From an uncultured Planctomycetia bacterium (GTDB lineage Bacteria; Omnitrophota; Gorgyraeia; 2-01-FULL-45-10; JAHFGN01): 64,000 nucleotides of DNA. Where the stretch lies: assembly GCA_964354545.1 (NCBI GenBank), contig CAYHAE010000003.1, positions 25,019 through 89,018 of the forward strand, in the 5' to 3' direction. Positions 1 to 64,000 of the stretch are shown one piece after another. Positions within the stretch are counted from its first letter, which is position 1. The number at the start of each line of letters is the position of its first letter. A program made the translations under genes and the position numbers. The notes beneath the pieces are model-generated. The model had not been told where the DNA came from. It worked only from the letters and a program-made list of their open reading frames with translations, and ran no database searches.

Positions 1-3000
1 AGTCCATCGCCGACCTCTTATTCCTCAACAGGATCCCTCCCGAAGAGCAGCGGTGGGCAGACGTGAACAGGGACGGCGTGATAGATTACTGGGACTATAA
101 CGTCCTCGAGAGGGCGTACGCGATACTCGCGGGCACCACAGGGGATATCAACAGCGACCTTACGGTAGATGCGCAGGATGCTGACATCATCAACGACCTC
201 GCTATCATGCTCAGAGAGGGCGATATCAACGGGGATGGCGTACGCGACGTGGAAGACGAGGTGATCATCTCGCGGGCGATGGGATCCATCCGCACGAAGG
301 TCCTCGCGAAAGACTATTCAACGAGGGGCGCCGCGTTCACCCAGGACGAGGATACTATGTACACAAAGTATACCGAGGGCGTCTCCGGCTATTCTCTCAC
401 CTATGCGTTCGACGTGCCTACCGCAGGATATTACGACATCGGCCTCACGGGAAGGGCCCAGGAGTTCATGACGATACCTGAGGGCGGGAACTACGAGGTC
501 GAGGTGAAGGTGGATGGGACGAGCAAGGGCACTATTACATTGCTCGGGAGCGCGTTCAAGTATAACGAGGGGCTCTTGAAGAAGGTCTATCTCACGAAGG
601 GACAGAAGCAGATAGAGTTTATCTGGAAGAACACCGGGTACGTGACCTACGACCTCGACAAGGACGGCATAAGGTATGAAAACCAAGACCATACGCACCT
701 CGATATCGAAGAGAAGATACCGACGACGTTCCAGGTGAAGGATGTCTTCGTCAAGACGTACACCTTCAATGAGGAAGCCGACCTCAATCGGGACAACAAA
801 GTGGACAGTGCTGACCTGGCTGAATTCAGGGAGGCCCAGGTCTTCTTCGCGCAGTTCCAGAGGTCGGACGTGAACGGCGACGGCATCGTCGATGCGAACG
901 ACGCGCTCGCCTTCCAGATGGCGCCTGCCACGTCGAACACCATCGCCAACGGAGTTCTCAGGGCGAACGGGTTCGAGTACTTCGTCCACTACAATAGAGA
1001 CAACCAAACCTACACGTTCACCGACAGCACATCCACGGACTATTCTACGACGCCTGAGTCCAACATCGTGAGACTCGCCGACGGGAAGCCCTACATTGTC
1101 CTCGGACCGGATCCGGACGGCGAGGTGCGGCTCGTCGAGAAGTTCGCCGCTGATGTGACGAACGACGGTGTCATCGACAGCGTGGATTGGACGGTCGTCG
1201 CGAACGGCGTGATAAATCCTGCGATACGAAAGGAAGCGATCGATTACGTATCGAAGGGCTCGGGGTGGGTCGTGGATGGGAGAGCGCTGAAGGGCTCGGG
1301 AGACCCGCTCGTCTACTCGTTCTACGTAAAGGGTACAGCCACCTATGAAGTAGGCCTCTTCGTGGCAAATGCGGCCGCCCAACTGCCGGAAGAAGGCCAC
1401 CTCTTCGCCTTCGACGTCTATGTCGACGGAGAAGTCGTGAAGTCAGGGACGATCGAGGTTGTGCCCAACATGACGTATGAGGAAGGTTTCATCACTTTAG
1501 CCCTCGGCGCGGGGACCCACGACATAAAGTTCGTCCTCACCAGCACGGGCGACCAAGTGAAGATACCGGAGGTCTTTGTGAGGACTGCCGACAGGAGAGG
1601 AGACCTCAATGGTGACCACTTCGTGGATCTTGCAGACCTCGATATCTTCAAATCCGAGAGGGCGATCTCTTCGTACGTCTATCCCGTAGACCTCGAGCTC
1701 GACGGTGGAGGGCACAAAGAGTACTACCTTGTAAGGAACTTTGACGGCACCTTTGTAATACGGGACAATGCACAAGTCTACCCTGTTGACTGGACCGGGA
1801 AGCTCGTGACGATCGATGGGAACAAGTATCTCGTGGCAGGCCCAGACGGGAACGGCATCACGAAGCTTGTGAAGTACAACTCCGCAGACCTCAACAGGGA
1901 CGGAGAGGTCGATTATCGCGATGCGAAGATCTTCAGGGACGCGTTCGTGAATCCGAAGACCCACCTCGTTAGCGGGTCGACGGTGCTCGCGAGGAACACT
2001 CCGTATGAATTCGACCTCGAGCTGCCCTACGAAGGCGAGTATTACGTCGGACTGTCCGCGAAGGGGCTCGGGTCGGGAGCAGGGAACTTCGATGTCGCGG
2101 TCTACGTCGACGGCGCGCTCTACGGGTATATCACGATACCGGTCAACAACCTCGATTACGTGGACCGGGCGCTGAAGCTCCGCCTCAATCAAGGCTCTCA
2201 CCACGTGCGGTTGATAAACATCTCCACGGGCAGCGCGGGCTCGATAGACGCGAGCGACATCTACCTGTCGTCAGTCGGCGCGGACTTGAATATCGACGGT
2301 ACTCTGAACGGGTCCGATGTCGAGCTCTTCAAGGCCCAGCTCGCCTCCACGAGCGCCACCCACCTCGTCACGCTGCAGGATGCGGCCCAGACCAAGTACT
2401 ACGTGCTCGATAACTTTGACGGCACATACACCCTCGTGGATCAGAACGGCGTGCCATACCAGAGCGATCCGGAGACGAACATGGTCCAGGTGGCAGACGG
2501 CAAGAAGTACAAGATCGTGAGGACGGCGCTCGGCGAGATACGCCTCGTCAATTACCTCCTCCAAGACGTCAACAAGGACGGGGTGGTGAACGAGGACGAC
2601 CTCGTCTACATCCGCACACACATGCAGTTCCAGTCAGTGAGGCACGACGCCTCTGACTTCGCGGCGAGGTCGAGCAGCGATTGGCAATACGCCGCGGACG
2701 CAGACGGGAAATCTCTCATCAATACGAGCGGCGCGGGATCCGTCGATTATACCTTCACTATCGAGAATGACGGGATCTACGACTTCGGCGCCCTTGCCAA
2801 GGATATCTCAGGCTTCGGCGACATCCCCGCGGATTACCACTTTACCTTCAGCGTGATAGTAGACCCGACAGGGGCAAATCTCACCGCCAAGGACATGAGG
2901 GTACCTTATAGCAACACGTCTATGGCGACGGCCACCACAAGGCTCCACCTCACTAAAGGCACGCACACGGTCAGTATACAGTGGACCAACAGGGATGAGT

Positions 3001-6000
3001 CGAGGGTAGCCGCTCACTATGCGTCCCTCAAGCTCGAGGGCGTCTACTTGAGAGACGTCCGTCTCGATCCGTTCTGCGACCTGAACGGTGACATGGTCGT
3101 CGACAGGCTTGACCTCATCCAGTGGCAGCTGAACAATCCTAAGGAAGCCGATTCCCAGAAGGTCCCGGTGGGGAGCGACGCGTACTTTGTGATGAAGCAC
3201 TTCGACGGCACGTATACCTTCTGGGATTCCAATGCGCTTCCGTCTCTCCAGTCGTATGAATCGAGCCTCGATGGCAAGGCCGTGACGCTCAAGGGACAAG
3301 ACTATATCATAAAACCGATCGACGCGAGCGGCAAGGTCTCCCTCACGAAACACATCGCCTCCGATGCGAACTGGGACGGATTCGTAGATTACGGTGACAG
3401 GGCCCTCGTAGAAGACAGCATGAAGTTCTACTCGGTGGGACTCAAAGGCACGGATGCGATCGAAGGGTACTCGGGCTTTGGCATCCCCGGTCAGTCGAAG
3501 TGGCTCATAATGCCGGATGGCGCAGTCGTAGCCCTCGAGAACACCTCTATAAGCTATAAGATCGAAACGGCGGACGAGACTATAGACTATACTCTCGGAT
3601 TCTTCCTTAAAGATATGGTCGAGCAATCCCTGCCAGGATACAGGTTCGAGGTCGATGTCTCCGTTAGCGGACAAAGTACGAAGACGATTCGCATTCCTCA
3701 TTCGACCGAACTGAAGGAAGTAAAGCTCAACGTCGGGAAGCTTGACGCAGGCACGCACACCGTCACTTTCTCGTGGAAGAACGATGCCGAATCCGGTAAA
3801 AAGGCACGCCTGGAACTCCAGGGCCTCTACCTGAGAGATTCCCGCCTCGATGCGCGGGCCGATGTCGATAGCGATGGCGATGTAGACGTCCGCGATTGGA
3901 CGCTATGGCAACAGTTGCGGCCAGATTCTGCCGATATGAGAGACGTGCTCATCACGAAGCCGGATAGAACGACCGAGACCTGGGCCGTTCGGCTCAACTT
4001 CGATGGGACCTTCACCCTCATCGCGCCTGACGGAAAGTTCTACACGACGACCAAGGATTCCAGGCTCGTGACGGTAGGCGAGGCGAAGGCGAGCGCCACC
4101 CAGCCTGCGAACATCGTGCTCATAGGCGCGAAGGCATATGAGGCAAGGGATGTGGCCGGATGGATCAAGCTTTTCGAGAGAGAAGAGATACTGAGCGAGG
4201 TGAAGGACGGTGAGCATACCATCCAGATGGCGAACAGCACCTATTTTGTATCCCGTTCCGGTCCCAACTATATTTTCACCGAAGACGCGGACATTGACCC
4301 GAAAGTCTACACGAGTGTGGGGAATACGCTCGAGGATGTGCTCGTCGGGAGCGACTACGTGACCTATACGATACAGGAAGACAGCTTGAGCCAGGGGATC
4401 CTCCTGTCGAGGGATTTCGAGGCGAGCACGTCGACAGGCCCGATGGCGATACGGTTGGATACCACAGACTATACGATCTCCACGCTCGGCGAGTGGTACG
4501 TATTCAAGTCGGCGAGCGCCGAATATTACAGCCAGCGGTATGTGAACGCGAAAGCCGCGCTCGCGACCGAGGGCACTACCTATGAGGTAATGGTGAATGC
4601 CGCGACCGGAGCGGTCGCCTTAAAGGAAGCCCTTAAAGCAGACACCGATCTCGATGGTGCGATCACGTCGGACGACGGCTCATACATCGCTACAAACGCG
4701 AGACCGTTCCAGGCAAAGAGGATAGCGGTCGAGTACGCCACGAAGGGTACGGGATGGGAAGTGGCCAGAGACGGCATGTCGATGTTCGTAAGACAGAAGG
4801 ATGCGCCGAGCGCCATGACATATAATTTTGGTCAGGCTTCGAAGGGCAGATATACACTCGAGGTCTTTGTGAAGAACGGCTCGCTCGAGGCGCTCCCGAA
4901 AGGCTATGCGTACAAGATATACGCGACCGCGAGCAACGGCGTTGACATTGGTGAGATCGAGGTGGAGGCGACCAACGACGCCTATTCCCGAGGCCTTGCT
5001 ACCTTCGACTCGGACCAGGAATTCCAGAGCATCACCCTGAGATGGGATAACCCTGAAATGGTCGTTGACGAGCTCGCCGCCTTAGAGCTCGGGTCTGTCG
5101 CGCTCAGGAGCGCCGAGGTCGACGCCCGGTGCGACACAAACGGCGACGGCATCGTCGATTCCGATGACATGGTCGAATGGCAGAAGCGCGCCCCGCAAGA
5201 GAGCGTCATGACCTCTCTCGTTATAGGGCCGACTACCTACTACATTGAGAAGGTGATGGCCGATACGCCTTCCTATACCTTCTATAATAGCCTCTCGCAG
5301 AAGGTCGCGACGAGCTACTCCGACGGCATGTTCGTCCAGCTCGGAGGGAAAGAGTATATCATAAGGGAAGACTTCGCGACCGGCGCGCTCACACTGGAAG
5401 AGCATAATCCTATCGATGCGAACCTCGATGGGTTCGTGACGGCCTATGACCAGATGTACGTCGAGATCAACAGCCTCCTGGCCTCTGGGCGCTACGAAGG
5501 CATCGACTATGCCTCGATAGCGGGAGATGCGTGGACCACCGCAGCCGACGGTTCGACGATGGTCACCGAAAAAGACGGCGGTGACGGTACGATCAACTAT
5601 ACGTTCAACACATACGCAGAAGGAACGTACGATGTGGAGGTCACCATACTTAATCCAACGGCCCTCGATCTGAATAACTACACGTACCGAGTAAAGCTCA
5701 GTAGCGAGGCCGGGCTTCTGGGCACTTACATGATCAGGTCACCTGCTGCCGGCCAGACGGCGAAAGCGCTCTTGAAGGGGGTGCCGATGGGAGCCGGAGC
5801 TAATAATTTGACACTCGAGTGGGAGAACAGCGAAGAGTCGGGAGGCCTCGCGAAACTCGGCATAGTCGCTCTCTCCGTGAGAGACTCGCGGCAGGATATC
5901 CTGTGCGACATGACAGGAGATGGGGTTGTGAACGAGAAGGACCTCATCGCATGGGAGGACAGCGCTCCGAGAGAGCTCGATATGAGAAAAGTGGTGCTCA

Positions 6001-9000
6001 GTGTCGACGGCGCGAATAAGGACCTCTTCGTGAAGACGTATCCGGACGGCTCCTACCTTGTCTACAACGACCAGGCACAGCCGACGCGGAGCGTCGGGAA
6101 TATCGTTGAACTCTTCAGCAAGAAGTACATCATCCAGGAGAACGTCGATGGGACCGTTGGGATGAAGGAGAAGCCGACCGAGGATGTGAACGCGGACGGC
6201 ATCGTCGACGGCTCTGACCTCGATGCGTTGAAAGCGTCCATGGCGCTCTCGTCCATGAGGATCACGCCTGTCTACAGCACCGAGGTGGGGGTAGAGTGGA
6301 CTGACGTGAAGGTAGCGAGATCAGGATACTATTCGCTCGGCATGCGTGTCCAGGGGACGAGCGCAACTGCGCCATTCGATAAGTTCAATATCCTCGTCAA
6401 GGTCGACGGAGATGCGGAGGGGAGCTTATTAGTAGACTACGACTACCAGAAAGAGCAGTGCGGGGAGACGTTCATATATCTCTCGGCAGGGACGACCCAT
6501 ACCATAACCGTGAAGGTCAACAACAAGGCACCCGGCATTGAGGATGATGCGAAGATAGACGTAAAGAGCGTCTACCTGCGCGATGCCTCGATCGAACCGT
6601 ACGCGGACCTCAATGGCGATTCGATCGTGGACAGGGCCGACCTCATCGCGTGGCACAATGCGGTCCCGGACGAGGCGCTCGCATGGAAACTCTCCATGGA
6701 AGTGCTTGGAGTACCCAAGACTTACTACCTCAAGGCCTATGCTGACGGAACCTGGGCAGTGTACGACACTGCGCTTGTGTCCTTGCCAGTCAACGGTTCC
6801 CTCGTCACCATAGACACCAGAGACTATATAATCCTGAAGGATGCCCAAGGCGCGCCGATGCTCAAAGAGCACCTCATCCAGGACGTGAATTTCGACGGGG
6901 CGGTGAATGCGACAGACGCGGAGCTGATAAAAGCCGGATTGGGGACAAAGCTGGGTGACGCGGGCTTCAATACTAACCTCGACCTCACTAAGGACAACGA
7001 GGTCAACGGCGATGACCTCAAGAAGTTCCAGGAACTCGTCCCCTCATCGCAGGACATCCTGAAGACCACACTCACGAGGAGCGGACTCCTCGACGTGTAT
7101 CTCTTGAAGAATCCGGACGGCACGTATACTTTGACCGATGGATATGTCCTGTTCGGGCCCACCGATTCCAAGAACAGGGTTACTATGGACGGGAAGGTCT
7201 ATGAGGTGGTGGCAGCACAGGATGGGACGACCATAATCCAAGAGGTGATGAAGGCGGATCTGAACGGCGACAACTTAGTAAATGCGAGCGACGACCTCAT
7301 CATCAATAGCGCCATCGGTTCTTTCGCAATACCGGTTAAGGCGCCGAATCAATTCCACGCGAAGGACGGTTTCGCGGTCTCGGACAAGCCGTCGGAGACA
7401 TCGCTCCACTCCACCGGAGGGGTCGCCAATTACACCCTCGACTATGAATATAATATAGAAGGCACAGGGACTTACAATATAGGGTTGTACGCGAGGGGGA
7501 GAGTCCCGCGCGACTACGGAGCCTACCTCTTCGAGGTCTATATCGATGGACGGACACTGCCCTCAGGTGAATTCGAGGTCCGCGCCGACGACCTGGAATC
7601 TCAGAGAGGAATAGTCAAGATCCGCCTCACGAACGGCGAACACACGATACGGTTCAAGTGGAAGAACCCGAACGCCTCCGTCGAGATCACCGGGGTCATA
7701 GTGGAAGACGAGAAGTATGATGTGAGGGCGGACCTCAATAACGACGGCAGGGTAAACTCCGGCGACCTCGATATCTACACACCGCTTAGAAATGCGCAGA
7801 CGGTAGGCGCGACGTACACGACGGAGAGCGGCATCCACATATCCATAGGCGGGACCCTCTATTCTGTTACGGAAGCGGGGAACGAATTCACCTTTACAGA
7901 CCTGGCGAGCGTCCCTCGCACCACGGTCCAGAAGAAGATCGCCTTCGGGCCTAAGAGCTATATGGTGACGAAAGATGCGGCGAACAACATCGTATTATAC
8001 GAAACCCAAAATACCGGCAATGCGACGAGCGACAGAACGATCTTCATAAAAGGAAACGTCTATACCGTGACCGAGCCTACGCTCGGAAATTACACGTTCA
8101 GCGGTACGCCGCCCGCGACCGTCTCAGGCAGCGAGGTCATCGTGAGCGGCACCACCTATCTCATACAGGAAGTCGAGGAGACCATAGTCCTGAAGGACAA
8201 GCTTGACCCCGGGACCCAAGTAACCGGTACAAGGAATATCACCATCGATGGATATCTCTATACCGTTGGTGAGCCTACCGCGGGGAACTACACCCTTACG
8301 AGAGTGGGGACCACCGCGCCCATACCTACCGTCGACAATGCCGCGGGAACAGTGACGCTGGGCGCGGCCACATACGACATAGTCACGGTAGACCCTGAAC
8401 GGCACATCGAACTGCTGCGAAGGACCGATGCGGCGCGGGAGAAGGCCGGCAGGTTCATGAATGTCCAGGGCGAGCTCTACAGGATAGAAAAGGCGGGCGC
8501 GGAACACGTATTCTCGAAGATCACCGGCACCTACACCACCACGAGCATAAGCCAAGAAGTAGATATCGCAGGGGTCCGCTACAGCGTGTACGTGGATTCC
8601 AAAGGCTATGTGAGCGTGCGGGAGATGCGTGATGCCGGCACCGAGAGCGCGTACTCGGACATCGTGATCGACGGCATTGCTTATCGTGTGAGCGGTACGG
8701 TGGGCAACTATTCCCTCGCGAGCCTCAAATCAGGCGTCCCTGATCCAGTGGTGAACAATCCTGCCAAGACGGTGACCGTGGGCAGCATAGTCTACTCGAT
8801 AGTGCCATCGAGCATTGACGGGAAGATCATGCTCATCCCGACCATGACAAAGTACGACGCGTCTGGTGACCGCATCATGACGATCGACGGCATAGGGCAC
8901 CTTGTCTCCAAGACCGGCGAGGACTGGAGCCTCACAAAGCAGAGCACGGGCGGGCTGCCTGCCATTGTGGACAACGTGCAGGATATCGTCACCGTGGGCA

Positions 9001-12000
9001 CCAAGCTCTATGCGATGAGCGAGGTAGAAGGAAAGCTTGTTCTCACAGAGGTGAGCGTGCACGGGAAAGAGGACGAGGAGGGGGTCGTTGATAAGATAAA
9101 CAAGTACGTCTGGATCAACGATGTCGTCTATAAGGTAGTTGCCGCGTTCAACGGAGATACGCATACCTATGACTTTGACTTCATCGCAGTGCAGGGGACG
9201 TCTCAGGTGAGCGAGATAGATAATATCAATAAGACGGTCACCATCAACGGCAAGAAATACCAGGTCACCAGGCTCGATTCGGGTATAATGATCGAACTCT
9301 CCCCTGTTGACAGGGAATCGACGGCGCTTGCGAAGAAGGTCGTGGAGATGGACGGCCTGTTGTATGAGATAGGCGGCACGACCGGTGCCTGGACCGTCAC
9401 AAAGATAAGCCAAGCCGCAGGGTCTACGGTCACGGTGAATAACCAGGATAATACGATATCCTTTGGGACACGGGTCTTCCTCGTCTCCCTCGACCCCATC
9501 AATAATGCCGCCACTCTCAGGCTCAAGCCTCAAGAGAGCACCCAGCTCTATAACCAGATCGTGGAATTGGACGGCACCACGTACAAGATCACGAGGAGAG
9601 ATCTGGGCTATGAGTTCGTAAAGGATGGGGCGTCTCCTGTGCAGGGTACCTTTACCACCGTCTATTTAGATAATACCATCTACGACATATCCCTGGACCC
9701 TGTCACGAAGGACTTACGGGTGACAAGGAAGCTCATCGTCGGGTCTCCTCTCGGCAGCGGCGTCATCCTCGAGAATATGACCTATACCGTTGACCGGAGA
9801 GAGGACGGCACGCTCCTCTTCTCCAATACCCTCACCCAGGAGTCGTACGAAAGCGAGAAGCGCGGGAAGTTCGTCCAGATAGAAGGCAGGGTCTTCGAGA
9901 TATCACGGGATATCCAGGACAGGATCTCTCTGCGGGAGATCCTGAAACCCGACGTGAACGACGACGGATTCGTGGACTCCCAGGATGCAATGGTCATCGA
10001 TGTGAATATCACGAGGCAGGCCTACATGAACAAGTCCGACATCGATGCGAACAGCGTGATAGATTTCAACGATTACGACAACTTCTTGGAGATCCTGAGG
10101 CTAAGGGACTTAGGTTATATCGGAAGCCCCGCAGACCTCCAGCGCCTGAGGAGGATCACGGATTACGCGTACAATACCTACCTCCAGAACAAGGCCCTCG
10201 AATTCGATGAGAGAAAGAATACGAAGTGGTCGGGAGGGGCAACTCCTATGGGAGAATTCGGCTCGCAGACCGGGTCTATGATGAACAACGGGTACATCGA
10301 AGAGGGCGAGGTCGAGGAGTTCAGGCGCGCCTATGCGGCGATAGGCAAGTACCTCTACGACTTCACCGATGACAAGGTGATAGACGAACAGGACGCCGAG
10401 TGGCTCAAGAAACTGTCCGAGATCATGGACGTTTATTACAGATATAACGACATGGGGTTCGACCTCGTTGCGGCGCGCGACAAGGCTGACGTGAACGACG
10501 TCGACGGCGATGGACAGGCGGAGGGCGACGGGGTGGTCGACGATGCCGACAAGGCGCTCATCCTCTACAGCTGGGCCAACTACTCCAAGTTCAACTTCAA
10601 TCCTGAGATCGATAGAGCGGGAATAGTCGATTCGGTCGATGTCGACTTTGTGCGGCGGATGTACGAGCTCATATGGCCGGGCGCCTATGAGACAAGGCCG
10701 TCGACGTTATGGCCGGAAGGTCCTGTTATGGAAGGGAGACGCCACGCCGCCCGCGCGGACGTGAAGACAGACTTCACGCAGTCCGTGGATACGGTCTGGT
10801 CAAAGACGCAGGACGCGTCTCTTACCTATGCCTTTACCACGGATACGCCGGGCGATTACTATGTCGGGCTCTCGGCGAAGAGCTATCAGAACGGCTTCCT
10901 GCCCGATAAGTTCCAGTACGTGGTTGCCGTGTACATCGACGGCGTCTACAGGACCACGGTACGCGTGAACGGGACGACCGGGAACAGGTACCTTGAGGGC
11001 TCGCGCCTCGTCACCCTTGAGAAAGGCGTGCACACGGTGCGGTTCGAGTTCAAGAACCTGTCGGACGTCATATCGGTCCACGTGGGAGAGGTCTTCCTCA
11101 ACAAGACCGGCTTCTCGCTCACCAAGTTCGATGTGAACGAGGACGGGAGGATAGGCGTTGACGATGCGGACACGCTGGAAGATATCATTCGGCTCTATAA
11201 CGTGAACGGCCTCAGCGGGGTAGACATCGACGACGTGGACCTCATACGGTCATATGCGGGGAAGAGGTTCGGAGAGCCGGAGTACCGTCCCGAGATGGAC
11301 CTGAACGGCGACGGCAAGATCTCGAACGAGGATGCCGATATCCTCGCGGCGACGATCGTCAGGCACGACAACAATAACGACGGCGTGCTCAATTCGTCCT
11401 TCATCAACGACCAGAAAAATGACGTCGATAGAGTAAGGGATGTGGGGTACTTCTACACAAATGAGCTCATGATGCAGAAGGACTCTTCCGGAAGATACCT
11501 GCTCGACTTCAACGACGACGGGAAGGTCGATATCCTCGACAGGGCGTACTACGCCGAGGCGATGAGCGCGGTCGATCTCGACGGCGACAGGAAGATCACG
11601 AGGGGCGATCTCGACGTGATGGATAAGATCATCGCGCTCGTCAATCTGGCCGTCAATCCCGACGAGGAGCGTCGCGCTGATATCACGGGAGACACGACCT
11701 ATACCGTGGGAGACGGGACCTCGCATAAAGTCCAGGGTCCGAGGCTCGGCACCATAAAGGTGAAGGGCTCAGATTTCGACATCGTGATAGACAACATCAC
11801 AGGTGAGGCGATGCTCGCGGAGCACCATGCGGAATCAGAGCCTCTCGTGGGCAAGAACGTTGTCTATCGCGGCCAGTTCTATAACGTGACAAAGGACTCC
11901 GCGGGCAGGTTCATCGTGAACGACGGGTCGAGGTCGTTCGTAAGCGAACCGGGAATAGACGAAGTCACGATCGACGGGAACAGGGTGGCGGTAACGGAAG

Positions 12001-15000
12001 ATCCGATCACGGGCGCTGTCACCATCGCCGACGTGCCCGAGAAGAGCACGCTCCTCTCTATCGCGACCGTCGAGGTTGACGGGGTGAAGTACTTTGTGAC
12101 AAAGGACAGAGAGCGGGAGAGGTACCTGTTCTCTGACGGAGTCCGCACGGCAGGGTCCAACCCGTACACGAAGAAGGTGAAGCTCAACGGCATCACCTAT
12201 ACCATTGCCGAGGTCGCGGATAAGCTCTCGTTGTCGAGAACACCGCCGCTCGCCATTGCGCCCGTAGCCAGCAAAGTGACTGTCGGCGAGTCGGAATACA
12301 GCTTCACAAGGATTGCCGCCTATGATTATAAGTTCACGAATACCGCCACCGGAAAAGCCTATACGAGCGACTCCCTGTCCCATGCGGTGGTGATAGACGG
12401 CGTCACCTTTGAGATTGTTGAGGCCGCAGGGGCACTCTCGTCCCTTAAGGAGATGTCCGCTACGAAGACCATTGCGGACGGCATCGTTTCGGTCGACGGG
12501 CTCGAATACTTCTATAAGGCAAATCCGGACGGGACCTATACCCTCGCGAGAGGGACGACCGGGATCTTGAGCGACGAACGGGGAGGCTCCATCGTCATCA
12601 ACGGATACACGTACGATATCACAAAGAGCGCGGACAGCTGCCACATCGTCCTGTCGGCGAGCGTTTCCAGGTCGAGCCACGTGGCCGATGAGGTCATCGA
12701 GCTCGTCCAGGACTACCAGGATATCAAGACCGCGGGGAGGCGCTACAGGGTCGTGAAGAATGAGGACGGAGAGACCCACACGTTTATCGATGGAACTCGG
12801 GAATATAAGTCGAAGATAGACGGTCCCGACGAGGTCATCGACTTCTCCTTTGGGAAGTTCAAAGTGACAGAGGATGGGAGCGGAGACGTGACACTGCAGG
12901 AGACGATACCGGCCGATGTCGATCCGTCGTTCGCGTACACCTCTCAGAAGGTGGCCGACCAGGTGATATGCGTGAACGGGACCGAGTATGAGGTGAAGAA
13001 TAACGGCGCCGGGTCCTATACGGTCACGAGGGGGATTTATTCGACGACCGGAACGACCGCGACCTCCATCACGGTGGACGACAAGGCGTACAGCATTGCC
13101 GAGACGACTGAGGGGATCGAGCTTACGCTCATCACGAAGCCGGTAGTCAATGACACTGCCCTCCAGGTGATACGGTCGAGCGGAGATGATTATAAGGTCA
13201 CCTATGACACCGCGTACCACTTCAATAAGGTAACCGACGGCACGCCGCTCAGCACCGCGGGGTACACTATTGTGACCCTGAACGCCCCTGCTCACCGGGT
13301 ACAGCTCTCCAAGACGTACGGCACGGCAGAGACCGTCACCGTGGACCAGGAGATCGACCAGTCCGTCGTGCTAGGGAAGAGGATCTATGACGTGGTGAAG
13401 AAGGCCGACAATTCCTACGAGCTCTTCGAGAACGGACTTATGAAGGCGAAAGGCACAGAGACGCTCGCGGTGGACGGCGTCACATACGCGATAAAGGATA
13501 ATCCGCGCGAAAAAGGAAAGATCGACCTTGTGGAAGTAGTTCAGGACACATCGGCACCCATCGCTCTACAGGCGGTGAGGCTGAACGGGAGGCTCTACAC
13601 CGTGACAAGGGATCCGGATACAGGAGACTACTTCGTATCAGACGGGAAGGCCACTTATAAGAGCCACAGGCTCAAGGAATCCACGGTCTACCAGCTCACC
13701 GCTCTCGCGGCGACCAACTTTATCCATATCGACGGCATGACGTTCGCCGTCACCGATGACGAGGTGACAAAAGGCTACAAATTAGTGCAGCTCTACGATA
13801 AGTCCACCATGCTCTCATTCAGGCAGGAGTTCAAGGTGAATGAGACCACTTATGCCTGGTGGTACGATTACAACGAGAAGCTCTACGTATTTCTGGATAA
13901 GGCGACCGGATGGACCTACTCAAGCGACAAACCTCTGGCGACGGTGAGGCTGGAGGGCGGGATACTCTACGATATCACCGTCGACCACACGACCAAAGAG
14001 CTGAGCCTCGCGGAGCGCCGGAGCGGCCAGGCAGCGGTCAACGGCATCGTGGAATTGGCCGGGAAGACCTATAAGATCGTGAAGAGGGGCCTCAAGACGT
14101 ATGATTTCATCCTCACCGTGGCGGGCATTGAGACGCAGACCGTCTACCACAGCTACCTCGCCGCAGGCGCGCACAGCGTCACTATCACGGGCGACCCGTC
14201 GAGGACCTATTCGATAACCAAAGAGACGGTGAATGACGTTGACTATGTCACGCTGCAGGAAGTGACGATGTTCACGTCGAACGACACCAAAGACAGCATT
14301 CAGCTTGGCGGAAAGACATACTCTATCACGCAGGTGGGCGACGTGTACAAGTTCCAGGATACCGTCTTTCTATTGGTCTACATGAGCGATCCGGACGGCA
14401 CCCTGAGGATAGGCAAGACCACCTATATGATCACGACGAAACCCAATAGTCTCGAGCTCGCCAAACAATGTGTGTCCATACCAAAGGAGACGCCCATCGA
14501 GGTTTCGGGCGTCTACTACATCGTCACCTATGACTATCTCACCGGAAAGTATGCGTTCAGCGATGGGTTCAACCGATATGAATCTGTCGGCGACGACAGG
14601 AAGCTGGTGACCATCGGGACGAAGGACTATGCGATCTCGAGAAACTCCGCGACCAACGTCATCACGCTCACGGAAGACACGAAAGGCAGGCCGATCCAGT
14701 TCACCTCGAGAGGCGGGAAGACCGAGGTAACGCTCGACGACGGCATCACCTATTCTCTCCACGCCCGCGCCGACGGCCGATATAGCCTCTCTACGAATCT
14801 GGCTACATACCATTCCGAGAGCCCGGACGCACTTCAGGTCGAAAAGGATACTTACACGATCACGTCCGACGCGAGCGGAGAGCTCATCTTCACGCGGCGT
14901 ATCGTGAGCGTCCCGGTAGAAGGCCAGCTCGTGAAGCTCTACAGCCAGTTCTACTCGGTGAAGCCGGACGGAAACGGCAGGGTGGATGAGAAGGATACGG

Positions 15001-18000
15001 CGCAGCTGGACGACGCCCTCGCAACCTTCGCGGAGTTCGACGTGAGCCAGGACGGCGTCATCGACGAACACGATTTCGATGTGATGGCGCAGAGGATATC
15101 CGGTGATTCAAAGAGCATACGGGAGCTTCAAGGTAAAGGCGCTTCCTTTGAGGACGCATTCCGCAGGATCTTCTCCGATGAGATCTTCTATCAGCAGGAG
15201 CTCGCTGCGGCCGACGCGAATAAGGATGGGTATGTAGATGCCCAGGATGAGACGGTCTATGAGGACCGCCTCGCCACCAATGTGGACCTCGACCTGGGTG
15301 GGCTCGAACTGCGTGAAGCGAAATCCGAAGGCGGGAAGATCACCTTCTATGGAGTCGAATACGATGTGACCTTTAACGGGACGGATACCTATACCCTCAC
15401 CACCGCCTCGCGTCCCGGCGCGACCTACACGGCATGCGTGGGAGACTCCGTCGAGATCGGCGAAGCCCATACGAGCTACAGCGTTTCCAAAGATGTGTCG
15501 GACAACCTCGTCCTCGCCCGGAAGTTCCAATTCACGGGAACGGGCGGCACGATCAGGGTGAACGGTGTCACCTATACGGTGACAGAGCCCAGCGCCGGCA
15601 TATTCAGATTCGATGACGGGAACGGGCATGCGTACACGAGCGCGGATGTAGGACAGCTCAAGAGGGTGAAGATAGGCAACTTCATCTATGAGATCACGGG
15701 GAATATCGCGAGCCTCACCCTCGACGAGAAGTATGCGGACAACAGGGTCAATGGCAAAACGGTCTATATACCTGAGGCTATGAAGCGGGACCTGGTGCGG
15801 CAGCTTATCCTCGATGTGCGGGCAGACATCACGGGGAATGCGGAGAACCCGGACGGCAAGGTCGATAAGAAGGATGCGCTTGCCTTCAGCACCCGTCCCG
15901 TTGACGTGAACGGCGATGGCTTCACGAACGAGCTTGACCTGAACCTCATATGGGATATCGCCGACAGGCAGAAGCTCGAAAGGATCAAGTACGACTTCAA
16001 TATGGACGAGGTGATCGATAATGCCGACATCGTGAAGTACCGGGACGACATCATTCCGCATAGTCCTGTCATAATCGATCTGAACGTCGACGGAAAGATG
16101 GATGCGAAGGACGTCGAATACCTGGAAGCCGTCGTCCTGCCTCAGATCGTGAAGAGGAACCTCGCGATGAGGTTTGACCGCGATTTCAACGGGGTCGCCA
16201 CGAGGGCCGAACTCGCGCCGTTAGAGGATGCCCTCTTGGCAGCGGACTTGAACCGCGATATGCGGGTCAACGAGGCAGACCTCAAGACCTTCGCGGATAT
16301 CGAGTCCCGCTATGCATCGCTCCCGCTGTCGAAGGCCGAGGTCGTCGCAAGCGATATCAATCAAGACGGGATAGTCGACTACAAGGATGCGGCCCTCCTC
16401 GAGGACGCGATCGCTCACCACGTGGATGTGAAAGGCGACGGGGTCGTCGATGACAAGGACGTGACGATCGTGAGGGAGATCGTCACGGGCGGAAAGCCGG
16501 CGAATGCCTACGTGAAGGTCGACCTGCCGCAGTACTACCTGTCCAAAGATGTCGTGAGCAAGGCAGACGTGAACAAGGACGGCGTGGTCGACGGCGAAGA
16601 TTACGACGAGTGGTCCAAGGTCGCGCTCGAGCGGGTAAACCTCGACGTCGCCGACGCCGGAGGGCTCATAAGGATCTACCAGGCAGAAGGCGGCAAACTC
16701 GTGACCAATTATCCGGAATCCTCATTTGCATACCAGCTTACCCTGGAGAAAGAAGGACGATATCAGTTCAACTTCGACGTGAAGGCCGCGGAGTTCGCAG
16801 CCCTCTCCTTCGACGTGTTCGTCGACGGCATAAAGAGCGGCGAGATGCTGACGGGCGCGGTACCGAGCGCCGCCACGAAGGCCTCCGTTGTCATCGATGT
16901 CCCGAGCGGGGAACACACGATCATGTTTGTCATGCGCTGCCCGAGCTCACGAAGGATCGCTATCGAGCTGGCCAACCTGTCGTACACCGTACCAGTCGAT
17001 CCGAAATACGACGTAAACGGCGACGGGATCTACTCTTATGACGACGGCAGGATTGTCAATGCCTTTGTCGATGCCCAGAAGCTGCTCGAGGAAGCGGATA
17101 TCAACTGGGATGGCGCGGTAGACGACAGGGACCTGGTGCTCCTCGATATGGACAGGAACGGCACCATCGAAGGCGCGGAGACCACCATAGACTATAGTAG
17201 TCAGTTATCAGTGAGGCGGGATGTCACGAGAAACGGCGTGGTAGACCAAAGGGACCTCACCGCCCTCGGCGAAATCCTCGACGCGATCGAATACATCTCG
17301 AGGGCCGACGTGAACAGAGACGGCTTCATCGATGGGAAGGATGAGATCGATATCGCCGAGTCGGTGAGGGACTACCGGGACATCACGGGCGCAGACGGTG
17401 TTGCGGATGAGCGGGATATCGCGACCTTGTGGACAGCAGCGTCGGCGTTCCACACCATCACCTTTGAGGAGGCGATGGGGTCAGACCTCACGGGAGACGG
17501 CATGATAGATGCGCGGGACCTTGCGAAGATAGCCTACTACGCGGACAGCAACCTGCTCTCCACCATGGTCGAAAAGGTAAAGAGCCCGACCTCGAAGTTC
17601 GATGCGAAAGTAGCGGACAAAGACCTCGCAAGAGACGAGATCGTGCGGGCGCTCACGAGCCTCGGAGGCCTCGATGTCCAGAACAGCAAGCTCGTGAGGG
17701 CCACGTCGAGGTATGAAAGGTTCGACCTCCCCGTCGCGCTGAACTGGACAAGCGACGGCACTCAGTGGATGGTGAAAGACGGCGTCTACAGTCAGACCGC
17801 ATCCGGTACGGCTACTCATGTGAGCACCTACGAGTCGGAGGATATGAGCGATTTCAGCGTCGAGGCGGACGTGAGGGTCGACGGCGGATTCTTCGGATCA
17901 GGGTTCATGCCCGAGATGTACCAGACCCGCACCCGGATGGATTCGGGCGGCGCCGGGATCGTATTCAGGATGAAGGATGCGGGTAACTACTATGAGGCAT

Positions 18001-21000
18001 ATCTCAACTCCGCGACGAGGTCGCTCGAGTTCAGAAAGGTCGTCGACGGAGGCGCGCCTATCGTGATGAAGTCCGTGAAGGTCGGGATCGCGGGCGACAG
18101 ATGGTACCGTCTCGGCGTCAAGGCTCGCTCGAGGTTCTTCGAGTTCACGATCGACGGCAAGAAGGTCTTCGATTTCATCAGTACGACCTTCGGTACGGGG
18201 GGAGTCGCGCTTAAGGTCGGTCCGTCCACACGGGCATCGTTCGATAACGTGAGGTTCTCTACGTACAATACCCTCGATCAGATCGCGAGAGACGGGCTGC
18301 TGGACAAGGACCTCGATGGAGATTCCGACATTGATGCGTGGGATTACGGAATACTCAAGGCCCTCAACGTCATGAGCGAGACGGACGTGGACGGGAACGG
18401 GAACGCGGATGTGAATGATAAGCAGCTCCTCGTGGACGTGAGCACGTGCGACTTGAACGGCGACGGGCTCGTGAACGAAGACGATTATACACCTCTCGAC
18501 CTCGATGGCGATACCGATGTTGACGCAGACGACGTGAAGATCGTGGAGACCGCGGCGCATTTAGCGAACATGCCGAAGAGGTTCGACTTTGCGGACATCA
18601 ATAAAGACGGGAGGGTCGATTGGAACGACTATGAGACCGCGGAATCGAGCCTCGCGGCGCAGGTCGATGTGAACGGTGACAGCGCGTTCAACCACCTCGA
18701 CCTCGTCACCATAGACGCGGTCATGAAATATAACGCCCTGCCCATCGCCGAGACGACGCTCGCGCTCGCGGACGTGAACGGCGATGACACTATCGACTCG
18801 AAGGATATCGAAGACCTCACGTTCTCGATCACCTACTACGGAAGGGCCGACGTGAACGGTGACGGCCGGAAGGACTTAAGCGACACGCTCGACCTCGCCA
18901 GGGTCATCCAGAATATCACCAAACCGTACTCGGATCCCGATGCGATCGTGACGTCTTCGGTGAGGGAGAAGGCGGACGTGAACCGCGATACCAAGGTAGA
19001 CCAGGACGATGTGGACGAAGTGAGCTACTGGGTCACGCAGTATATCGCGAATCCCACCGTCACCTCAGCCCTGATCGACGTGCGCACGTACGACTTCGAT
19101 AAAGACGGGAAGCTCTCGGCACAGGACACCGCGATATGCGCGAACATAAAACAGCTCATCGCGCAGGGGAAGTACCTCACGAACGAACAGCTTGCCCGTT
19201 ACGATGTGGACAGGAACGGCATAATCGACGCAGCTGATGCAAAGATGATGGTCGATATCTTCGCATGCCTCAAAGACGTCGACCTTGACGGAACGGTCGG
19301 CCCAGGCGACGTGAGCGCGATCGAGCTCATACTTTACAGAGAGTCCCTCGGAGTCACACGAGAGCAGATCGAGCTTTCGGACATTACGGGAGACGGCTGG
19401 GTGACGAGAGATGACTACACAACGCTTGAGAACGCCCTCAAGACAGCGGACCTGCTCGATGCGAACGGTGACGGGTGGGTGGATGCGAATGAGAAGAAAG
19501 CGCTCGCGGACATCATCACCGCCTTCATGACAGGCAAGATACTCACCAAAGAAGAATACGCGAAGGCAGACTTCAACGGGGATGGAGACATCAATGGTAA
19601 AGATATATCTGAGCTCAACGACCAGCTCCTCGCGCTCTACGAGGCAAGGCTCTCAAAGCAGAAGTGGATGGAGTCGGCCAGGCTGAAGGCCCCGGCACTC
19701 ATCAGGGACGCGATCGACGTGAACGGAGATGGGAAGAGGGACGACACGGATACGGCACGGGTGGACGCCATCGTGCAGTACTATAAGGATGCGCTCAAAG
19801 ACGGCATCACGGAGAAGATGGTCGACGATGCCGATATCAACAGGGATTTCAGGGTCAACGAAGACGACAGGGCGCTCCTCGAGCGGCTCGTTGTGGACAG
19901 CGAGTCAACCGGCGGAATAGAGACGGGGATCCCCTACTACCCCTTCTCGCATAGCCCGCAGGCGCAGGAATATGCCAGGATGCTCGACCTCAACAAAGAC
20001 GGCTTCGTTGACAAAAAGGACGAGATCATCTTCCTGTCGGCATACGAGGGGTTAAAGCCGGAGGTGGGCGAGCTCAGGCAGATGGAGGATTTCGTGAAGT
20101 ACGACTTCAATAGCGATGGGTACGTGGACAAGAAGGACCTGCAGATCATCTACGACGTGATCCTTGGACACGTGGACATCGATGGAGACGCCCTCATAGG
20201 GGACTCGGAGAAGAACGCAAGCACCAATCCTCTTACGGATACGGAGATCCTCAATGAACTCATACAGATAGACAAGAAGTGCGACGAGCTGGGGATAAGC
20301 CTCGCGGCGCTCGACGAAAATGTCGATCCCGAGCACCTCCCCGATGAGGTCAACAGGCTCAGGATCGCTGCGCGGTTCAGCGAGGACCCCCTCGAGAGGA
20401 TCACGCGCACGGCGTACGACAACATGATGATCGCGCTCAACACGAGGGACAATCCTTACTACGACATCGACAACAACGGAAAGTTCGACTATAAGGACGT
20501 CTACCTCCTCGAGGATATCTACGGCGCGATCCAGGACTATGCCTCAGGCTCCACCACAGGCGGGGCGAGGACCGTGCTTCAGCCCATGGAATTCCATATA
20601 CGGGATGTGACGAACAACTTCGAGATCGACAGGCACGACCTCGAGGCGGTCCAGGACGCGAGGAAGAGCCTCATGTCCTTCCGGCTCGACCAGCTCATCA
20701 AGAAAGAGGACGCGTACAGGCTCTACAAGTTCAGAGGACTGAGCGAGGTCATCACCCCGGACGACATCAGGAGGGGCGATTTTGTGCTGAGAACGGGCGA
20801 TGAGGACGGAGCGCTCTACGTGAACGACCATGGTGAGAACGACTCGCAGATCCTCATCTCCAAGATGATCTGGGGCCACTATGATGAAGAGGGCAACCTC
20901 ATCATAGTCCCGGAGTGGGCCCCCGGCGAACAGCGGCTCGTGAGAAGGCCGAGGAAGGGCGAGAAGAAGAGGATCCTCCACGATATGGCGGTCTATCCGG

Positions 21001-24000
21001 GCGAACCGCCAGAAACGCCGCCGCCTACGGATGAGGGCTACGAGAACGTATTCTCGAGCGTCAAGCCGTATATCAATCCGAGCGATATCGACAAGGACGG
21101 GCTGGTGAGCGCCGAAGACCTGTACTTCATACAGAGGGCGATGCGAGAAGTCGGCCTTGGCGAACTTCCTTCCATCCCGAACCTCATCGTCGGGAACATC
21201 GACAGAGACGTTGATATAGAGATCACGGATAAGGATCTGACGAAGATGATCGAGACCATGATGCGGGCGAGGGACGTCGATGGCAACCTCGCGATCGATA
21301 GTAACGACGCGGAGATGGTGAGGGAGATGCAGGACAGGGTCCTGAAGGCGAAGGAGGTTATCGGGAAGATAAACGATATCAAGGCACTGCTTGCCAAGGA
21401 CACGTTCGATGACCTTGATATCGCGTACATGAACGTGCTCCTCGACTACCTCAACATCAATGTAGACGAGTACAAGAGGGCCGGCGGTGTTGACTACGAG
21501 ATCGACAAGATGGCGAAGGTCCTCGAGACCATGTTCGGCGGCATCACCGAGCCTGCCCAGCGGGAAACCGTATTGACGAGCCTCGTCAAGGGATTCGGCG
21601 TAAAAGGCGCCGGCAGGGAGAGGATAATCGGTCCGGCCAAGCCGGTCGAGGTTCCTCAGGCACAATGGGACCTCTTGCTGAGGATCAAGGCGAGCCTCGA
21701 TTTCTCCACGCTGGACAAAGACGGGGACGGCAATGTGACCGACTACGAGATCGCCGCCATGGAGAGTCTCATCGGGACGGTCCTGGACGTCTCCGCGATC
21801 CCTGATGACGAGATGGCAAGGGCCGATATCAACGGAGACGGGATCGTGAACGGGTTCGACCTCGATGCGCTCACCACCGCAGTGACCCACAACGTCGATG
21901 TCAATAACGACACGGTCATAGACTCCCAGGACTACTATGCATGGCTCGAGCTCAAGACGTTCATGAACTACAGGATCCAGCCAGGGGAGCTTGAGCGTGC
22001 GGATGTAGAACTGCTGGAAGAGCCGGACAAGATATTCACCGAGCCGTTCCCATTCGAGAGGTCGGGGACCGTGCAGGGCGGGCTCTACAGGATACTCAAG
22101 AATGCCGAGGGAGAACCGCTGCTCGATGCGGAGAAACAGGTCAGATTCGAGGAGCTCTCGGTGACGACAGAGAACGCACAGGACCTCTTCGCTCTCCAGT
22201 GGGCCATCGACAACATCGACAAGATCGATTTCGACGAAGACGGGACGATCGAGGCCTCTGACCTCAACGCGTACCTCGATACGCTCCTCTTCATAGAAAA
22301 TTCCACCATCCAGCAGCAGATGCTGAGGCGCCATGCCATGGACCTCGTCGACGCCGAAGGCAAGAAGGACGGCGTGGTCAACCAGAAAGACCTCGACAGG
22401 TTCGTCGAGGTGGTGTACACGCAGCATGTCGACGTGGACTCAAACGGCGCGGTCTATGACAGGGACGTGTCGAGGATAAAAGAGATCATCGCCGCCGACC
22501 AGATAAAGGAGAGGTGGACCAAGGAATATCCGGACCTCATCGGAGAGCTCTCGAGGAGGGTCATCAATGTCGACGCGCAGCACTTCTACATCGACTATGA
22601 TCCGGCGACCGTCACCTACATCTTCACGCGGTTCGCGCTGCCCAACGAACCGGGCCTGCCGGCAGGCGAGGAGCCCATCACGAGCGACCCGAGAAGTCAG
22701 ACGGTAATGATAGGGGAGACCCTCTATTACATTACCGAAGAGGCTGTCACGAAGAGAGTAAACCTTTCCGACACCGTCACGCTCTATAAGGAGCAGAAGG
22801 CGCCGAAGGCATACGTGCGCATCGCGGACATAAACGGAGACGGGAACGTCGACTTCCTGGACCAGTACGGCCTCAACGAGGAGCTGCAGAAAGCGAGGGC
22901 GCTGGGACTCCAGAAGATCGACTCGCACTTTGCGGATACGGTAAGGGAAGTGAAGAGCCTCATCGACGCCTGGAAGGCCGTCGTCATAAAGGTCGCAGAG
23001 GTGAGCAGGCCCGTCTATGACCAGGTGGTAGAGGTCGAGGGCCGAAAGCTGGGGGTAGAGGTCGTGCCCGAGGATAACGGTGTCAGATCGTATACGGTAT
23101 ACGACATCGTAAACAATAACAAGGGCTACGTGAGCAGGCGCGACCGCATGACCGGGGACATCACCGTAAAGGTGGGCTCCATAGTCTATCTCGTCATCTA
23201 TGACTCGCTCTCGCACAAGATAAGCCTGCAGAAACTCTACACGAGCTCCATCAAATTAGCCGATAACCTCATCAAGCTGGGAGAGCAACAGTATGAGGTG
23301 CTCGACAACCAGGACGGAACGTTCACGCTGAGGGACGGGGCGATCGTATACGTGAGCCAGAAGAACACAGACCTCATCCTCGTCGGAGATGAGCTCTACA
23401 GGGTCATAAAGAACGAGAATACGGGAGAGATCACCCTCATTAAGAAGGAATCGACGAGGAGTGAGTCGATATCCATTGAGGGAGGCCAGCTCATTGCCCT
23501 CGACGGCGTGCTCTACAAGGCCGACTATGACGCGGGCGAGGGCTTCTTCTTCAACGACGGCGACCACCTCTACGGCACGGTGCCGGGATCGCAGTATATC
23601 GAGATAAAGAACAGGCGGTATAAGATCGCCATGGACCCTGACACTCGCGTCATTCAGCTCACCGAGATCATCCCCGGCGACCTGAACGAGGACGGCATCG
23701 TAGACGCCGCCGATGAGGCGCTGCTGCGCGCATCCTTGACCAAGCAGGCGATAAGCGTCGATGCGAACAGGGATGCCGTGAACTACGTAGAGCTGGACGG
23801 GGTACGGTACGACGTCTATCAGGATCCTGCGACCGGAGAGATCACGCTGAAGGAGAGGAAAGACGTGGGGTCCGGTACGAAGATCTCGGACACCGAATAT
23901 ACCGCAGTCCTCATAGTGGAACCGGGGAGGAGGAGGGCGCAGTGGGTGGGAAGCGTGAAGACCGGGACGCCGAACGTGATCAAGGTCCAGGGCGTGTACT

Positions 24001-27000
24001 ACGAGGTCGAAGATATAGGCGGAGGCGTCTATGAGTTCAGGAGGAACGGGAACATCGATTACAATGATATCCTCGCGAGGTCAGGCCTCGTGTACGGCGG
24101 CAACGAAGCGAGGTGGAATGAGGCGAAGGCGATGCTTGAGGCGAGCCTCGCGCCCAACACCTATTTCTACAGCGACCCGGATACCAACACGGTGACTCTC
24201 GACGGCATCACCTATACGATACAGGGTCCGGCGAACGAGGTCTCCCTCACCGGAAGGGACCTCAGGATCGCCACCAAGGAAGTGAGGGATGCGAACCAGA
24301 ACGTCATAGGCCTAAAAGAAGACGATACGGATCCGCTCGAGAAGATCGCGATCAACCTCTACGTTAAGAAGAACCCCGACGGCACGTTTACCTTCACGTC
24401 GCCTTTGTGGAAGTATCAGGGCATGAGCGCGGCGCTCGCCGATGAGATCGGCCAGGTCGATGCGGGAGCGCACAAATATGCGGTCGCATTCACGGTCGAC
24501 GGCAGCGATGTCGTCATCGGGGCCCTCAGCGGCAACGTGACAACCGATGAGACGCACGGCAAAGTGATGCTGAGCAATATTCCGATCGGGCCCGCGGGCA
24601 CCACCGCGCGCAAGATATACAGGACGGACGCCGGCGGTTCGACGTTTAAATTTGTCGCCACCATCGATGACAATACGACCACCGCCTTGCTCGACAATGA
24701 GCCCGACTCGGGCCTGGGGGCCGATATGGGCGCAATCACCTCTGAAGAGATACCCTTCACGAGCGACCTCACGACGAATACCGTCGTCTTGGGCAACTAC
24801 ATCACGTACAGTATCGTAGAGGCTGCGGGAAAGATCACCTTGCAGGAGGCGATGTCTGAAAGCACGACCGTCACCGGCCAGGTGATCGAACTCTACGGCG
24901 TGAACTACACCGCCCGCGATAACGGAGACGGGTCCTATTCCTTCTCTGACGGGACCCATACCTATACGAGCGATAAGGATACCAAGACGGTGAGGATCGG
25001 CGAATTCATCTCGGCCTCCTACGGAGAATATATCGAGGGCATGACCGAGGAGCAGCTTAAGGAGGTCACGGGCATATTGTACGATGTATCGGTGGATCCC
25101 GCGACCAATAAGGTTACGCTGGTCACCCACAAGGAGCTCAAGAATCCGGTCCAGGTCATACAGGTAGGCAAGTCCCCGTGGGAGATGGCATCGGCTACGG
25201 CAGCGCTTGAGAACGAAGCCGGGGACGTCAACGCGGGGACGCATGCCTATTCAATCGTATTCACCGTTGATGGCAACGACGTCGTGAGCGGCATCCCCAC
25301 CAATACCGTCACCACCGATGCGACGCACGGGAAGGTGCTCCTCAGCAATATTCCGATCGGGCCCACGGGGACCACCGCCCGCACGATATACAGGACGGGC
25401 GCGAACGGCGCGACGTTCAAGTTCCTCGCGTCCATTGACGATAACGTCACCACCACATATGAGGACAGCGCGGCCGATGCGACCCTCGGCACGCCCATGA
25501 GCCCCGTGTCGAATCAAGCCGAGTATTACAGCGTCACGACCGATTACCGCGGGTATGTGGCGATATCGACCTATCCCGACGGCGTCATCGTGGCACAGCT
25601 CGCGCCCACCGCGACCGAAGTCGACATCCACGGGGTAAGGTACTCGGTCGCAAAAGACGGCGCAACGGGCAAGATCACATTGGCGCGGGTGGGCGAACCG
25701 TCCAAGACATCGCTCGACGTGAGCCTCGTGCGGGTCAACGAGGTTACTTACAGCGTGACGATCAATACCCAGGAGCCGGAGACGTTCACGTTCACTTACG
25801 GCACGAACTCGAGAACGAGCTTCATCAATACCGAAGATCCGCAAGATCCGCTTAACCAGGTGCAGCTCTTCGACGGCATAACCTATGACATCACGCGCGA
25901 CGCGGCATCCGGGAAGCTGCGGCTCACGGAGCACTATACGAGGGGCACGTCGCAGGAAGGGCGGCTCATCATCCTCGGCAGTAAGGCCTACGGGGTGCAA
26001 GAGCGCGACGACGGCTACGGCACCATCATCTATTCCTTCTACGACGGCGATACGGTCGTGGCAGAGTCGACGAGCGACGGCACGACGACCACGATAGCCA
26101 TCGACGTGAACGCGGACCTCACCCCCGAGACATTCTATATCTTCCGCGACGCGTCCGCCGACCTGATCACCGTGGTGAGCAAAGACCGCACAGTGAGGAG
26201 CGACCTCAACGACGTGCGGTCCTCGGGGATGAAGAAGATCGTTTATCTCGACGGCATGTGGTACGACGTGAAGAGGCTCGATGACGGAGAGTGGGAGATC
26301 TCCTGGGAGACCGTCAACGCGTCACAACAGACGGTGAGGATCGTGAGGGTGACCACCCCTGAGAATAAAGACGTCAAGCTCGCCAACGACAAGGTCTTTG
26401 AGGTGAAGGATGTCACGGTGGCGGACAAGCCTCAGGCCCACCTGAGCCAGAAACATTACATCACCTCCACCGTCCTCGACCTCTACGACATAAAAGGCAA
26501 GAAAGAAGCCCGCAAGGTCAACATCGGCGGCGTCGATTATATCATACGATACCTGGGGAGGGAGTTCGATGAAACGCTCGGCCACTATGTGCCCAAGTTC
26601 ACGCTCACCCACGACAACATGGTCTATTCGAACAGAGAAACGCCGAAACCCATAAAGTTCGGCGGAAGCTCGCTCTTCGGCGATTCAGGCACGACGATCA
26701 CGTTCGAGAAGAAAGGGTTCTTCGTAGACCTGCCTGAGGCGACGATAGGCGTAGAGAGCTTCCCGTTCGTGTATGCGAACGCCGTGGAGATCATCGATAC
26801 GGTGACAGGAGAGCGCAGGCTCTACACTATTGCCGCGAACGGCAAGGAGGGAGGGAACTTCACGCATTCGTTCTACGGGTACGGCCAGAGCTTCGAGACC
26901 TATATACTTCCCCTGGCCAAGATGGAATACGTGGATATAAGGGACATCATTGTCCCTGACCCCGACACGGGAACTCCGGAGCCGTTGAAGATCTCGCTGG

Positions 27001-30000
27001 GAGACCTCGACCTTCAAGACGCCATGACGGACAACAGCTTCCTCGCCGAGTCGAAGTGGGCGGGCAAGATAAAGATAGAGAATGATAGGGACAACAGGTA
27101 CTCGCTCCGCTTCTATCCCAGGTTCAATATCGCGACCGAGGTCGCGCAGGTCACGGAGCTCACCTATCTGGAGACAGACCTTCTGAGAGACTCAAGGTCC
27201 CTCGAGGAGAGCGACGGCGTGACGTTCTATCAGATCGAGGAGAGGGTTACGCTCGGAGACGAGGCGTTCAACATGACGGCGGTGAACGACCAGCCCGTGC
27301 TTGAGTCGGAATATATCCGGTCCGCCGCGGTGCCCTCGCGAAATGCGATCGTGCTCGCGGACGGCGCGTACGGATATGACTACAAGAGGGTGGGCAGGAC
27401 TTTCGAGTTTACGGACGGATTCAATACGTATAGAAGCGACCCGCAGGGCGAGTTCGTCACCATCCAGGGCAAGACCTACAGGATAACCCTCGATGATATG
27501 GACAAACCTATCCTCGTAGAGCGTCACGCGATGAGCGTAAAACTCTCCGACTGGACACCGACGACTCCGGGGAGGATCAGGGTCACCTCAACGGGCGATG
27601 AGTTCGACGTCACGAAGAACGCCGACGGGACGTTCACCTTCACGGGAACGAAGGGGACATTCACAAGCGTCAAGAGGGCAAAGGTCGGCGGGCTCTTCTA
27701 CGACCTGAGCATCGACCCGGCGAAGAAGGCAGTGACGATGAAGGAGGAACACGCGGCACGGGACCCGATGGATTACGTCATGATCAGGGACGTGAGGACC
27801 GACCACAACAACGTGACTATCGGCTCGCAGATCTCGAATCTCGGTTTTGTCGGCATGTTCAAGGAGGCCTATGACCTCAATGGCGACTACGAAGGCAATT
27901 ACTATGAAGACTGGCCGTTCGGCACCGACACGGGTTATTACGGCAACTATGGCTATCAATCCGGCAACTACACCTATACGGCTGAAGAGCTTGCGCTCCT
28001 CTTTGACCTGCAGTACGGACAACATGAGGACCAGGGTTACTCCAACGAGTGGTTCACGGGCTTCGACTACATGATGATGACGGAGAAGTACGCGGACTAC
28101 GACTATACGGACGATAGGACCGACGCGGTCTACACCTATGACTATTCGACGGGAGAATACGTCACATCCAGTTCCGGTTATCAGATGGGTTCGTTCGGCA
28201 TGGGCGGCGATGCCCTCGCCGGAAGCAAGTACTTCAAAGACGTCTACTCGGACCTCACCTATCAGGGGAACTCCGACCTCTTCTTCCTCACCCCGAACTC
28301 ATCCACGTGGGGGTATTCCGGTGGCGGCTTCAGCGGCGGAAGCCCGATGGGAATGGGAATGGGAGAGGACTCACAGAGGGTAACGTACCAGAGCGCCACG
28401 CGCAACTACTATAATACGACCCAACAGATGGTTCTCTATCAGAACGAGGTGCGCAGGGTGATGGCCCCCGAATACAACGGGGACTACGGCCACTATCTCG
28501 ATGACGGCGTGAAGATCGTCACCGACTTCAACGCCGACCAGAATAGGCGCAAAGGGTTCACGTTCGGAGGGAAGGATTACGACCTCGTCTACGATCCCGA
28601 TACAAAGACGTATACGCTAAAAGAAGCCTACGTATATGACTTGGCGAGCAAGGACCAGAAGTTCGTCGTCGCCGCAACGACCACGGAGCCTCCCGCGACC
28701 GTCTACGGTGTCTATGACGACAAGACCTACCTCTCTTCCGGAGGGTCTCCCGAGAAGTTCGTCATGTCCATCACGGGCAAGGATATGGGCAACATAGGAT
28801 CGGTGCACTATTACAGCCTCAACGACATCATGAACAATCCGACCGTAAGCGCGCTCTTTGGCTATGACCCGCTCGCGCTGGACCGTACCTTTACGGTGAA
28901 CGGCCAGACCTACAGGATCTATGAGAGCTATCCTGACGCGGGACGCTATGTCGTGGAGCGGGAAGGGCCCCGTGACGAATCCGCCGTTGTGCCCAATAGG
29001 GTGATCAAGATAGGCACGGGCATCTATGAGGCTATAAAAGACGTAGACCCAATGGACAGGCCTGACAGCGGCAGGTTCTATTATAAGTTCGTGAAAGGCG
29101 CCGAAGAGATCCTGAGCACCTACAATGACGTGACCGGAAGGTGGGAGGTGAGATTGAACGACGGCAAAGTGTATGAGATGTCGTTCGAGGACCTCACGAA
29201 CGAGATCATCCTGTCCACGCAGTCCGAAAAGAGCGCATATATAGCGACTACCTATACGACAACCAATGTGACAACAGAAACGATCAGAGAGACCATCGAG
29301 GGGTCAGAGAATGGGGACGGAGATCCGGAGGTGATCGAGTTCACCGTCCTCACCAAGGACTACCAGGTCATCGTGGAGAGCCAGACGTTCAACGGCAGAG
29401 TGGTGACGAAGGCCTGGGGCGCGAGCGGCATAGACCCGACGTATGTAAATTCGGTGACGCTGAAGAGGCTCGTGGATGATGGGCATGGCGGAAAGACGCT
29501 CGATGACAAACGATACGACATCTTCGCGTACAAAGCCTCGGTGTCCGAGCCGGATCCTGAATATCCGTGGGAACCGCCGACAATCGTGGAAAAGTACAGG
29601 CTCTATATCGCTTATGAGGTAGGCCCCGGCGTGTACGAGACGAAGGAATTGACCGACTTCGGGACCGTCTACATCGAGGGAGACGGCTACCGCTCATTCC
29701 TCAATAAAGATCCGTCGACGGGCGAGCTGCTCCAGGTGAGCCTCGACAAGATAACCTTGATCAATAAATCCGGCAGCGGACTGAGGCTGAACGATACGCT
29801 CTACATGGTATCAGGGAATAAGGGTACCTACAAGGTCACCGTCGGAGAGGATAAGAGGCACTATGACAGCGGTTACTCCCGAGTGCTTGGTGAGCAGATA
29901 CAGGTGCTCTACCTGCCCGAGGAGTACGAATCCAATCCGTTTGACAATACGGTCATCCTCGACGACGGAATCGCCTATAATGTCATGATCGATCCTGAGC

Positions 30001-33000
30001 ATCCCGAGAGGGCCAACCTCGTCCATCACAATATCAACAGCTTCGATGTTCCTTCCCTGAAGATGGGAGATGCCTACTACATCGTGACCGAGGAGACGGT
30101 CAATGCCCACTCTTTCACCACCGCCTACACGGCGAAACCCAAGAGCTATCAGAGCTTCATAGACCCTGACACGCAGACCGAGATGGTGGAGATAGAGGGT
30201 GACCGCTATACCGTCAAGGATCCTGCCACCCAGAAGATAGCCCTCAAGAAGGTCATCGCGTCGCCGCTCACCACGACTCAGGACAAGGTGGTCGAGCTGG
30301 GAGGCGTGTTCTATCGCGTCGAAGAGTACGGGCCAGACGGCATCCACCTCTTCAGGGACATCCACGATTCAACGGTCGTCTACCCTTCCTCGAAAGACCC
30401 AGACACCCAGAAAGAGACGGTCACGATAGACGGGCTCCTGTACACCGTCACGGTCGACGGCGACGACATATCCCTCTCGGCAACCGGAAAACAGTACGAG
30501 ATCGCGAAGAACGAATTCGTCATCGACGGGAGGTACTACAAGATCGAGTACAAGGACCTTTCGCAATCATATCAATCGTATTACGGTGCCTACAACGTGC
30601 CCAATAAAGTCGGATATTACGTCTTCGACGATTTCACCAAGAAGTACACCTCTGAAAAGGCGGTGAGGCAGTATACCGACTCCTCCACCTTTACTTCGGG
30701 CAAGGGCTTCCTCACCGGCTCGGGTCTCTCGACCTCCTTCTATAAGACGCGGATCACGATCAACCACAAAGACTACTATATAATCTCCAAGGACAGCGAC
30801 CCGTACAAGTTCGCGCTGCAGGAGGCGATCAGCGAGAGCGAGAGCGCGCGATTGATCACGGTGGGCGACGTCACCTACGCGGTGAAGGACGAGATGCCGA
30901 AGAACGAGGACGAAAGCGTCGAATCGAGGTACAGCGACGGCTACATCGAGGGGAGCTACGAGAACTACATCTCAAACGTGAAGTCCAACACCTACTCCTT
31001 CAGCGACGGGACGAAGGTATACTACTCGAATCCTGCCACGGGAGTAGTAGAACTCGGCGACGGGAAGCTCTACGTGGTGAAGGTCGACGACGCAACAGGC
31101 ACCATCACGCTCGAAGAGAAGGATTCGGCGAGCGCCAATGTGCAGGTGCTCAAAGTCGACGGAAGGCTCTATACCGTGACGGTCGATCCGACCGACCCGA
31201 TGCACATGTTCAAGTTCAACGACGGCTACGGCGAATATACCTCTGCAAAGGACACATTCGGCTTCTATACAGACGGCAATACACTCTACTCCGCGCCCGA
31301 CATATATGAGAACAACACGCAGGGGATGAAGGGCCGGGAGACGAGGGAGAATTTCGAGGGTTACACGAAGGAGAACCTCTTCGGCAAACAGTGGGACTAT
31401 CGGACATATTGGATGGGAGGCGATCAGTCCACGGAAGTGCAGAAGTATTCAAGGAACGAGATGAACTACAAGTTCACCATCGCCCAGGACGGCGAATACG
31501 ATGTGGGGCTCTTCGCCAAGACGTACGAGAATATGGAGTCGCCTCTCAGGAGGAGGCTCGAGGGGTGGAGTACGTATCGCGACGAACCGCCCACGGACGT
31601 GAACTACATCTTCCAGGTATGGGTGGACGGACTGTCGAGGGGTACCTTCTCCCTCACTGTGGACGACAAGGACTTCAAGAAGGGCTTCATCAAGCTCAAC
31701 CTCGATGCGGGAGAGCACGACATAAAGATAAGCTGGGACCTCCCGGCGAAAGCGGGCGAGCAATATGATGAGGAGATGTGGGGGATGACGAATTACTACA
31801 GCCAGAGAGACCTCTTCGGGGACCTGAGCCTCCAGGTGAAGGACGTATTTATAGGCGCGCCGGAGATAGACAAGGCCGATCTGAACGGCGACCTCAAGGT
31901 GGATGGCGCAGACCTCGCTATCCTTACGGCAAATCTGAACAAGACGGGGAAGGTGAGCGAGATGTACCGGGACGAGGTGATCCGGCTCAACAACAAGTTC
32001 TATTACTATACGGACAACGGCGATAATACGTTCACCTTTACCGGAGCGGAGGGCGCCGCGACGAGCACTCTGAACCGCAAGGTGATGATAGACGGCACCA
32101 CGTATAACGTCTACACGTTTGAGCGCGCTCGAGACGTCACGGAGGACGATGGCAGCCGCGACCACTACTTCTCACTCGGCGGGACGGTCTACTACATCGT
32201 GAAGATAGACGATCATATGTACGGGGCGTATGAGTTGCGGAACGGGGCGAGCGTCATCACCGTGAATTACGATTGGGATAGAAGCGGATACTACGTCACC
32301 CTCGACCAGGAATATGAGATCGAGAGTCTCGTGTCACAGCCCGTGAAGTACATCATGCTGAAGGAGTACGCCCTCGCGAGCGCCATAATCGCGGATAAGA
32401 TAATCGAGGTGGCGGGCACAAGGTACCTCGTGACCGCAAATCCTGACGGCTCGTTCAACTTCGACGACCAGCATAATCCTATCGTCACCTCGGACGGCCC
32501 CACGGGCAGGATCATCCTCAACAATACACTCCTCTACCTCTCGTCCGATCCGATGACCAAGGACGTGACGCTCGACGAGATCATACTGAACGGGAAACCG
32601 CTTGCCACCTCCAAGATCATGCAGGTCGGAGGGAAGTTCTACGGCGTCGAGAAGGTATTTACGGGCAGAGGCACCCAGTTCACCTACAGGTTCTATTCCG
32701 ACCTCTCGGCGTATGAAGATGCGGTCATGGAGAACGACACGAGAGGCACTGTCATCCTGGACGGCAGGAACTACATCCTCAGCGTTGACGGAAACGGAGC
32801 CATCACATTGCAGGAGGCGCTCATCGCCGTGGAGTCCGTCACTAAACAGAAGATAAATATAGGAGGGACAGAGTATCTCATCATCGATAACGGGGACGGG
32901 ACGTTCACCTTCGGCTCACGCTACGACGCCTTCACGAGCGCCGCCGACGATTCAGTCCAGATCAACGGCCAGGTCTACTACATCTTCACCAACCGCACGA

Positions 33001-36000
33001 CAGGGACGTTCTCGCTTATCAAAGAGATGCCCATAAGGAGCGAGGCAGCGGGAGACCTGGCGGTCGTCATACCGACGAAGATCTACGGAGAGACGGCGAA
33101 GAGCTATATCTTCGAAGAGACGACGCCCGGGATATATCAGTTCTACGACGCGGACAAGAACCCTGTCGCGACGAGCACGCCGGAAAAGACCATCACGCTC
33201 AACTCAATTATGTACGATATCACGATCGAGGGCGCAGGCCTTGTGCTCACCGAGAGGCCTCTTGAGAGCGTCGCGGTAGACGGCAAATTCCTCCCCACGT
33301 ACGCCCCCGACGGGAAGAGCTATGCGCGGATCTATACGGTGACCGAGGTCTCTCCCGGAGTATTCGTATTCGATGACGGCCATACCCAGACCCCGAGCCA
33401 GCCCGACAACACCGTCAGGCTGGATGACATCGTCTATGAGATATCAAAGGCGGGCGAGAGGATCATGCTCGCCAAGAAGCCGCTCAGGTCCGTGACGGCA
33501 ACTGACGTTCAATCGGTAAAACTGGACGGCGTCCAGTACGACGTGACGACGGTCGCAGAGAAGTACGTCTTCTCAGACGGCATCAATCCTTCCGTGACCT
33601 CGCCCGATAATCTGACGGTGACGCTCAAGGGACACGACTATAAGATAGAGCTCGTGAGCGACAAGATAGTGCTTTCAGAGCTTGTCCAGACGATAAACAT
33701 TGCCGCAGCGAACTGGATAATGGTGGGCACCACGTATTTCCTCGTCACCAAGGGTACCGGTGTGGGTGAGTACATACTGGACGACGGGACGACTACATGG
33801 AACGTAGTCGTGGGAGGCACCTATAACATCATGGGCATTACCTACCTGGTACTCGAGAACGCCACGCAGGACTTCGTATTGAAGAGCCAGCGGATAACGG
33901 TGGGGACGAGCGCCACAGGCACGTTCATAAAAGTGGACAGCGACATCCTGAGGGTCACGCAGGCAGGGAGCATCTACACGTTCAATGACGGGGTCCAGGA
34001 TGTAGGGAGCGGACAGATCGGCCAGACGATCAACTGGCACAATATGACATTCACGATCAAAGGGACGGGTCTCTCCGACATCAAGCTGGATGGGGGCACT
34101 GTGGTCTCATCGAACCACCAGTGCTATACGAGCACCTTTAACTACGAGTACGGCGGCATTTATATAAACGGACTGCAATACGCGTGGGTATGGTGGTTCA
34201 GCGCAGGGGAGCACTTCTCTTTCACTCGCAGCGGCCACACGGATTACGCCGAGGAGCGGGGCGGTATCTGGTATGTGACGATAGACACCACCGAGTACCA
34301 GGTCGAAGGGGATCCTTCTTACACAGGCAGCCCCTATCCTCACTACTTCGAGTTGAGAGAAGGGATTCCGCCCTCTACGCGTGTCACCGTGCCCGCAATG
34401 GTCTACGCGAATGACTACTATGCCTTGAGCGGGACGGCGGGCTCCTACATCATGGATAATGCTGCCTCTGTCATAACGTTCGACGCGGACAACAAGACGA
34501 CCCTCGGCGGTAAGCCCTATCAGATCACAGGGACATATCCGAGCGCCCTGGTTCTGGAAGGGCCTGCCTCCGACTCCGTTCACATATCCGACACCCAGAT
34601 CATCCTCGAAGGCACCACGTACACGATCTCCTACAGCGACAGCACCTATACCCTCGATGACGGGGCAGGCCACGTCTACACCGCGCAGGTCGGCACGCCG
34701 GTCGTCATAAATGACATCGCCTACGACGTCTTCGGTTCGGGCGACAACAACATAAGCCTCGAGACGACGATACCCGGAGTTGCGAGCACGAGGGTCACCG
34801 ACAGGGTGCTGAATGTCGCCGGCAACCTCGTCTCGGTCACATTCGACGGCTCGTCCTTCACCTTCCACAACGGCCGCGAGGTAATGGGAAGCAGCATGAT
34901 AGGCGGGTCGTTCGTCTATGGAGGGAAATCGTACAGGGTCACGGGCACAAGCCTCGCCGATGTGCAGCTTGAGAAGTTGAATATTGTGACCATGTACAGC
35001 CATACTACGTCTACCAGTCCGACAACCCCACCGTATACCTCTGCATCCGGCAGTTTCGAGAAAGGCGGCGAGCCATGGGGATGGATGTATTACGACTACG
35101 GCGACGGCGATCGGTCTCTCACCATCAGCCGGTACTCAACAATGTATTCAGCGGGCTATGACTCGGAAACCCACACATGGTGGGTAGACGTAAATCTTGT
35201 CTATTATGAGGTCGAGGGCGATCCTGCCATGGGCGCGATCGACTTGAGGGCATGGGTGACGAGCACCCTCGAAACCGGTTCCGTGATACGGTTCAGGGAC
35301 GACCTCTATACGTTCACAGGCACGACCGGCAGTTATGCGATCAATGACGGGACCGCCACGTGGCCCTTTGACGCCTCCGATGAAGCCACCTTCGGTAATA
35401 TGCGATACAACGTGACGGCACCGGAGGAGATAACGGGTCCTTATGCTACTTCCATAAAGGCGGCGAACAACGTCATCGCCGTGAAGGGGAAGAGATATTT
35501 CGTGCAATTCGATGATTTCAGCCTTCGTTATATGTTCATAAATAACACCGACTTCCACATAAGCGAATATTTCACTGACTTGGTGGATTTCGGCGACGGC
35601 GATATCTACAAGGCCTCCGGAAGGGAGAATGCGGTGCTCACCAGGGTCCTCGTCTCAGACATCAATAATGACGGCAGCGTGACGGTAGCTGACGAGACCA
35701 TCATCATGACCGCACTCACAGGCGACTACGTCCTTGCCGCAGACCTGGACCACGACGGGAACATAGACTGGAACGATGTCGACATCTTCAGGCGCGAGAG
35801 GGATTCGACCGGATACTGGCAGAAGATGGACGTCGATGGGACGGTCTACTATGCGACGCGGCGCACCGACGGCATCTACCGGTTCTTCGACCTGGTCAAT
35901 TCGCCTGTGGATGCGAACGCGACCAACTCGAGGGTCGCCCTGAAAGGCATCGAATACATCATGAGCATCAACGGCGGGACCGGTGAGCTCAGCCTTGTCG

Positions 36001-39000
36001 AGGATAGAAAGGCGGACCTCAACAACGACGGGAACCTCGATGACTACGACAGGACCATCCTGCAGAACGCGATGGGGTCGTGCTACATCCCGCCTAAGGA
36101 CGGAACGGATTTCACCACTACGTCCCAATATGTAGATGAATACCTCTTCCTGGAGGATGCTTTCATGCACTGGGGCGATGACGCCATGGCAGATGGAGGC
36201 GGCGACCCGGCTTATCCGCGATACCTCGACTACATCTTTACCACGACCAGCGCGGGTAACTTCGATATCGGCCTCGATGTGAAGGCAGCAGGCAGCTGGA
36301 GGAACGACTACATACCTCCGGCCAGCTATTCCTACAATATAGAGGTCTATGTGGACGGACAGAGTATCGGGACCCTCTGGATCTCTGCAACCGGCGATGC
36401 CTACTCCGAAGGCCTTATAAATCTGGACTTGAGCGCGGGCAGCCACACAGTACGGTTCGAGTGGCACAACCTCGACCAGATGGTCGCGCTCAGGATCGGA
36501 AGGATGGTTCTGAGGTCGGGCAATTACGACGCGAACGCGGATATCAATCAGGACCTGAGGGTCGATGAGCTCGATGCCGCGATCTTCAACGAGCAGTTCA
36601 AGTCCACCACGGACGGGGAGCTCATCACGCTGAGGAACGACAGGTTCTATGTGACCAAAGCGGGAACGACCTATAGATTCGATGACGTGGGCAGGATCCT
36701 CGCGACAGAGGATAGCGCTGTCACCAGTTACCACACAGAAGGCCGCTTCGAAATGAGCACATTTTCGACGTCAGTCTCGTGGAGCTACGATGGGACGAAC
36801 CTCACGATGTCGTATTACGATTTCATGCATGCTCATGGCCAGGTAACGACGGATGCGTACAAGGTGAGCAACACCTGGTACGTGGAGATAGCGGGTACCG
36901 TCTACAAGGTCCTCGGCGACCCCTCGCGCGAGGCAATAAATCTTGACAACGCAGGGCAGCTCTCATCGGCTAACAGCAGGGTGACGCTCAACAGGAGGTC
37001 CGGCCATTTCGTCTTCTACGGGAACCTGTGGAACTGGTCCTATGAATATAACGGGACGACCGAGACGCTCACCGTAAAGGACGCCGTTGCATATAAGAGG
37101 AACAGTACCTGGTACGTGGACCTCGCGGCGGGACCCGTCACCACCACTTACGAGGTCTCAGGCAACCCGTCCGTCGATGCCATCAATTTAAAAGTCGCGC
37201 CGATCTACAGCGTGCCGGACGGAAGTATGGTGAACCTCGGTGGGCAGGACTTCTTCATAACGCTCGTTGGGGACAAGGTGAAGCTCACCGAGGACCAGAT
37301 CGCGGACGTGAACGGCGACTTCAAGGTGGACACGCTCGATGAGCAGGCAATAACCAGCGTGCTCAACTCCTCCTTGATCCCCGATAAGGCGGCCAAGAAT
37401 GTGTTTGGCGCTTATGGGACTGACTGGGTAGGGTTCTATTGGCCTACGGGTGAAGATTCGATGGTCGCTTACCATGACGGGGATCATGGTCCGGAGCCGG
37501 GAGACGAGCCGGAGCACTTCCTCACCTATGAGTTCGACGTAAACGGTGCAGGGAACTACGACCTCGGGTTCACCGCGAGGGCGCGTAACGGAACTACGCT
37601 GCCCGACGGCTATACGAGCTATGCGATAGAGGTCTTCATAGACGGTGTCTCGGCGGGCGTTATCAACGTCGTAGCAGACCAGGAATACCAGACAGGGACG
37701 AAGAACCTTGCGATCCAGCGGGGCATTCACAGGATAAAGTTCAAGTGGGCGAATCCCGTGGACTTCTCCAATATTGAGATAGGCAGGGTCTTCGTGAGGG
37801 ACACCCAGTACGATGCGGTCTTCGACCTCAATAAGGATAAGAAGATAGATTACCTCGACCTCGACCTCTTCGATACCTATCGGGTCAGAACAGACGGGTC
37901 GCAGCACATACGGTTGGAAGGGACAGAGTATTTCGCGAAGAGACAGAGGGACGGTTCCTACCGCTTCGACGACGGGGTCACGACGCCTGCTGTAAGCGAC
38001 CCCGCCACGCACAAGGTCACGCTCGAGGGCCACGACTTCTTCATCGTCATCGATAGGTCCACGGGTAAGATGGAGCTCGTGCAGGACATGGACATCGACA
38101 TCACGAACGACGGTCTCATCGACAAGAACGACGACATAGCGATGCAGAACGCCATGACCGCGTTGCAGCAAAAGAAAGGCGCGCAGGAGTACAGGAGATT
38201 GAGCGCCGTGAAAGACCCGTCGTATCCGTACGGCTGGGGGTGGACGGTCCTCGGCGATTCGATCGAGGAAGGCGAGAGCGAACGGATGATGTACATGGAA
38301 GGCTTTGGCCAAGCCCTGTGGGCGGAATACAAGTTCTACGTAGAAAAGGAAGGGGATTACCAGGTCGGCCTGTCAGCGCAGAACCTCACCGAGAACACGA
38401 AACCGATCGACTGGAAGAGCTGGGATAACGTGAATAACCTCTCGACCCCGATATTCACCCAGGAAGGCACTATGCAGATGAATATACTGCGCAGGAACCC
38501 TTACTTCTACTTCGGCAATCAATCGTGGGGATACTGGATGAACAGGGTCTTCGATCCTGAGACGAAATCATGGGTGCAGGAGACCCTCGGCATCGATCCC
38601 ACGATGAAGGTCGTGAAGATAAGGATGCGCTCGAACAACGGGACGAAGGCCAAGGTCTACTGGAACAGGGAAACGGATCAGCAGGGCGTCTGGTCTGAAG
38701 ACAGGTCAGACTGGTTCATGATCAACGCGGACAACGAGATGCACACCTATACCTTGGACTTCACGGACAATCCAAACTGGAGCGGGAAGATAACCGAACT
38801 GAGGATAGACCCTGTTGAAGACGAAACGGTCGAGGTAGGCGCTATCGAGATAGAGTCGATAAGCATCCACATGACACGCGACTCTGGCCCCGTGAAGGTA
38901 TGGGGCGTCAATCCTAACGCCACGGAGCCCGCGTCGTTCTACTTCGCGGTCCATACTGACGGCAACACGGACGCCTATCAGCTGGGCGACATCAAGGGAT

Positions 39001-42000
39001 ACGCGAAGGTGACGTGGGACAACGAGGAATACCGGCGCGGAGCCGCGGAGGTCCACCTCACGCCCGGCTGGCACAGCGTCGTCTACGAGTGGCTCAACGA
39101 TTACGGGATCGAATCCCGGATATCGGTGAAGGACGTTTTCATAGCCCAGGTCAACGAGAAGGCGGACTTCAACAAGGACCTCTGGATCGACGAGACGGAC
39201 TACACGCTCTATAGTTCGAAGAAGGCGGTGAACCTCTCGTCCGACTCCGTAGACCTCGGCGGGAAGTACTACAACATGGCGAAGACCGCGGACGGGAAGG
39301 CGTTCGAGCTCACCACGTTCAAGGACGGCTCCGCCACGTTCACGAGCGACGTCTACACGAAGAGGGTGCGGATCAACGATGCCGACTTCGTCGTCATCTT
39401 GGACCGTACCACGGGAGGGGTGAAGCTCGGCCAGCCGAGCTTGGAATCGACGAGACGCGCAGACTCCGCACTCACCGTCCAGGGAGGGCGCTATGAAGTA
39501 TTGGAATTCCCGGACAGCACGTTCACCTTCACGAAGACCGATACGATATCCGAAGAGACGAGCAAGGTGGTCGTCGACAACGGCGTCACCCGCAACATCA
39601 AGGTCGTCATGGTGAACGGGATCGAATACGAGATATTGCAGCACCTGGATGGCCGCATCTCGCTCATCTCCCGCGAGATGGAGCCGGTGAGCGCGTACTC
39701 GAACGCGAGCAGCGCAAAATCGAAATTCGTGGTCGACGGCGTTGAGGTGTACGACGGTTACTGGAAGAATGGATTCAACTTCGTGGCGATAGATCCGAGG
39801 ACGAAAGAGCTCACACTGAGGAACTTCGATATCGCCACCGACGCCAACCTCAACGCGGAGATGATACGGTTCATCAACGGGCTGCCGAGGGGTACGCACG
39901 TGCTCGTGTCGATCCAGCAAGACGGGTACACGCACCTGTGGAACGAGACGCGCCTTGCGTTCCAATCCCTGGGGAGCGAGTTCGCCCGATACATAGATTC
40001 GACGAATGACAGGTGGGTGCTGATAGGGAGGAAGGGTGCAGAGATAGGCAGCGTGCCCGAGACCCTCACCCAGGGTAATACCCTGGCAACGTTAGATTCA
40101 CAGGTTACGATCGTCGGCAACAAGGTCTGGACGAGCATGGAAGACAAGGGCAACATAATCCTCATCGACGGAGAGAAGTACGCGCTGCGCACCGTGGACG
40201 AGAAGCTCACCATCATGAAAGATACCGCTTCCACAAGCTTCAAGGACATTGACGACGGAAAGACAAAAGTAGACATAGGCGGGACCGTCTATGAAATGAC
40301 AAAAGAGACAGACGGGAGCGTGACGCTCACCTTCGGCGCCGAGACGAGCACCAAAGTCGCAGACGAGGTGATCGACATCGCGGGGACCGCATACGACGTG
40401 ACTGTGAGCGGGAACGTGTATACGTTCTCAGACGGCGTCAACCCGACGTCCACAAGCGCGGGGAACTACGTGGAGCTTTCCGGGGTTACCTATGAGATCA
40501 TCCCGCAGGCAGACGGCGGGATACTGTTGCGCAGAAGGGATATGCCCCAGTATGCGGAAGTCACCGACGCCTCGCAGTACCTCATTACGCTCGACGGCAC
40601 TGTCTACTACGCGACGCCCATCGACAATCCACAGCCTCCGCCCGCGAAACTCTACACCTTCTCGGACGGCACAAATACCTTCACTTCCTTTATGGACGGC
40701 GCGGTGCAGAAGGTGCAGATCAACGACCTCGTATACGAGGTCTCCCTGGACAGGAAGGGCAATGTCATGCTGCGCCACCTCGAGGCGATGAGCTCGAACG
40801 TCGCGGACCAGCAGGTCACGATCGAAGGGAGGCCCTTCTACATCCTCACTAATGACGATGGGACCTTTACGTTCACCAATATCACGGCGGACGAGGTCTA
40901 CACGTCCCGATTCGAGACCGACGGCACCAACCTCATACCTGTGGCCGACATCGAGATGAAGGACGGGACGTATTCCACCTTCGAGATCTTCCAGGACTAT
41001 TCGACGGGAACCGTCACGCTCACCGAGCGGGTGACGCCTGCCGAGTCCGATGTGAACAAACTGGTGACGCTCAAGGGCGAGACGTACCAGATGAAGAAGA
41101 TCGGCACACGCGGCGTCTACGCGTTCATCGATAAGTATGGAGCGGAGAAGTGGACGAGGCTCCTGAACGAGACGCGGCTCATAGAGCTCGGCGGATATAC
41201 CTACGAGATCAAGGACAACACGAAGCTCAAGCTCGAGCAGCCCAGGCTGGTGGACAAGGTGATGCTGATCGGCGATTTCGACGGCAACGGGCGGATCGAC
41301 CTGCAGGACGTGAGCGCCTTCGTGAGGATCGGAGGGTACTATAAGGATGTGAACGGCGACGGCTCCGTTGACGACCTGGATGTTGAGGCCCTGAGGAGGA
41401 TCATATGGTTCCAGACCGTCGGCATCGTCACCCCGCAGAATATCGCCTCGCTCATGAAGAGGGCCGATGTGAACAAGGACAAGGTGGTGGACTTCAGGGA
41501 CGCGAACGACCTGATGGAGGTGGTGTACAATAGGTACGACATCGGCGGCAGCGACGATGCGGACGGGGACAGGATAGCGGACGCGATCGAGACCGCCCTC
41601 TACGGGGACCTCTCGGTCGACATGTCCCAGGAAGGCATCGCGACCGACTCGGACGGCGATACCATCGCTGACATCGTCGAAAAGCTCACCTATGGGGACC
41701 TCACCTGCGACACGATCGCCGATGCAGACGGCGACGGTATCGACGATACCCTCGAGGTGAAGATATGGGGTTCCACGATCGCGACAAACTCGCTCTCATA
41801 TGATTCTGATCACGACGGCGTCGCCGACATCGTCGAGGTGCTCCTCTACGGCGACCTCACCACCGCGGCTCAGGGCGATGACCTGGACAGGGACGGAGTT
41901 GCAGACGCGATCGAGTCTGCCATCTACGACAGCCTCTCGGCCGACATGTTCGAGAATGGCATCGCGACCGATTCGGACGGAGACGGGATAGCGGACATCG

Positions 42001-45000
42001 TCGAAAAACTCACCTATGGAAACCTGACCCGTATCTCGATCCTCGATGTGGATGGCGACGGCATAGACGATACCCTCGAGACAAGACTATGGGGCTCCAC
42101 GGCCGTGACGAACGACCTCTCGTATGACTCTGACCACGACGGCGTCGCCGATGTCGTCGAAATGCTCCTCTACACCAGCCTCTTGACCCCGGGTCTCGGC
42201 GTGGGCGACAGGCCGGATGGAAAGACAGACGCACGTGATTACGCATGGCTCAATGTGATATTGAGCGAGATAAGGAACGGGAGGGCCCTGCAGCCGTACA
42301 TCCTCGAACGGGCAGATGTGAACAAGGACGGCAGGGTAGACGAGACAGACAGGGGCCTCCTCTTCGACGTCCTCACGAAAGAGCTGAACTTCGACAAGAA
42401 AGACCGCGCGCTTAACGCCGCAGACCTTAGGCGGCTCCACGATATCATCCACGCACTGAGCCTCGGCGTCACCGATCTGGAGATCAAGCTGGCTGACGTG
42501 ACGAAGGACGGCACAGTGGACGCTAAGGACGCGGAGGCTATCAGGTATGCGATCGAGAAGTATCCTCTCCTGAGGGTGAGGGCGGACACCAACGGCGACG
42601 GCGTGCTGAATATGCAGGACGTGATAGGGATGCAGGAGATCGCCAACAGGATACAGGAGAGGGAACAGCTTGACGTCCGGGAGCTCATGAGGGCCGATAT
42701 CAACAAGGACGGCCTCGTCAATCAACAGGATATCACCGTCCTCCAGAACGCGATCAGGGGCCACGTTGACCTCACAGGAGACGGCTACGCGACCGCGACC
42801 GATGTCGTACGCCTGATCGATGTCCTGGAGTTCCTCGCCATAGGCATGGAACAGTCGAAGGACCTCCTTCTCAGGCTCGCGGGCGCGGTCACGAGCGAGC
42901 ACGTCGCGGACCAGATGGTGAGGTTGGATGACATGCTCTACAGCGTGACGAAGGACTCGCACAACAGGTACGTCTTCTACGACGGCACAAAGAGCTACAC
43001 CGCCTACCTCGGGCTGAACTTCGTCGAGATAGAGAACGTCATCTACGACGTCTTCGAGCTCGAATACGGGAGGGTGAAGCTCATCGAGCAGCACGTGAAG
43101 AGCTCAATGATCGACGCGGCACACCTGAAGCTCGGCACGAAGACGTATTCTGTGACACCCATCGGCGAGGCGTTCATATTCCAGGAAGAGGGGACGTCCA
43201 ATACATGGGAGGCTATGCCGGATGAGACCGTGCGGATCGACGACGTCGACTATGTGGTGGTCAAGGACGAGGCGCACCTGACGGCGATGCTTGTCGGTGT
43301 CCACCTCGAGAGCACCCATGTCACGGACGGGAGGATAAAGCTTGAAGGCGTGGAATACGACATCATACGCGACAGGATCCACGATACATATGAGATACGC
43401 GCGTTAGATTCCGGCCTCATCGATACGGTGAAACAAGAGGGCCAGATCATCACCATAAACGGAGAAGCGTTCACCGCGCATATCAATCCTGCGCTCGGAA
43501 GGATCACTCTCGTGAAGACGACCGAAGAGTCCGCGATGATCGCCGACCAGGTCATCATGCTCGAAGGGTCGATCTGCAAGGTGAACGACCTTCGGAACGG
43601 GAGTTATCTATTCACCGACATGAAGGACGGGACGACCTTCGTGAGCGACGCGGCGACGCGCAAGGTCGCCATAAAAGGGACCTCATACGACGTCACAAAA
43701 GACCTCTTCACCGGAGGCGTGACCCTGATCCAGACCCACCGGGAGAGCTCGCGGCTCTCCAATCAGACGATAAGGGTCAACCACGCCACCTACGAGGTGG
43801 ACTACAACCTCGACGGGACCTATACCTTCACCCGCGATTACGACGGAGCGACCGCGTCGAGCAAGCTCTCCAAGCCGGTCGAGGTGAAGCTGCCGGACGA
43901 CCTCTTATACGATATCAAGATGGACTACGATACGGGCAGGATAAAGCTCGTCCAGAGATACAGGGTCTTGGAATCCGGCTCCAATTCGCAGACAGGAAAA
44001 GAGGAGCTCAGGACCGATGAGGAAACCGAAGGAGGCGTTGCCCTCACGCTCAACGACAACGGCACCTTCTCCGTCGGAGGAGAGACGAGCGAATACTATC
44101 CGTCGCTGCCCGAGGGGATGGATGCAGGGCCCGGCTACGGCGGCTGGCAGGCCCCGAGGAGCACCCTCGAGAACCCGAACCTGATATGGATGGGAGGCAG
44201 CCTCTTCAACATCTATTATAACCCCGATACGGGCCACTTCAGGCTGGAGGAGGTTCACCACGTATCGGAGACCCTATTCGGCGAGCTCATAGAGTTCAAC
44301 GGCGAGCCATATGAGGTGGTGAGGAACGATGACGGCACCTTCACGTTCATAGGGCTCTACAAGAGCTATACCTCAAACGCCGATCTCAACAAAGTAAATA
44401 TCGACGGCGTCGTGGCCGATGTCATCGTCGATGTCTATTCCGGAGAGATAAGGTTAGAGGAAGAGCATTCGAAGTTCTCGAAGGGCCTCTACGACGGGAT
44501 CGCGAAAGTGGGCGCCAAAGAATACTACATAGTCCTGGACAGGAAGGAAGGCGCCGTCACCCTCATAGACTATTCGACCTCGCGCGACCCGCTCCTCACG
44601 AGCTCTAAGCCGCATGCGACAACGGACGATGCTGACGGAGACGGCATCTCGGACAAGGACGAGGCCATCCTGGGCACACGCGCGACGATAGCCGATAGCG
44701 ACGGTGACGGGTTCAGCGATGGGTATGAGGCGCGCATGAAGACGGACCCGCTCGACAAGGATTCACATCCAAAGGTCACGATACTGGACACCGATAAGGA
44801 TGGCGTGAGCGATTATGATGAGCTCACGTTCGGCACCGACCGCTATTCGCCCGACTCCGATAAAGACGGGTTCTCAGACGGAGAGGAGGGGAGGCTGGGC
44901 ACGGATCCTCTCAACAAGAGCTCCGTACCTGAGCCGACGACCGTTGACAGCGACGGCGACGGGCTCAGCGACGCCACGGAGCAGCGCCTGAAGACCGATC

Positions 45001-48000
45001 CGAGGAAACCCGATACTGACGGAGACGGGTTCTCGGACGGCGAAGAGGTCCTCGACAGGAAGTCCAGCCCTCTCCGCGCGGAGCTCGTGGGAAGCGGCGC
45101 GGGGGCCTCGCGCCAGATCTATGTCGGCACCAACGCGAACAGGATCATAAAATTCGACGAGCACGGGAACAGGATAGCGGAGGTCGTTACGGGCGCTAAC
45201 GGCATACCGATCGCCGCATGGGATTCCCAGCAAGGCAGCGTCACCGTATATGAAAATCCAGGCGCCGGGATGATCCAAGGGACGACCTATGATAGATACG
45301 GCGCGGCGGTGAACAACTTCAGCGGTTACCTTGGCGAGGACGGTTCCCTCTACATGAGCGCTCCGCAGGAAGGAGAGGGGGCCTACTACCAGTATCAGCC
45401 CGGAAATTATGCCTCCCTGAGCGAACCCGATGCGATGGTGCGGGGAAGCTACAGCACGTCCACAGGGAGTTTCAACCCATCAAGGACGGTTGAGTCGTAT
45501 CGGACCGTAGAAGGCCAGAGGCAGATCGGCCCACAGACATTTGACTTCAGCCAGATGGGAGGCGCGCAGGAGATCGCGCAGTATGACGAGCGTGGGCGCA
45601 TGGCGGGAACACTCTACGCCAATGGAGCGGGCGATCCGATCGCCATGTGGAATGTCGAGGAAGAGATGCTCACCGTCTACAGCGGCTCTTCTTCCGTAGG
45701 CAGCGCAGGGGCCAGGGAGTTCATCGCCACCACTTATGACGAGGCCGGAGAGGAGCTCGGCACCTCTACGGTGTACGGTGTCGACGGCAAGTACTACACG
45801 CCCGTCCAAGGCAGAGAGGGCGAGTACCTTGTGTACGATTCCGCGAAGATGTACGCGCCCGAGGCGAAGATCTACGGCGCCTTCAATCAAAATTCAGGCC
45901 TATTCAACGGGGAAGATGTCGAGAAGTACCGAGAGGTCGTGGGGTCGCAGACGGTAGGCGGGAGGGCGCTCTCGATCGATGAGGGCACGGAGGTCGCGAG
46001 GTTCGATCCCGCAACCGGCGCCGAGATGGCCAGGATGTACATGGACAAGGAAGGGAGGCCCCTCGCCCAACTGGATACCGACACCCGCGACGTGACCTTC
46101 TACACAGGACACGCGACCGACTCCGCCACAGGTACCACCGAAGTAATAGGTACCACTTACGATGAGGCGGGCAATGTGGTGAGGCGCACCGAAGGCTCCT
46201 ACAGCACGGACGGGACCGTTGTCCAGGAACGGACGGTAGCGGAATACGCGTATGGCATCACCGGCATCTACACGGCCGGCTCGCAGCCGGTGTCGGTTGA
46301 GAATGCCATCAGGATAGTTGAGTACGATGAGTACCAGAATAGGATACGAGAGGTCTACGCCCGCCAGGATGGCAAGCCTCTCACCATGGTCGATTACAGA
46401 GACAACCTCACTATGACGTGCGGCGCCTACACGACGACAGGCTCTGCGGGAACAGAGACGTTCACGGTCACTGCCTATGACGCGGCAGGGGCATTGGTCC
46501 GTGCCGCCGCCGGATTCACCGGCGCGAACAATTCCATCTTCGTGCCCACGGAAGCGCCTAATACCTACTACAGGTACCGGTACCAGTCCGGCAGCATAGA
46601 GTCCCTGGAAGAGCCCGATGCAGTGTTACAGGGAAGTTATAACAGGGTCCTTGGGAGGTTCAGCGTCTCGAAGATGGTTGAAGAGTATCAGGATATCGAG
46701 GGCCAGAAAGAGATCGGTCCGATGACCTTCGAGTTCAGCCAGGCAGAAGGCGCGAAGGAGATCACGCAGTATGACGAGCTTGGCCGCAGGGCAGGAATGT
46801 TCTATGCGGATAAAGAAGGCGACCCGCTCGTCACGTGGGACGTCGAGAAGAAAGCGCTCACCGTCTACAGCGATCCTACTCCTGTGGGCAGCGCAGGGGC
46901 CAAAGAGTTCACCGCCACCACCTATAGCGAGGCCGGAGAGGAACTCGGGACCTCTACCGTGTACGGCGACGACGGCACGTACTACGCACCCACCCCAGGC
47001 AGAGAGGGAGAGTATCTCGTATACGATCCTGACAAGATGTACAGGCCCGATGGGAAATTCAACGGCGCCTTCAACGAGGACGCGGGCAAGTTCTACGGGA
47101 CGGAGGTCGAGAAGTATAGATACGGCGTGATAGGGCCGCAGTCGGAAGGCACGAGGACGATACCGATGGACGAAGAGGGCATGATGGTCACGCGGTTCGA
47201 TCCTCTCTCCGGCGCCGAGACGAGCAGGGTCTACACGGATATGACAGGGCGGATGGTCGCCGCGGTCGACGTCCCGTCCGACGAGGTGACCCTCTACAGC
47301 AACTATGCCTTCGATGAGGCCACAGGCACCACCACGATGAGAGGCGCCACGTATGATGAGACAGGCAACGTGATGAGGCTCAGCCGGGGCTCCTACACCA
47401 CCACCGCGAGCATCATCGAAACGACCGTCGTGGAATCTCAGTACGGCATTACAGGCATATACACGGTCGGCGCCCAGCTCGTGACGCTCGAGGATGCCGT
47501 CAGGATGGTCCAGTATGATGAGTACTCCAGGAAGACGAAGGAGATCTACACCCGCCAGGATGGCAAGCCGCTCGCCGTGGTCGATTACAAGAATAATCTT
47601 ACCACTATATATGGCTCCTATACGACGACAGGCACTACGGGAACAGAGACGTTCATCGTGAACACATATGACGGCGTCGTATACAGGCCCGATTATCAAC
47701 CGATAACGTCTACGACGTATACCGGGGCGAAGGTGGTGAGGGTGGAAGACACGATATACGATGTGACGACCGTCAACGGAAAGTATGTATTCTCCAACGG
47801 CGTGGACACGCCCGTGACCTCGCCCGATAACCTGACGGTGAACCTCAACGGGCACGACTATAATATAGAGCTCGTGGCTGACCAGCTTGTGCTCTCAGAA
47901 CGCGGCGATGCGGCGCATACCACTGTCGCGAACTGGGTAAGGGTAAATAACACGGACGTTCTCGCCATGGCAGGTGCTCAGCAGGGGCAGTACGTGTTCG

Positions 48001-51000
48001 ACGACGGGACGACCACGCAGACCGCCGTCAACGGAGACGTCATCGCCATCGGCGGCAGCAACTATAAGGTCGCCGTGGGCAATACGCTGGACTTCGAAAT
48101 GAAGAGCCAGAGGGAAACGGTAGGGGAGACCGACGAGGGCACGTTCATAAGAGTGCACGACGCCACTACTGCTGGAGGGACCGCTCCCAGGTACGACATC
48201 ATGAAGGTCACGGAAGATAACGGCGTCTATACGTTCGCTGTCGGAGAAGGGCCCGGAGTGACCGGCGTAATACTGCAGGGACGGATCGGAGATTCATTTG
48301 ATACGGGCGGATACCTTACGTACTGGATAAAGCACCCCTACACGACCATCACTATCACCGGGACAGGGCTCTCCGATATCGGGCTTAGTTCAGACTCAGG
48401 GACCGGCAACTGGATCTGGACCGACCACATCAGCGGGGAGGTCGTACATGTGCCCGGAGTTCTCGTTACGGACGATCCTGACTCCACCGGGGGAGGTTCG
48501 AGCACAAATGACTACTATGAATTAAAGAAGTACCCGTTCCACCGCTATGCAATGAACGGTGGCGGATATCTTGTCAGCTACTATCTGGAAAACTCGATCG
48601 GTATCTTGGAGTTCGATGAATGGGATAATATGAGCTTCGATCTCGAAGGGCCCATCTTCCTCACGGGTCTCAGCACGCCTCAAAGAGACTCGACGCTGAT
48701 AAGGCCCATCTCGGATTCCGTGCATCTATCAGGCACCTCAGTGACGGTCGACATTCTCGGAAGCCTGGAGACCTATGCCCTTTCATACACTCCCGCCACT
48801 AAGACCTATACGCTCGATGACGGCGCAGGCCACGTCTACAGTGCCCGGGCCGGCACCCCGCTCACGATAAACCATTGGCGGTGGCCTTTTGGAGGATATT
48901 CCATCACGTATGATATCTCCGGTTCAGGGTTCACCAAGGTGGGACTCGAGACAACAAGCGGACCCTACGCGCTCTCCGCTGGGTCAGACGCCACTTTTGT
49001 CGATGTCGCAGGCCAGAGGTATTCTATGACATATGACGGCTCGTTGAATCAATTCACATTTGAAAATGCGAGCGGCATCTATACGACACATGTTGTTCAG
49101 CTTGCGCAGGCTGAGCACGTAGTGGATTTCGGAGAAGGAAAGGTCTACATAGTCACCCAAGAGCCGCCCTGGCCCAGGGGCGCCGCGCTCCATAAAATAC
49201 TTAACACAGATCTGAATGGGGACCATGCGGTCACGCAGGCGGACGAGGATATCGTCATGGCCGCGCTCACCGGCGCCTACACGACCGCGGCAGATCTTGA
49301 TCATGATGACAACATAGACTGGGACGATGTCGACATATTCAGGAGCAGGAGGGATTCGACGGCGAACTGGACGAAGCTGAACGTCAACGACGTAGACTAC
49401 TATGCGATGCAGCGCAACAACATCTACCGGTTCTTCGACAGGGTACGTGCTCCCGTCGATGCGAACGCTGCCAACACGCGCGTGGTCCTCGATGACGTCA
49501 AATATGACATGGCAGGGCTCGATCTGACCGAGGTGACAGTAGTAAGCGCTGCCGACGGCTACACCGGCGACGGCACTACCCTCTATATTTCCACAGGCAC
49601 ACCCGGCGAGTATAACAAATATGAGTACATGCGCGGAATAATAAGGTCAACGACGGACACCGCCGCCATAACAGCGAGGCTGTGGAACTCGATATACGAT
49701 GTGGCGATCGTCGGCGGAAAGTATGTCTTCTCCAACGGCGTAGACGCGTCCGTGACCTCGCCCGATAACCTGATCGTGACACTCAAGGGACACGATTACA
49801 GGATAGAGCAGGCGGGGAGCGAGCTCGTGCTCTCAGAGCTCACCCAGACGGTGAATTCTGTTGCCGCGAACCTTATAGAGGTGGCGTACGGCTACTACGG
49901 CTCAAACCATGCCAATATCCTCGTCACGCAGAGCGCGCAGCCGGGAAAGTACGACCTCGACGACGGGACGGCCACACATACCGTAGCCAGCGGCGACCTT
50001 GTCTACCTTGGGGGTGCCGGAAATTATTGGTTCTACGCAGGTAACGCGCTGGACTTCGCATTGAAGAGCCAGAGGCAGGCGTTGGGGACGAAACTCAGCG
50101 GGACGGTCCTGAAATTATACGAGCAGACCAGTCCTCAATACGTAGACATCCTTAACGTCACGGAAGAAAGCGGGATTTACACATTCTATAAAGGGGCTCA
50201 GGTTGTGGGAAGCGGGAGGATCGGAGATACATTCTCAATTCGCCTTCCTGCTACTGGCGGAACCACGGGTGCCAAGATCGTCGGGACGGGCCTTTTCAAT
50301 ATCGGGCTCGTGAACGCATTCACGGGAGAACCTTTCACCTCGCGCGCATTCGGCACGTACATATACGTGCCCGGATCCCTCGTCCTGCGCTCTAAGGACT
50401 GGCCCTACACCGAAGTGACGGCTACAGGCGGCGTCCTGGAAGTGGCACAATCCGGTTTCGGCGGCGGCAACTATTGCCTAAAGACCCCCGACGGAAACTA
50501 TGTCCTGGAGTTCGATGCGAACAATAGGGCCATGGACAGAATCTCGGGTATCATAGAGCTCACAGGCGTCGGTACCTGGCCGCCTGACCCGCAGCTGGTA
50601 AAAGGCATCTCTGATTTCTCCTTTGAGAACGGCTGGGCAAACCACGAGGGGAATCTAAGCGCCTCATACAATCCCGCAACCTCGAGCTATTCGTTCACGA
50701 TCGGAGGCCAGGCATACACTGCCAAGGCCGGCACCCCGCTCACGATCACATACGGGACTTACAGCATCACATATGATGTATTCGGTTCGGGGCTCAACAA
50801 GGTGGGGTTGCAGGGCATGGTAGGACAGGCGTTCCTCCAGTCTGACAGCGCCCAATCCTTAGTTACTGTCGCGGGGACCAAGTGGGCAGCCGGATATGAC
50901 AGCTCCTCCGATCGATATACATTCATGCGCGTGAACGCCTCCTACACTACCGACGCATCGTACAAGGTGAGGTTCGGGAGCGATGAGAGCGTCTATACTG

Positions 51001-54000
51001 TCTCCGGAGGGGCGAACCCCGTGCTCACCCGGTTCCTCATCTCAGACCTGGATAATAGCGGCTCTATCACGGGCGCGGATGAGGGCATCATCACCGCCGC
51101 GCTTACCGGCCTCTACACGACCGCGGCAGACCTCGACCAGGACGGCAGCGTTGAGTGGGACGATGTCGACATATTCAGGCGGGAGAGGGATCGGACAGAG
51201 TACTGGACGAAGATAAACCTCAACGCCAAGGACTACTATGTGATGCAGCGCAACGGTATCTATCGGTTCTTCGACAGGGTACGTGCGCCGGTCGATGCGA
51301 ACGCGGACAATACGCTCGTGACCCTCAATAATGTCCCGTATGGCATGGCGGGGCTCGATCTGACCGAGATACGAATGCTCCAGCCGGAAGACCTGAACAT
51401 GGATCCCGCCTTTGCGCTCGCACTGGTGCAGGGAGGGTACAACGGGTTCACAGGGACATTCGGTGTCTCGAGGACGGTCGAGAAGTATTATAAGCTCGAC
51501 GGGACGCAGTCAATAGGCCAGGAAGATCTCGACTCATATGTGGAGAGCGGCACAAAGACCGAACGGTACGATAACTTCGGCAGGCTCACGGAGACCCTCT
51601 ACACCGATGCCAGAGGCGTACTGCGCGGCGTGCAGGATGCGCAGGGGAACGCCACCGTCTATGATAGGTATGCGTCGGCCGGTGCCGCAGGCGGTGCGCG
51701 CGTGATCGGCACCACCTACGATTCCGCAGGGAACGAGGCGCAGAAGGTCGACGGCTACTACGACGGGGCCGGCACCTTCTACGCTTCGACAGATGAGGCG
51801 GGGAGATACCTCACATATCAGTACCAGCCGGATAGGGTCGTCACCATGACCAATCCTGGGTCGAAGGTGGCGGGCTCGTTCGATACGGAACAGGGTACGT
51901 TCGACACGGCGTGGGTCGCAGAGACCTATCAGCGCGGCCTGTGGGGCCAGACGAGGATAGGCTCGCAGGATGTTTCATTGCAGAATGCCATGCGGACCAG
52001 ATATCTTGACGAACACGGCGCTCTCGTTGAGGAAGTGTACGAGACGACCGACAAAAAGCCGGTCGCCGAGTATGACGCGCAGCAGGGCGAAGTCACCGTG
52101 TACAGGGACTATGCGCAAGTCACGGACTCTGACATCGTAAAGGTGAACAAAGAGACTTACGATGACCTTGGGGCTATCGTAAGGGGTTCCAAGGGCTATT
52201 ACGATGGCTCGACCGGAGAGGTCAGGGAATACGCCGTTGATATCTACGAGTACGGCGTCTCAGGCCAGGTCACCATAGGGACGAAGACACTCGAGGGAGT
52301 AGCGAACGCCACCAGGATCACCGAGTATGACGGAGAAGGACATAAGACAGGCGAAGAGGTCGTCGCCCAGGACAGAAGGCCGCTCGCCGTATGGGATGCT
52401 GAGCAGAACGTCACCGCGCTCTATGGACAATATGTTCAGGTAGGGACTTCTGCCACTCAGAGCGTAGAGGTGAAGACCTACGGGAGCACCGGGAACATGA
52501 TAGCGAGCACAACGGGTTACTACATCAATAACGCTGTCTATAAACCCGTTTCCGGGGACGCCTACCTCAAGTATCAGGTCGACAGGCCTGGCATGTTGAA
52601 GGAGGCAACCGCAAAGGTAAAGGCGACGGTAGATAACACCTCGGGGCTGTCTGAAGACCGGCTGTATGAGTCGTACGAACGCGACCTCACGGGGACCGGC
52701 ACGGTTACAATCGGCGCAGAAGAGCGCCCCATACAACTAGATGATGCGATGGCGATCACCTACTACGATACAAACGGCTTCGAAAGAGGGACCGTATACG
52801 TCGATGAGGCCGAAAGGCCGATCGTGGCGATAGACGCCCAGAAGAATGCCGTGACAATGTACGAATATAAACCAGGCGCGGTCGCAGATTCGATAGAAGT
52901 AAAAGCAGTAACCTATGGGGTCGGCGGGCAGCCCACCGATTATTCGAGCGGTTACTATGATTCCGCGAACGACACGCTCTATATGAAGGCAGAGATCGCA
53001 GATACGTACCTCACGTACGGGACAGACGACGTCACTTCTCTCGGCGAACCGGCCGCAAAGGTGCAGGCAACTGTGGATGGGACAACGGGGGCGGTGACCG
53101 AGACGCGTACAATGGAAATATATAGCAAAGTCGCAGGCATCTACACGATCGGCTCGCAGCAATTCACCTTCAGTACCGGGACCACCAAGGCTACCATAGT
53201 GGATGAAACCGGAAATCCGACAGGTGAATTCTATGTCGCTCAAAACGGCGCTCCGGTCGCCGCGCTTGACCGCGGGACGAATGCCGTGACCTCATTCAGC
53301 GCCTACACCCCGACTACCGGCCGCGTGAACGCCGCGACCTATGACACCAGCGGGAACGAGGTGCGGAATTCGATCGGTTACTATAGTGAAGTGAATAGAC
53401 AGCTTGAGGAGAGCAGAATTGCCACATACGTATATGACGTGACAGGCCCGCAGGTGTATGGCGCGAACGTCATTGTGGCGGACGAATCCGTCAGCATCGA
53501 CTTGCTGAATAAAGCAGGAGAGACGACAGGAGAATTATTCCTCACAGAGGACAAGAAGCCGATAGGCCTCGCGGACCTTCAGGATAATACCGTGACAAAG
53601 TACAGCGGTTATACTCCCACCGGAACAGGAAGCACGACAGAGCAGCTCACCATTACAAAATACGGAGGCAACGGAGACCCGCTCAAGACCTCTATCGGGT
53701 ATTATAAGGAAGGCTTTGTCTATGTGCCCGTCGCAGGCCCCGCAAGCCCCGGTCAACAGGCAGACTACACCCAGTATCGCGCGGACAATATGCAGGCCCC
53801 GCTCGCGACCGTCCGCGGCATGATCAATCCAACCTCGAACGAATTTCAGGTGACCGGGGAGACAAAGCAGACATTCGAGTACGGATTGGTGGGTGCACAG
53901 CAGATGGGTCCAGTCGCGGTCGAGGCGGACGATTTCGCGAGGGCCATAGACTATGATAATTTCGGGAATCCGATCGGCGAGACGTTCATGGGTCCGGACG

Positions 54001-57000
54001 GCAAGGTAGTCGCAAGGCAGGATATACAGCAGGGTACCGTGATGCGCATCGATACGACGACCCCGCCCGCCCCCGGTACTATCGCCGGTGGCGTACGCGC
54101 CGTTACCTATGACAGCGCCGGGAACATGCTAAAGGATTCGGTCGTGCAGCTCGGAAGGGGAGGACAGATACAGGAATACGCCGCGCAGAGGTACGAACAG
54201 GTTGAAGGCGAGATCATGGTCGGTGGACAACAGGTATCAGTGGGAATGAACGGCACGAAGGTCACCGAGACCGTCCAGGGCCGCATGGTCGAAGAAAATT
54301 ATATGGACGAATCGGGAAGGCTGGTCGCCACGCGCAACCTCGAGAACCAGAACGTAACGGTGTACACGGGCTACACCCCGGCAGGCAGCGGTGTCGAGTA
54401 CGCCACCGCCGTCACCTATGACGGGACCGGCAATGCGGTGAGGGACACTACCGTATACCGCGGAGCCGAAGGCCAGATCCGGGAATCCGTCTCCCAGACG
54501 TACGAACGCGTCTCGGGTCAGCAGACGGTCGGTTCAAGGACGGTCCAGTATGGAAACGATGCCACGCGGGTGGCGCAGTATGATGAAACCGGAAATAAGG
54601 TACAAGAGATGGTCCGCAGCGCCGACGGTAGATCGGCCGCCCTCTGTGATGCCCAGCAGACCACCACTGTCTACAGCACCTCGCCTACAGGAGAAGTGAC
54701 GGCGACAACGTACAGCAGGGCAGGGACAGTGCTCGAGACCGCCACCGGCTACTACGCCAACAATGCGTTCTATATGGCTTCTGACGAAGAGAATAATAAG
54801 TATATCCAACTCAAATCCGACAGCATTGAACATATGAGCACGCCCATGGCAGAGGTACAGGGCGCCTACAACGAGCAGTCACAGCAGTTCGAGGTCGCCG
54901 GCGCCCTCCAGACCCAGGAGAGCGGCGTCTTTGGCGAGGTTGCGCTCGGTTCCCAAACCTTTGCCGTGGAGAACGGCACACGGGCCACATACTATGACAC
55001 GCGCGGAAGGGAAATTGAGGTGCTCGCCGGACAGGACGGACGACCTCTCGCCGCACGCAATGCCGACGAAGGGACCGTGACCGTCTACGATGGCTACGCC
55101 CCGATAGGGAGCGCCGCGACCGAAAGGGTGAACGTCGTCACCTATGGAAGCACCGGCGACGTGCTCGAGAGCACGGTGGGTTACCGTTCAGACGGCAAGT
55201 TCTATGTGCCTGTTTCCGGAGAGAATGAACAGGGGCGTCTCTACTACCAGTATAATTCCAACGATGTGAATGCGCCTGAGGCCCTGGTCCAAGGCGGATA
55301 CAGTGAAACGATCGGAGAGTTCGTCGTAGATACGCCGGTCGAAGAGTATCAGTACGCCGTCACGGGCACAAAGACATTAGGGACGGTGGGGGATGTCACG
55401 CTCCAAAATGCGAGAAGGATCGTACAATATGACCCAGAAGGATACCAGGACGGAGAGCTTTACGTTGATTCCGCCGAAAGGCCGATCGCTGAATGGGATG
55501 TTGAGAACGATGCCGTGACCAGATACGAGTATACCCCTGTCGATGCGATGGGAACCGCACGGGCGAATACCGTCACCTATGACGGGTCAGGAAACGTGAT
55601 GCGGGATTCCATCGGCTACTTTGACCCGACAACGGGCAGCGTCCAGGAAGCCAGGGCCGTACAGTACCAGCGCGGTGTCTCGGGTACGGTAACGGTCGGG
55701 CGGCAGGAGCTCTCATTGTCAAACGGTACCATGATGACTGTACAGAGAGGCGAGGATCAGATCGGGAAGACCTACGCCGATTCGTACGGCAGGACCGTTG
55801 CCGCGGAGGACCTCACGAGGGGCACCTACACCCTGTTCGAGGAGTACACGCCGACAGGCGCCCCGGGCACCGAAGCGTTCAGAGCGACGACGTATAATAA
55901 CACGGGAGTGAAGGCAGGGAGCTTCGAAGGGTACCGCACCAGCGACAACACCATCTATGCGCGTGTCGAAGGAGAAGAGGATACATACCTCACATATCAA
56001 TCCGGCATGATGGACGCGCCCACCGCTAAGGTCCGGGGAGCGTTCAACGAGGAGACTCAAGAATTCGAGGTCTCCCAGACGGCCCAGATGTACCAGGATA
56101 GTTACACAGGCGCCGAGGCGGTAGGCCAGCAGGAAATCGTGTTTACAGACGCCGCACGATTCGTACGCTACGACCAATCCGGCAGCGCGGACGAGGCGAT
56201 CTACTATAACAAGCAAAGCGGGACGCCAATGGCGGCACGCAATTACGAAAATGGCACCATGACCGTATTTGACGGATTTACTCCCGCGGGAAGCGGCGCC
56301 GGCGTCGCGACGTTCAACGGAATGACCTATGATAATGAGGGGAATACGGCCGACAGCTTCAGCGGCTACTATGCGAACGGGAACCTCTACAGGCCCGTTG
56401 AGGGCAGGGAGGAAGAGGGCCTCTACTACCAGTATCGGTCCGACGATGTGTACAATCCGACAGCCATGGTACAAGGCGGGTTCGATCCTTCGACAGGAGA
56501 CTTTGGCGCCTCTATGCGCGAGATGTATGAATATGAGCTGGAAGGTACGCAGGATGTAGGATTCGGCGCAGGCGCATATCCCGGCGGCGACGCGTATCCC
56601 GGAGGCGGCGCGTATCCTGGAGGCGGCGCATATCCCGGCGGCGAGTATTCTGGCGGCGGCGCGTATCCCGGAGGCGGCGCGTATCCCGGAGGCGGCGCAT
56701 ATCCCGGCGTCGGCGGCGGTTCTTCGAGGCGGACAAGCGCGGCATTGCCTGCGCCGAACGTTACCCTATTCGATGAGAGCAAGCGCGCCGATACCGACGG
56801 CGACGGGCTTACCGACTACATGGAGACGACCATTTATAATACAGACCCTGAGAAGGCGGATACGGACGGCGATGGATTCTCGGACGGCGAAGAGATAGTG
56901 CACTACGTCCCGGATCCCGTGACGGGGCTCATGACCCTCGGAGGCAGGCGTTATACGGTACAGGTGAACGACAGGATAAACAGGGCGAACGCGGATATTG

Positions 57001-60000
57001 ACCGCTCCGGCGCGATAGACGTTGCGGACTGGAAGGCGCTCAAGGACGCGATCGCGCAACAGCCCACGAGGGACATCGACGGAGATTCTTACGTCACGTC
57101 GTTGGACGTCGAGCTCATGAACAGCATCCTCGACGGCATACTCCGAGGCCTCATCATTCAGCCCGGGGACTACAGGAAGCTCGATATCAACGGTGACGGC
57201 GCAGTGGACTCAAAGGATTGGACCGACATAGAGACCGCCGTCACCCAGCTCATCATCGGCGAGAGGAACCTGGTGGGCGGTCCGGAGATCGCCAGAGAGG
57301 ACCTCACGAGGGCGATCGAGGTACGAAGGTTCGTCGCGCTGCTCGGCGATGTGGACGAAGACGGAGACGTGGACACCGGTGACATCACGGAGGCGATCGC
57401 GAAATACGATACCGATGCGGATTGGCTCATCACCGACGCGGACAGGCAGAACGTGTTTGACATCGTTTCCACCATCTACAAATACGACGTCAACGGAGAC
57501 CTGAAGATCACCGCCGACGATTTAGGCGCGGTAGATGTGGTGAAGGAATACTATGACCTTGGGATGAGCGTGAGCTCGCAGGAATACGCGATCGCGGACA
57601 TCATACCGGATGAGGTCGTCGATCAGGCGGACCTCGCGAAGTATGACAGGCTCACGCGGGAGCTCGACGTGAACCACGATGGAAGGGTGGATGGCACCGA
57701 CATCGATATGATCGGCAAGGCGATCGAAGGGAACCGGCTCGCGCAGAGCGTATTCAGCCCGATGCTTGTAGCGCGGTTCGACCTCGCGGACTTCCTGCCG
57801 CAGAATATCACGAGGCACATGGAGGCCATGGAGAGCGTGCTCAAGACCATGGCGGACATCGACGGCGACGGGAAGGTGACGGCGTACGACAGCGAGGTCT
57901 ATTGGAAGCTGTACGACGGGTACAAGCGCTCCACGCTCCTGCCGCAGGCTGAGGTGGTGAGGTTGAAGGACCTCGTTGCCGCGCGCGGCGTTCCTTCGCT
58001 TGCCTCGATATCCTTGGCGGATATCGATAGTGTCGGGGGAGTGACGCTCGGGGACAGAGACCGCCTGAGAGCGATGCTTGAAACGGTTCAGAGGGCGGAC
58101 CTGGACTTCTCAGGGACCCTGGACCTGAACGATCTCATTCGGTTCTACGATATCGTCGAGTCTCAAGGGCTCGGCGTCACGAAGGCGGACACGCAGAACC
58201 TCGTCCTCTACGATATCAGCGGCCCCGAGGGAATCCCCGACGGCAGGATCGACGACAAGGACCTCATCGACCTCACCTATGCGATAAGGAATTACCTGAA
58301 ATACGACATATACGGACCGACAGGTTCGCCCGACGGCAAGGTCGATGCGTGGGATATCGAGCTTATGGACAAGGCCCTGGACTATCAGCGCCTGAAGTTC
58401 ATCCTGGACGACCAGGATGTCATGAAGGTCCTCTTCACTGTCATTGAGGATAAGAATGAGGACGGCAAGAAAGACGGGTCCGATATCGATACGGACGATA
58501 ATAAGGAGATCACCATCGATGAGCTCTACGCCGCGGTCGAGCCTGCGATCCAGGCGGACATCATAGGCACCATGAAGGGCCTCGCGAAGTGGACCGTGGA
58601 CGTGAACGAGGACGGCGCATTCGATTACAAAGACGTCCTTGCGGTGATGGGTTCTCTAGAGGTGATGAAGGCAGGCTACAGCCTCGAGCAGATCACGCAG
58701 GTCGACATCAACTTCGACGGAGCGATCAACAAGTTCGACGCATTCATCTATGAAGATACGTCAAAGGGAGGAGGCTATGACATCAACAGGGATCTGAAGC
58801 TCGATGCCGCAGACCTCGCGCGTTTGGACACGTATTACCGGCACGGATATTATACTTCGTGGGTCATACGCGCCGATGTGAACGAGGACGGCATGATAGA
58901 TGCGGCGGACGCGGTCGATATCCAGCACGGAATGGACTGGCATAAGGACCTCACGAGAGACGGCGAGGCCGGCCTGTCAGACCTGCCTAAACTCGATAGT
59001 ATCATCGAGGCGGCCGGCTACGGGTATGGCGCGAGAGACGTGCTGCGGGGCGACCTCGATAAGGACAGCTGGCTCGGAGAAAAGGACAAGGATATCTTGA
59101 AGGACGAGATAGAGAAGATCAGGAAGTATGACCTTAACGGCGACGGCAGGGTGAACCCGCTGGACCTCGCGTTTGCGTACGATGTGGTGGGGGTGCATCC
59201 CATCGACCTGCTCACGAACTATGCGAATGACCTGCAGGCGCTCTTTACCCAGATCTCGGGCGTTCAGTCGAGGTCGGAGGCGGACGTCCTCGTGAACCTC
59301 GCGAAAGGCACCCTCGACAGCGCCACGGATATGCACGCGACGATCACCGGGATCGCGTACTACATGCCGAACAGGACCCTCGCCGCAGACCTCGCGCTGA
59401 GTGCGGGAACGGAGCTCGGCAGGGCCCAGGATCTCTATTCCGATATCGTGGGGGTCGCGGATTCCAAACAGGATATCCCTCCCACGGATATAGAGGTGGT
59501 ACGGGGCCACAACGACTCGGTCACTGACCTCGCGGCCGCTATTTCCCGCGCCCCCTCATACGCAGTGGCGTCACGGCTCCTCGGAGTCGCGAATTCCATC
59601 CTGGACCTCGCTGTCCAAAAAGAAGCCGACATCCAGGCCTCCGGGACCGAAGCGGACAAGGAGGAAGCGGCGCGCCTCGTCGAGAGCATCCGGGAACTGA
59701 TCGCCCAGGCCGGCGTGGCCGCAGGGGATATCGATGCGGCAGAGACCGCGCTCAAGGGCATTGCCGATATAGGGGATTCCACACAAGAGGTGATGAACTC
59801 CCTCGCAAAGATGAGCGCGGTGACGGACGACCCGGCCATTGCGGACGCCGTGGCGCAGACGGCAGCGACACAGTTAAAAGAGGCGGAGGACCTATTCTGG
59901 AACGCCGAGGGCATCCTCGCGGACAATCCTCGCAATGAGCTCGCGAAGAAGACAGTCGCGTCGCTCGGTGCGATGGTGACCCAGCTGAAGGCGGCGCTCA

Positions 60001-63000
60001 TAGGTATCGAGGAGAAGGCATTCTCAGCCGCGGCAATCATAGACAGCGGCGCGGGAGCCCTCACGGAACTCGGCAGGGATGCCGACGCGGTCGCGCTCTC
60101 TATCGCGTACGTCGCGCTTGTCCTTGCGCTCAACGATGCGAAGAGGTTCGCGAACTCAACCTACGCGGCCGCGCTCGCGAGAGCCCCCGACTCAACAGAG
60201 CTCATCGCATCCCTCGAGGCCCTTCTCGTCGACGGAAGAAATGACAGGGAATGGGCAGCAGCGCTCCTCTCTACCCCAGAGTTCATCGCACGAAACCTCA
60301 CAGACGAAGATTTCATAAGGGCCGCGTTCATGACCATACTCTCGCGAAATGCCTCACAGAACGAGGTCAACGGCTATCTCATCAAGTTAGCGACGAGCAC
60401 CATTACGAGAGACGGCATCGTCACCGAGCTCGTGAGTTCCACCGAGCCCTACACTCCCGTTGCAACCACCCTCGACGCGCACAAGAACAGGTTCTACGAG
60501 CTGGACATAGAGGTAGGTTCCGTTGTGGACGCCTTTGCGGCAGACCTTTCATCGATGAGCCTCTTCGCGACCGCCGTGCGTGATGTCGCAGGAAAAGTGA
60601 AAGATAAGGCGAGCCGTACGCTCGTCCTGTTCGAGAACCTCACGCACGAACATCCGTACAATTCGGCCCTCGCCGATAACTATGACATCGCCGAATCCAT
60701 TGTCGATGTCCTCCAGTCCTCGCTCGGAGAGCTCAACGTGCTCACAAAGACGATGGGCGCGGTGGGGCGTACGTCGGTTGCGCACGACGCGTACGGCGAG
60801 TTGGCGCTCGCCTACAAAGACGTTATAGAAAGGACGCGCGGGATGGTGAAAGGCCTGGATGACGAGGCGAAGCTCCTGAACACAATACCGCAGTTCCGCA
60901 TCCTCGATGTGTCGAACCTCGTGTCGGAGTCGGCGCTCGACGAACTGTGGGCGCTCTCGAGACAGACGGCCATCGATCAGCTGGCGTCCGTGGACACGGC
61001 GAAGGCGGCTGCGGACACATCGGCAGCCTTCTCCAGCGAGGTGACGGCTATTAGGGATGGCGCGGAGAGCATCGCAACGCATGGGGATACCCTAAGGATC
61101 GCGGCGGAGAGGCTGAACCAGACGGCGAGGCAGATGGTAGGGGCCCCCGAATCGTCGAAAAATAGCGCCCAGGCGATATCGTACGTCGACGCGGTACATG
61201 ATATTCAGAACGCCGTGCAGTATTACAGGGCCTCGCTCGAAACGCTCAGCGCCCAGTATGCGGACGACGTAATGATCGCGCAGAACCTCTCGGCCGCGAC
61301 CGCGCTCGTCGGCGAAATCGGAACAAGCGTACAGGACATAGAGACCGGTTCGACGACTCTCATCGATGCCGAGTCGCTCGCAGATGAACTGCTCACCCTG
61401 GCCAAGAAGGACAGGGAGTTCATGGAGAGATCGCTGGAACTGGTGAGGCGTTCCGAAGAAGAAGATGATCTCGTAACGCTCTCGTACGGGATGGGCGTCA
61501 TACTCGAGAGGGTTAAGGACAACGCGATCCGCATCTCTCTCCTCGCGGCGAGCCATCCGAACGATGCCCTTATCAAGGTAGGATACGATGTCATCTCCAT
61601 GATACGGAAGAACGCGGATGCCGCATACGGAGAGGCCTCGAGCAAGCTCGCCTCGGTGATGGTCGCGAAGACAAAAGGCGTATGGTTGAGGGACAGGGCG
61701 GCCGCGGCGGTGAACGATGTACAGGGGGTCTCCACGTATGCGTCAACGGTAACAGACGTCCAGACATTGGCGACGCTGCAGGAGATCGCGTCCGCCATGC
61801 TCGAGCCCATTAAGGAAGGCAAGACGGCGCTCGAAGGGCTCTCCAGCGAAAATCCCGCTGATGCGGCCATTACAGCCTCACTCGCAGAGACAGAGGGCTT
61901 CCTCGAAAGCGCACAAGGGTTCATCGATGCGATCGGGAGCAGGCTCGAGACCCTCGCGACGGCCGCGACACAAGGCGAGAGCCTTGTCGATTCGATGAGG
62001 CTGCAGCTGGAGCTCATGAAGAAGGCGTTCGACATCGCGACCCTGGAGCAAGATCCGAAGGCCGCGAAGCTCCTGTACGATCTGAGCCTCTCTTCCCAGG
62101 CAGAGTTCGAACGGGTTCGAACCCTTGCGACCGGATATGGGGTGAACGCCGACATCATCTCGAAATTGGACACCGAGGTCGCCGATTACATGGATAGGCT
62201 GGAGAAGAGGGCCGCACGGGCGAGCCTCGAAGGGATAGCGGCGCTTACGCGTGACTACAAGATCTTTGCGAACGTCTTAAAGGCAGAGGTCGACGTGGCA
62301 AGTCCTTCGGACGCAAAAGGCCTCATTGAGCTTGCGCGCGGCGTGCTTGAGAAGACGGACGTGCTCGTCGCGAGCGCGAAGGCCTATGCGGCACGTTATA
62401 CTACCGACTCCGCGCTGCAAAACCTGCTCACCTCTGCCCTTAATAACAGGACGTCCATCGCCCAGGGCATCGTCGCGATGAACCAGAAAGTCCTCACGAT
62501 AGAAGGCGTGGAGACGAACTGCGTGAATCTCGCCGATGTCGCGAAGGTCAACCTGCGGACGGCAGAGTCGATGAAGTTCTTTGCCCAGGGGGCCTACGCC
62601 CAGCAGGACCTCGTGAAGATCGCTGCCGCTCGGGAGATCGCACAACGGGCTCTCCTCAAGGCCAACGAGGCTGCCGTGATCGCCACTCAGCTCGCCACTG
62701 ATAATTTCGAGAATATCGCGATGGATACCCAGAGGCAGTTGGCTACGGCATATAAGAATTCGATAAGAGACAGCGAGCTCTTTGCGATAGAGAGCCTCAG
62801 GGATGTCCTTGCCCAGCAGATCGCCGATGAGAGAGGGGTCGGGTGGACAAAAGAAGACGTCATAAGGGAAGCGGTTGAGTCATACGAAGGCTTGAGGGAG
62901 GACTACGCCGACATTCTTGATGCGAAGGTAGCGGCGATAGCCTCTGAGGGCAATCTCGAGTATGCAAAAGAAGAGAGGAACTCCGGAGAGATCGCGAATG

Positions 63001-64000
63001 AGCTGATCTCGGGCCTCTCGGAAGAGTCCAGGATATCCCTCACCGAGGCGCAGAGGACAGCCCTCGGGTCGTCTCTTGGCGCGCTCTCCGATTCGTTCGA
63101 GCGCCTCGAAGGATTCCAGACGGACGGCGCGACGCTCGTGGCGATCGCACAGTCCCTCACATTTGCGATGGGGAAGGCGGCGGACTGGACCGCGTCAACA
63201 AAAGATAAGACCGCGGGAGTGGGCATCTTTGGGGCGCAAGAGGACCTTGACAAGGAGATAGTGGGACTGTCCGAGACCATGACGTGGATCCTGGGACAGA
63301 AGTCATCGGGGGCCCTCACCGCGAATTCAGAGGAGCTGGCGACCGTGAAGCAGGATGCCTCAGGCGTAATGGATACGGCCTCGGCCGATATAAGGCGCGC
63401 CGATGCATTGCCCGGATACAACGATTCTCCCGCAGGACAGGCCTATGCGATAAGGAGCCTTGCCGCAAACGACTTCGCGAGCGCAGGCTTCCTCACCGAT
63501 CCGAACGGGCTCAAGGCAATGAATGTCCTCGCCAAGAAAGTGGAGGAGGCTGCCGCCGCGAAAGTCTATGACGCGCTCACGGCGATGCGTTCGGATACTT
63601 CCAGCCGCCTCGCACGGTACAATGTCGATGTCATGAGGGTGTCAAAAGATATCATCAAGACGGCGTCGATCGAGGTCGACGAAACGGTCGCGCAGAGCGT
63701 GGGGGCAAAAGACCACGGGCAGGAGCTTGCGGACCTCGCACACGCGACGAGCGAATTGACGCAGGCGATGAGCGATGCGGTCGCGGCGTCGCCCACCTCC
63801 GCAGACGCGCCGCTCTACATGAAGATAGCGGATGGGGCGTGCCGCGCGAGCCAGAAGGCCGGGATCCGGGCGAGGACCCTTGCCCAGGACCATCCTCTCG
63901 ATGCGGCCATCCAGGCCTCGAGCACCTCTGCCCAGGAAGACGCGAAGCTCGCCGCGGACCATCGCAAGGAAGCGCAGCGTATACTCGGGATCACCTCGAC
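1..64000 (+). CDS. Internal fragment of a single giant ORF (frame 3; complete codons 3..63998, 21,332 codons; 5' and 3' ends outside the window). Multidomain Ca-binding, repeat-rich protein that looks like a surface adhesin or fibre.
   Basis: Seen directly: I translated the window end to end in the frame starting at nt 3 and met no stop codon. Spot checks at nt 867, 5133, 10488, 16566, 21825, 35658, 41274 and 44625 all keep the same phase and encode DxNxDGxVD loops. All 31 plus-strand ORFs in the supplied track start at positions congruent to 1 or 2 mod 3, and none is in frame 3 despite frequent ATG there, which fits a frame with no stop anywhere. Strong GC3 codon bias in this frame only. Minus-strand ORFs have antisense-type composition (R/L/V/H-rich, no motifs). 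Confidence 0.93.
313..7750 (+). repeat. Nine tandem cassettes of about 250-300 aa. Each is [beta-sandwich CBM/lectin-like module ending GxHx(I/V)xFxWxN, then V(Y/F)(L/V)RD] -> dockerin-like Ca loop -> [xFDGT(Y/F)T ... GxxYxI beta-hairpin module] -> dockerin-like loop.
   Basis: Beta-sandwich modules at approx. 313-665, 1249-1600, 1969-2300, 2625-3085, 3433-3880, 4725-5150, 5505-5925, 6262-6625 and 7350-7750. Shared hallmarks are Y(T/S)F...G(x)Y(x)(V/I)GL(x)A ... F(x)V(x)VDG ... G(T/S/E)H(T/D)(V/I)xFxWxN ... V(Y/F)LRD. Examples: GTHTVSIQWTN at nt 2950-2985, GTHTVTFSWKN at 3748-3781, GEHTIRFKWKN at 7630-7665. Hairpin modules include KYYVLDNFDGTYTLVDQNG...KKYKIVRTALGEIRL at 2390-2560. Confidence 0.75.
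867..902 (+). other. Representative dockerin/EF-hand-like Ca-binding loop (DVNGDGIVDAND). More than 100 such 12-residue loops occur across the ORF.
   Basis: gac gtg aac ggc gac ggc atc gtc gat gcg aac gac in frame. Consensus D-x-(N/D)-x-D-G-x-(V/I)-(D/N)-x-x-D followed by L/A-rich helix-like segments (e.g. DALAFQ), as in dockerin type I repeats. Confidence 0.7.
7750..9950 (+). repeat. Array of about 18 degenerate 36-40-aa beta-hairpin repeats (consensus (V/I)x(V/L)(D/G)GxxYx(V/I)xxxxxGxYx(F/L)...).
   Basis: Translated units include GTLYSVTEAGNEFTFTD, KGNVYTVTEPTLGNYTFSG, IDGYLYTVGEPTAGNYTLTRVG, TLGAATYDIVTVDPERHIELL, VQGELYRIEKAGAEHVFSKI, IDGIAYRVSGTVGNYSLASL, INGKKYQVTRLDSGIMIELS and LDGTTYKITRRDLGYEFVKDG. 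Periodicity is about 110-120 nt. Confidence 0.7.
10737..11150 (+). other. Beta-sandwich CBM/lectin-like module, copy 10, followed by dockerin-like loop.
   Basis: ...LTYAFTTDTPGDYYVGLSAKSY...FQYVVAVYIDGVYRTT...LEKGVHTVRFEFKNLSD...VFLNKTGFSLTKFDVNEDGRIGVDDAD. Confidence 0.65.
11150..11700 (+). other. Cluster of at least 7 dockerin/EF-hand-like Ca loops with short helical linkers.
   Basis: DVNEDGRIGVDDAD, NVNGLSGVDIDDVD, DLNGDGKISNEDAD, HDNNNDGVLNSS, DFNDDGKVDILDRA, DLDGDRKITRGDLD. Confidence 0.65.
11700..15000 (+). repeat. Second, longer array of about 28 of the 36-40-aa beta-hairpin repeats.
   Basis: Units such as KVKLNGITYTIAEVADKLSLSR, VIDGVTFEIVEAAGALSSLKE, VSVDGLEYFYKANPDGTYTLARG, VINGYTYDITKSADSCHIVLSA, ICVNGTEYEVKNNGAGSYTVTRG, TVDDKAYSIAETTEGIELTLI, LAVDGVTYAIKDNPREKGKIDLVE, VRLNGRLYTVTRDPDTGDYFVSDG, IHIDGMTFAVTDDEVTKGYKLVQ, VTIGTKDYAISRNSATNVITLTE. 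Confidence 0.7.
15760..17560 (+). other. Dense dockerin/EF-hand-like Ca-loop array (about 20 loops) with an embedded beta-sandwich module (copy 11, about 16665-17025: ...FNFDVKAAEFAALSFDVFVDGIKSG...SGEHTIMFVMRCPS...).
   Basis: DVNGDGFTNELDL, DLNVDGKMDAKDV, DINQDGIVDYKDA, DVKGDGVVDDKDV, DVNKDGVVDGEDY, DVNGDGIYSYDDG, DINWDGAVDDRDL, DVTRNGVVDQRDL, DVNRDGFIDGKDE, DLTGDGMIDARDL. Confidence 0.7.
17738..18275 (+). other. Concanavalin-A-like lectin/glucanase-fold domain (LamG / DUF1080-like jelly roll), single copy.
   Basis: LNWTSDGTQWMVKDGVYSQTASG...DFSVEADVRVDGG...GAGIVFRMKDAGNYYEAYLNSATRSLEFRKVVDGGAPIVMKSVKVGIAGDRWYRLGVKARSRFFEFTIDGKKVFDFISTTFGTGGVALKVGPSTRASFDNVRFS. The pattern W..G.W...G / G.G.+FR..D..NYY / L.F.K...G / W+.L.V.A.G..F.F.IDG..V / G.V.L / F.NV.F matches that fold family. 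Assigned by eye, not by HMM. Confidence 0.5.
18280..22450 (+). other. About 4.2 kb dominated by dockerin/EF-hand-like Ca loops (about 40) separated by short amphipathic helical linkers. Contains a non-repeat insert at about 20560-21050.
   Basis: DLDGDSDIDAWDY, DVDGNGNADVND, DLNGDGLVNEDDY, DINKDGRVDWNDY, DVNGDDTIDSKDI, DVNGDGRKDLSD, DVNRDTKVDQDDV, DFDKDGKLSAQDT, DVDRNGIIDAADA, DANGDGWVDANEK, DFNGDGDINGKDI, DVNGDGKRDDTD, DLNKDGFVDKKDE, DFNSDGYVDKKDL, DINGDGIVNGFDL, DFDEDGTIEASDL. Confidence 0.7.
22560..24400 (+). repeat. Beta-hairpin repeat array (about 15 units) with one dockerin-like loop at about 23680-23760.
   Basis: IGETLYYITEEAVTKRVNLS, VKVGSIVYLVIYDSLSHKISL, IKLGEQQYEVLDNQDGTFTLRDG, LVGDELYRVIKNENTGEITLI, IALDGVLYKADYDAGEGFFFNDG, IEIKNRRYKIAMDPDTRVIQLTE, VELDGVRYDVYQDPATGEITLKE, IKVQGVYYEVEDIGGGVYEFRRNG, VTLDGITYTIQGPANEVSLTG. 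Confidence 0.65.
24400..25500 (+). repeat. Two copies (about 24400-24720 and about 25180-25500) of a roughly 105-aa module of unknown family, separated by beta-hairpin repeats.
   Basis: AHKYAVAFTVDGSDVVIGALSGNVTTDETHGKVMLSNIPIGPAGTTARKIYRTDAGGSTFKFVATIDDNTTTALLDNEPDSGLG versus THAYSIVFTVDGNDVVSGIPTNTVTTDATHGKVLLSNIPIGPTGTTARTIYRTGANGATFKFLASIDDNVTTTYEDSAADATLG. Nucleotide identity about 80% over 24568-24685 versus 25341-25458. Confidence 0.7.
27850..28420 (+). repeat. Tyr/Gly/Asp-rich low-complexity segment (about 190 aa).
   Basis: YDLNGDYEGNYYEDWPFGTDTGYYGNYGYQSGNYTYT...YADYDYTDDRTDAVYTYDYSTGEYVTSSSGYQMGSFGMGGDALAGSKYF...WGYSGGGFSGGSPMGMGMGEDS. Confidence 0.7.
31443..31895 (+). other. Beta-sandwich CBM/lectin-like module, copy 12, plus dockerin-like loop.
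   Basis: MNYKFTIAQDGEYDVGLFAKTYEN...YIFQVWVDGLSRGTFSL...LDAGEHDIKISWDLP...VKDVFIGAPEIDKADLNGDLKVDGADL. Confidence 0.6.
31950..33480 (+). repeat. Beta-hairpin repeat array (about 13 units).
   Basis: VMIDGTTYNVYTFERARDV, FSLGGTVYYIVKIDDHMYGAYELRNG, IEVAGTRYLVTANPDGSFNFDD, MQVGGKFYGVEKVFTGRGTQFTYRF, VILDGRNYILSVDGNGAITLQE, INIGGTEYLIIDNGDGTFTFGS, VQINGQVYYIFTNRTTGTFSLIKE, ITLNSIMYDITIEGAGLVLTE, VRLDDIVYEISKAGERIMLAKK. Confidence 0.65.
33488..36050 (+). repeat. Segment A, copy 1 of 3 (about 2.56 kb). Order is a hairpin pair (VKLDGVQYDVTTVAEKYVFSDGINPSVTSPDNLTVTLKGHDYKIELVSDKIVLSE), then a T/S/G/Y-rich beta region with GTGLSDIKL and TYTLDDGAGHVYTAQVGTPVVINDIAYDVFGSGDNN motifs, then a dockerin pair with a ...YYATRRTDGIYRFFDLVNSPVDANATNSRV module.
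   Basis: Directly alignable with 47717-49560 and 49694-51370. Example nt: gtgacctcgcccgataatctgacggtgacgctcaagggacacgactataagatagagctcgtg (about 33595-33660) versus gtgacctcgcccgataacctgacggtgaacctcaacgggcacgactataatatagagctcgtg (about 47820-47880). Confidence 0.8.
36160..36565 (+). other. Beta-sandwich CBM/lectin-like module, copy 13.
   Basis: YLDYIFTTTSAGNFDIGLDVKAAG...YNIEVYVDGQSIGTLWI...LSAGSHTVRFEWHNLDQ...MVLRSGNYDANADINQDLRVDELD. Confidence 0.6.
37450..37840 (+). other. Beta-sandwich CBM/lectin-like module, copy 14.
   Basis: FLTYEFDVNGAGNYDLGFTARARNG...YAIEVFIDGVSAGVINV...IQRGIHRIKFKWANPVD...VFVRDTQYDAVFDLNKDKKIDYLDLD. Confidence 0.6.
38285..39180 (+). other. Beta-sandwich module, copy 15, enlarged by an insertion of about 170 aa between the N-terminal Y.F...GDYxVGLSA strands and the C-terminal GWHSVVYEWLN strand.
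   Basis: N-terminal part: MMYMEGFGQALWAEYKFYVEKEGDYQVGLSAQNL. Insert: WKSWDNVNNL...YWNRETDQQGVWSEDRSDWFMINADNEMHTYTLDF...IEIESISIHMTRDSGPVKVWGVNPNATEP. C-terminal part: YAKVTWDNEEYRRGAAEVHLTPGWHSVVYEWLNDYGIESRISVKDVFIAQVNEKADFNKDLWIDETD. Confidence 0.5.
39200..41280 (+). repeat. Beta-hairpin repeat array (about 18 units).
   Basis: VDLGGKYYNMAKTADGKAFELTTFKDG, VRINDADFVVILDRTTGGVKLGQ, LTVQGGRYEVLEFPDSTFTFTK, MVNGIEYEILQHLDGRISLISRE, ILIDGEKYALRTVDEKLTIMKD, VDIGGTVYEMTKETDGSVTLTFG, IDIAGTAYDVTVSGNVYTFSDG, VELSGVTYEIIPQADGGILLRRR, ITLDGTVYYATPIDNPQPPPAKLYTFSDG, VQINDLVYEVSLDRKGNVMLRHLE, VTLKGETYQMKKIGTRGVYAF. Confidence 0.65.
41540..42190 (+). repeat. Tandem duplication of about 324 nt (2 copies of an acidic module of about 108 aa: DxDGDxIADxIExxxYGDL ... 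GIATDSDGDxIADIVEKLTYGxLT ... DxDGDGIDDTLExxxWGST ... SYDSDHDGVADxVExLLY).
   Basis: ggcatcgcgaccgactcggacggcgataccatcgctgacatcgtcgaaaagctcacctatggggacctcacc at about 41634 versus ggcatcgcgaccgattcggacggagacgggatagcggacatcgtcgaaaaactcacctatggaaacctgacc at about 41958. Confidence 0.8.
42230..42870 (+). other. Dockerin/EF-hand-like Ca-loop cluster (about 7 loops) with helical linkers.
   Basis: DVNKDGRVDETDR, DVTKDGTVDAKDA, DTNGDGVLNMQDV, DINKDGLVNQQDI, DLTGDGYATATDV. Confidence 0.65.
42870..44580 (+). repeat. Beta-hairpin repeat array (about 14 units).
   Basis: VRLDDMLYSVTKDSHNRYVFYDG, VEIENVIYDVFELEYGRVKLIEQ, LKLGTKTYSVTPIGEAFIFQEEG, IKLEGVEYDIIRDRIHDTYEIRA, ITINGEAFTAHINPALGRITLVK, VAIKGTSYDVTKDLFTGGVTLIQ, IRVNHATYEVDYNLDGTYTFTRD, IEFNGEPYEVVRNDDGTFTFIG. 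Confidence 0.65.
44625..45055 (+). repeat. Thrombospondin type-3-like Ca-binding repeats (about 7 units of DxDxDGxSDxxExxxGTDPxxxDS).
   Basis: [50 protein letters not shown]...[47 protein letters not shown]...[38 protein letters not shown]. Confidence 0.75.
45115..47700 (+). repeat. YD (RHS-type) repeat block 1. Contains a roughly 1.18-kb tandem internal duplication (45387-46563 versus 46564-about 47700, about 65-70% aa identity).
   Basis: IAQYDERGRMAGTLYANGAGDPIAMWNVEEEMLTVY; IGTTYDEAGNVVRRTEGSY; IVEYDEYQNRIREVYARQDGKPLTMVDY. Copy 1 YYQYQPGNYASLSEPDAMVRGSYSTSTGSFNPSRTVESY...ITQYDE... aligns with copy 2 YYRYRYQSGSIESLEEPDAVLQGSYNRVLGRFSVSKMVEEY...ITQYDELGRRAGMFYADKEGDPLVTWDVEKKALTVY. Confidence 0.7.
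47717..49560 (+). repeat. Segment A, copy 2 of 3 (about 1.84 kb), in tandem with copy 3 and interrupting the YD array.
   Basis: VVRVEDTIYDVTTVNGKYVFSNGVDTPVTSPDNLTVNLNGHDYNIELVADQLVLSE...GTGLSDIGL...TYTLDDGAGHVYSARAGTPLTINHW...DISGSGFTKVGLETT...ILNTDLNGDHAVTQADEDIVMAALTGAYTTAADLDHDDNIDWDDVDIFRSRRDSTANWTKLNVNDVDYYAMQRNNIYRFFDRVRAPVDANAANTRVVL. Confidence 0.8.
49694..51370 (+). repeat. Segment A, copy 3 of 3 (about 1.68 kb).
   Basis: IYDVAIVGGKYVFSNGVDASVTSPDNLIVTLKGHDYRIEQAGSELVLSE...GTGLFNIGL...AKAGTPLTITYGTYSITYDVFGSGLNKVGLQGM...LISDLDNSGSITGADEGIITAALTGLYTTAADLDQDGSVEWDDVDIFRRERDRTEYWTKINLNAKDYYVMQRNGIYRFFDRVRAPVDANADNTLVTL. Nt 49400-49500 versus 51240-51340 are about 85% identical. Confidence 0.8.
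51380..56560 (+). repeat. YD (RHS-type) repeat block 2 (about 5.2 kb, dozens of YD units). No RHS core (PxxxxDPxGL) or C-terminal toxin domain follows.
   Basis: TERYDNFGRLTETLYTDARGVLRGV; IGTTYDSAGNEAQKVDGYY; ITEYDGEGHKTGEEVVAQDRRPLAVWDAEQNVTALY; ITYYDTNGFERGTVYVDEAERPIVAIDAQKNAVTMY; AATYDTSGNEVRNSIGYY; AIDYDNFGNPIGETFMGPDGKVVARQD; AVTYDSAGNMLKDSVV; AQYDETGNKVQEMVRSADGRSAALCD; ATYYDTRGREIEVLAGQDGRPLAARN; VTYDGSGNVMRDSIGYF; VRYDQSGSADEAIYYNKQSGTPMAARN. Confidence 0.7.
56566..56715 (+). repeat. In-frame tandem microsatellite, about 8 x 18 nt (gcgtatcccggaggcggc), encoding (AYPGGG)n.
   Basis: GAGAYPGGDAYPGGGAYPGGGAYPGGEYSGGGAYPGGGAYPGGGAYPGVGGGSS. The reverse complement yields the minus-strand track ORF 56426..56782 (PGYAPPPGYAPPP...). 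Confidence 0.9.
56770..56900 (+). repeat. Second, short thrombospondin type-3-like cluster (2 units).
   Basis: [46 protein letters not shown]. Confidence 0.7.
56980..59200 (+). other. C-proximal dockerin/EF-hand-like Ca-loop array (about 25 loops) with helical linkers.
   Basis: DIDRSGAIDVADW, DIDGDSYVTSLDV, DINGDGAVDSKDW, DVDEDGDVDTGDI, DVNGDLKITADDL, DVNHDGRVDGTDI, DIDGDGKVTAYDS, DLDFSGTLDLNDL, DVNEDGAFDYKDV, DINFDGAINKFDA, DINRDLKLDAADL, DVNEDGMIDAADA, DLNGDGRVNPLDL. Confidence 0.7.
59200..64000 (+). other. Ala/Leu/Glu-rich, largely non-repetitive region predicted to be alpha-helical (about 1,600 aa). Contrasts with the beta-rich, Asp/Gly/Thr/Tyr-rich remainder. Continues past the window end.
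   Basis: For example ...AKKTVASLGAMVTQLKAALIGIEEKAFSAAAIIDSGAGALTELGRDADAVALSIAYVALVLALNDAKRF... and ...LETLATAATQGESLVDSMRLQLELMKKAFDIATLEQDPKAAKLLYDLSLSSQAEFERVRTLATG.... The Ca-loop motif disappears, and Gly/Tyr/Thr content is low. Confidence 0.55.

Follow-up and report, generated by a model that had tools for sequence, protein, structure and literature searches.

Is a 64-kb stretch of DNA with an apparently empty plus strand the inside of one very large gene, or only the product of a faulty assembly, and what kind of protein would such a gene encode? The window, meaning here the whole 64-kb stretch that was analysed, was examined for its reading frames and repeats, its translation was searched for domains, repeat units, and relatives, and the result was compared with giant proteins already described.

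An open reading frame of 21,332 codons

A frame scan found 0 stop codons among the 21,332 codons of plus-strand frame 3 (nt 3-63998), where 804 would be expected from the base composition and 520 from the position-specific composition (P(0) < 1e-228). The remaining five frames contain 1032, 673, 811, 1140, and 174 stops. GC content at codon positions 1, 2, and 3 is 55.6, 40.1, and 76.1%, a pattern found in frame 3 of the plus strand only. Both observations uphold the initial annotation, which had described a stop-free frame 3 over 64 kb with a GC3-rich codon bias confined to it. The gene had been noted as invisible in the ORF list, and it is missing there because ORFs open at both ends go unlisted. 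The window alone encodes 21,332 aa with a mass of 2.344 MDa, in agreement with the predicted product of more than ~2.3 MDa. Ranking the gene "among the largest prokaryotic genes known" is out of date, however, as Omnitrophota ORFs of 85,804 and 147,155 aa had been reported earlier. The feature that spans the window is:

3..63998, plus strand: internal part of one giant CDS, both ends open (zero stops, GC3 of 76%, collinear Omnitrophota giant-gene fragments)

Sixteen minus-strand ORFs of at least 250 aa were found, 15 of them in the codon-complement shadow frame and one (61223-62173) in a different minus-strand frame, and the four longest had no Pfam matches. These antisense ORFs (up to 627 aa) were rejected as genes and are considered shadow ORFs. 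In a scan of 40 kb (nt 1-20000 and nt 44001-64000), promoter-like and terminator-like matches were no more frequent than expected by chance, as expected from the earlier statement that the stretch lacks both. No tRNA or Rfam matches were found in the window.

Searching 1.84 billion representative proteins returned only 52 matches, the best 33% identical, with the window's own protein not among them, and the named relatives are all partial proteins from Candidatus Omnitrophota MAGs. Several of them follow the window collinearly, with identities of 29-49%, and identity to any retrievable relative is at most ~49%. P0039 is collinear at 45% over 2,350 aa and P0053 is collinear with window aa 3187-9363, while P0017, P0028, P0001, and P0008 are further collinear relatives. 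Because the window has no marker gene, its placement in Omnitrophota rests on this homology at 29-49% identity. The first residues of the window align in the middle of relatives, which continue for 800 to more than 6,500 residues further upstream (reaching at least 6,500 aa beyond the window's first residue), and the start was therefore correctly placed outside. The relative scaffold JADGBR010000015.1 also consists of a single giant gene, which tiles 69.9 kb, and has a GC content of 49.5% compared with 57% in the window. For the best-conserved 2,350-aa stretch, an alignment-based scan identified only two true relatives in GTDB representative genomes and zero in JGI metagenome contigs. The contigs of relatives L001 and L002 hold more of the giant gene, with neither termini nor neighbouring genes.

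Such a frame could also be an assembly artefact, in which shorter genes were joined through chimerism or repeat expansion. All relatives in public MAGs are fragments, the only long scaffold among them, JADGBR010000015.1, has N-gaps and a frameshift, and West-Roberts et al. report that repeats fragment assemblies of this kind (bioRxiv 10.1101/2023.11.21.568195). Yet TRF and a repeat search found only DNA repeats of at most ~80% identity and ~300 nt or less, with internal protein repeats at 25-55% identity, and because the DNA repeats never exceed ~80% identity, repeat misassembly is unlikely. Composition and GC skew are uniform along the window, the whole frame is free of stops, and independent assemblies show a collinear order of domains across thousands of residues. 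We regard an artefact as highly improbable. The window is probably an internal segment, at least 21,332 codons long, of a single intact gene that encodes a member of the Omnitrophota Dockerin-type giant protein family.

Calcium-binding, carbohydrate-binding, and hairpin modules

The translation is acidic (pI 4.47) and contains 0.1% Cys, and hydropathy analysis identified no TM-grade segment in aa 1-20,000. The Pfam domains found in the window are Dockerin_1, EF-hand_7, PF06439, ILEI, TSP3_bac, and DUF4214, with none added when ten unannotated sub-regions were re-scanned. We counted ~113 EF/dockerin Ca loops, compared with 3 expected from shuffles, and 8 TSP3 motifs (PF18884, E 9e-26 and 2.2e-6). 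Dockerin_1 (PF00404) exceeded its gathering score in all five of the five tiles of the translation, with matches spanning ~50 of the 57 profile positions. The dockerin/EF-hand loops and TSP3 repeats proposed from the sequence were verified by Pfam and motif positions, but "hundreds of Ca loops" was an overcount for these ~113 loops and 8 repeats. The principal calcium-binding elements and a neighbouring linker are as follows:

18270..22502, plus strand: longest dockerin/EF-hand Ca-loop array (Dockerin_1 E 5.8e-51, EF-hand_7, loop density)
41556..42188, plus strand: pair of D-rich Ca-type repeats of 108 aa in tandem (tandem repeat of 324 nt, 79% identical by TRF and repeat search)
44610..45062, plus strand: six bacterial TSP3 repeats (PF18884 E 9e-26, motif positions)
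56565..56717, plus strand: low-complexity linker of eight GGAYPG units (18-nt tandem repeat)
56775..56912, plus strand: two TSP3 repeats (Pfam, motif positions)
56970..59252, plus strand: C-terminal dockerin/EF-hand array (Dockerin_1 E 5.7e-25; weakly collinear with P0026)

No other DNA repeat in the window has copies as similar as the 324-nt tandem repeat at nt 41556..42188, and the 108-aa repeats that this repeat encodes are absent from the orthologue P0039 and present in P0001.

Fifteen CBM35-like modules were identified, mostly within a ladder in which Ca loops, CBM, and hairpin units alternate. Their profile matches CBM35/CBM6 domains in the PDB (5x7o, E 2.8e-6), which supports the CBM-like beta-sandwiches of the initial annotation, and the ConA-like domain listed there corresponds to PF06439/DUF1080. 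These modules are located at:

3..7802, plus strand: ladder of ~9 x [Ca loop/dockerin half, CBM35-like module, Ca loop, beta-hairpin unit] (feature-order map, Dockerin_1)
17745..18254, plus strand: DUF1080/3-keto-disaccharide hydrolase domain with a ConA-like fold (PF06439 E 4.6e-7, above gathering score)
31458..31754, plus strand: CBM35-like module (CBM-like core search)
35640..39107, plus strand: dockerin-CBM35-like modules (cores at aa 12074 and 12506 and a split core at 12774/12966)
39768..40040, plus strand: ILEI domain (PF15711 E 1.5e-17; conserved in P0039)

Cores of the ladder CBMs lie at aa 131, 435, 666, 913, 1182, 1604, 1863, 2101, and 2478, and the ladder region is 29-40% identical to P0001-P0004, P0007, and P0008. 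The region at 35640..39107 has 38.5% identity to P0039, and its last CBM is interrupted by a ~160-aa insert.

The presence of PF06439 (DUF1080) and ILEI raises the question of whether the protein is a catalytic cell-wall-degrading machine that digests polymers on the surface of host or prey and uses its binding modules only to target the enzymes. West-Roberts et al. make a case for glycan processing by the class (bioRxiv 10.1101/2023.11.21.568195), and relatives carry several DUF1080/LamG modules upstream of the window's start, one annotated as "family 16 glycoside hydrolase". Across 21,332 aa, though, there is no recognised catalytic domain of a glycoside hydrolase, lyase, peptidase, or acetyltransferase. 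Together, the DUF1080 and ILEI candidates account for under 1.5% of the window, and DUF1080 is a lectin-fold domain with putative activity only. A degradative machine therefore appears quite improbable.

An iterated HMM found 82 copies of a beta-hairpin unit of ~65 aa across the translation, putting a number on the hairpin-repeat arrays described before. Two further arrays consist of longer, YD-like units, 21 in total, and span 866 and 1,728 aa:

7818..9935, plus strand: beta-hairpin array A, ~65-aa units (iterated HMM)
11673..15725, plus strand: beta-hairpin array B, ~20 units (iterated HMM; collinear with P0017 and P0053)
22542..26171, plus strand: beta-hairpin array C, with two inserted modules (iterated HMM)
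45132..47729, plus strand: YD-like beta-hairpin array I, 7 units of ~100-140 aa
47709..51377, plus strand: two paralogous blocks of ~600 aa with hairpins and dockerin (repeat families D5, D7, D13, D15, and D17)
51378..56561, plus strand: YD-like beta-hairpin array II, 14 units

The two modules inserted in array C (aa ~8130-8250 and ~8400-8500, roughly 100-130 aa each) are 53% identical to each other, and the second matches phrog_19622 (E 1.7e-6). The blocks at 47709..51377 are also paralogous to aa ~11165-11900. A structural model of a hairpin array, with low global confidence (pTM 0.28), placed small beta modules on low-confidence linkers, and a Foldseek search with it returned only generic beta-propeller/meander matches, none with a TM-score above 0.19. 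For 397 aa of the YD-like region, the model is a confident all-beta meander with weak similarity to Rhs shells; a word-indexed search found zero homologues of the region. Neither the YD-like nor the hairpin fold has a convincing solved counterpart.

One reading of the YD-like arrays is delivery of a toxin in the manner of Rhs or Tc proteins, with the arrays forming a cocoon that encapsulates and then delivers it. The window has no RHS_repeat (Pfam) or YD-repeat (NCBIfam/TIGRFAM) match, no PDB sequence match to Rhs, Tc, or teneurin proteins, and zero occurrences of the Rhs core motif PxxxxDPxGL, so that the YD repeats of the initial annotation are better called YD-like. In contrast to the RHS/YD shells of T6SS Rhs effectors, Tc toxin BC components, and teneurins, the window lacks a profile match, an autoprotease motif, and a toxin domain, and its repeat unit is longer at ~100-140 aa. 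Downstream of the arrays lie the GGAYPG linker, TSP3 repeats, and dockerins. Toxin delivery can be considered exceedingly improbable.

It is also conceivable that the product is a polyprotein that is cut up into numerous fragments, with C39 or S8 peptidase domains elsewhere in the gene as possible proteases, or a scaffold docked through its dockerins onto cohesin-bearing partners in a cellulosome-like multi-protein surface complex, rather than a single fibre. Such an arrangement would fit the Dockerin_1 matches well above the gathering score, the hairpin arrays predicted as beads on flexible linkers, and the C39 peptidase-like domains found in one Dockerin-type member (bioRxiv 10.1101/2023.11.21.568195). 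The window has no peptidase or cohesin domain, however, and its dockerin-like loops are single and flank CBM and hairpin modules, as in the published split-dockerin/CBM35 fold, which suggests a structural role. We consider processing or plugging unlikely. On the favoured reading, the main role of the dockerin-like halves would be that of Ca2+ clamps on either side of the CBM and hairpin modules, which they would stiffen, and not that of cohesin-binding plugs.

The helical end and attachment to the cell

The end of the window differs in character from what precedes it: helix propensity there is the highest of the whole translation, as expected from the alpha-helical end proposed earlier. Three features were assigned to it:

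59250..63998, plus strand: Ala/Leu-rich predicted helical region of 1,580 aa (A 17.3%, L 10.2%)
60084..60140 (aa 20028-20046), plus strand: most hydrophobic segment of the translation, candidate membrane anchor (KD19 1.61)
60255..60446, plus strand: DUF4214 domain (PF13946 E 1.3e-9)

No homologue of the helical region was found in a word-indexed search or among the 54 collected relatives, and peptide-pattern scans of genome, metagenome, and viral contigs gave zero matches to the last 5,000 aa. The candidate TM segment at aa 20028-20046 is marginal (KD 1.61, 15-residue hydrophobic core), and it is conserved in relative P0026, where the aligned segment is the most hydrophobic one of that protein (KD 1.83). 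No SecA domain was identified in the window, and the C-terminus of the gene lies beyond it. Given the acidic, Cys-poor translation and the absence of a TM-grade segment from aa 1-20,000, nearly all of the window's product would be outside the cell, held to the cell's own membrane by a C-terminal anchor that may be the hydrophobic segment. Alternatively or in addition, TM and SecA-like parts downstream of the window, where the literature places them, could serve as the anchor. We infer a role in adhesion or host capture for the protein, as the initial annotation did, which agrees with the published interpretation of the class.

Comparison with described giant proteins

The Dockerin-type class was characterised by domains of the dockerin/EF-hand, TSP3, DUF1080, and ILEI families, "ladder" repeats in which dockerins flank CBM35-like modules, an antiparallel beta helix similar to that of RHS proteins, an N-terminal bulk without TM helices, and a C-terminal TM region with SecA, and attachment to a host or prey surface was proposed as its role (West-Roberts et al. 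2023, bioRxiv 10.1101/2023.11.21.568195). A cluster defined by PF00404 and PF18884 recovers the class (Nielsen & Lui 2026, bioRxiv 10.64898/2026.06.07.730766). Dockerin-type proteins of more than 10,000 aa are termed "large" and those of at least 30,000 aa "giant", with three published members in the latter group, e.g. CAILPI010000004_73. The window shares with these proteins a very long ORF (at least 21,332 codons), many dockerin/EF-hand and TSP3 sites, DUF1080, ILEI, repeated dockerin-flanked CBM35-like modules, RHS-like arrays predicted to be all-beta, and a bulk predicted to be free of TM helices, and its nearest relatives are all from Omnitrophota MAGs, several of them collinear. Discoidin (F5_F8_type_C), GNAT, C39, and SecA domains are absent from the window and may lie outside it; discoidin and GNAT are reported to be frequent in the class but not universal. 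Further differences are the 64 kb without gap or frameshift, where public relatives are fragmented, and the 1,580-aa helical end without a detectable homologue. The resemblance to giant surface proteins of uncultivated bacteria pointed out in the initial annotation is a match to Dockerin-type giant proteins. The window is probably a good new example of this class, already described in the tiny, host-attached Omnitrophota, and no new kind.

That it adds more than an example is rather unlikely. Under a broader joint reading, the window would be the first segment longer than 64 kb to be obtained without gaps from a giant gene of the Dockerin type and would contain undescribed structural parts. 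If collinear with its upstream relatives, the whole gene would comprise ~28,000 codons or more. Candidate parts are the ~65-aa unit, which may be an undescribed double-hairpin domain in 82 copies, the two YD-like arrays, whose antiparallel beta strands may form closed, hollow tubules, and the 1,580-aa helical region, which may be an orphan C-terminal module. The conserved hydrophobic segment in that module could be a new kind of device by which proteins of MDa size are anchored in the membrane or secreted.

Giant genes of Omnitrophota are of interest for the presumed physical contact of these ultra-small bacteria with hosts or prey, and to our knowledge no member has yet been characterised biochemically. 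Dockerin-type genes are rare, and assemblies nearly always break them up. While knowledge of the class itself is unchanged by the window, the 21,332-codon segment offers a template for defining the CBM35-like ladder, 65-aa hairpin, and YD-like repeat families, for picking recombinant fragments (glycan-binding, Ca2+), and for checking fragmented relatives.

Other large systems are similar in part. The archaeovorins (Velamenicoccus archaeovorus type) come from the same phylum and are also giant ORFs for membrane-associated surface proteins with a presumed host/prey interaction. They are enzyme-rich (glycosyl transferases/hydrolases, methyltransferases, NUDIX), with HEAT repeats, many TM helices, and no dockerins, whereas none of those enzyme, HEAT, or TM features were found in the window and dockerins are abundant. 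With cellulosomal type I dockerins, the window shares duplicated Ca-binding F-hand loops recognised by PF00404, and its beta-sandwiches match CBM35/CBM6 modules of glycoside hydrolases. Unlike cellulosomal systems, it has no cohesin or catalytic CAZyme domain, its dockerin halves are split around other modules, and more than 100 loops occur in one polypeptide. Type I secreted RTX adhesins (LapA, SiiE, and the Marinomonas ice-binding adhesin) are MDa-scale, acidic, Cys-poor, Ca2+-rigidified proteins that present sugar-binding modules, and the window shares this scale, acidity, and low Cys content, along with repeats that Ca2+ would rigidify and putative sugar-binding modules. The RTX nonapeptide GGxGxDxUx and HemolysinCabind/Big Pfam matches each occur zero times in the window. 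The adhesins belong to another phylum, and the route of anchoring and secretion proposed for the window's product differs from theirs, being C-terminal and TM/SecA-like.

A single open frame across the window

The giant ORF proposed in the initial annotation is confirmed: a scan of plus-strand frame 3 (nt 3-63998) for TAA, TAG and TGA returned no stop in 21,332 codons, against 804 expected from base composition and 520 from position-specific composition (probability of none < 1e-228). The remaining five frames of the window carry 174-1140 stops. GC at codon positions 1, 2 and 3 is 55.6/40.1/76.1%, a bias confined, as had been claimed, to this frame, and GC content and GC skew are even across the whole window. 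The reported lack of any plus-strand ORF in the mechanical list arises because that list omits ORFs running off both ends.

The minus strand has 16 ORFs of 250 aa or longer, 15 of them in the codon-complement frame, which stays open owing to the scarcity of TTA, CTA and TCA among the sense codons (174 of 21,332). No Pfam match was obtained for the four longest ORFs in that frame; they were therefore considered shadow ORFs, and the minus-strand ORFs were rejected as genes. In the two segments scanned (nt 1-20000 and 44001-64000, 40 kb in total), sigma-70-like and terminator-like matches occurred at shuffle level only, in line with the claimed lack of promoters and terminators, and no tRNAs or Rfam matches were found in the window.

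Relatives, gene extent and assembly integrity

With aa 1-1200 as the query, a full HMMER scan recovered only 52 hits among 1.84 billion representative proteins, of which 11 reached E ≤ 1e-30. None is the window's protein itself, and all named hits are partial proteins of Candidatus Omnitrophota/Omnitrophica MAGs. Among the collected relatives, P0001, P0002, P0003, P0004, P0007 and P0008 are collinear with window aa 1 to ~1,350, P0017 with aa 2054-4344, P0028 with aa 3254-3853, and P0053 (7,837 aa) with aa 3187-9363. P0039 (PIU40335.1) is 45% identical across aa 12602-14951, the sole large difference being an additional 2 x 108-aa repeat in the window.

Six relatives (P0008, P0015, P0013, P0002, P0007 and P0003) extend 800-3,500 aa beyond the equivalent of window aa 1 on the upstream side, with dockerin arrays and several DUF1080/LamG modules in these parts. 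Five ORFs (3,026, 3,985, 942, 1,013 and 14,271 aa), separated by N-gaps and one frameshift, cover the P0008 scaffold, JADGBR010000015.1 (69,855 nt, GC 49.5%), over its full length; the scaffold therefore holds another giant gene of the same kind, which extends at least 6,500 aa upstream of the position equivalent to the window start. Because the relatives extend upstream and frame 3 has no stop, the gene, as first suggested, neither starts nor ends in the window: it certainly begins upstream, runs on downstream, and would comprise ~28,000 codons or more if collinear with its relatives. The public annotation of positions 1-31046 of JADGBR010000015.1 (GCA_015231405.1) lists five "partial" proteins where there is evidently a single giant gene, the cuts falling at three N-gaps (10, 10 and 91 N) and at a frameshift near locus position 9092; the Met start assigned to MBF0216762.1 is a GTG codon within the continuing open frame.

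Only two tandem DNA repeats were found in the window, a 324-nt unit (x1.9, 79% matches) and an 18-nt unit (x8), and dispersed repeats do not go beyond ~80% identity or a length of 300 nt. That the 64-kb ORF is an artefact of misassembly is very improbable given the lack of longer or closer repeats and a domain order collinear with relatives from independent assemblies. Internal protein repeats are 25-55% identical, and thus reflect old duplications rather than collapsed or expanded copies.

The 324-nt repeat (window 41556-42188, two copies 79% identical) is the latest duplication in the window and encodes 108-aa D-rich units with the motif DSDGDxIADIVE. P0001 carries the pair and P0039, an orthologue that is collinear in other respects, lacks it, so copy number differs between lineages.

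Domain composition and order

The window product (21,332 aa, 2.344 MDa, pI 4.47) is rich in D, T, G and V and has 22 Cys. Pfam Dockerin_1 matched in every tile of the translation, and EF-hand_7 was matched too. Further features were located as follows.

Features of the window product (all plus strand; Pfam unless stated)
aa ~5915-6084: 3-keto-disaccharide hydrolase/DUF1080 domain, one copy
aa ~13256-13346: ILEI domain, one copy
aa ~14870-15020 and 18925-18970: bacterial TSP3 repeats
aa 15044-15909 (array I) and 17126-18853 (array II): 21 YD-like units of 100-140 aa each (unit search)
aa 20085-20148: DUF4214

A relaxed pattern identified 113 EF/dockerin loops, compared to 3 in shuffles; the Ca loops of the initial annotation are present, and its "hundreds" was an overcount. 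A beta module with a core of 85 aa was recovered 15 times by an iterated HMM, and its profile matches CBM35/CBM6 of solved glycoside hydrolases (5x7o, E 2.8e-6; also 5x7g, 2vzp and 2cdp). A ~65-aa double-hairpin unit occurs 82 times (5,244 aa in total). In a 360-aa AlphaFold model, hairpin units are predicted as small all-beta modules (pLDDT 70-87) with low-confidence linkers (pTM 0.28), suggesting beads on a string, and Foldseek gave generic beta matches only. A three-unit YD-like model is a confident beta-hairpin meander (pLDDT 84.8, pTM 0.71).

The first 2,600 aa comprise ~9 repeats of Ca loop, CBM, Ca loop and hairpin unit, after which hairpin arrays alternate with dockerin arrays. There follow TSP3, YD-like array I, two paralogous blocks, YD-like array II, a GGAYPG x8 linker (the 18-nt repeat, window 56565-56717) leading to the TSP3/dockerin region, TSP3, the final dockerin array, and a 1,580-aa region that is rich in Ala and Leu and has the protein's highest helix propensity. 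The CBM-like beta-sandwich modules, hairpin-repeat arrays, TSP3 repeats, ConA-like domain (the DUF1080 match) and alpha-helical end noted initially were all recovered.

Several local features were also observed. Two 53%-identical modules (window 24390-25502; aa ~8130-8250 and 8400-8500) interrupt a hairpin array and carry the motif IPIGPxGTTARxIYRT...FKF..TIDDN; the second matches phage family phrog_19622 (annotated esterase/lipase, E 1.7e-6) and has no Pfam or PDB sequence match. A Tyr/Gly/Asp-rich low-complexity stretch (window 27840-28502, aa ~9280-9500) has no family match, and its flanks are conserved in P0053. One CBM35-like module is split by a nested ~160-aa domain (window 38322-38900, aa ~12808-12966) that is conserved in P0039 and has only a sub-threshold Pfam match (Shr-like_HID, E 0.01). 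Three ~600-aa paralogous blocks (window 33483-35700, 47703-49530 and 49641-51370; 40-53% protein identity) each combine hairpins, a Trp-rich segment and a dockerin, and two of them stand between YD-like arrays I and II.

Dockerin-type giants and the proposed role

Giant proteins of Omnitrophota fall into two types, the enzyme-rich, TM-rich Archaeovorins and the rarer Dockerin-type (West-Roberts et al. 2023, bioRxiv 10.1101/2023.11.21.568195). The latter are defined by dockerin/EF-hand and TSP3 repeats, DUF1080 and ILEI domains, a ladder-like repeated CBM35-like barrel between dockerin-like helices, an RHS-like antiparallel beta helix, and an N-terminal bulk without TM helices followed by C-terminal TM regions and then SecA-like domains; they are proposed to attach to and process host or prey cell-surface glycans, and each of the three examples that reach 30,000 aa is likely to be incomplete, repeats having broken the assemblies (West-Roberts et al. 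2023). A 17-protein dockerin and TSP3 cluster was described among 916 long Omnitrophota proteins (Nielsen & Lui 2026, bioRxiv 10.64898/2026.06.07.730766). The class-defining features that can be scored inside the window are all present, namely a very long ORF, dockerin/EF-hand and TSP3 repeats, DUF1080, ILEI and CBM35-like modules between dockerin-like elements, and the YD-like arrays may correspond to the RHS-like beta helix; the optional discoidin and GNAT are absent, as are SecA and C39, which are expected outside the window. The window is a good uninterrupted exemplar of this rare class, and no surprise for a specialist. The initial interpretation was essentially right apart from the Ca-loop number, the size rank ("among the largest prokaryotic genes"), which is outdated by Omnitrophota ORFs of up to 147,155 aa (Nielsen & Lui 2026), and the "YD repeat" label.

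Membership of the RHS/YD family was rejected, as the 21 YD-like units show no RHS/YD profile match and no core motif, and no toxin was found; an Rhs-like toxin carrier is extremely improbable. RTX adhesins were rejected for want of the nonapeptide, and a true cellulosomal component for want of a cohesin and a catalytic module in the window. Pfam and profile searches of the 21,332-aa translation found no catalytic, peptidase, cohesin, SecA or RHS families, and a mainly catalytic machine is quite unlikely. A cleaved polyprotein or cohesin-dependent scaffold is unlikely.

The product would instead be an extracellular, Ca2+-stiffened fibre that binds glycans at many points, because it is acidic, Cys-poor and TM-free, with ~120 Ca2+ sites, 15 CBM35-like modules and two lectin-type domains. 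The small hairpin modules and beta-meander arrays may serve as spacers or shafts, and the dockerin halves that occur singly on either side of CBM and hairpin modules resemble structural Ca clamps rather than cohesin plugs. Composition, domain families and the published reading of the class suggest a location outside the cell, anchoring and a role in adhesion, and the protein is probably tied to its own cell's membrane through the helical C-terminal region, where the conserved hydrophobic segment lies.

Outside its one DUF4214, the Ala/Leu-rich helical tail (aa 19750-21332, window 59250-63998) has no homologue in a word-filtered search of 5.8 billion clustered proteins, and it matches none of the 54 relatives collected, not even the equivalent helical tail of P0026, a relative weakly collinear with the C-terminal dockerin/EF-hand array. 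No segment reaches the Kyte-Doolittle (KD) TM threshold in aa 1-20,000. Within the 21,332-aa product, hydrophobicity peaks over the 19 residues aa 20028-20046 (window 60084-60140, KD 1.61), which directly precede DUF4214 and align with the hydrophobicity peak of P0026 (KD 1.83); this makes the segment a candidate membrane anchor, albeit a marginal one. In both proteins it lies ~300 aa past the final dockerin array, with K/R following; if it is an anchor, at least 1,300 aa downstream would be cytoplasmic.

Follow-up and report, generated by a model that had tools for sequence, protein, structure and literature searches.

Encoded Protein and Repeat Architecture

What kind of protein is encoded by the repetitive DNA at nt 313-7750 of this 64-kb stretch (the window, analyzed at its full length), and what could its repeated modules do? 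An earlier note had described a beta-sandwich module of unassigned family, each copy fused to a dockerin-like Ca loop, and had proposed a new CBM-like or lectin-like family for multivalent glycan binding. Our results indicate that the region probably constitutes a ~2,500-residue "ladder" of a giant secreted or surface protein of the Dockerin type, with nested CBM6/35-like modules and a putative role in adhesion.

Frame +3 was open over all 64 kb (nt 3..63998, 21,332 codons, 0 stops) and the other five frames of the window contained 174-1140 stops. As one uninterrupted frame crosses the window, the repeats are domains of a single giant protein (>21,332 aa), a fact overlooked in the earlier note. 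The repeats that the note reported were confirmed. Pfam domains present in the ORF were Dockerin_1 and TSP3_bac (84-170 and 43-69 bits, respectively, per 5,000-aa block), ILEI (aa 13256-13346, E 1.8e-17), 3keto-disac_hyd (DUF1080; aa 5915-6084, E 4.9e-7), EF-hand_7, and DUF4214.

The repeat has a period of ~260 aa, built of four elements. It opens with a dockerin-type F-hand Ca2+ loop and its helix, which are followed by a beta-jelly-roll module of 105-155 aa that belongs, as a divergent member, to the CBM6/CBM35 superfamily. Another F-hand loop with its helix begins 4-9 residues past the last strand of the module, and a beta-hairpin spacer of ~60 aa completes the period. Given this loop-module-loop order, the CBM-like module is nested between two dockerin-like halves, and these Ca2+-binding halves would clamp its N- and C-termini into a compact unit. 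Six more such units are dispersed downstream of the ladder. Features are given below in nucleotides of the window.

3..63998, + strand: single ORF, internal part of a giant gene extending past both window ends
222..851, + strand: unit 1, F-hand loop 222-257, CBM6/35-like module 294-758, F-hand loop 780-815 plus helix
1152..1673, + strand: unit 2, loop 1152-1187, module 1224-1586, loop 1602-1637
1887..2354, + strand: unit 3, loop 1887-1922, module 1944-2273, loop 2283-2318
2559..3158, + strand: unit 4 (structure modelled), loop 2565-2600, module 2637-3056, loop 3078-3113
3363..3932, + strand: unit 5, loop 3363-3398, module 3438-3839, loop 3861-3896
4641..5204, + strand: unit 6, loop 4641-4676, module 4713-5111, loop 5133-5168
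5415..5978, + strand: unit 7, loop 5415-5450, module 5487-5885, loop 5907-5942
6183..6677, + strand: unit 8, loop 6183-6218, module 6240-6584, loop 6606-6641
7257..7802, + strand: unit 9, loop 7257-7292, module 7329-7709, loop 7731-7766
10605..11201, + strand: unit 10, degenerate upstream loop EIDRAGIVDSVD 10605-10640, module 10731-11105, loop 11130-11165 (iE 7.8e-17)
16566..17081, + strand: unit 11, loop 16566-16601, module 16671-16985, loop 17010-17045 (iE 1.4e-7)
31383..31949, + strand: unit 12, module 31383-31853, upstream loop absent, downstream loop 31878-31913 (iE 5.1e-15)
36015..36611, + strand: unit 13, loop 36015-36050, module 36123-36518, loop 36540-36575 (iE 4.2e-19)
37305..37895, + strand: unit 14, loop 37305-37340, module 37386-37802, loop 37824-37859 (iE 6.1e-23)
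38097..39236, + strand: unit 15, loop 38097-38132, module 38220-39149 split by an insertion, loop 39165-39200
within 954..7244, + strand: nine beta-hairpin spacers of ~60 aa alternating with the composite units (954-1139, 1683-1874, 2361-2552, 3156-3350, 4443-4628, 5211-5402, 5985-6170, 6696-6869, 7065-7244)

The insertion in the unit 15 module (~155 aa, about nt 38433-38897) had no family assignment. The ~60-aa spacer family reached at least 85 copies in the ORF. The module of unit 9 gave a weak, sub-threshold Malectin match in Pfam (E 0.0098).

Number and Divergence of the Module Copies

A HMM trained on the nine tandem modules alone (aa 98-2569 of the frame-3 translation, nt 294-7709) was run against the window protein. 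It picked up six dispersed copies (nt 10731-11105, 16671-16985, 31383-31853, 36123-36518, 37386-37802, and 38220-38435 plus 38898-39149), with independent E-values (iE) of 1.4e-7 to 6e-23 for the unsplit ones and of 1.3e-6 and 4.2e-6 for the halves of copy 15, which is split. Beyond these, no match in the window had an iE between 1e-6 and 0.16, and from this empty gap it follows that the window holds exactly 15 copies, in agreement, in number and position, with the nine tandem and six further copies claimed earlier.

Pairwise identity among the copies ranged from 14 to 35% (median 24%), so that the divergence previously reported was real, but not its range (25-35%). No tandem repeat was found at the DNA level in nt 1-12000, which indicates, as had been proposed, that the copies are old. 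The MAFFT consensus contained the expected hallmark motifs (YxF, GxYxxGL, VxVDG, GxHxIxFxWxN, VxxR). A Ca loop followed the module in all cases (15/15), but the conserved V(Y/F)(L/V)RD junction described between them did not hold: the end of the module is a hydrophobic last beta strand of loose sequence (VFVKT, IYLSS, VALRS, VIVED, VFLNK, among others), with no fixed motif.

Predicted Fold and Kinship with CBM6 and CBM35

The AF2 model of the unit 4 module alone reached a pLDDT of 81.8 and a pTM of 0.79, and the loop-module-loop segment 91.6 and 0.86, respectively (pLDDT 90-97 for the flanking F-hand segments; helices predicted at residues 12-21 and 183-199). Foldseek searches with these models returned 124-155 matches at E ≤ 1e-3, the top CBM6/CBM35 entries having a TM (target) of 0.65-0.76; the best matches were to CBM6 (2cdp, with TMt 0.76, 8j3x, and 5fui), together with CBM35 (2w46, 2vzp, 2w1w, and 3wnk), at probability 1.0 in both families. 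AF2 and Foldseek thus agreed on a beta-jelly-roll (galactose-binding-like) fold of about 120-140 residues.

Profile comparisons pointed in the same direction. Against the PDB, the module profile retrieved CBM35 2vzp (E 0.008, 31-113 of 127 aligned) and CBM6 2cdo/2cdp (E 0.012-0.014), and an exhaustive profile search collected 1,985 proteins at E ≤ 1e-3. The 15-copy profile matched P0006, P0018, P0019, and P0022 with E-values of 1e-34 to 1e-53, and the matched regions of these proteins score as Pfam CBM_6 (36-64 bits vs. a cut-off of 28.9). In hhalign, the 15 copies aligned with the modules of the CBM_6-positive relatives over 113 columns (99.4%, E 9.5e-22). Module relatives occurred in multi-domain secreted proteins of an ordinary kind, alongside CHB_HEX_C_1, PKD, and Fn3; in ordinary proteins the module is bare, without dockerin halves. 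Judged by sequence profiles and predicted structure, the modules are remote but demonstrable CBM6/CBM35 homologues and not a new fold. The shared CBM-like beta-sandwich postulated in the earlier note was therefore supported by profile search, AF2, and Foldseek, and the check that it had suggested (HMM plus Foldseek) found a common fold, CBM6/CBM35, with ~2,000 related proteins.

Binding-Site Residues and Possible Role of the Modules

In CBM6 and CBM35, the ligand residues of the loop site are an aromatic pair plus Asn. Residues conserved among the 15 copies were confined to strands and turns, none of them lying in loops, and the inter-strand loops varied in sequence and length, differing in every copy. 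The segment "YDAN" before the last strand, invariant in the nearest CBM_6-positive relatives, was missing in 14/15 copies, and the Trp of "WLEY" was retained in copy 15 only. Since "YDAN" is gone from 14/15 copies and no loop residue is conserved, the canonical binding site is not evident.

Homology suggests that the modules may bind glycans in a multivalent manner. Ca2+ would stiffen the chain, and CBM-like barrels with copy-specific loops could offer multivalent and perhaps multi-specific binding sites for glycans on the cell envelope of a host or prey cell, the protein acting as an adhesion organ. We infer that a Ca2+-stiffened, multivalent glycan-binding adhesion array is the likely role. 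It is conceivable, if somewhat doubtful, that the CBM6/35 fold has been kept and sugar binding lost, in which case modules, Ca2+ loops, and hairpin spacers would form rigid rungs extending functional parts from the cell. The restriction of conservation to core strands and Ca loops, together with the loop variation and the residue losses described above, would fit such rungs, and so would the high pTM of the clamped unit, which speaks for rigidity. However, hypervariable loops on a conserved scaffold fit diversified binding specificities as well, the secreted proteins with CHB_HEX_C_1, PKD, or Fn3 are a context where a CBM function is plausible, and the DUF1080 and ILEI domains of the same protein are also glycan-related.

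Calcium Loops and Dockerin Halves

The downstream loop, present in 15/15 copies at 4-9 residues past the last strand, had 12 residues following the pattern D-x-N/D/T-x-D-x-x-hydrophobic-x-x-x-D/E, with invariant Asp at positions 1, 5, and 12 in the 14 aligned units. A clear upstream loop was found in 13/15 copies, ~19-41 residues before the module, with one further loop degenerate and one absent. The fixed unit of sandwich plus downstream dockerin-type Ca loop proposed earlier was in this way supported, but the upstream loop had been overlooked.

These segments have the composition of a type I dockerin F-hand (D/N at positions 1, 3, and 5, D/E at position 12, then a helix), but they are not contiguous within one ~60-70-aa module as the two segments of that domain (PF00404) are. 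F-hand segments flanking a module were 130-360 aa apart (132-181 aa in 12/13 units with a clear upstream loop) and those flanking a spacer 91-95 aa apart. Canonical contiguous dockerin pairs were present elsewhere in the ORF (Pfam, e.g., aa 2293-2339). Half-motifs spliced together yielded near full-length Dockerin_1 matches, a result that reads alike for module-flanking and spacer-flanking pairing.

The split dockerins might be functional cohesin-binding sites within a cellulosome-like scaffold, the barrels serving as spacers or substrate anchors, a reading that we consider unlikely. It would account for the many significant Dockerin_1 matches, contiguous canonical ones included, and for the matches rebuilt from spliced halves, and in giant proteins of Omnitrophota the flanking helices superpose on a cohesin-bound dockerin (bioRxiv 10.1101/2023.11.21.568195). 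However, Cohesin was not among the Pfam matches across the 21,332 aa of the window, and a 105-310-aa barrel at the position of the dockerin linker may occlude the cohesin-binding face. Non-cellulosomal dockerin-like modules are, to our knowledge, widespread and without known cohesin partners, which also counts against such a scaffold.

Status of the Module as a Family

Routine annotation left the modules unnamed: no copy of the 15 was assigned by the Pfam and NCBIfam models, none (0/15) reached the Pfam gathering threshold of CBM_6 (28.9 bits) or CBM_35 (28 bits), with sub-threshold matches to CBM_6 in 3/15 (best E 0.0047) and to CBM_35 in 1/15 (E 0.045), and word-index homologue searches returned no matches. 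These results would favor a hitherto unknown family or fold, CBM-like or lectin-like, for multivalent glycan binding, but we find this improbable, as profile, profile-profile, and fold comparisons all led to the CBM6/CBM35 superfamily, bridging homologues pass Pfam CBM_6, and the composite has been described before (bioRxiv 10.1101/2023.11.21.568195). The label "unassigned" is thus literally correct for Pfam annotation (0/15 assigned), but "new family" was not sustained by profile search, hhalign, or Foldseek.

A compositional or chance origin of the motif similarity, which the earlier note had named as grounds for refutation, would draw on the skewed, repetitive, Asp/Gly/Thr-rich sequence of the ORF (D 9.6%, T 8.8%, G 8.6%) and was rejected as extremely improbable in view of the nine-copy HMM matches (13-139 bits for the true copies vs. 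≤0.7 bits when the same HMM was run on the protein reversed or, in five versions, locally shuffled), the confident models, and the ~2,000 homologues elsewhere.

Comparison with Known Systems

The copies share with CBM6/CBM35 (PF03422, PF16990; 2cdp, 8j3x, 5fui, 2vzp, 2w46) a beta-jelly-roll of ~130 aa and the strand motifs "Y-x-F ... G-x-Y" and "L-x-x-G-x-H/N-x-I." They differ in falling below the Pfam thresholds, in lacking the "YDAN" segment of their nearest CBM_6-positive relatives (14/15 copies), and in being nested between F-hand halves instead of appended to a glycoside hydrolase. The likeness to type I dockerin (PF00404) lies in the 12-residue Ca2+ loop followed by a helix, with two segments per unit; in that domain the segments are contiguous, ~30 residues apart, whereas here a 105-310-aa barrel stands between them and a ~75-aa spacer on the other side, and, in contrast with the dockerins of cellulosomal enzymes, Cohesin was not detected in the window.

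Giant repeat adhesins rigidified by Ca2+, such as Marinomonas MpIBP and Salmonella SiiE, have Ca2+ sites at domain junctions that stiffen long extracellular chains. They are built of BIg-type domains with inter-domain Ca2+ sites, are exported by type I secretion, and attach by means of ligand-binding modules. The window protein may work like them, by way of analogy only.

The closest counterparts would be the "Dockerin-type giant proteins" of Omnitrophota (example CAILPI010000004_73, Fig. 6 in West-Roberts et al., bioRxiv 10.1101/2023.11.21.568195), for which CBM35-like barrels between dockerin-like helices were described in silico in a ~2,500-aa ladder, the helices superposing on the dockerin of a cohesin-dockerin complex. 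Those proteins are described as having SecA-like or C39 domains with a membrane anchor at the C-terminus and a T2SS-like locus upstream, and have GNAT and F5_F8_type_C mentioned among their features (bioRxiv 10.1101/2023.11.21.568195); the last two were not seen by Pfam in the 64-kb window. The window protein resembles them in its giant ORF (at least 21,332 aa, in the range of tens of thousands), in its many Dockerin/EF-hand repeats, bacterial TSP3, DUF1080, and ILEI, in an unannotated ~2,500-aa barrel-repeat region with CBM35/CBM6 as nearest structures and flanking helices with dockerin-type Ca motifs, and in beta-hairpin-based repeat regions elsewhere in both proteins. On this architectural match with the literature, it would be of the same Dockerin-type kind, and any assignment to Omnitrophota would draw on the same match. 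The sandwich-plus-Ca-loop unit is unusual, as the earlier note held, but not new, having been reported before for the giant proteins of Omnitrophota (bioRxiv 10.1101/2023.11.21.568195). The fragmented giant gene L001, distantly related, has also kept the architecture and is colinear at 24-29% identity across the module array and the region that follows it. To the preprint, our analysis adds proof of CBM6 homology at the level of sequence, the exact number and positions of the copies, the alternating 60-aa spacer, the loss of "YDAN," and the finding that the module also exists bare, with no dockerin halves, in ordinary proteins.

An uninterrupted reading frame and its content

Frame 3 of the plus strand was free of stop codons over all 64,000 bases (nt 3-63998; 21,332 codons), and the remaining five frames carried between 174 and 1140 stops. 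Since the frame is open across the window, all the modules described below are parts of one giant protein, whose gene leaves the window at both ends; the gene is longer than 64 kb and among the longest bacterial genes known. Minus-strand frame 3 displayed only 174 stops window-wide, with ORFs of up to 631 aa (e.g. 41562-43454); codon bias of the sense frame most likely accounts for this openness, and the antisense ORFs would then be no evidence of genes. About 100 F-hand loops were counted in the giant ORF, and many Dockerin_1 matches were significant in Pfam. Other features are listed below.

Features of the window protein (nt and aa positions of the window and of its frame-3 translation)
nt 10731-11105, 16671-16985, 31383-31853, 36123-36518, 37386-37802 and 38220-39149, plus strand: six dispersed module copies, found with the nine-copy HMM
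nt 17745-18254 (aa 5915-6084), plus strand: 3keto-disac_hyd domain (DUF1080), Pfam E 4.9e-7
nt 39768-40040 (aa 13256-13346), plus strand: ILEI domain, Pfam E 1.8e-17
about nt 44574-45233 (aa 14858-15077), plus strand: TSP3_bac repeats, Pfam
aa 3891-5240, 10800-11590, 13081-13746 and 14304-14820, plus strand: examples of spacer tandem runs, by repeat motif
nt 51384-56550 (aa 17128-18850), plus strand: YD-like repeat region, by visual resemblance
nt 56565-56715 (aa 18855-18905), plus strand: low-complexity run of seven GGAYPGG-type repeats
nt 59202-63998 (aa 19734-21332), plus strand: Ala/Leu/Glu-rich region, apparently all-helical
nt 60255-60446 (aa 20085-20148), plus strand: DUF4214 within the Ala/Leu/Glu-rich region, Pfam E 8e-10

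The TSP3 region showed a sub-threshold likeness to MtsD and CglD in NCBIfam. The YD-like region consisted of about a dozen repeats of ~105-150 aa with the motif 'TYDxxGN … GYY', resembling YD/Rhs by eye only; Pfam returned no RHS family there at E<=0.01, and none of the 8,000 candidates from a word-index homologue search with aa 17128-18866 was significant. The GGAYPGG run followed this region and preceded 15 clustered F-hand loops (aa 19061-19733). Composition shifted abruptly at aa 19734, beyond which Ca loops and beta modules were absent.

Fifteen divergent copies of one module

Nine modules of ~105-155 aa were located at aa 98-2569, and an HMM built from these nine alone found six more (independent E 1e-6 to 6e-23), thus recovering the 15 copies, nine in tandem and six dispersed, where the earlier note had placed them. 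Iteration of the HMM added no further copies, and there were no weaker candidates at iE 1e-6 to 0.16. The possibility that the shared motifs merely reflect composition is refuted by the controls, as the nine-copy HMM never scored above 0.7 bits, whether the protein was reversed or locally shuffled (five versions). Pairwise identity between copies was 14-35% (median 24%) and TRF found no tandem repeats in the DNA (nt 1-12000); the copies are genuine, and they are old and have diverged, in agreement with the age and divergence first attributed to them. The last copy was interrupted by an insertion of ~155 aa (nt 38433-38897, aa 12811-12965) in the loop after the GL strand. This insertion resembled another beta domain (…KVYWNRE…HTYTLDF…ITELRIDP…), nested inside an already nested barrel, and no Pfam family was found for it (best E 0.0098, Shr-like_HID).

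The module is a branch of the CBM6/CBM35 superfamily

Pfam assigned none of the 15 copies to a family; CBM_6 was the commonest sub-threshold family (3 of 15, best E 0.0047), and Malectin, CBM_35 and CBM60 each gave a single weak match. The Malectin match (one copy, E 0.0016-0.0098, below threshold) reflects only a broader galactose-binding-like similarity, and readings of the module as PKD/Ig or discoidin were rejected. Nothing was found in NCBIfam for aa 1-5000. The profile of the 15 copies matched PDB entries 8zvk (E 1e-5, listed among CBM35/CBM6 chains), 2vzp (E 0.008, aligned over residues 31-113 of 127), and 2cdo and 2cdp (E 0.012-0.014). AlphaFold2, run from the 15-row alignment, predicted an all-beta structure of 11 strands (pLDDT 81.8, pTM 0.79), for which Foldseek returned 124 PDB matches at E<=1e-3, among them the CBM6 structures 2cdp (target TM 0.76), 8j3x and 5fui and the CBM35 structures 2w46, 2vzp, 2w1w and CITase 3wnk, all with probability 1.0.

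Homologues came only from a profile search run exhaustively over 1.84 billion representative proteins, in which 1,985 proteins matched at E<=1e-3, 383 of them at E<=1e-10; word-index searches with the 15-module alignment and with aa 845-2200 each yielded 8,000 candidates, none significant, and a 1,356-aa segment of the window protein had no relative among GTDB representatives. No exact match to a 42-mer of the window occurred in the genome and metagenome contig collections. In several short matched proteins (P0006, P0018, P0019 and P0022), the matched regions scored 36-64 bits as Pfam CBM_6 (cut-off 28.9 bits). Aligned by hhalign with seven such CBM_6-positive modules, the 15 copies matched over 113 columns with 99.4% probability (E 9.5e-22); a profile of the CBM_6-positive relatives had no PDB match at E<=0.01. 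Taken together, the PDB profile matches, the Foldseek results, the CBM_6-scored relatives and the hhalign alignment place the module in the CBM6/CBM35 superfamily as one of its divergent branches. All copies share one profile and a known fold, and the suggestion that they might form a new CBM-like or lectin-like family is contradicted: the module is neither a new fold nor an orphan family.

Most modules lie between two F-hand loops

A D-x-N-x-D-x-x-V-D-x-x-D loop followed every one of the 15 copies, 4-9 residues past the last strand. The dockerin-like loop reported earlier after each copy was therefore present throughout, whereas the fixed V(Y/F)(L/V)RD junction proved to be a loosely conserved hydrophobic last strand. 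Upstream, a Ca loop 19-41 residues before the module was clear in 13 copies, degenerate in one and missing in one. The tandem region repeated with a period of about 260 aa, comprising an F-hand loop and helix, the barrel, a second F-hand loop and helix, and a spacer of ~60 aa. Spacing was nearly constant, with about 24 aa from the upstream loop to the module and 8 aa from the module to the downstream loop, and in the downstream loop Asp at positions 1, 5 and 12 did not vary among the 14 aligned units.

An AlphaFold2 model of one loop-module-loop segment (aa 853-1052) reached pLDDT 91.6 and pTM 0.86, above those of the module alone, with pLDDT 90-97 in the flanking segments and helices predicted at residues 12-21 and 183-199. 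The higher confidence of this model than of the bare module indicates, at the level of structure prediction, that loop, module and loop form one compact body. Spliced F-hand halves scored a mean of about 23 bits against Dockerin_1, either with the module removed (upstream plus downstream loop) or with the spacer removed (downstream plus next upstream loop), and linker lengths were equally constant on both sides. In 89 of 114 module matches in 41 related proteins the flanking Ca loop was absent; these modules belong to secreted multi-domain proteins of an ordinary kind, which also carry PKD, CHB_HEX_C_1 and Fn3.

The spacer consisted of two beta hairpins with the motif '...YY(L/V)xxxxDGTYTFxD...VT(L/I)xGxxYxI...'. 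At least 85 copies, often in long tandem runs, were found between about nt 954 and 51383 (aa 318-17127), and no Pfam family was found for it.

A colinear relative

The best profile match, P0001, was a protein of 2,506 aa with eight module copies on a 55-kb ENA scaffold (ERZ28564302, scaffold_1434). It lay between genes of 7,601 and 4,868 aa on the same strand (1-27521 of this locus), bordered upstream by a single stop codon and a 26-nt gap and downstream by a run of Ns; the three genes evidently represent pieces of a single giant gene. GC content (56.4%) was similar to that of the window. At 24-29% identity, the locus and the window protein were colinear over the module array and the region after it (window aa 65-2311 and 3079-5957), which indicated that the architecture is conserved over a large sequence distance. 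The part of the window most like it was the TSP3 region (41-54% identity to 4848-5672 of the locus).

Discussion

We infer Ca2+ dependence, an extracellular location, glycan binding and an Omnitrophota origin for the window protein. CBM6/CBM35-like barrels, each clamped by dockerin halves, would form a Ca2+-stiffened ladder in a giant surface protein, which would serve attachment to envelope glycans of host or prey. A more far-reaching version is conceivable but doubtful: the barrel within dockerin halves may be a genuine composite class in which Ca2+ locks the barrels as rigid rungs, the 15 copies with hypervariable loops might each recognise a different envelope glycan, and an ultra-small episymbiotic or predatory bacterium might thereby adhere with broad specificity through an organ switchable by Ca2+. 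Dockerin halves would then, for the first time, be seen to clamp their own chain instead of binding a cohesin.

The main rival explanation is that the barrels are purely structural rungs. It is favoured by the distribution of conserved columns, which correspond to strands, turn glycines and Ca loops, with no conserved residue in any inter-strand loop, and by the loss from 14 of the 15 copies of YDAN, a motif before the last strand that is invariant in the CBM_6-positive relatives. A scaffold recruiting cohesins is a lesser rival, against which stands that no cohesin was found within the window.

Genes of this giant type rank among the longest known, and almost nothing in them is annotated. Defining their building blocks at sequence level (the divergent CBM6 subfamily, the split dockerin halves and the 60-aa hairpin spacer) makes them annotatable, and small expressible pieces such as aa 853-1052 (pLDDT 92) suit tests of binding to prey or host cell walls. 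If confirmed experimentally, the nested CBM-in-dockerin unit would be of interest to structural biologists and cellulosome engineers.

The nested composite is not a new discovery, having been reported in silico in 2023. Omnitrophota 'Dockerin-type giant proteins' are defined by their many Dockerin/EF-hand and TSP3 repeats, accompanied by DUF1080, ILEI and further domains; in one of them, CAILPI010000004_73, ~2,500 aa of unannotated repeating beta barrels, closest to CBM35, are flanked by alpha helices which together are dockerin-like, and antiparallel beta-helix regions were likewise reported (West-Roberts et al., bioRxiv 10.1101/2023.11.21.568195). The 'antiparallel beta-helix' tubes predicted in that preprint are probably built from the ~60-aa spacer. 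A 2026 preprint recovered a cluster with dockerin plus TSP3 architecture in further Omnitrophota genomes; our literature search on split dockerins found no other paper. The DUF1080 and ILEI domains embedded in the window protein are accessory domains also listed for these giants, and the architecture of the window agrees point for point with the description by West-Roberts et al.

Follow-up and report, generated by a model that had tools for sequence, protein, structure and literature searches.

The loop-rich interval at nt 15760-22450 is probably part of a strongly acidic protein, secreted or exposed on the cell surface, of the kind described as 'Dockerin-type giant proteins', in which dockerin arrays folded by calcium would form rigid or adhesive segments. 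The whole stretch of DNA that was analysed (the window, 64 kb) is a single ORF on the plus strand (frame 3, nt 3..63998; 21,332 codons, open at both ends) and represents a fragment of one giant protein. Its frame contains no stop codon, compared with 174-1140 in the other five frames. Both protein termini fall outside the window, so that neither a signal peptide nor an anchor is seen, and C-terminal TM, SecA-like and C39 regions are out of view. That one ORF fills the whole window was absent from the initial annotation of this DNA. The ORF is composed of 9.6% Asp and 0.1% Cys and carries a net charge of -6.6 per 100 aa. The dockerin arrays reach -9 to -12 per 100 aa, the latter value in the dense part of the second array, where Asp accounts for 17% of residues. 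All features described below lie on the plus strand.

The initial annotation reported dense runs of calcium-binding loops and put their number in the window at well over 100. Using a 24-residue loop-plus-helix HMM iterated on the ORF, we find 103 units that score 3 bits or more, or 114 when the threshold is lowered to 0 bits, with a top score of only 0.2 bits on 10 residue shuffles of the ORF. The runs are thus present where they had been reported and far exceed chance, and a total of about 100-115 makes the earlier estimate slightly generous. The regular expression offered with it, D.[ND].DG.[VIL][DN]..[DE], recovers only 39 loops in the window, the looser pattern D.[DN].[DN]G recovers 86, and among the 114 units are at least four (aa 13932, 13958, 14040 and 18928) that overlap TSP3-type motifs rather than dockerin-type loops. 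The interval of interest holds 36-39 units (≥3 and ≥0 bits, respectively), with 11 or 13 in nt 15759-17558 and 25 or 26 in nt 18279-22448. By the same two thresholds there are 5 and 5 units in nt 42228-42872, and 13 and 16 in nt 56979-59201.

The unit consensus is A-D-[VLI]-N-x-D-G-x-[VI]-D-x-x-D, with position frequencies (n = 103 units) of D98, N67/D24, D95, G78, D70/N17 and D97. Ligands occupy positions 1, 3, 5, 9 and 12 of a 12-residue loop that is followed by a helix, an arrangement known as an F-hand. As had been noted, the loops are often paired and followed by an L/A-rich helix; this helix is hydrophobic, amphipathic and rich in A, L, I and V. Pairwise identity among the units is only ~30%. 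Variability across the 103 units is high at positions 10/11 and 17/18, and the variable positions of the helix surface are often acidic.

Loop spacing within arrays is mostly 21-60 aa, and spacings of ~24-26 and ~33-42 aa often alternate. These correspond to module junctions and to intra-module distances, respectively: the dense arrays consist of ~60-residue two-loop modules joined head to tail without a linker. Such modules, each a duplicated loop-helix segment, occur 34 times in the ORF as near-full-length pairs (60-70 residues), and 16 of them lie within the interval of interest; on residue shuffles the module model scores 2.2 bits at best.

Array density is uneven. The first array (nt 15834..17558, aa 5278-5852) carries 11-13 loops, including full modules at nt 15900-16046, 16239-16430, 16419-16622, 17091-17297 and 17391-17552, and is split by a beta-domain at nt ~16680-17000 (aa ~5560-5665). 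A DUF1080 or 3-keto-disaccharide hydrolase-like (concanavalin-like) domain at nt 17745..18257 (PF06439, 34.1 bits; cut-off 26.8) separates it from the dense part of the second array (nt 18303..20183, aa 6101-6727), in which four tightly spaced loops precede eight modules arranged back to back (aa 6165-6727, nt 18495-20183). A sparse tail follows (nt 20184..22448), with only ~3 loops in nt ~20190-21690. It contains isolated modules at nt 20460-20666, 21708-21899 and 22221-22427 and single loops at nt ~21084 and ~21273, with helical or unassigned sequence between them. The third array (nt 41268..42773, aa 13756-14257) has modules at nt 41343-41543, 42216-42374, 42402-42560 and 42579-42773 and is interleaved with a TSP3-type cluster at nt 41721-42161. 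The fourth (nt 56988..59195, aa 18996-19731) has 13-16 loops and six full modules.

Outside these arrays, loops occur singly in a ~256-aa supermodule, present in nine copies at nt 864..7679 with further copies at nt 30888-31739 and 35739-38396. Each consists of F-hand A, a ~70-aa beta domain, F-hand B and a ~140-aa beta-sandwich, for which there are only weak CBM35/CBM6/malectin-like matches. Dockerin_1 matches 9 of 10 supermodule copies, and the single loops resemble half-dockerins in PDB chains. The proposal that one loop comes after every beta-sandwich is thus apt for the supermodule, but it does not extend to aa 8000-10250, a beta-rich stretch without loops.

By profile and predicted fold, the loops are genuine type-I-like dockerin F-hands, which would be expected to bind calcium. 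In a Pfam scan by 1000-aa chunks, Dockerin_1 (PF00404; gathering cut-off 22.9 bits) ranks above all other families in each chunk that contains loops, with EF-hand_7 next, and this bears out the original description of the loops as dockerin/EF-hand-type. Over the interval of interest Dockerin_1 scores 81 bits in four stretches (chunk nt 15003-18002), 121 bits in eight stretches (nt 18003-21002) and 49 bits (nt 21003-24002). The eight further loop-bearing chunks score 25 to 91 bits, the highest value being that of the fourth array (four stretches). When a module profile was compared with the PDB, solved dockerins were matched over their full length, led by the double-dockerin 8X39 (E 1.7e-14) and followed by 2Y3N, 2CCL, 1OHZ and 4FL4. 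An AF2 model of the module at nt 19086-19283 (pLDDT 79.5) shows, in order, a loop, a helix, a short helix, a second loop and a final helix, and Foldseek ranks dockerins first for this model (TM 0.56-0.67, rmsd 2.5-3.3 Å), so that the fold of one module is predicted to be dockerin-like. A model of a 370-aa array is of low confidence (pLDDT 51.6, pTM 0.21).

None of these profile searches moved the loops to a calcium-binding family of different topology. An RTX identity, which the initial annotation had also discounted, is rejected by the count of GGxGxD motifs, which is zero in 21,332 residues. Bacterial TSP3 repeats (D-x-D-x-D-G-x-x-D-x-x-E; PF18884) represent a calcium-binding family separate from the dockerin loops and are found at nt 44628..45047, as well as nt 41721-42161 and 56790-56894 (14 motif matches; 78 bits in chunk nt 42003-45002 and 40 bits in chunk nt 54003-57002). 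No TSP3_bac match occurs in the chunks covering nt 15003-24002, and a TSP3 identity for the interval of interest is rejected on this basis.

The closest collinear relative is a fragment from an Omnitrophota MAG (P0001), which aligns at 30% identity over 1,848 columns; most of the ORF is without any collinear relative found, and no close relative was found among GTDB representatives. In P0001, 26 of 29 loops are in register, those of the first array among them, and a DUF1080 domain lies at the equivalent place. Identity is 73% at ligand positions, compared with a background of 28.9% and with 21.5% in the helices. At the level of sequence, the ligand residues are shown to be under selection and the loop positions to be conserved. 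High calcium stoichiometry and calcium-dependent rigidification, both suggested earlier, are reasonable inferences, and they fit this selective conservation of ligand residues.

The claim that such an architecture had not been described does not stand. 'Dockerin-type giant proteins' of Omnitrophota have been reported (West-Roberts et al. 2023, bioRxiv 10.1101/2023.11.21.568195) to combine Dockerin/EF-hand repeats with bacterial TSP3, ILEI, DUF1080, GNAT and discoidin domains, a C-terminal membrane anchor (TM) and a SecA-like/C39 region. Moreover, a giant ORF of Aquinicolibacterium lacustre has nine non-cellulosomal dockerins and was placed among putative adhesins (Seymour et al. 2023, PMC10066038), a 2026 Omnitrophota catalogue recognizes a dockerin plus TSP3 class with at most 15 Pfam copies per protein (10.64898/2026.06.07.730766), and the label 'dockerin type I domain-containing protein' is already in use at NCBI for such fragments. 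Like the members of this class, the present giant ORF contains numerous Dockerin_1/EF-hand repeats, TSP3, ILEI and DUF1080 domains, an RHS-like region and, at the sequence level and with weak CBM35/CBM6 matches, beta-sandwiches flanked by single F-hands. Among public proteins, both its nearest homologues and those richest in arrays are likewise Omnitrophota MAG fragments; Omnitrophota account for 8 of the best 10 matches in an array-profile search, and P0004, the richest of these public fragments, has 74 units over 2,796 aa and is denser than this ORF. From these homologues, at 30% identity, the protein is probably of Omnitrophota origin. However, the ORF is only ~30% identical to its nearest public fragment, discoidin was not found in it, and GNAT gave only a weak match below cut-off (E = 0.008). 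It has 34 modules and ~100 loops, against the nine and at most 15 reported elsewhere, although counting methods differ. The architecture is therefore of a kind already described, to which this ORF adds a new member that is very divergent and unusually rich in loops.

The arrays most likely serve as an acidic element, folded by calcium, with a structural or adhesive role. Most likely each loop would bind one Ca2+, in which case the fragment would hold roughly 100 ions. Clostridial dockerins fold only with Ca2+, and the arrays would thus remain unfolded in the low-calcium cytoplasm. Outside the cell they may fold into stiff, stacked helical beads, by analogy with the rigid double-dockerin of Clo1313_0689 (8X39), a solved precedent for tandem linkerless dockerins. 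The folded beads would extend and stiffen the fibre and display variable acidic surfaces for adhesion, and beyond the arrays single half-dockerin F-hands come after each beta-sandwich of the supermodule. Long, acidic, repetitive extracellular fibres that are stiffened by Ca2+ and whose folding is deferred until export are known from the RTX adhesins (MpIBP, LapA) and SiiE. There calcium is bound between Ig-like domains or by RTX nonapeptides, whereas here the sites would be provided by dockerin F-hands. In the double-dockerin, the inter-module interface is stable and mobility is limited (reviewed in PMC12484212).

The modules resemble cellulosomal type I dockerins (PF00404; C. thermocellum Xyn10B, 1OHZ/2CCL) in their duplicated F-hand, ligand pattern and predicted three-helix topology, and some share an 'LTxE..A-D' inter-loop linker. 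It is possible, if unlikely, that each module docks a cohesin-bearing partner and that the protein is an inverse scaffoldin, building a multi-protein surface complex or lattice. Candidate partners would be enzymes, cell-surface anchors, or beta-sandwiches of cohesin-like type that belong to this giant protein or to a neighbouring one. To our knowledge, cohesin binding is the only experimentally proven function of dockerins, and this speaks for such docking, as do the full dockerin signature and predicted fold of the modules and the half-dockerins that flank every supermodule beta-sandwich. The prediction that dockerin-like helices pack on CBM35-like barrels to give ladder-like assemblies (West-Roberts et al. 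2023, 10.1101/2023.11.21.568195) points in the same direction. However, Cohesin has no Pfam match in the window, either in any 1000-aa chunk (E≤0.01) or in 10 supermodules (E≤0.1), and three studies of Omnitrophota report no cohesin domains (10.1101/2023.11.21.568195; PMC10066038; 10.64898/2026.06.07.730766). The helix faces, through which dockerins touch cohesin in solved complexes, are the least conserved class between the orthologues. Moreover, the positions that determine cohesin specificity in clostridial dockerins are variable and often acidic here, and the variability at 10/11 and 17/18 means that dozens of partner specificities would be required. The setting also differs: cellulosomal bacteria have one dockerin per protein, rarely 2-7 (PMC12484212), whereas this protein has dozens of modules plus many isolated half-dockerins, with no cellulosomal context and no catalytic cargo beside a single C-terminal dockerin. 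For a structural or adhesive element, cohesins would be dispensable.

More doubtful still, the arrays might be an inverted scaffoldin whose dozens of sequence-distinct dockerins, on one chain, would each bring in a different cohesin-like partner, or a Ca2+-driven folding ratchet that would power and direct export of a chain of more than 21,000 residues. Such a ratchet would parallel the role of RTX repeats in type I secretion, with a different fold. If either were true, dockerins would gain a function outside cellulosome-type enzyme docking.

It is improbable that the loops are instead canonical EF-hands, acting as a calcium sensor or buffer by helix-loop-helix switching or buffering rather than as constitutively folded dockerins. 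EF-hand_7 does exceed its 30-bit cut-off twice, with chunk scores of 42.5 and 41.3 bits, EhCaBP1, CaBP1 and calmodulin come close behind dockerins in the PDB profile ranking, and a short entering helix, 'LTxEE..A', precedes some loops. Nevertheless, Dockerin_1 always outscores the EF-hand models, and of the 103 units 97 end the loop (position 12) with Asp and only six with Glu. The predicted module, which superposes well on dockerins, fits EF-hand pairs poorly (TM 0.27-0.30, rmsd ~9 Å). On these three grounds an assignment to canonical EF-hand pairs (PF13499 and relatives) is rejected. The neighbouring TSP3, CBM-like and DUF1080 domains are also of the extracellular adhesin type, and Ca2+ would be no signal in that location.

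A compositional or assembly artefact, whether from chance recurrence of the motif in Asp/Gly-rich sequence or from incorrect assembly of a repeat, might be suspected from the Asp content of the ORF and from the known mis-assembly risk of giant repetitive genes (West-Roberts et al. 2023, 10.1101/2023.11.21.568195), but it is refuted by the shuffles and by the in-register loops of an orthologue from an independent assembly, and the divergence of the units from one another and the lack of DNA tandem repeats in nt 15000-23000, apart from a trifling one of 24 bp, likewise show that the loop array is not an assembly artefact.

The ILEI domain of the ORF lies at nt 39768..40040 (PF15711, 66.6 bits; cut-off 27). 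The RHS-like repeat region is visible by eye.

The window lies inside a single giant gene: frame 3 of the forward strand runs without a stop from nt 3 to 63998 (21,332 codons) and is cut at both ends, whereas six-frame translation finds 174-1140 stops in each of the five other frames. Given this single stop-free sense frame, the 32 minus-strand ORFs of at least 150 aa were set aside as antisense by-products of the 64-kb sense ORF. The product is acidic (9.6% Asp, net charge -6.6 per 100 aa) and nearly lacks cysteine (22 in 21,332 residues).

The loop arrays carried by this ORF are real, conserved and striking. The initial annotation put the number of Ca loops in the window at well over 100; their abundance stands, although a better figure is about 100-115. 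Its own strict pattern matches 39 loops across the ORF and the looser D.[DN].[DN]G matches 86, while an HMM of the 24-residue loop-plus-helix unit (F-hand), seeded with the strict matches and then iterated on the ORF, converges on 103 units that score ≥3 bits, or 114 when the threshold is lowered to ≥0 bits. The consensus A-D-[VLI]-N-x-D-G-x-[VI]-D-x-x-D, with Asp at loop position 12 in 97 of the 103 units, is followed by an amphipathic helix rich in A, L, I and V. Recurrence in the intervals originally reported was likewise confirmed, with 36-39 units in the flagged interval (nt 15760-22450) and 5 and 13-16 units in the remaining ones (nt 42230-42870 and 56980-59200). Loop density is uneven, as a beta-domain breaks array 1 (aa 5278-5852) at aa ~5560-5665 and nt ~20190-21690 hold about three loops. 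Chance or artefact is excluded as the source of the loops, since ten residue shuffles yielded 0-4 matches each with a top score of 0.2 bits, against ≥3 bits for the units, and no DNA-level tandem repeat was found in nt 15000-23000. Pairwise identity among units is moreover only ~30%, which marks the array as an old one that has diverged rather than an assembly artefact.

Pfam scans of 1000-aa chunks place Dockerin_1 (PF00404) first wherever loops occur, with 81, 121 and 49 bits in the three chunks spanning the flagged interval (cut-off 22.9), and EF-hand_7 second, above its own cut-off in two chunks only. This agrees with the first description of the loops as dockerin/EF-hand-like. The same description had distinguished them from RTX repeats, rightly so: GGxGxD occurs 0 times in the ORF, and an RTX identity was rejected on that ground, as was a TSP3 identity on the lack of any TSP3_bac match in the chunks covering nt 15003-24002. 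Loop spacing within the arrays alternates between ~33-42 aa and ~24-26 aa, and in a single-sequence PDB search a pair spaced by 37 aa aligned to the C. thermocellum Xyn10B dockerin 2CCL_B, its 'LTxE..A-D' inter-loop linker included. Loop pairs 31-44 aa apart were therefore taken as candidate modules, of which 38, drawn from the window and three homologues, make up the alignment A4. The A4 profile aligned to solved dockerins in the PDB along their whole length, best of all to the tandem double-dockerin 8X39 (in two stretches, E 1.7e-14), followed by 2Y3N_B, 2CCL_B, 1OHZ_B and 4FL4_A (E from 6e-10 to 1.3e-9), and EF-hand proteins ranked just below the dockerins. Judged by these profiles, the loops belong to the dockerin family.

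When the ORF was scanned with A4, 34 near-full-length modules scored at least 10 bits (best shuffle 2.2 bits), 16 of them in the flagged interval. The stretch at aa 6165-6727 (nt 18495-20183), in the dense part of array 2 (aa 6101-6727), carries eight of the 34 almost without interruption (gaps of 0-30 aa), so that the ~24-26-aa spacings are junctions between modules that lack linkers. The dense arrays thus resolve into linkerless tandem dockerin modules, beside isolated half-dockerins (single F-hands) elsewhere. An AF2 model of 370 aa of dense array, built on a 10-row alignment, is of low confidence (pLDDT 51.6, pTM 0.21) and was read for secondary structure only, in which loop then helix is repeated without strands. 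A single module (aa 6360-6426) modelled with A4 reached pLDDT 79.5, and its order of loop, helix (13-27), short helix (34-40), loop and helix (50-66) is predicted to form a dockerin fold. Almost all top ranks in a Foldseek search of the PDB are dockerins, with superpositions on 4FL4 (TM 0.67), then 8X39, 4DH2 and 2VN5, and on 2CCL_B (TM 0.56/0.60, rmsd 2.7 Å, probability 1.00). EF-hand pairs (polcalcins, calmodulin) reach TM 0.27-0.30 at rmsd ~9 Å; a canonical EF-hand identity was rejected on these values and on the ranking of EF-hand_7 below Dockerin_1.

Single loops occur in a supermodule of ~256 aa, delineated with an iterated profile, that comprises F-hand A, a ~70-aa beta-rich domain, F-hand B and a ~140-aa beta-sandwich; for this unit, the proposal that loops stand singly after every beta-sandwich module is borne out. 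Nine copies lie on the forward strand at nt 864-7679, with further copies at nt 30888-31739 and 35739-38396. Their loops resemble half-dockerins of PDB chains, the beta-sandwich matches CBM35 (2VZP), CBM6, malectin and CBM60 weakly, and no cohesin was found in the copies at E≤0.1. Several cysteines directly precede "A-type" single loops of the supermodule, as CDLNGD, CDTNGDG and CDMTGDG (~nt 3075, 5130 and 5904; aa 1024, 1709 and 1967).

When the flagged interval was searched against 5.8 billion proteins, no more than three matches came back, two of them partial proteins of Candidatus Omnitrophota MAGs and the third P0003. Homologue P0001 (1,820 aa; DUF1080, Dockerin_1 and EF-hand_7) shares 30% identity with window aa 5169-6928, to which it is collinear, and homologue P0002 is collinear with aa 4462-5846. 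To judge from these distant but collinear homologues, the protein is probably one of Omnitrophota. Aligned with the window, P0001 retains 26 of 29 loops in register (chance ~2% per position). Of the ligand and Gly residues 73% are identical, against 31% of the remaining loop residues, 21.5% of the helix residues and 29% of residues outside loops and helices. Selection therefore keeps the Ca ligands and the placement of the loops; the helix surfaces, which contact cohesin in solved complexes, are not maintained by it. Other parts of the ORF are more isolated still: a unique 600-aa stretch (nt 27003-28802) had no relative among 185,579 GTDB species representatives, and the ILEI/TSP3 region (nt 39003-45002) gave domain-level ILEI and TSP3 matches only, at 4-7% coverage, with no orthologue.

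Clostridial dockerins fold in a Ca2+-dependent manner. If dockerin biochemistry is a guide, each loop would bind one Ca2+, hence roughly 100 ions for the fragment with TSP3-bound ions extra, and the arrays would stay unfolded at the Ca2+ levels of the cytoplasm, folding once exported. We consider it rather probable that the role of the arrays is Ca-dependent and either structural or adhesive. Stacking of tandem dockerins into a stiff unit has a precedent in the double-dockerin 8X39, in which the two modules meet at a stable interface and have limited mobility (PMC12484212). Alternatively, the arrays could be sites of conserved cohesin docking, as their family membership might suggest, but this is unlikely because the helix faces vary among units and are poorly conserved in P0001, because no cohesin signature occurs anywhere in the window, and because of the strong acidity of the arrays. 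The structural role is also favoured by selection having acted on ligands and loop positions rather than on cohesin-binding faces. That the arrays work as an inverted scaffoldin, or as a ratchet that drives export by means of Ca2+, seems slightly less likely than conserved docking even with both taken jointly, and a canonical EF-hand sensor, despite the EF-hand_7 matches, is less likely still. The linkerless stretch at nt 18495-20183 is compact and well defined, and suits a first biochemical look at non-cellulosomal dockerin function.

Omnitrophota are a phylum of ultra-small bacteria, probably host-dependent or predatory. Non-cellulosomal dockerins were reportedly catalogued in 2009. Kilobase-long dockerin arrays had been thought undescribed when the window was first annotated, which is wrong, as the architecture is already described in preprints, one peer-reviewed paper and database annotation. 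The "Dockerin-type giant proteins" of Omnitrophota combine many Dockerin/EF-hand and TSP3 repeats with ILEI, DUF1080, GNAT and CBM35-like barrels that have dockerin-like helices on their flanks, and are proposed to attach to host or prey surfaces; a T2SS-like locus upstream is reported as well (West-Roberts et al. 2023, 10.1101/2023.11.21.568195). One giant ORF with nine non-cellulosomal dockerins has been described, as putative adhesins (Seymour et al. 2023, PMC10066038), and in a 2026 catalogue the proteins of a dockerin-bearing class have at most 15 Pfam copies each, while 17 proteins make up a dockerin+TSP3 cluster (10.64898/2026.06.07.730766). Among cellulosomal bacteria, multi-dockerin proteins are rare and have up to seven modules (PMC12484212).

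The window fits the Omnitrophota class in that its ORF likewise encodes, all on the forward strand, ILEI (PF15711, nt 39768-40040, 66.6 bits), a DUF1080/3-keto-disaccharide hydrolase-like domain (PF06439, nt 17745-18257, 34.1 bits) and three clusters of bacterial TSP3 repeats (nt 41721-42161, 44628-45047 and 56790-56894; 14 D.D.DG..D..E matches, PF18884 ≤78 bits), and its supermodule matches the published "dockerin/CBM35-like subunits" (West-Roberts et al. 2023). Within that class the protein is strongly divergent and unusually rich in loops, and it opens no new category. What is added here is the arrangement of linkerless tandem modules and isolated half-dockerins, and the selection on Ca ligands and loop positions but not on helix faces.

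When 1.84 billion representative proteins were searched with a profile of the 30-residue unit, 33,886 matched at E≤1e-3, and 109 of these at E≤1e-30. The best match has 74 units in 2,796 aa and others have 30-52, with Dockerin_1 scores of up to 496 bits among the top array-rich proteins. Eight of the best ten matches are Candidatus Omnitrophota MAG fragments with NCBI names, and the annotation of several already reads "dockerin type I domain-containing protein" or "DUF1080 domain-containing protein". One public array-rich protein, P0005 (JGI/ENA, 2,148 aa; 30 units, Dockerin_1 323 bits), has an N-terminal phage baseplate-wedge domain (PF23786, 46 bits), an odd pairing. In an Omnitrophota MAG, locus L001 (GCA_015231405.1, JADGBR010000015.1, 15-31046) contains dockerin-bearing ORFs of 3,026, 3,985, 942, 1,013 and 14,271 aa, head to tail on the same strand with gaps of 0-90 nt; the chain is either one frameshift-broken giant gene or a true run of giant genes.

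Within the window, the TSP3 clusters form a second, distinct Ca-binding repeat family. Some 2,000 residues at nt 24003-30002 (aa ~8000-10000) have no Ca loops and few internal repeats, and gave no Pfam match and no relatives among GTDB species representatives. DUF4214 (PF13946, 39 bits) lies at nt ~60255-60446 on the forward strand and, like ILEI and the DUF1080-like domain, is an isolated globular domain. A second large internal repeat family occupies nt ~45000-48000 and ~51000-56700; its copies, 23-34% identical and without a Pfam match at E≤0.01, look YD/RHS-like by eye, with 'YDxxG', 'YYDG' and 'TYQY' every ~20 aa. West-Roberts et al. (2023) predicted an RHS-like "antiparallel beta-helix tubule", of which this family may be the counterpart.

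Follow-up and report, generated by a model that had tools for sequence, protein, structure and literature searches.

An ancient triplicated super-repeat inside a Dockerin-type giant gene of Omnitrophota

Introduction

Three long and similar segments (A1, A2 and A3, together segment A) lie in the interior of one giant bacterial gene, two of them side by side within an array of a different repeat. The locus raises the question of whether they are products of recent internal duplication, as a reading of the sequence alone had proposed, or old parts of an established protein architecture. The analysis covers a window of 64,000 nucleotides, which is the whole stretch of DNA considered here. Giant proteins of the Dockerin type contain dockerin, TSP3, and ILEI domains and, in West-Roberts et al. 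(2023, bioRxiv 10.1101/2023.11.21.568195), are proposed to act in attachment. A 2026 preprint on complete Omnitrophota genomes (10.64898/2026.06.07.730766) describes a cluster with dockerin and TSP3, and a repeat architecture of this class that is generally old at the nucleotide level and not freshly expanded.

Results

Host gene

Frame 3 has no stop codon across the window, and the resulting reading frame of 21,332 codons is open at both edges, which makes the window the interior of a gene. Pfam models find Dockerin_1 throughout this frame, with totals of 68-126 bits in four window segments, together with TSP3_bac (78 bits), ILEI (67 bits), and DUF4214, and detect no cohesin domain anywhere in the window. 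The window also contains 74 Ca-loop motifs. Most of the gene is built from a beta-hairpin unit of ~45 aa with the consensus IxxxGxxYxVxxxxxGxYxFxDG...VxxxGxxYxI, and a hairpin-unit HMM finds 91 such units within nt 1-52000, of which seven lie in A1, five in A2, and four in A3. The codon bias is marked by a GC3 of 0.76, and exact direct repeats reach no more than 27 nt anywhere in the window.

The sole relatives of the giant ORF are Omnitrophota protein fragments; of eight whose source was looked up, seven are named Omnitrophota or Omnitrophica, and the eighth is a JGI hypothetical protein. Two are collinear orthologous fragments, PIU40730.1 (P0001) and PIU40335.1 (P0006), from the Crystal Geyser MAG Candidatus Omnitrophica bacterium CG07_land_8_20_14_0_80_50_8 (CG07 MAG), which match window positions 27681-36290 and 37806-44855 at 35-49% amino acid identity. 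These features place the window inside a giant gene of the Omnitrophota Dockerin type. Like the members of this class, the gene has an ORF of >21,000 codons with many dockerin/EF-hand repeats, bacterial TSP3, and ILEI; extended all-beta regions without annotation, among them an RHS-like antiparallel beta array; and relatives that are Omnitrophota MAG fragments, with repeats that are old at the nucleotide level. The gene ends, where secretion signals and the C-terminal membrane anchor or SecA-like region of the class would be expected, fall beyond the edges of the window.

Composition of segment A

Segment A is a composite module present in three collinear copies, one distal and two adjacent, with a mean column identity of 54% in a three-way alignment (Table 1). 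The module is a super-repeat composed of hairpin units, a variable T/S/G/Y-rich middle, and a dockerin-like pair of Ca2+ loops. Its size is 560-850 aa, it holds one, two or three X units of ~300 aa, and conservation is highest in its first and last hairpin units. In A1, the internal repeat pairs 33537-34502 with 34419-35390. AF2 models A2 poorly (pLDDT 48.9).

Table 1. Features of the giant gene in and around segment A (window positions)
Feature	Positions	Strand	Basis or remark
Giant ORF	3-63998	+	no stop in frame 3; Pfam domains; Omnitrophota relatives
A1, long form, 852 aa	33495-36050	+	BLASTP, alignment, HMMs, internal repeat
A1 unit X	33495-34418	+	
A1 unit X', internal paralogue of X	34419-35432	+	
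A1 C module	35433-35966	+	
A1 Ca loops	35658-35693, 35742-35777	+	Ca-loop motif search
YD-like array, left block	45132-47681	+	repeat alignment, superunit profile, AF2 model of u1
Partial superunit u0	45132-45401	+	
Superunit u1	45414-46601	+	
Superunit u2	46602-47681	+	
A2, short form, 616 aa	47715-49562	+	HMMs 363, 296, 311 bits; alignment; Ca loops
A2 N part	47715-48407	+	
A2 middle	48408-48956	+	
A2 C module	48957-49514	+	
A2 Ca loops	49209-49244, 49293-49328	+	Ca-loop motif search
Most similar nt tract	49231-49532	+	80.5% to 51067-51368, 302 nt (BLASTN; 150-nt windows)
A2/A3 spacer, 30 aa	49563-49652	+	junction sequences, tail HMM
A3, short form, 580 aa	49653-51392	+	HMMs 345, 234, 300 bits; alignment; Ca loops
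A3 N part	49653-50327	+	
A3 middle	50331-50819	+	
A3 C module	50820-51350	+	
A3 Ca loops	51045-51080, 51129-51164	+	Ca-loop motif search
YD-like array, right block	51420-56561	+	superunit profile; several full and partial ~396-aa superunits

The sequence-only reading had given the same order of parts at near-identical coordinates, except that A3 starts 41 nt before the 49694 proposed there. Its motifs VTSPDNLxVxLxGHDY, GTGLS/FxIxL, GTPxxI...YDV/IxGSG, and YYxxxRxxIYRFFDxVxxPVDANAxN are all present, and the beta region is indeed rich in T/S/G/Y (37-38% vs 29% in the whole gene). Pairwise nucleotide and amino acid alignment finds similarity well beyond chance that extends past short motifs, and BLASTP joins A2 to A3 with an E value of 4e-129 (632 aligned columns) and A1 to A2 with 2e-67 (520 aligned columns). 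Sub-module HMMs, built for the N, middle, and C parts, reach 219-363 bits on A1, A2, and A3; the remainder of the 21,332-aa protein has weak partial matches to them at many sites, none above 32 bits. These data support the view that the three intervals are true paralogues that arose by large internal duplications, as had been claimed.

Dockerin-like Ca loops

Each of the three copies has the predicted Ca-loop pair, a contiguous set of two 12-residue motifs 28 aa apart. The loops are DINNDGSVTVAD and DLDHDGNIDWND in A1, DLNGDHAVTQAD and DLDHDDNIDWDD in A2, and DLDNSGSITGAD and DLDQDGSVEWDD in A3, and the ligands D1, D/N3, D/N/S5, and D12 are conserved in all three. The duplicated 12-residue loop with ligands at 1, 3, 5, and 12, a trait of dockerin type I (PF00404), is thus present. 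As in cellulosomal type I dockerins, two loops of the form DxD/NxD/N/SGxΦxxxD lie ~28 aa apart in one contiguous stretch, and each is followed by a helix. On the other hand, cellulosomal dockerins are found at the enzyme terminus, whereas the pair in segment A is internal, between hairpin units, and has no known cohesin partner. The Dockerin_1 model gives 24.6 bits for A1, above the Pfam gathering threshold of 22.9 bits, and 13.6 bits for A3, below it, with no match in A2. Among PDB sequences, the A profile likewise matches a dockerin best (2ccl_B), at a non-significant E of 0.57.

Divergence and age

A local nucleotide identity of about 80-85% had been attributed to the copies, but codon alignment gives 62.5% for A2/A3, 59.7% for A1/A2, and 56.6% for A1/A3. 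Only a tract of about 300 nt, comprising the second dockerin loop and the terminal hairpin unit, reaches 80% (Table 1). Among 150-nt windows, 6% reach 80% in A2/A3, with a maximum of 82% at 49311-49520, and none do so in either A1 pair, where the maximum is 77%. The dS among the copies is 0.75-1.05 (0.75 for A2/A3) and the amino acid identity is 42-48%, close to the divergence of the gene from its orthologue in the other Omnitrophota MAG (35-49%). The copies are old and strongly diverged, with synonymous sites near saturation. Nor is their identity far above that of other repeats in the gene, since the YD-like superunits 45414-46482 and 46602-47673, the strongest nucleotide repeat of the window (about 71-72% over 1083 nt, dS 0.67), and a tandem at 41561-42201 (75%, dS 0.55) are at least as similar. 

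Codon usage at identical residues varies along the module. All three pairs have a same-codon fraction of 0.65-0.70 in the N part, and the dockerin and terminal unit give 0.63-0.77. In the middle, A1 vs A2/A3 gives 0.43-0.46 against 0.42 expected by chance, and A2/A3 is above chance; in the C1 part, the three pairs give 0.40-0.50 against 0.41-0.44 expected. The N part is star-like, with 47-50% amino acid identity in all three pairs. In our view, the copies have diverged while purifying selection acted on the terminal units and Ca ligands and the middle evolved freely.

The saturation, the low amino acid identity, and the chance-level codon use in the middle between A1 and A2/A3 contradict a relatively recent duplication. 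Old and strongly diverged copies are a matter of ordinary repeat-protein evolution and pose no assembly risk. The hazard of recombination or misassembly that had been suspected is likewise not borne out, because the longest exact string common to any two copies is 19-24 nt, which leaves no realistic scope for collapse or homologous recombination.

Placement in the YD-like array

The A2/A3 pair lies inside an array with YD motifs, exactly at a boundary of its ~396-aa superunits, as the sequence-only reading had placed it within the YD region. Fifteen of the window's 17 YDxxG motifs occur in 45582-47352 or 51567-56328 and none between the two blocks, which are homologous to each other and both carry the motif. 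Superunit u2 lacks the final ~26-37 aa, stopping at profile position 361 of 398, and u3 begins at position 7, directly after A3. Between A2 and A3, the stretch 49557-49628 (GYTGDGTTLYISTGTPGEYNKYEY) resembles the first half of the linker between YD superunits. Positions 1-23 of a YD-tail HMM match the spacer with an i-E of 0.024; nothing else outside the YD blocks falls below i-E 1, one other match, at 27927, having an i-E of 1.0. This suggests, though not strongly, that the spacer may be a YD linker remnant, which would fit a tandem duplication in place and the earlier alternative that YD sequence was carried along.

The term YD array holds as a description of the motif, but sequence models do not show membership in the RHS/YD family. 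RHS/YD models of Pfam and NCBIfam have no match at E <= 10 in the flanking array, a five-superunit profile picks up neither Rhs nor teneurin chains from the PDB, and the window does not contain the RHS core motif PxxxxDPxGL, which in that family precedes a toxin domain; such a domain could lie farther along the gene. AF2 predicts u1 as all antiparallel beta (pLDDT 87.2), and the eight PDB structures that Foldseek ranks highest for this model are Rhs or teneurin shells at TM <= 0.14, so that fold comparison weakly suggests a possible relationship. The array resembles the shells of TcB/TcC, T6SS Rhs effectors, and teneurins in its regular YDxxG motifs and in its predicted all-antiparallel-beta fold. 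In contrast to them, it is organised in ~396-aa superunits and lacks both RHS model matches and the core motif.

Orthologous locus and tree

The CG07 MAG has a single A1-type module with matching flanks, and the positional orthologue of A1 is aa 2138-3222 of PIU40730.1. This is the one further full copy of the A-type module among 1.84 billion representative proteins. The X' unit is present in A1 and in the MAG copy and missing from A2 and A3. In an NJ tree of X units rooted on the X' clade, an internal paralogue, bootstraps are 100% for the X' clade, 100% for A2 with A3, and 90% for A1, A2, and A3 to the exclusion of the MAG copy, with the caveat that the alignment of the middle region is partly poor. 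The sister relationship of A2 and A3 and their separation by 30 aa agree with the tandem pair that had been proposed. No orthologue was found that spans the YD array, and therefore the lineage-specificity of A2/A3 rests on one NJ tree (90% bootstrap). On this tree, the triplication would have followed the split from the CG07 MAG lineage, the only known relative.

Discussion

The explanation that probably accounts for these data is a super-repeat of an extracellular giant protein that arose by two old duplications after this split, with insertion at a YD boundary. An A1-like module would have been copied to a site ~12 kb downstream, in the linker that joins two ~396-aa YD-like beta-ribbon superunits, the copy being without the internal X' unit. 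The downstream copy, together with a piece of YD linker, would then have been duplicated in tandem to give A2 and A3. Both events may have come about by illegitimate or unequal recombination between dispersed hairpin units.

It is unlikely, on balance, that the duplication predates the CG07 split and that later gene conversion re-homogenised the N- and C-terminal parts, so that A1 clusters with A2/A3. Such a history would suit the synonymous mosaic, in which the N part and the dockerin with terminal unit are high and the C1 part and the middle (A1 vs A2/A3) are at chance. An older duplication is also favoured by the sharing of X' between A1 and the MAG copy, and by the C module of A1, which stands equally near the MAG copy (46%) and A2/A3 (45%). 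However, the rooted tree groups the three copies, codon identity in the conserved parts may reflect better alignment and the bias in GC3, and no identical tract exceeds 24 nt, which means that any conversion must itself be old. 

Independent assembly of the copies from the same short hairpin and dockerin units, with a likeness limited to motifs, is very improbable, even though the gene holds ~91 related ~45-aa units, many dockerin loops, and widespread weak matches to the sub-modules. The copies are collinear over their full length through non-motif regions (E to 1e-129), each of the three sub-modules scores ~ten times higher on them than elsewhere, nucleotide-level HSPs join them, and same-codon use is above chance. 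Motif-only likeness is thus ruled out by BLASTP, the collinear alignment, and the sub-module HMM scores. An equally slight probability attaches to the A2/A3 tandem being an assembly artefact or the locus being prone to collapse. West-Roberts et al. (10.1101/2023.11.21.568195) report that Dockerin-type giant genes fragment in short-read assemblies through their repeats, and the CG07 orthologue does lie on separate contigs of 7-10 kb. Artefactual duplicates would be expected to be near-identical, yet 37.5% of the aligned nucleotides are different between A2 and A3, many indels separate the two, and the reading frame is unbroken over both junctions; copies that differ at ~38% of positions can be neither collapsed nor created by an assembler. 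Barely conceivable is the origin of the ~300-nt tracts as the template and variable repeats of a diversity-generating retroelement. Two such tracts at 80% identity within a surface-protein gene would be in line with it, but mismatches fall on each of the four bases (A 18, C 16, G 13, T 12) and on every codon position without adenine bias, and similarity at a lower level extends over the whole 560-aa module. A retroelement target was rejected on this flat spectrum of mismatches; the window could not encode a reverse transcriptase because it is a single ORF.

Blocks of small domains are duplicated as a unit in giant modular proteins such as the titin A-band and giant bacterial adhesins, which gives a higher-order period with the domain order kept. 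Segment A similarly duplicates a multi-domain block that then diverges with its order kept, but it has only three copies, one of them dispersed, and is placed within a different repeat array. Function is a separate matter from the demonstrated homology, order of events, age, and placement of the copies. Judged from the protein class only, the modules may serve as Ca-stabilised spacers or docking modules on a cell-surface filament for attachment to other cells. 

Shells of Tc toxins, Rhs proteins, and teneurins have foreign domains inserted in or beside the repeat array. By a comparable logic, the A-type module could be an undescribed domain combination, known so far from two Omnitrophota genomes, whose paired insertion at a YD-like boundary is functional. 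It would act as a Ca2+-dependent docking or hinge station in a beta filament, with its ends kept alike by occasional gene conversion, but this reading is decidedly doubtful. The accessible parts of both preprints (10.1101/2023.11.21.568195 and 10.64898/2026.06.07.730766) yielded no description of the module.

Segment A is a genuine super-repeat of ancient origin, carried by a giant protein of an already known class. In practical terms, this stretch poses no problem for assembly or read mapping. Two unannotated domains deserve definition, namely the A module and the YD-like superunit, the latter having a confident model and no close solved relative. The duplication events are dated relative to speciation, in agreement with the ancient repeat architectures described in the 2026 preprint (10.64898/2026.06.07.730766). 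The known biology of Dockerin-type giant proteins is unchanged by this result, which provides a worked example of giant-gene growth at three nested levels, namely ~45-aa units, ~300-aa X units, and modules of 560-850 aa, the modules having been copied both distally and in tandem, with one landing in phase inside a different repeat array.

Three copies of segment A

The internal triplication of segment A is real. When each interval is compared with the whole translation of the giant gene by BLASTP, A2 matches its tandem neighbour A3 (E 4e-129, 43% identity over 632 columns) and the distal copy A1 (E 2e-67, 35% identity over 520 columns), while the best remaining match beyond the A copies has an E-value of 2e-19. 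The three copies are collinear from the first hairpin motif through the last in a three-way MAFFT alignment. In addition, HMMs of the N-, middle- and C-thirds score 219-363 bits on A1, A2 and A3 and at most 32 bits elsewhere in the gene, which rules out a motif-only resemblance. The three collinear copies proposed by the sequence-only reading are thus borne out, with similarity extending beyond short motifs. Each copy has the motifs listed in that reading as well as the Ca-loop pair, and the T/S/G/Y-rich region contains 37-38% of these residues compared to 29% gene-wide.

Features of the gene, in window coordinates
Feature	Position	Strand	Description
A1	33495-36050	+	distal copy; boundaries refined by three-way MAFFT alignment
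A2	47715-49562	+	tandem copy; boundaries refined by three-way MAFFT alignment
A3	49653-51392	+	tandem copy; boundaries refined by three-way MAFFT alignment
X'	34419-35432		paralogue, inside A1, of its first ~300 aa
Hairpin units before A1	33105-33449		two units
Left YD-like block	45015-47675		~396-aa superunits
Right YD-like block	51417-56580		~396-aa superunits
Ca-loop tandem	41561-42201		324-nt tandem duplication, 1.9 copies
(GAYPGG)n tract	56571-56715		18-nt tandem repeat, 8.2 copies, 81% matches
Closest A2/A3 tract	49231-49532 and 51067-51368		~300 nt at 80% nt identity
PIU40730.1 (P0001)	27681-36290		matching fragment, contig PEWW01000008.1
PIU40335.1 (P0006)	37806-44855		matching fragment
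Antisense ORFs (examples)	41562-43454, 46626-47855, 35655-36734	-	up to 631 aa

Host gene and protein class

Frame 3 of the + strand is free of stops over nt 3-63998 (21,332 codons), whereas every other frame has between 174 and 1,140 of them, so the window as a whole lies inside one giant gene. Only 174 stops fall in one antisense frame, whose ORFs run across the A copies and are a possible trap for gene prediction. These ORFs appear to be side effects of the high GC3 (0.76) of the coding strand and not genes. Pfam detects Dockerin_1 in nearly all stretches tested (summed scores up to 126 bits), together with bacterial TSP3 repeats (78 bits), an ILEI domain (67 bits) and DUF4214; cohesin is absent from the Pfam matches in the window. 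Counted by regular expression, EF-hand-type Ca loops number 74 in the window. A profile of the three A copies finds only 17 matches among 1.84 billion representative proteins, and of the first eight, seven are named Candidatus Omnitrophota or Omnitrophica and marked partial, the eighth being a JGI hypothetical protein. The Dockerin-type giant proteins of Omnitrophota carry dockerin, TSP3 and ILEI, occur in fragmented assemblies and have been proposed to act in attachment (bioRxiv 10.1101/2023.11.21.568195). The gene matches this class in its dockerin, TSP3 and ILEI domains and in having partial fragments as relatives.

Anatomy of the A module

An HMM seeded with the first unit of the three A copies and iterated to convergence defines a hairpin unit of ~45 aa (consensus IxxxGxxYxVxxxxxGxYxFxDG...VxxxGxxYxI). 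At least 91 such units are found in nt 1-52000, including seven in A1, five in A2 and four in A3; the same HMM finds none in the YD-like array or beyond it, nor in 52000-64000. Upstream of the array, the gene is built mainly from this unit. Both signature motifs of the sequence-only reading are instances of it: the module opens with GKYVFSNGVDxxVTSPDNLxVxLxGHDYxIE and closes with IYRFFDRVRAPVDANAxNTxVxLxxVxY. Its interior holds more hairpin units, a variable segment enriched in T/S/G/Y and a contiguous, dockerin-like pair of Ca loops. This pair is above the Pfam Dockerin_1 threshold in A1, below it in A3 and without a match in A2. A1 is longer than A2 and A3 because it holds X'. Neither Pfam nor NCBIfam assigns the N part or the middle part to a family, and PDB profile searches give nothing significant for the A profile or a 41-sequence hairpin-unit profile. 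The AF2 model of A2, built from three alignment rows, is all-beta except for the dockerin helices, at a confidence too low for fold comparison (pLDDT 48.9). The same order of elements (hairpin units, dockerin, YYxxxxxGxYxF unit) is found many times, in more remote form, in P0002-P0005, further Omnitrophota giant fragments with LamG domains.

Two more hairpin units directly upstream of A1 (GIYQFYDADKNPVATSTPEKTITLNSIMYDITIEG..., GVFVFDDGHTQTPSQPDNTVRLDDIVYEISKAG...) are akin to the module's last unit and are kept in the orthologue from CG07_land_8_20_14_0_80_50_8, a Crystal Geyser Omnitrophota MAG (CG07 MAG). What precedes A1 thus looks like the A2 C-terminus that precedes A3, with E 2e-25 across the junction.

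Placement in the YD-like array

The pair A2/A3 lies within the YD array, as had been noticed from the sequence, between two mutually homologous blocks (23-30% identity) that a profile of superunits u1 and u2 tiles with ~396-aa superunits. Since u2 ends at profile position 361/398 immediately before A2, and the superunit after A3 begins 28 nt downstream at profile position 7, the pair falls precisely on the border between two superunits, where it takes the place of most of one linker. Matches to an HMM built from nine linkers of this type (GYYxxxxxxYxxxxxxxxYxxYQxxxxxxLxxPxAxV) are confined to the two blocks, except for 27927 (i-E 1.0) and the 30-aa A2/A3 spacer (GYTGDGTTLYISTGTPGEYNKYEY), whose match is statistically weak (i-E 0.024). 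The spacer match fits a putative in-place tandem duplication of a linker piece plus A module.

The flanking array contains 15 of the window's 17 YDxxG[RNQKE] motifs. Pfam and NCBIfam assign it to no family, the RHS/YD models included, and its superunit profile finds no Rhs chain and nothing significant in PDB. AF2 predicts u1 confidently as all-antiparallel-beta from five paralogous rows only (pLDDT 87.2, pTM 0.74), and the eight best Foldseek matches of this model are Rhs and teneurin shells, at E 7e-7 to 4e-5 with TM-scores of at most 0.14. On these grounds the array is termed YD-like rather than counted as an established RHS family member. Its probable counterparts are the RHS-like antiparallel beta structures reported by West-Roberts et al. 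(bioRxiv 10.1101/2023.11.21.568195).

Divergence and age

Over the codon alignment, nucleotide identity is 62.5% for A2/A3 (dS 0.75, aligned aa identity 48%), 59.7% for A1/A2 (dS 1.05, 45%) and 56.6% for A1/A3 (dS 0.99, 42%). The earlier figure of about 80-85% is reached, at its lower limit, by a single ~300-nt tract of A2/A3; A1 stays at or below 77% against A2 or A3 in every 150-nt window. The dN/dS values among the copies (0.4-0.6) are given no weight because dS is near saturation. Nor are the A copies far closer than other repeats of the gene, as had been claimed. Superunits u1 and u2 share 71-72% nucleotide identity across ~1.1 kb (dS 0.67), and the Ca-loop tandem, which encodes DxDxDG repeats (DSDGD, DADGDG, DSDHDG), shares 75-79% (dS 0.55) and is younger than the A2/A3 pair. 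Of the proposed 'relatively recent' duplication, what stands is that the triplication belongs to the gene's younger large repeats, yet it is ancient in absolute terms (dS 0.75-1.05).

The suspected recombination or assembly hazard disappears. The longest exact string common to two A copies is 24 nt, which gives assembly collapse no substrate and homologous recombination next to none, and A2 and A3 differ at more than one third of positions, so an assembler cannot have invented both; an artefact is ruled out. The window's longest exact direct repeat (27 nt) falls within the (GAYPGG)n tract, which adjoins the last YD-like unit and precedes a TSP3 block. A DGR template/variable pair is also ruled out: the 302-nt tract shows no adenine-specific pattern of mismatches, and the window has no room for another gene.

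Order of the duplications

P0001 and P0006, two protein fragments of the CG07 MAG, are collinear with the window at 35-49% aa identity. P0001 carries a single A-type module (aa 2138-3222) in the place of A1 with flanks matching on both sides, in a long form with three X-type units, X being the first ~300-aa unit of the module; coverage by P0006 stops just before the YD-like array. Compared with positions 32051-33117, P0001 also has two extra ~170-aa stretches (aa ~1420-1596 and ~1834-2006, with sequence such as ...GWSDN...LGGYG.FG...FDYYFI..W...) without counterpart in the window, and orthologous giant genes therefore differ by whole-module gain or loss. Word-indexed protein searches with A2 and the left YD block gave no match, and pattern scans of GTDB genomes and JGI metagenomes found the CG07 contig PEWW01000008.1 only, with no orthologue spanning the YD array or A2/A3.

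In a bootstrapped neighbour-joining tree of X units, rooted on the X' clade, X' units from the two organisms cluster as one clade (100% of bootstraps), the CG07 MAG X branches first, A1, A2 and A3 group together (90%), and A2 and A3 are sisters (100%). This tree suggests that the X/X' duplication came first and the split between the window and CG07 lineages second. A1 would then have been copied at a distance, without X', into the YD array, and a tandem duplication would have produced A2 and A3. The CG07 MAG is accordingly predicted to lack A2/A3.

Synonymous positions give a mosaic picture, measured as how often identical residues use the same codon, against codon-usage expectation. The N part is at 0.65-0.70 in all three pairs (0.43 expected), and the dockerin and terminal unit at 0.77 in A2/A3 and 0.63 in the A1 pairs. 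The middle part is at 0.60 in A2/A3 and at chance for A1 against either, and the C1 part is near chance in all pairs (0.40-0.50; 0.41-0.44 expected). In a comparison of four sequences, the mosaic would be expected equally from an older duplication with later, though still old, gene conversion at both ends of the module and from stronger constraint and better alignment there; the conversion scenario is considered unlikely.

Functional meaning

The intact frame, Ca ligands conserved in all three copies and more strongly conserved first and last units argue that the A modules are maintained rather than decaying. Judged from the protein class, they most likely serve as structural or docking parts, stabilised by Ca2+, of a very long filament outside the cell, which would mediate attachment to other cells. 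The triplication of segment A is a new example of a known evolutionary route in a known class of giant proteins.
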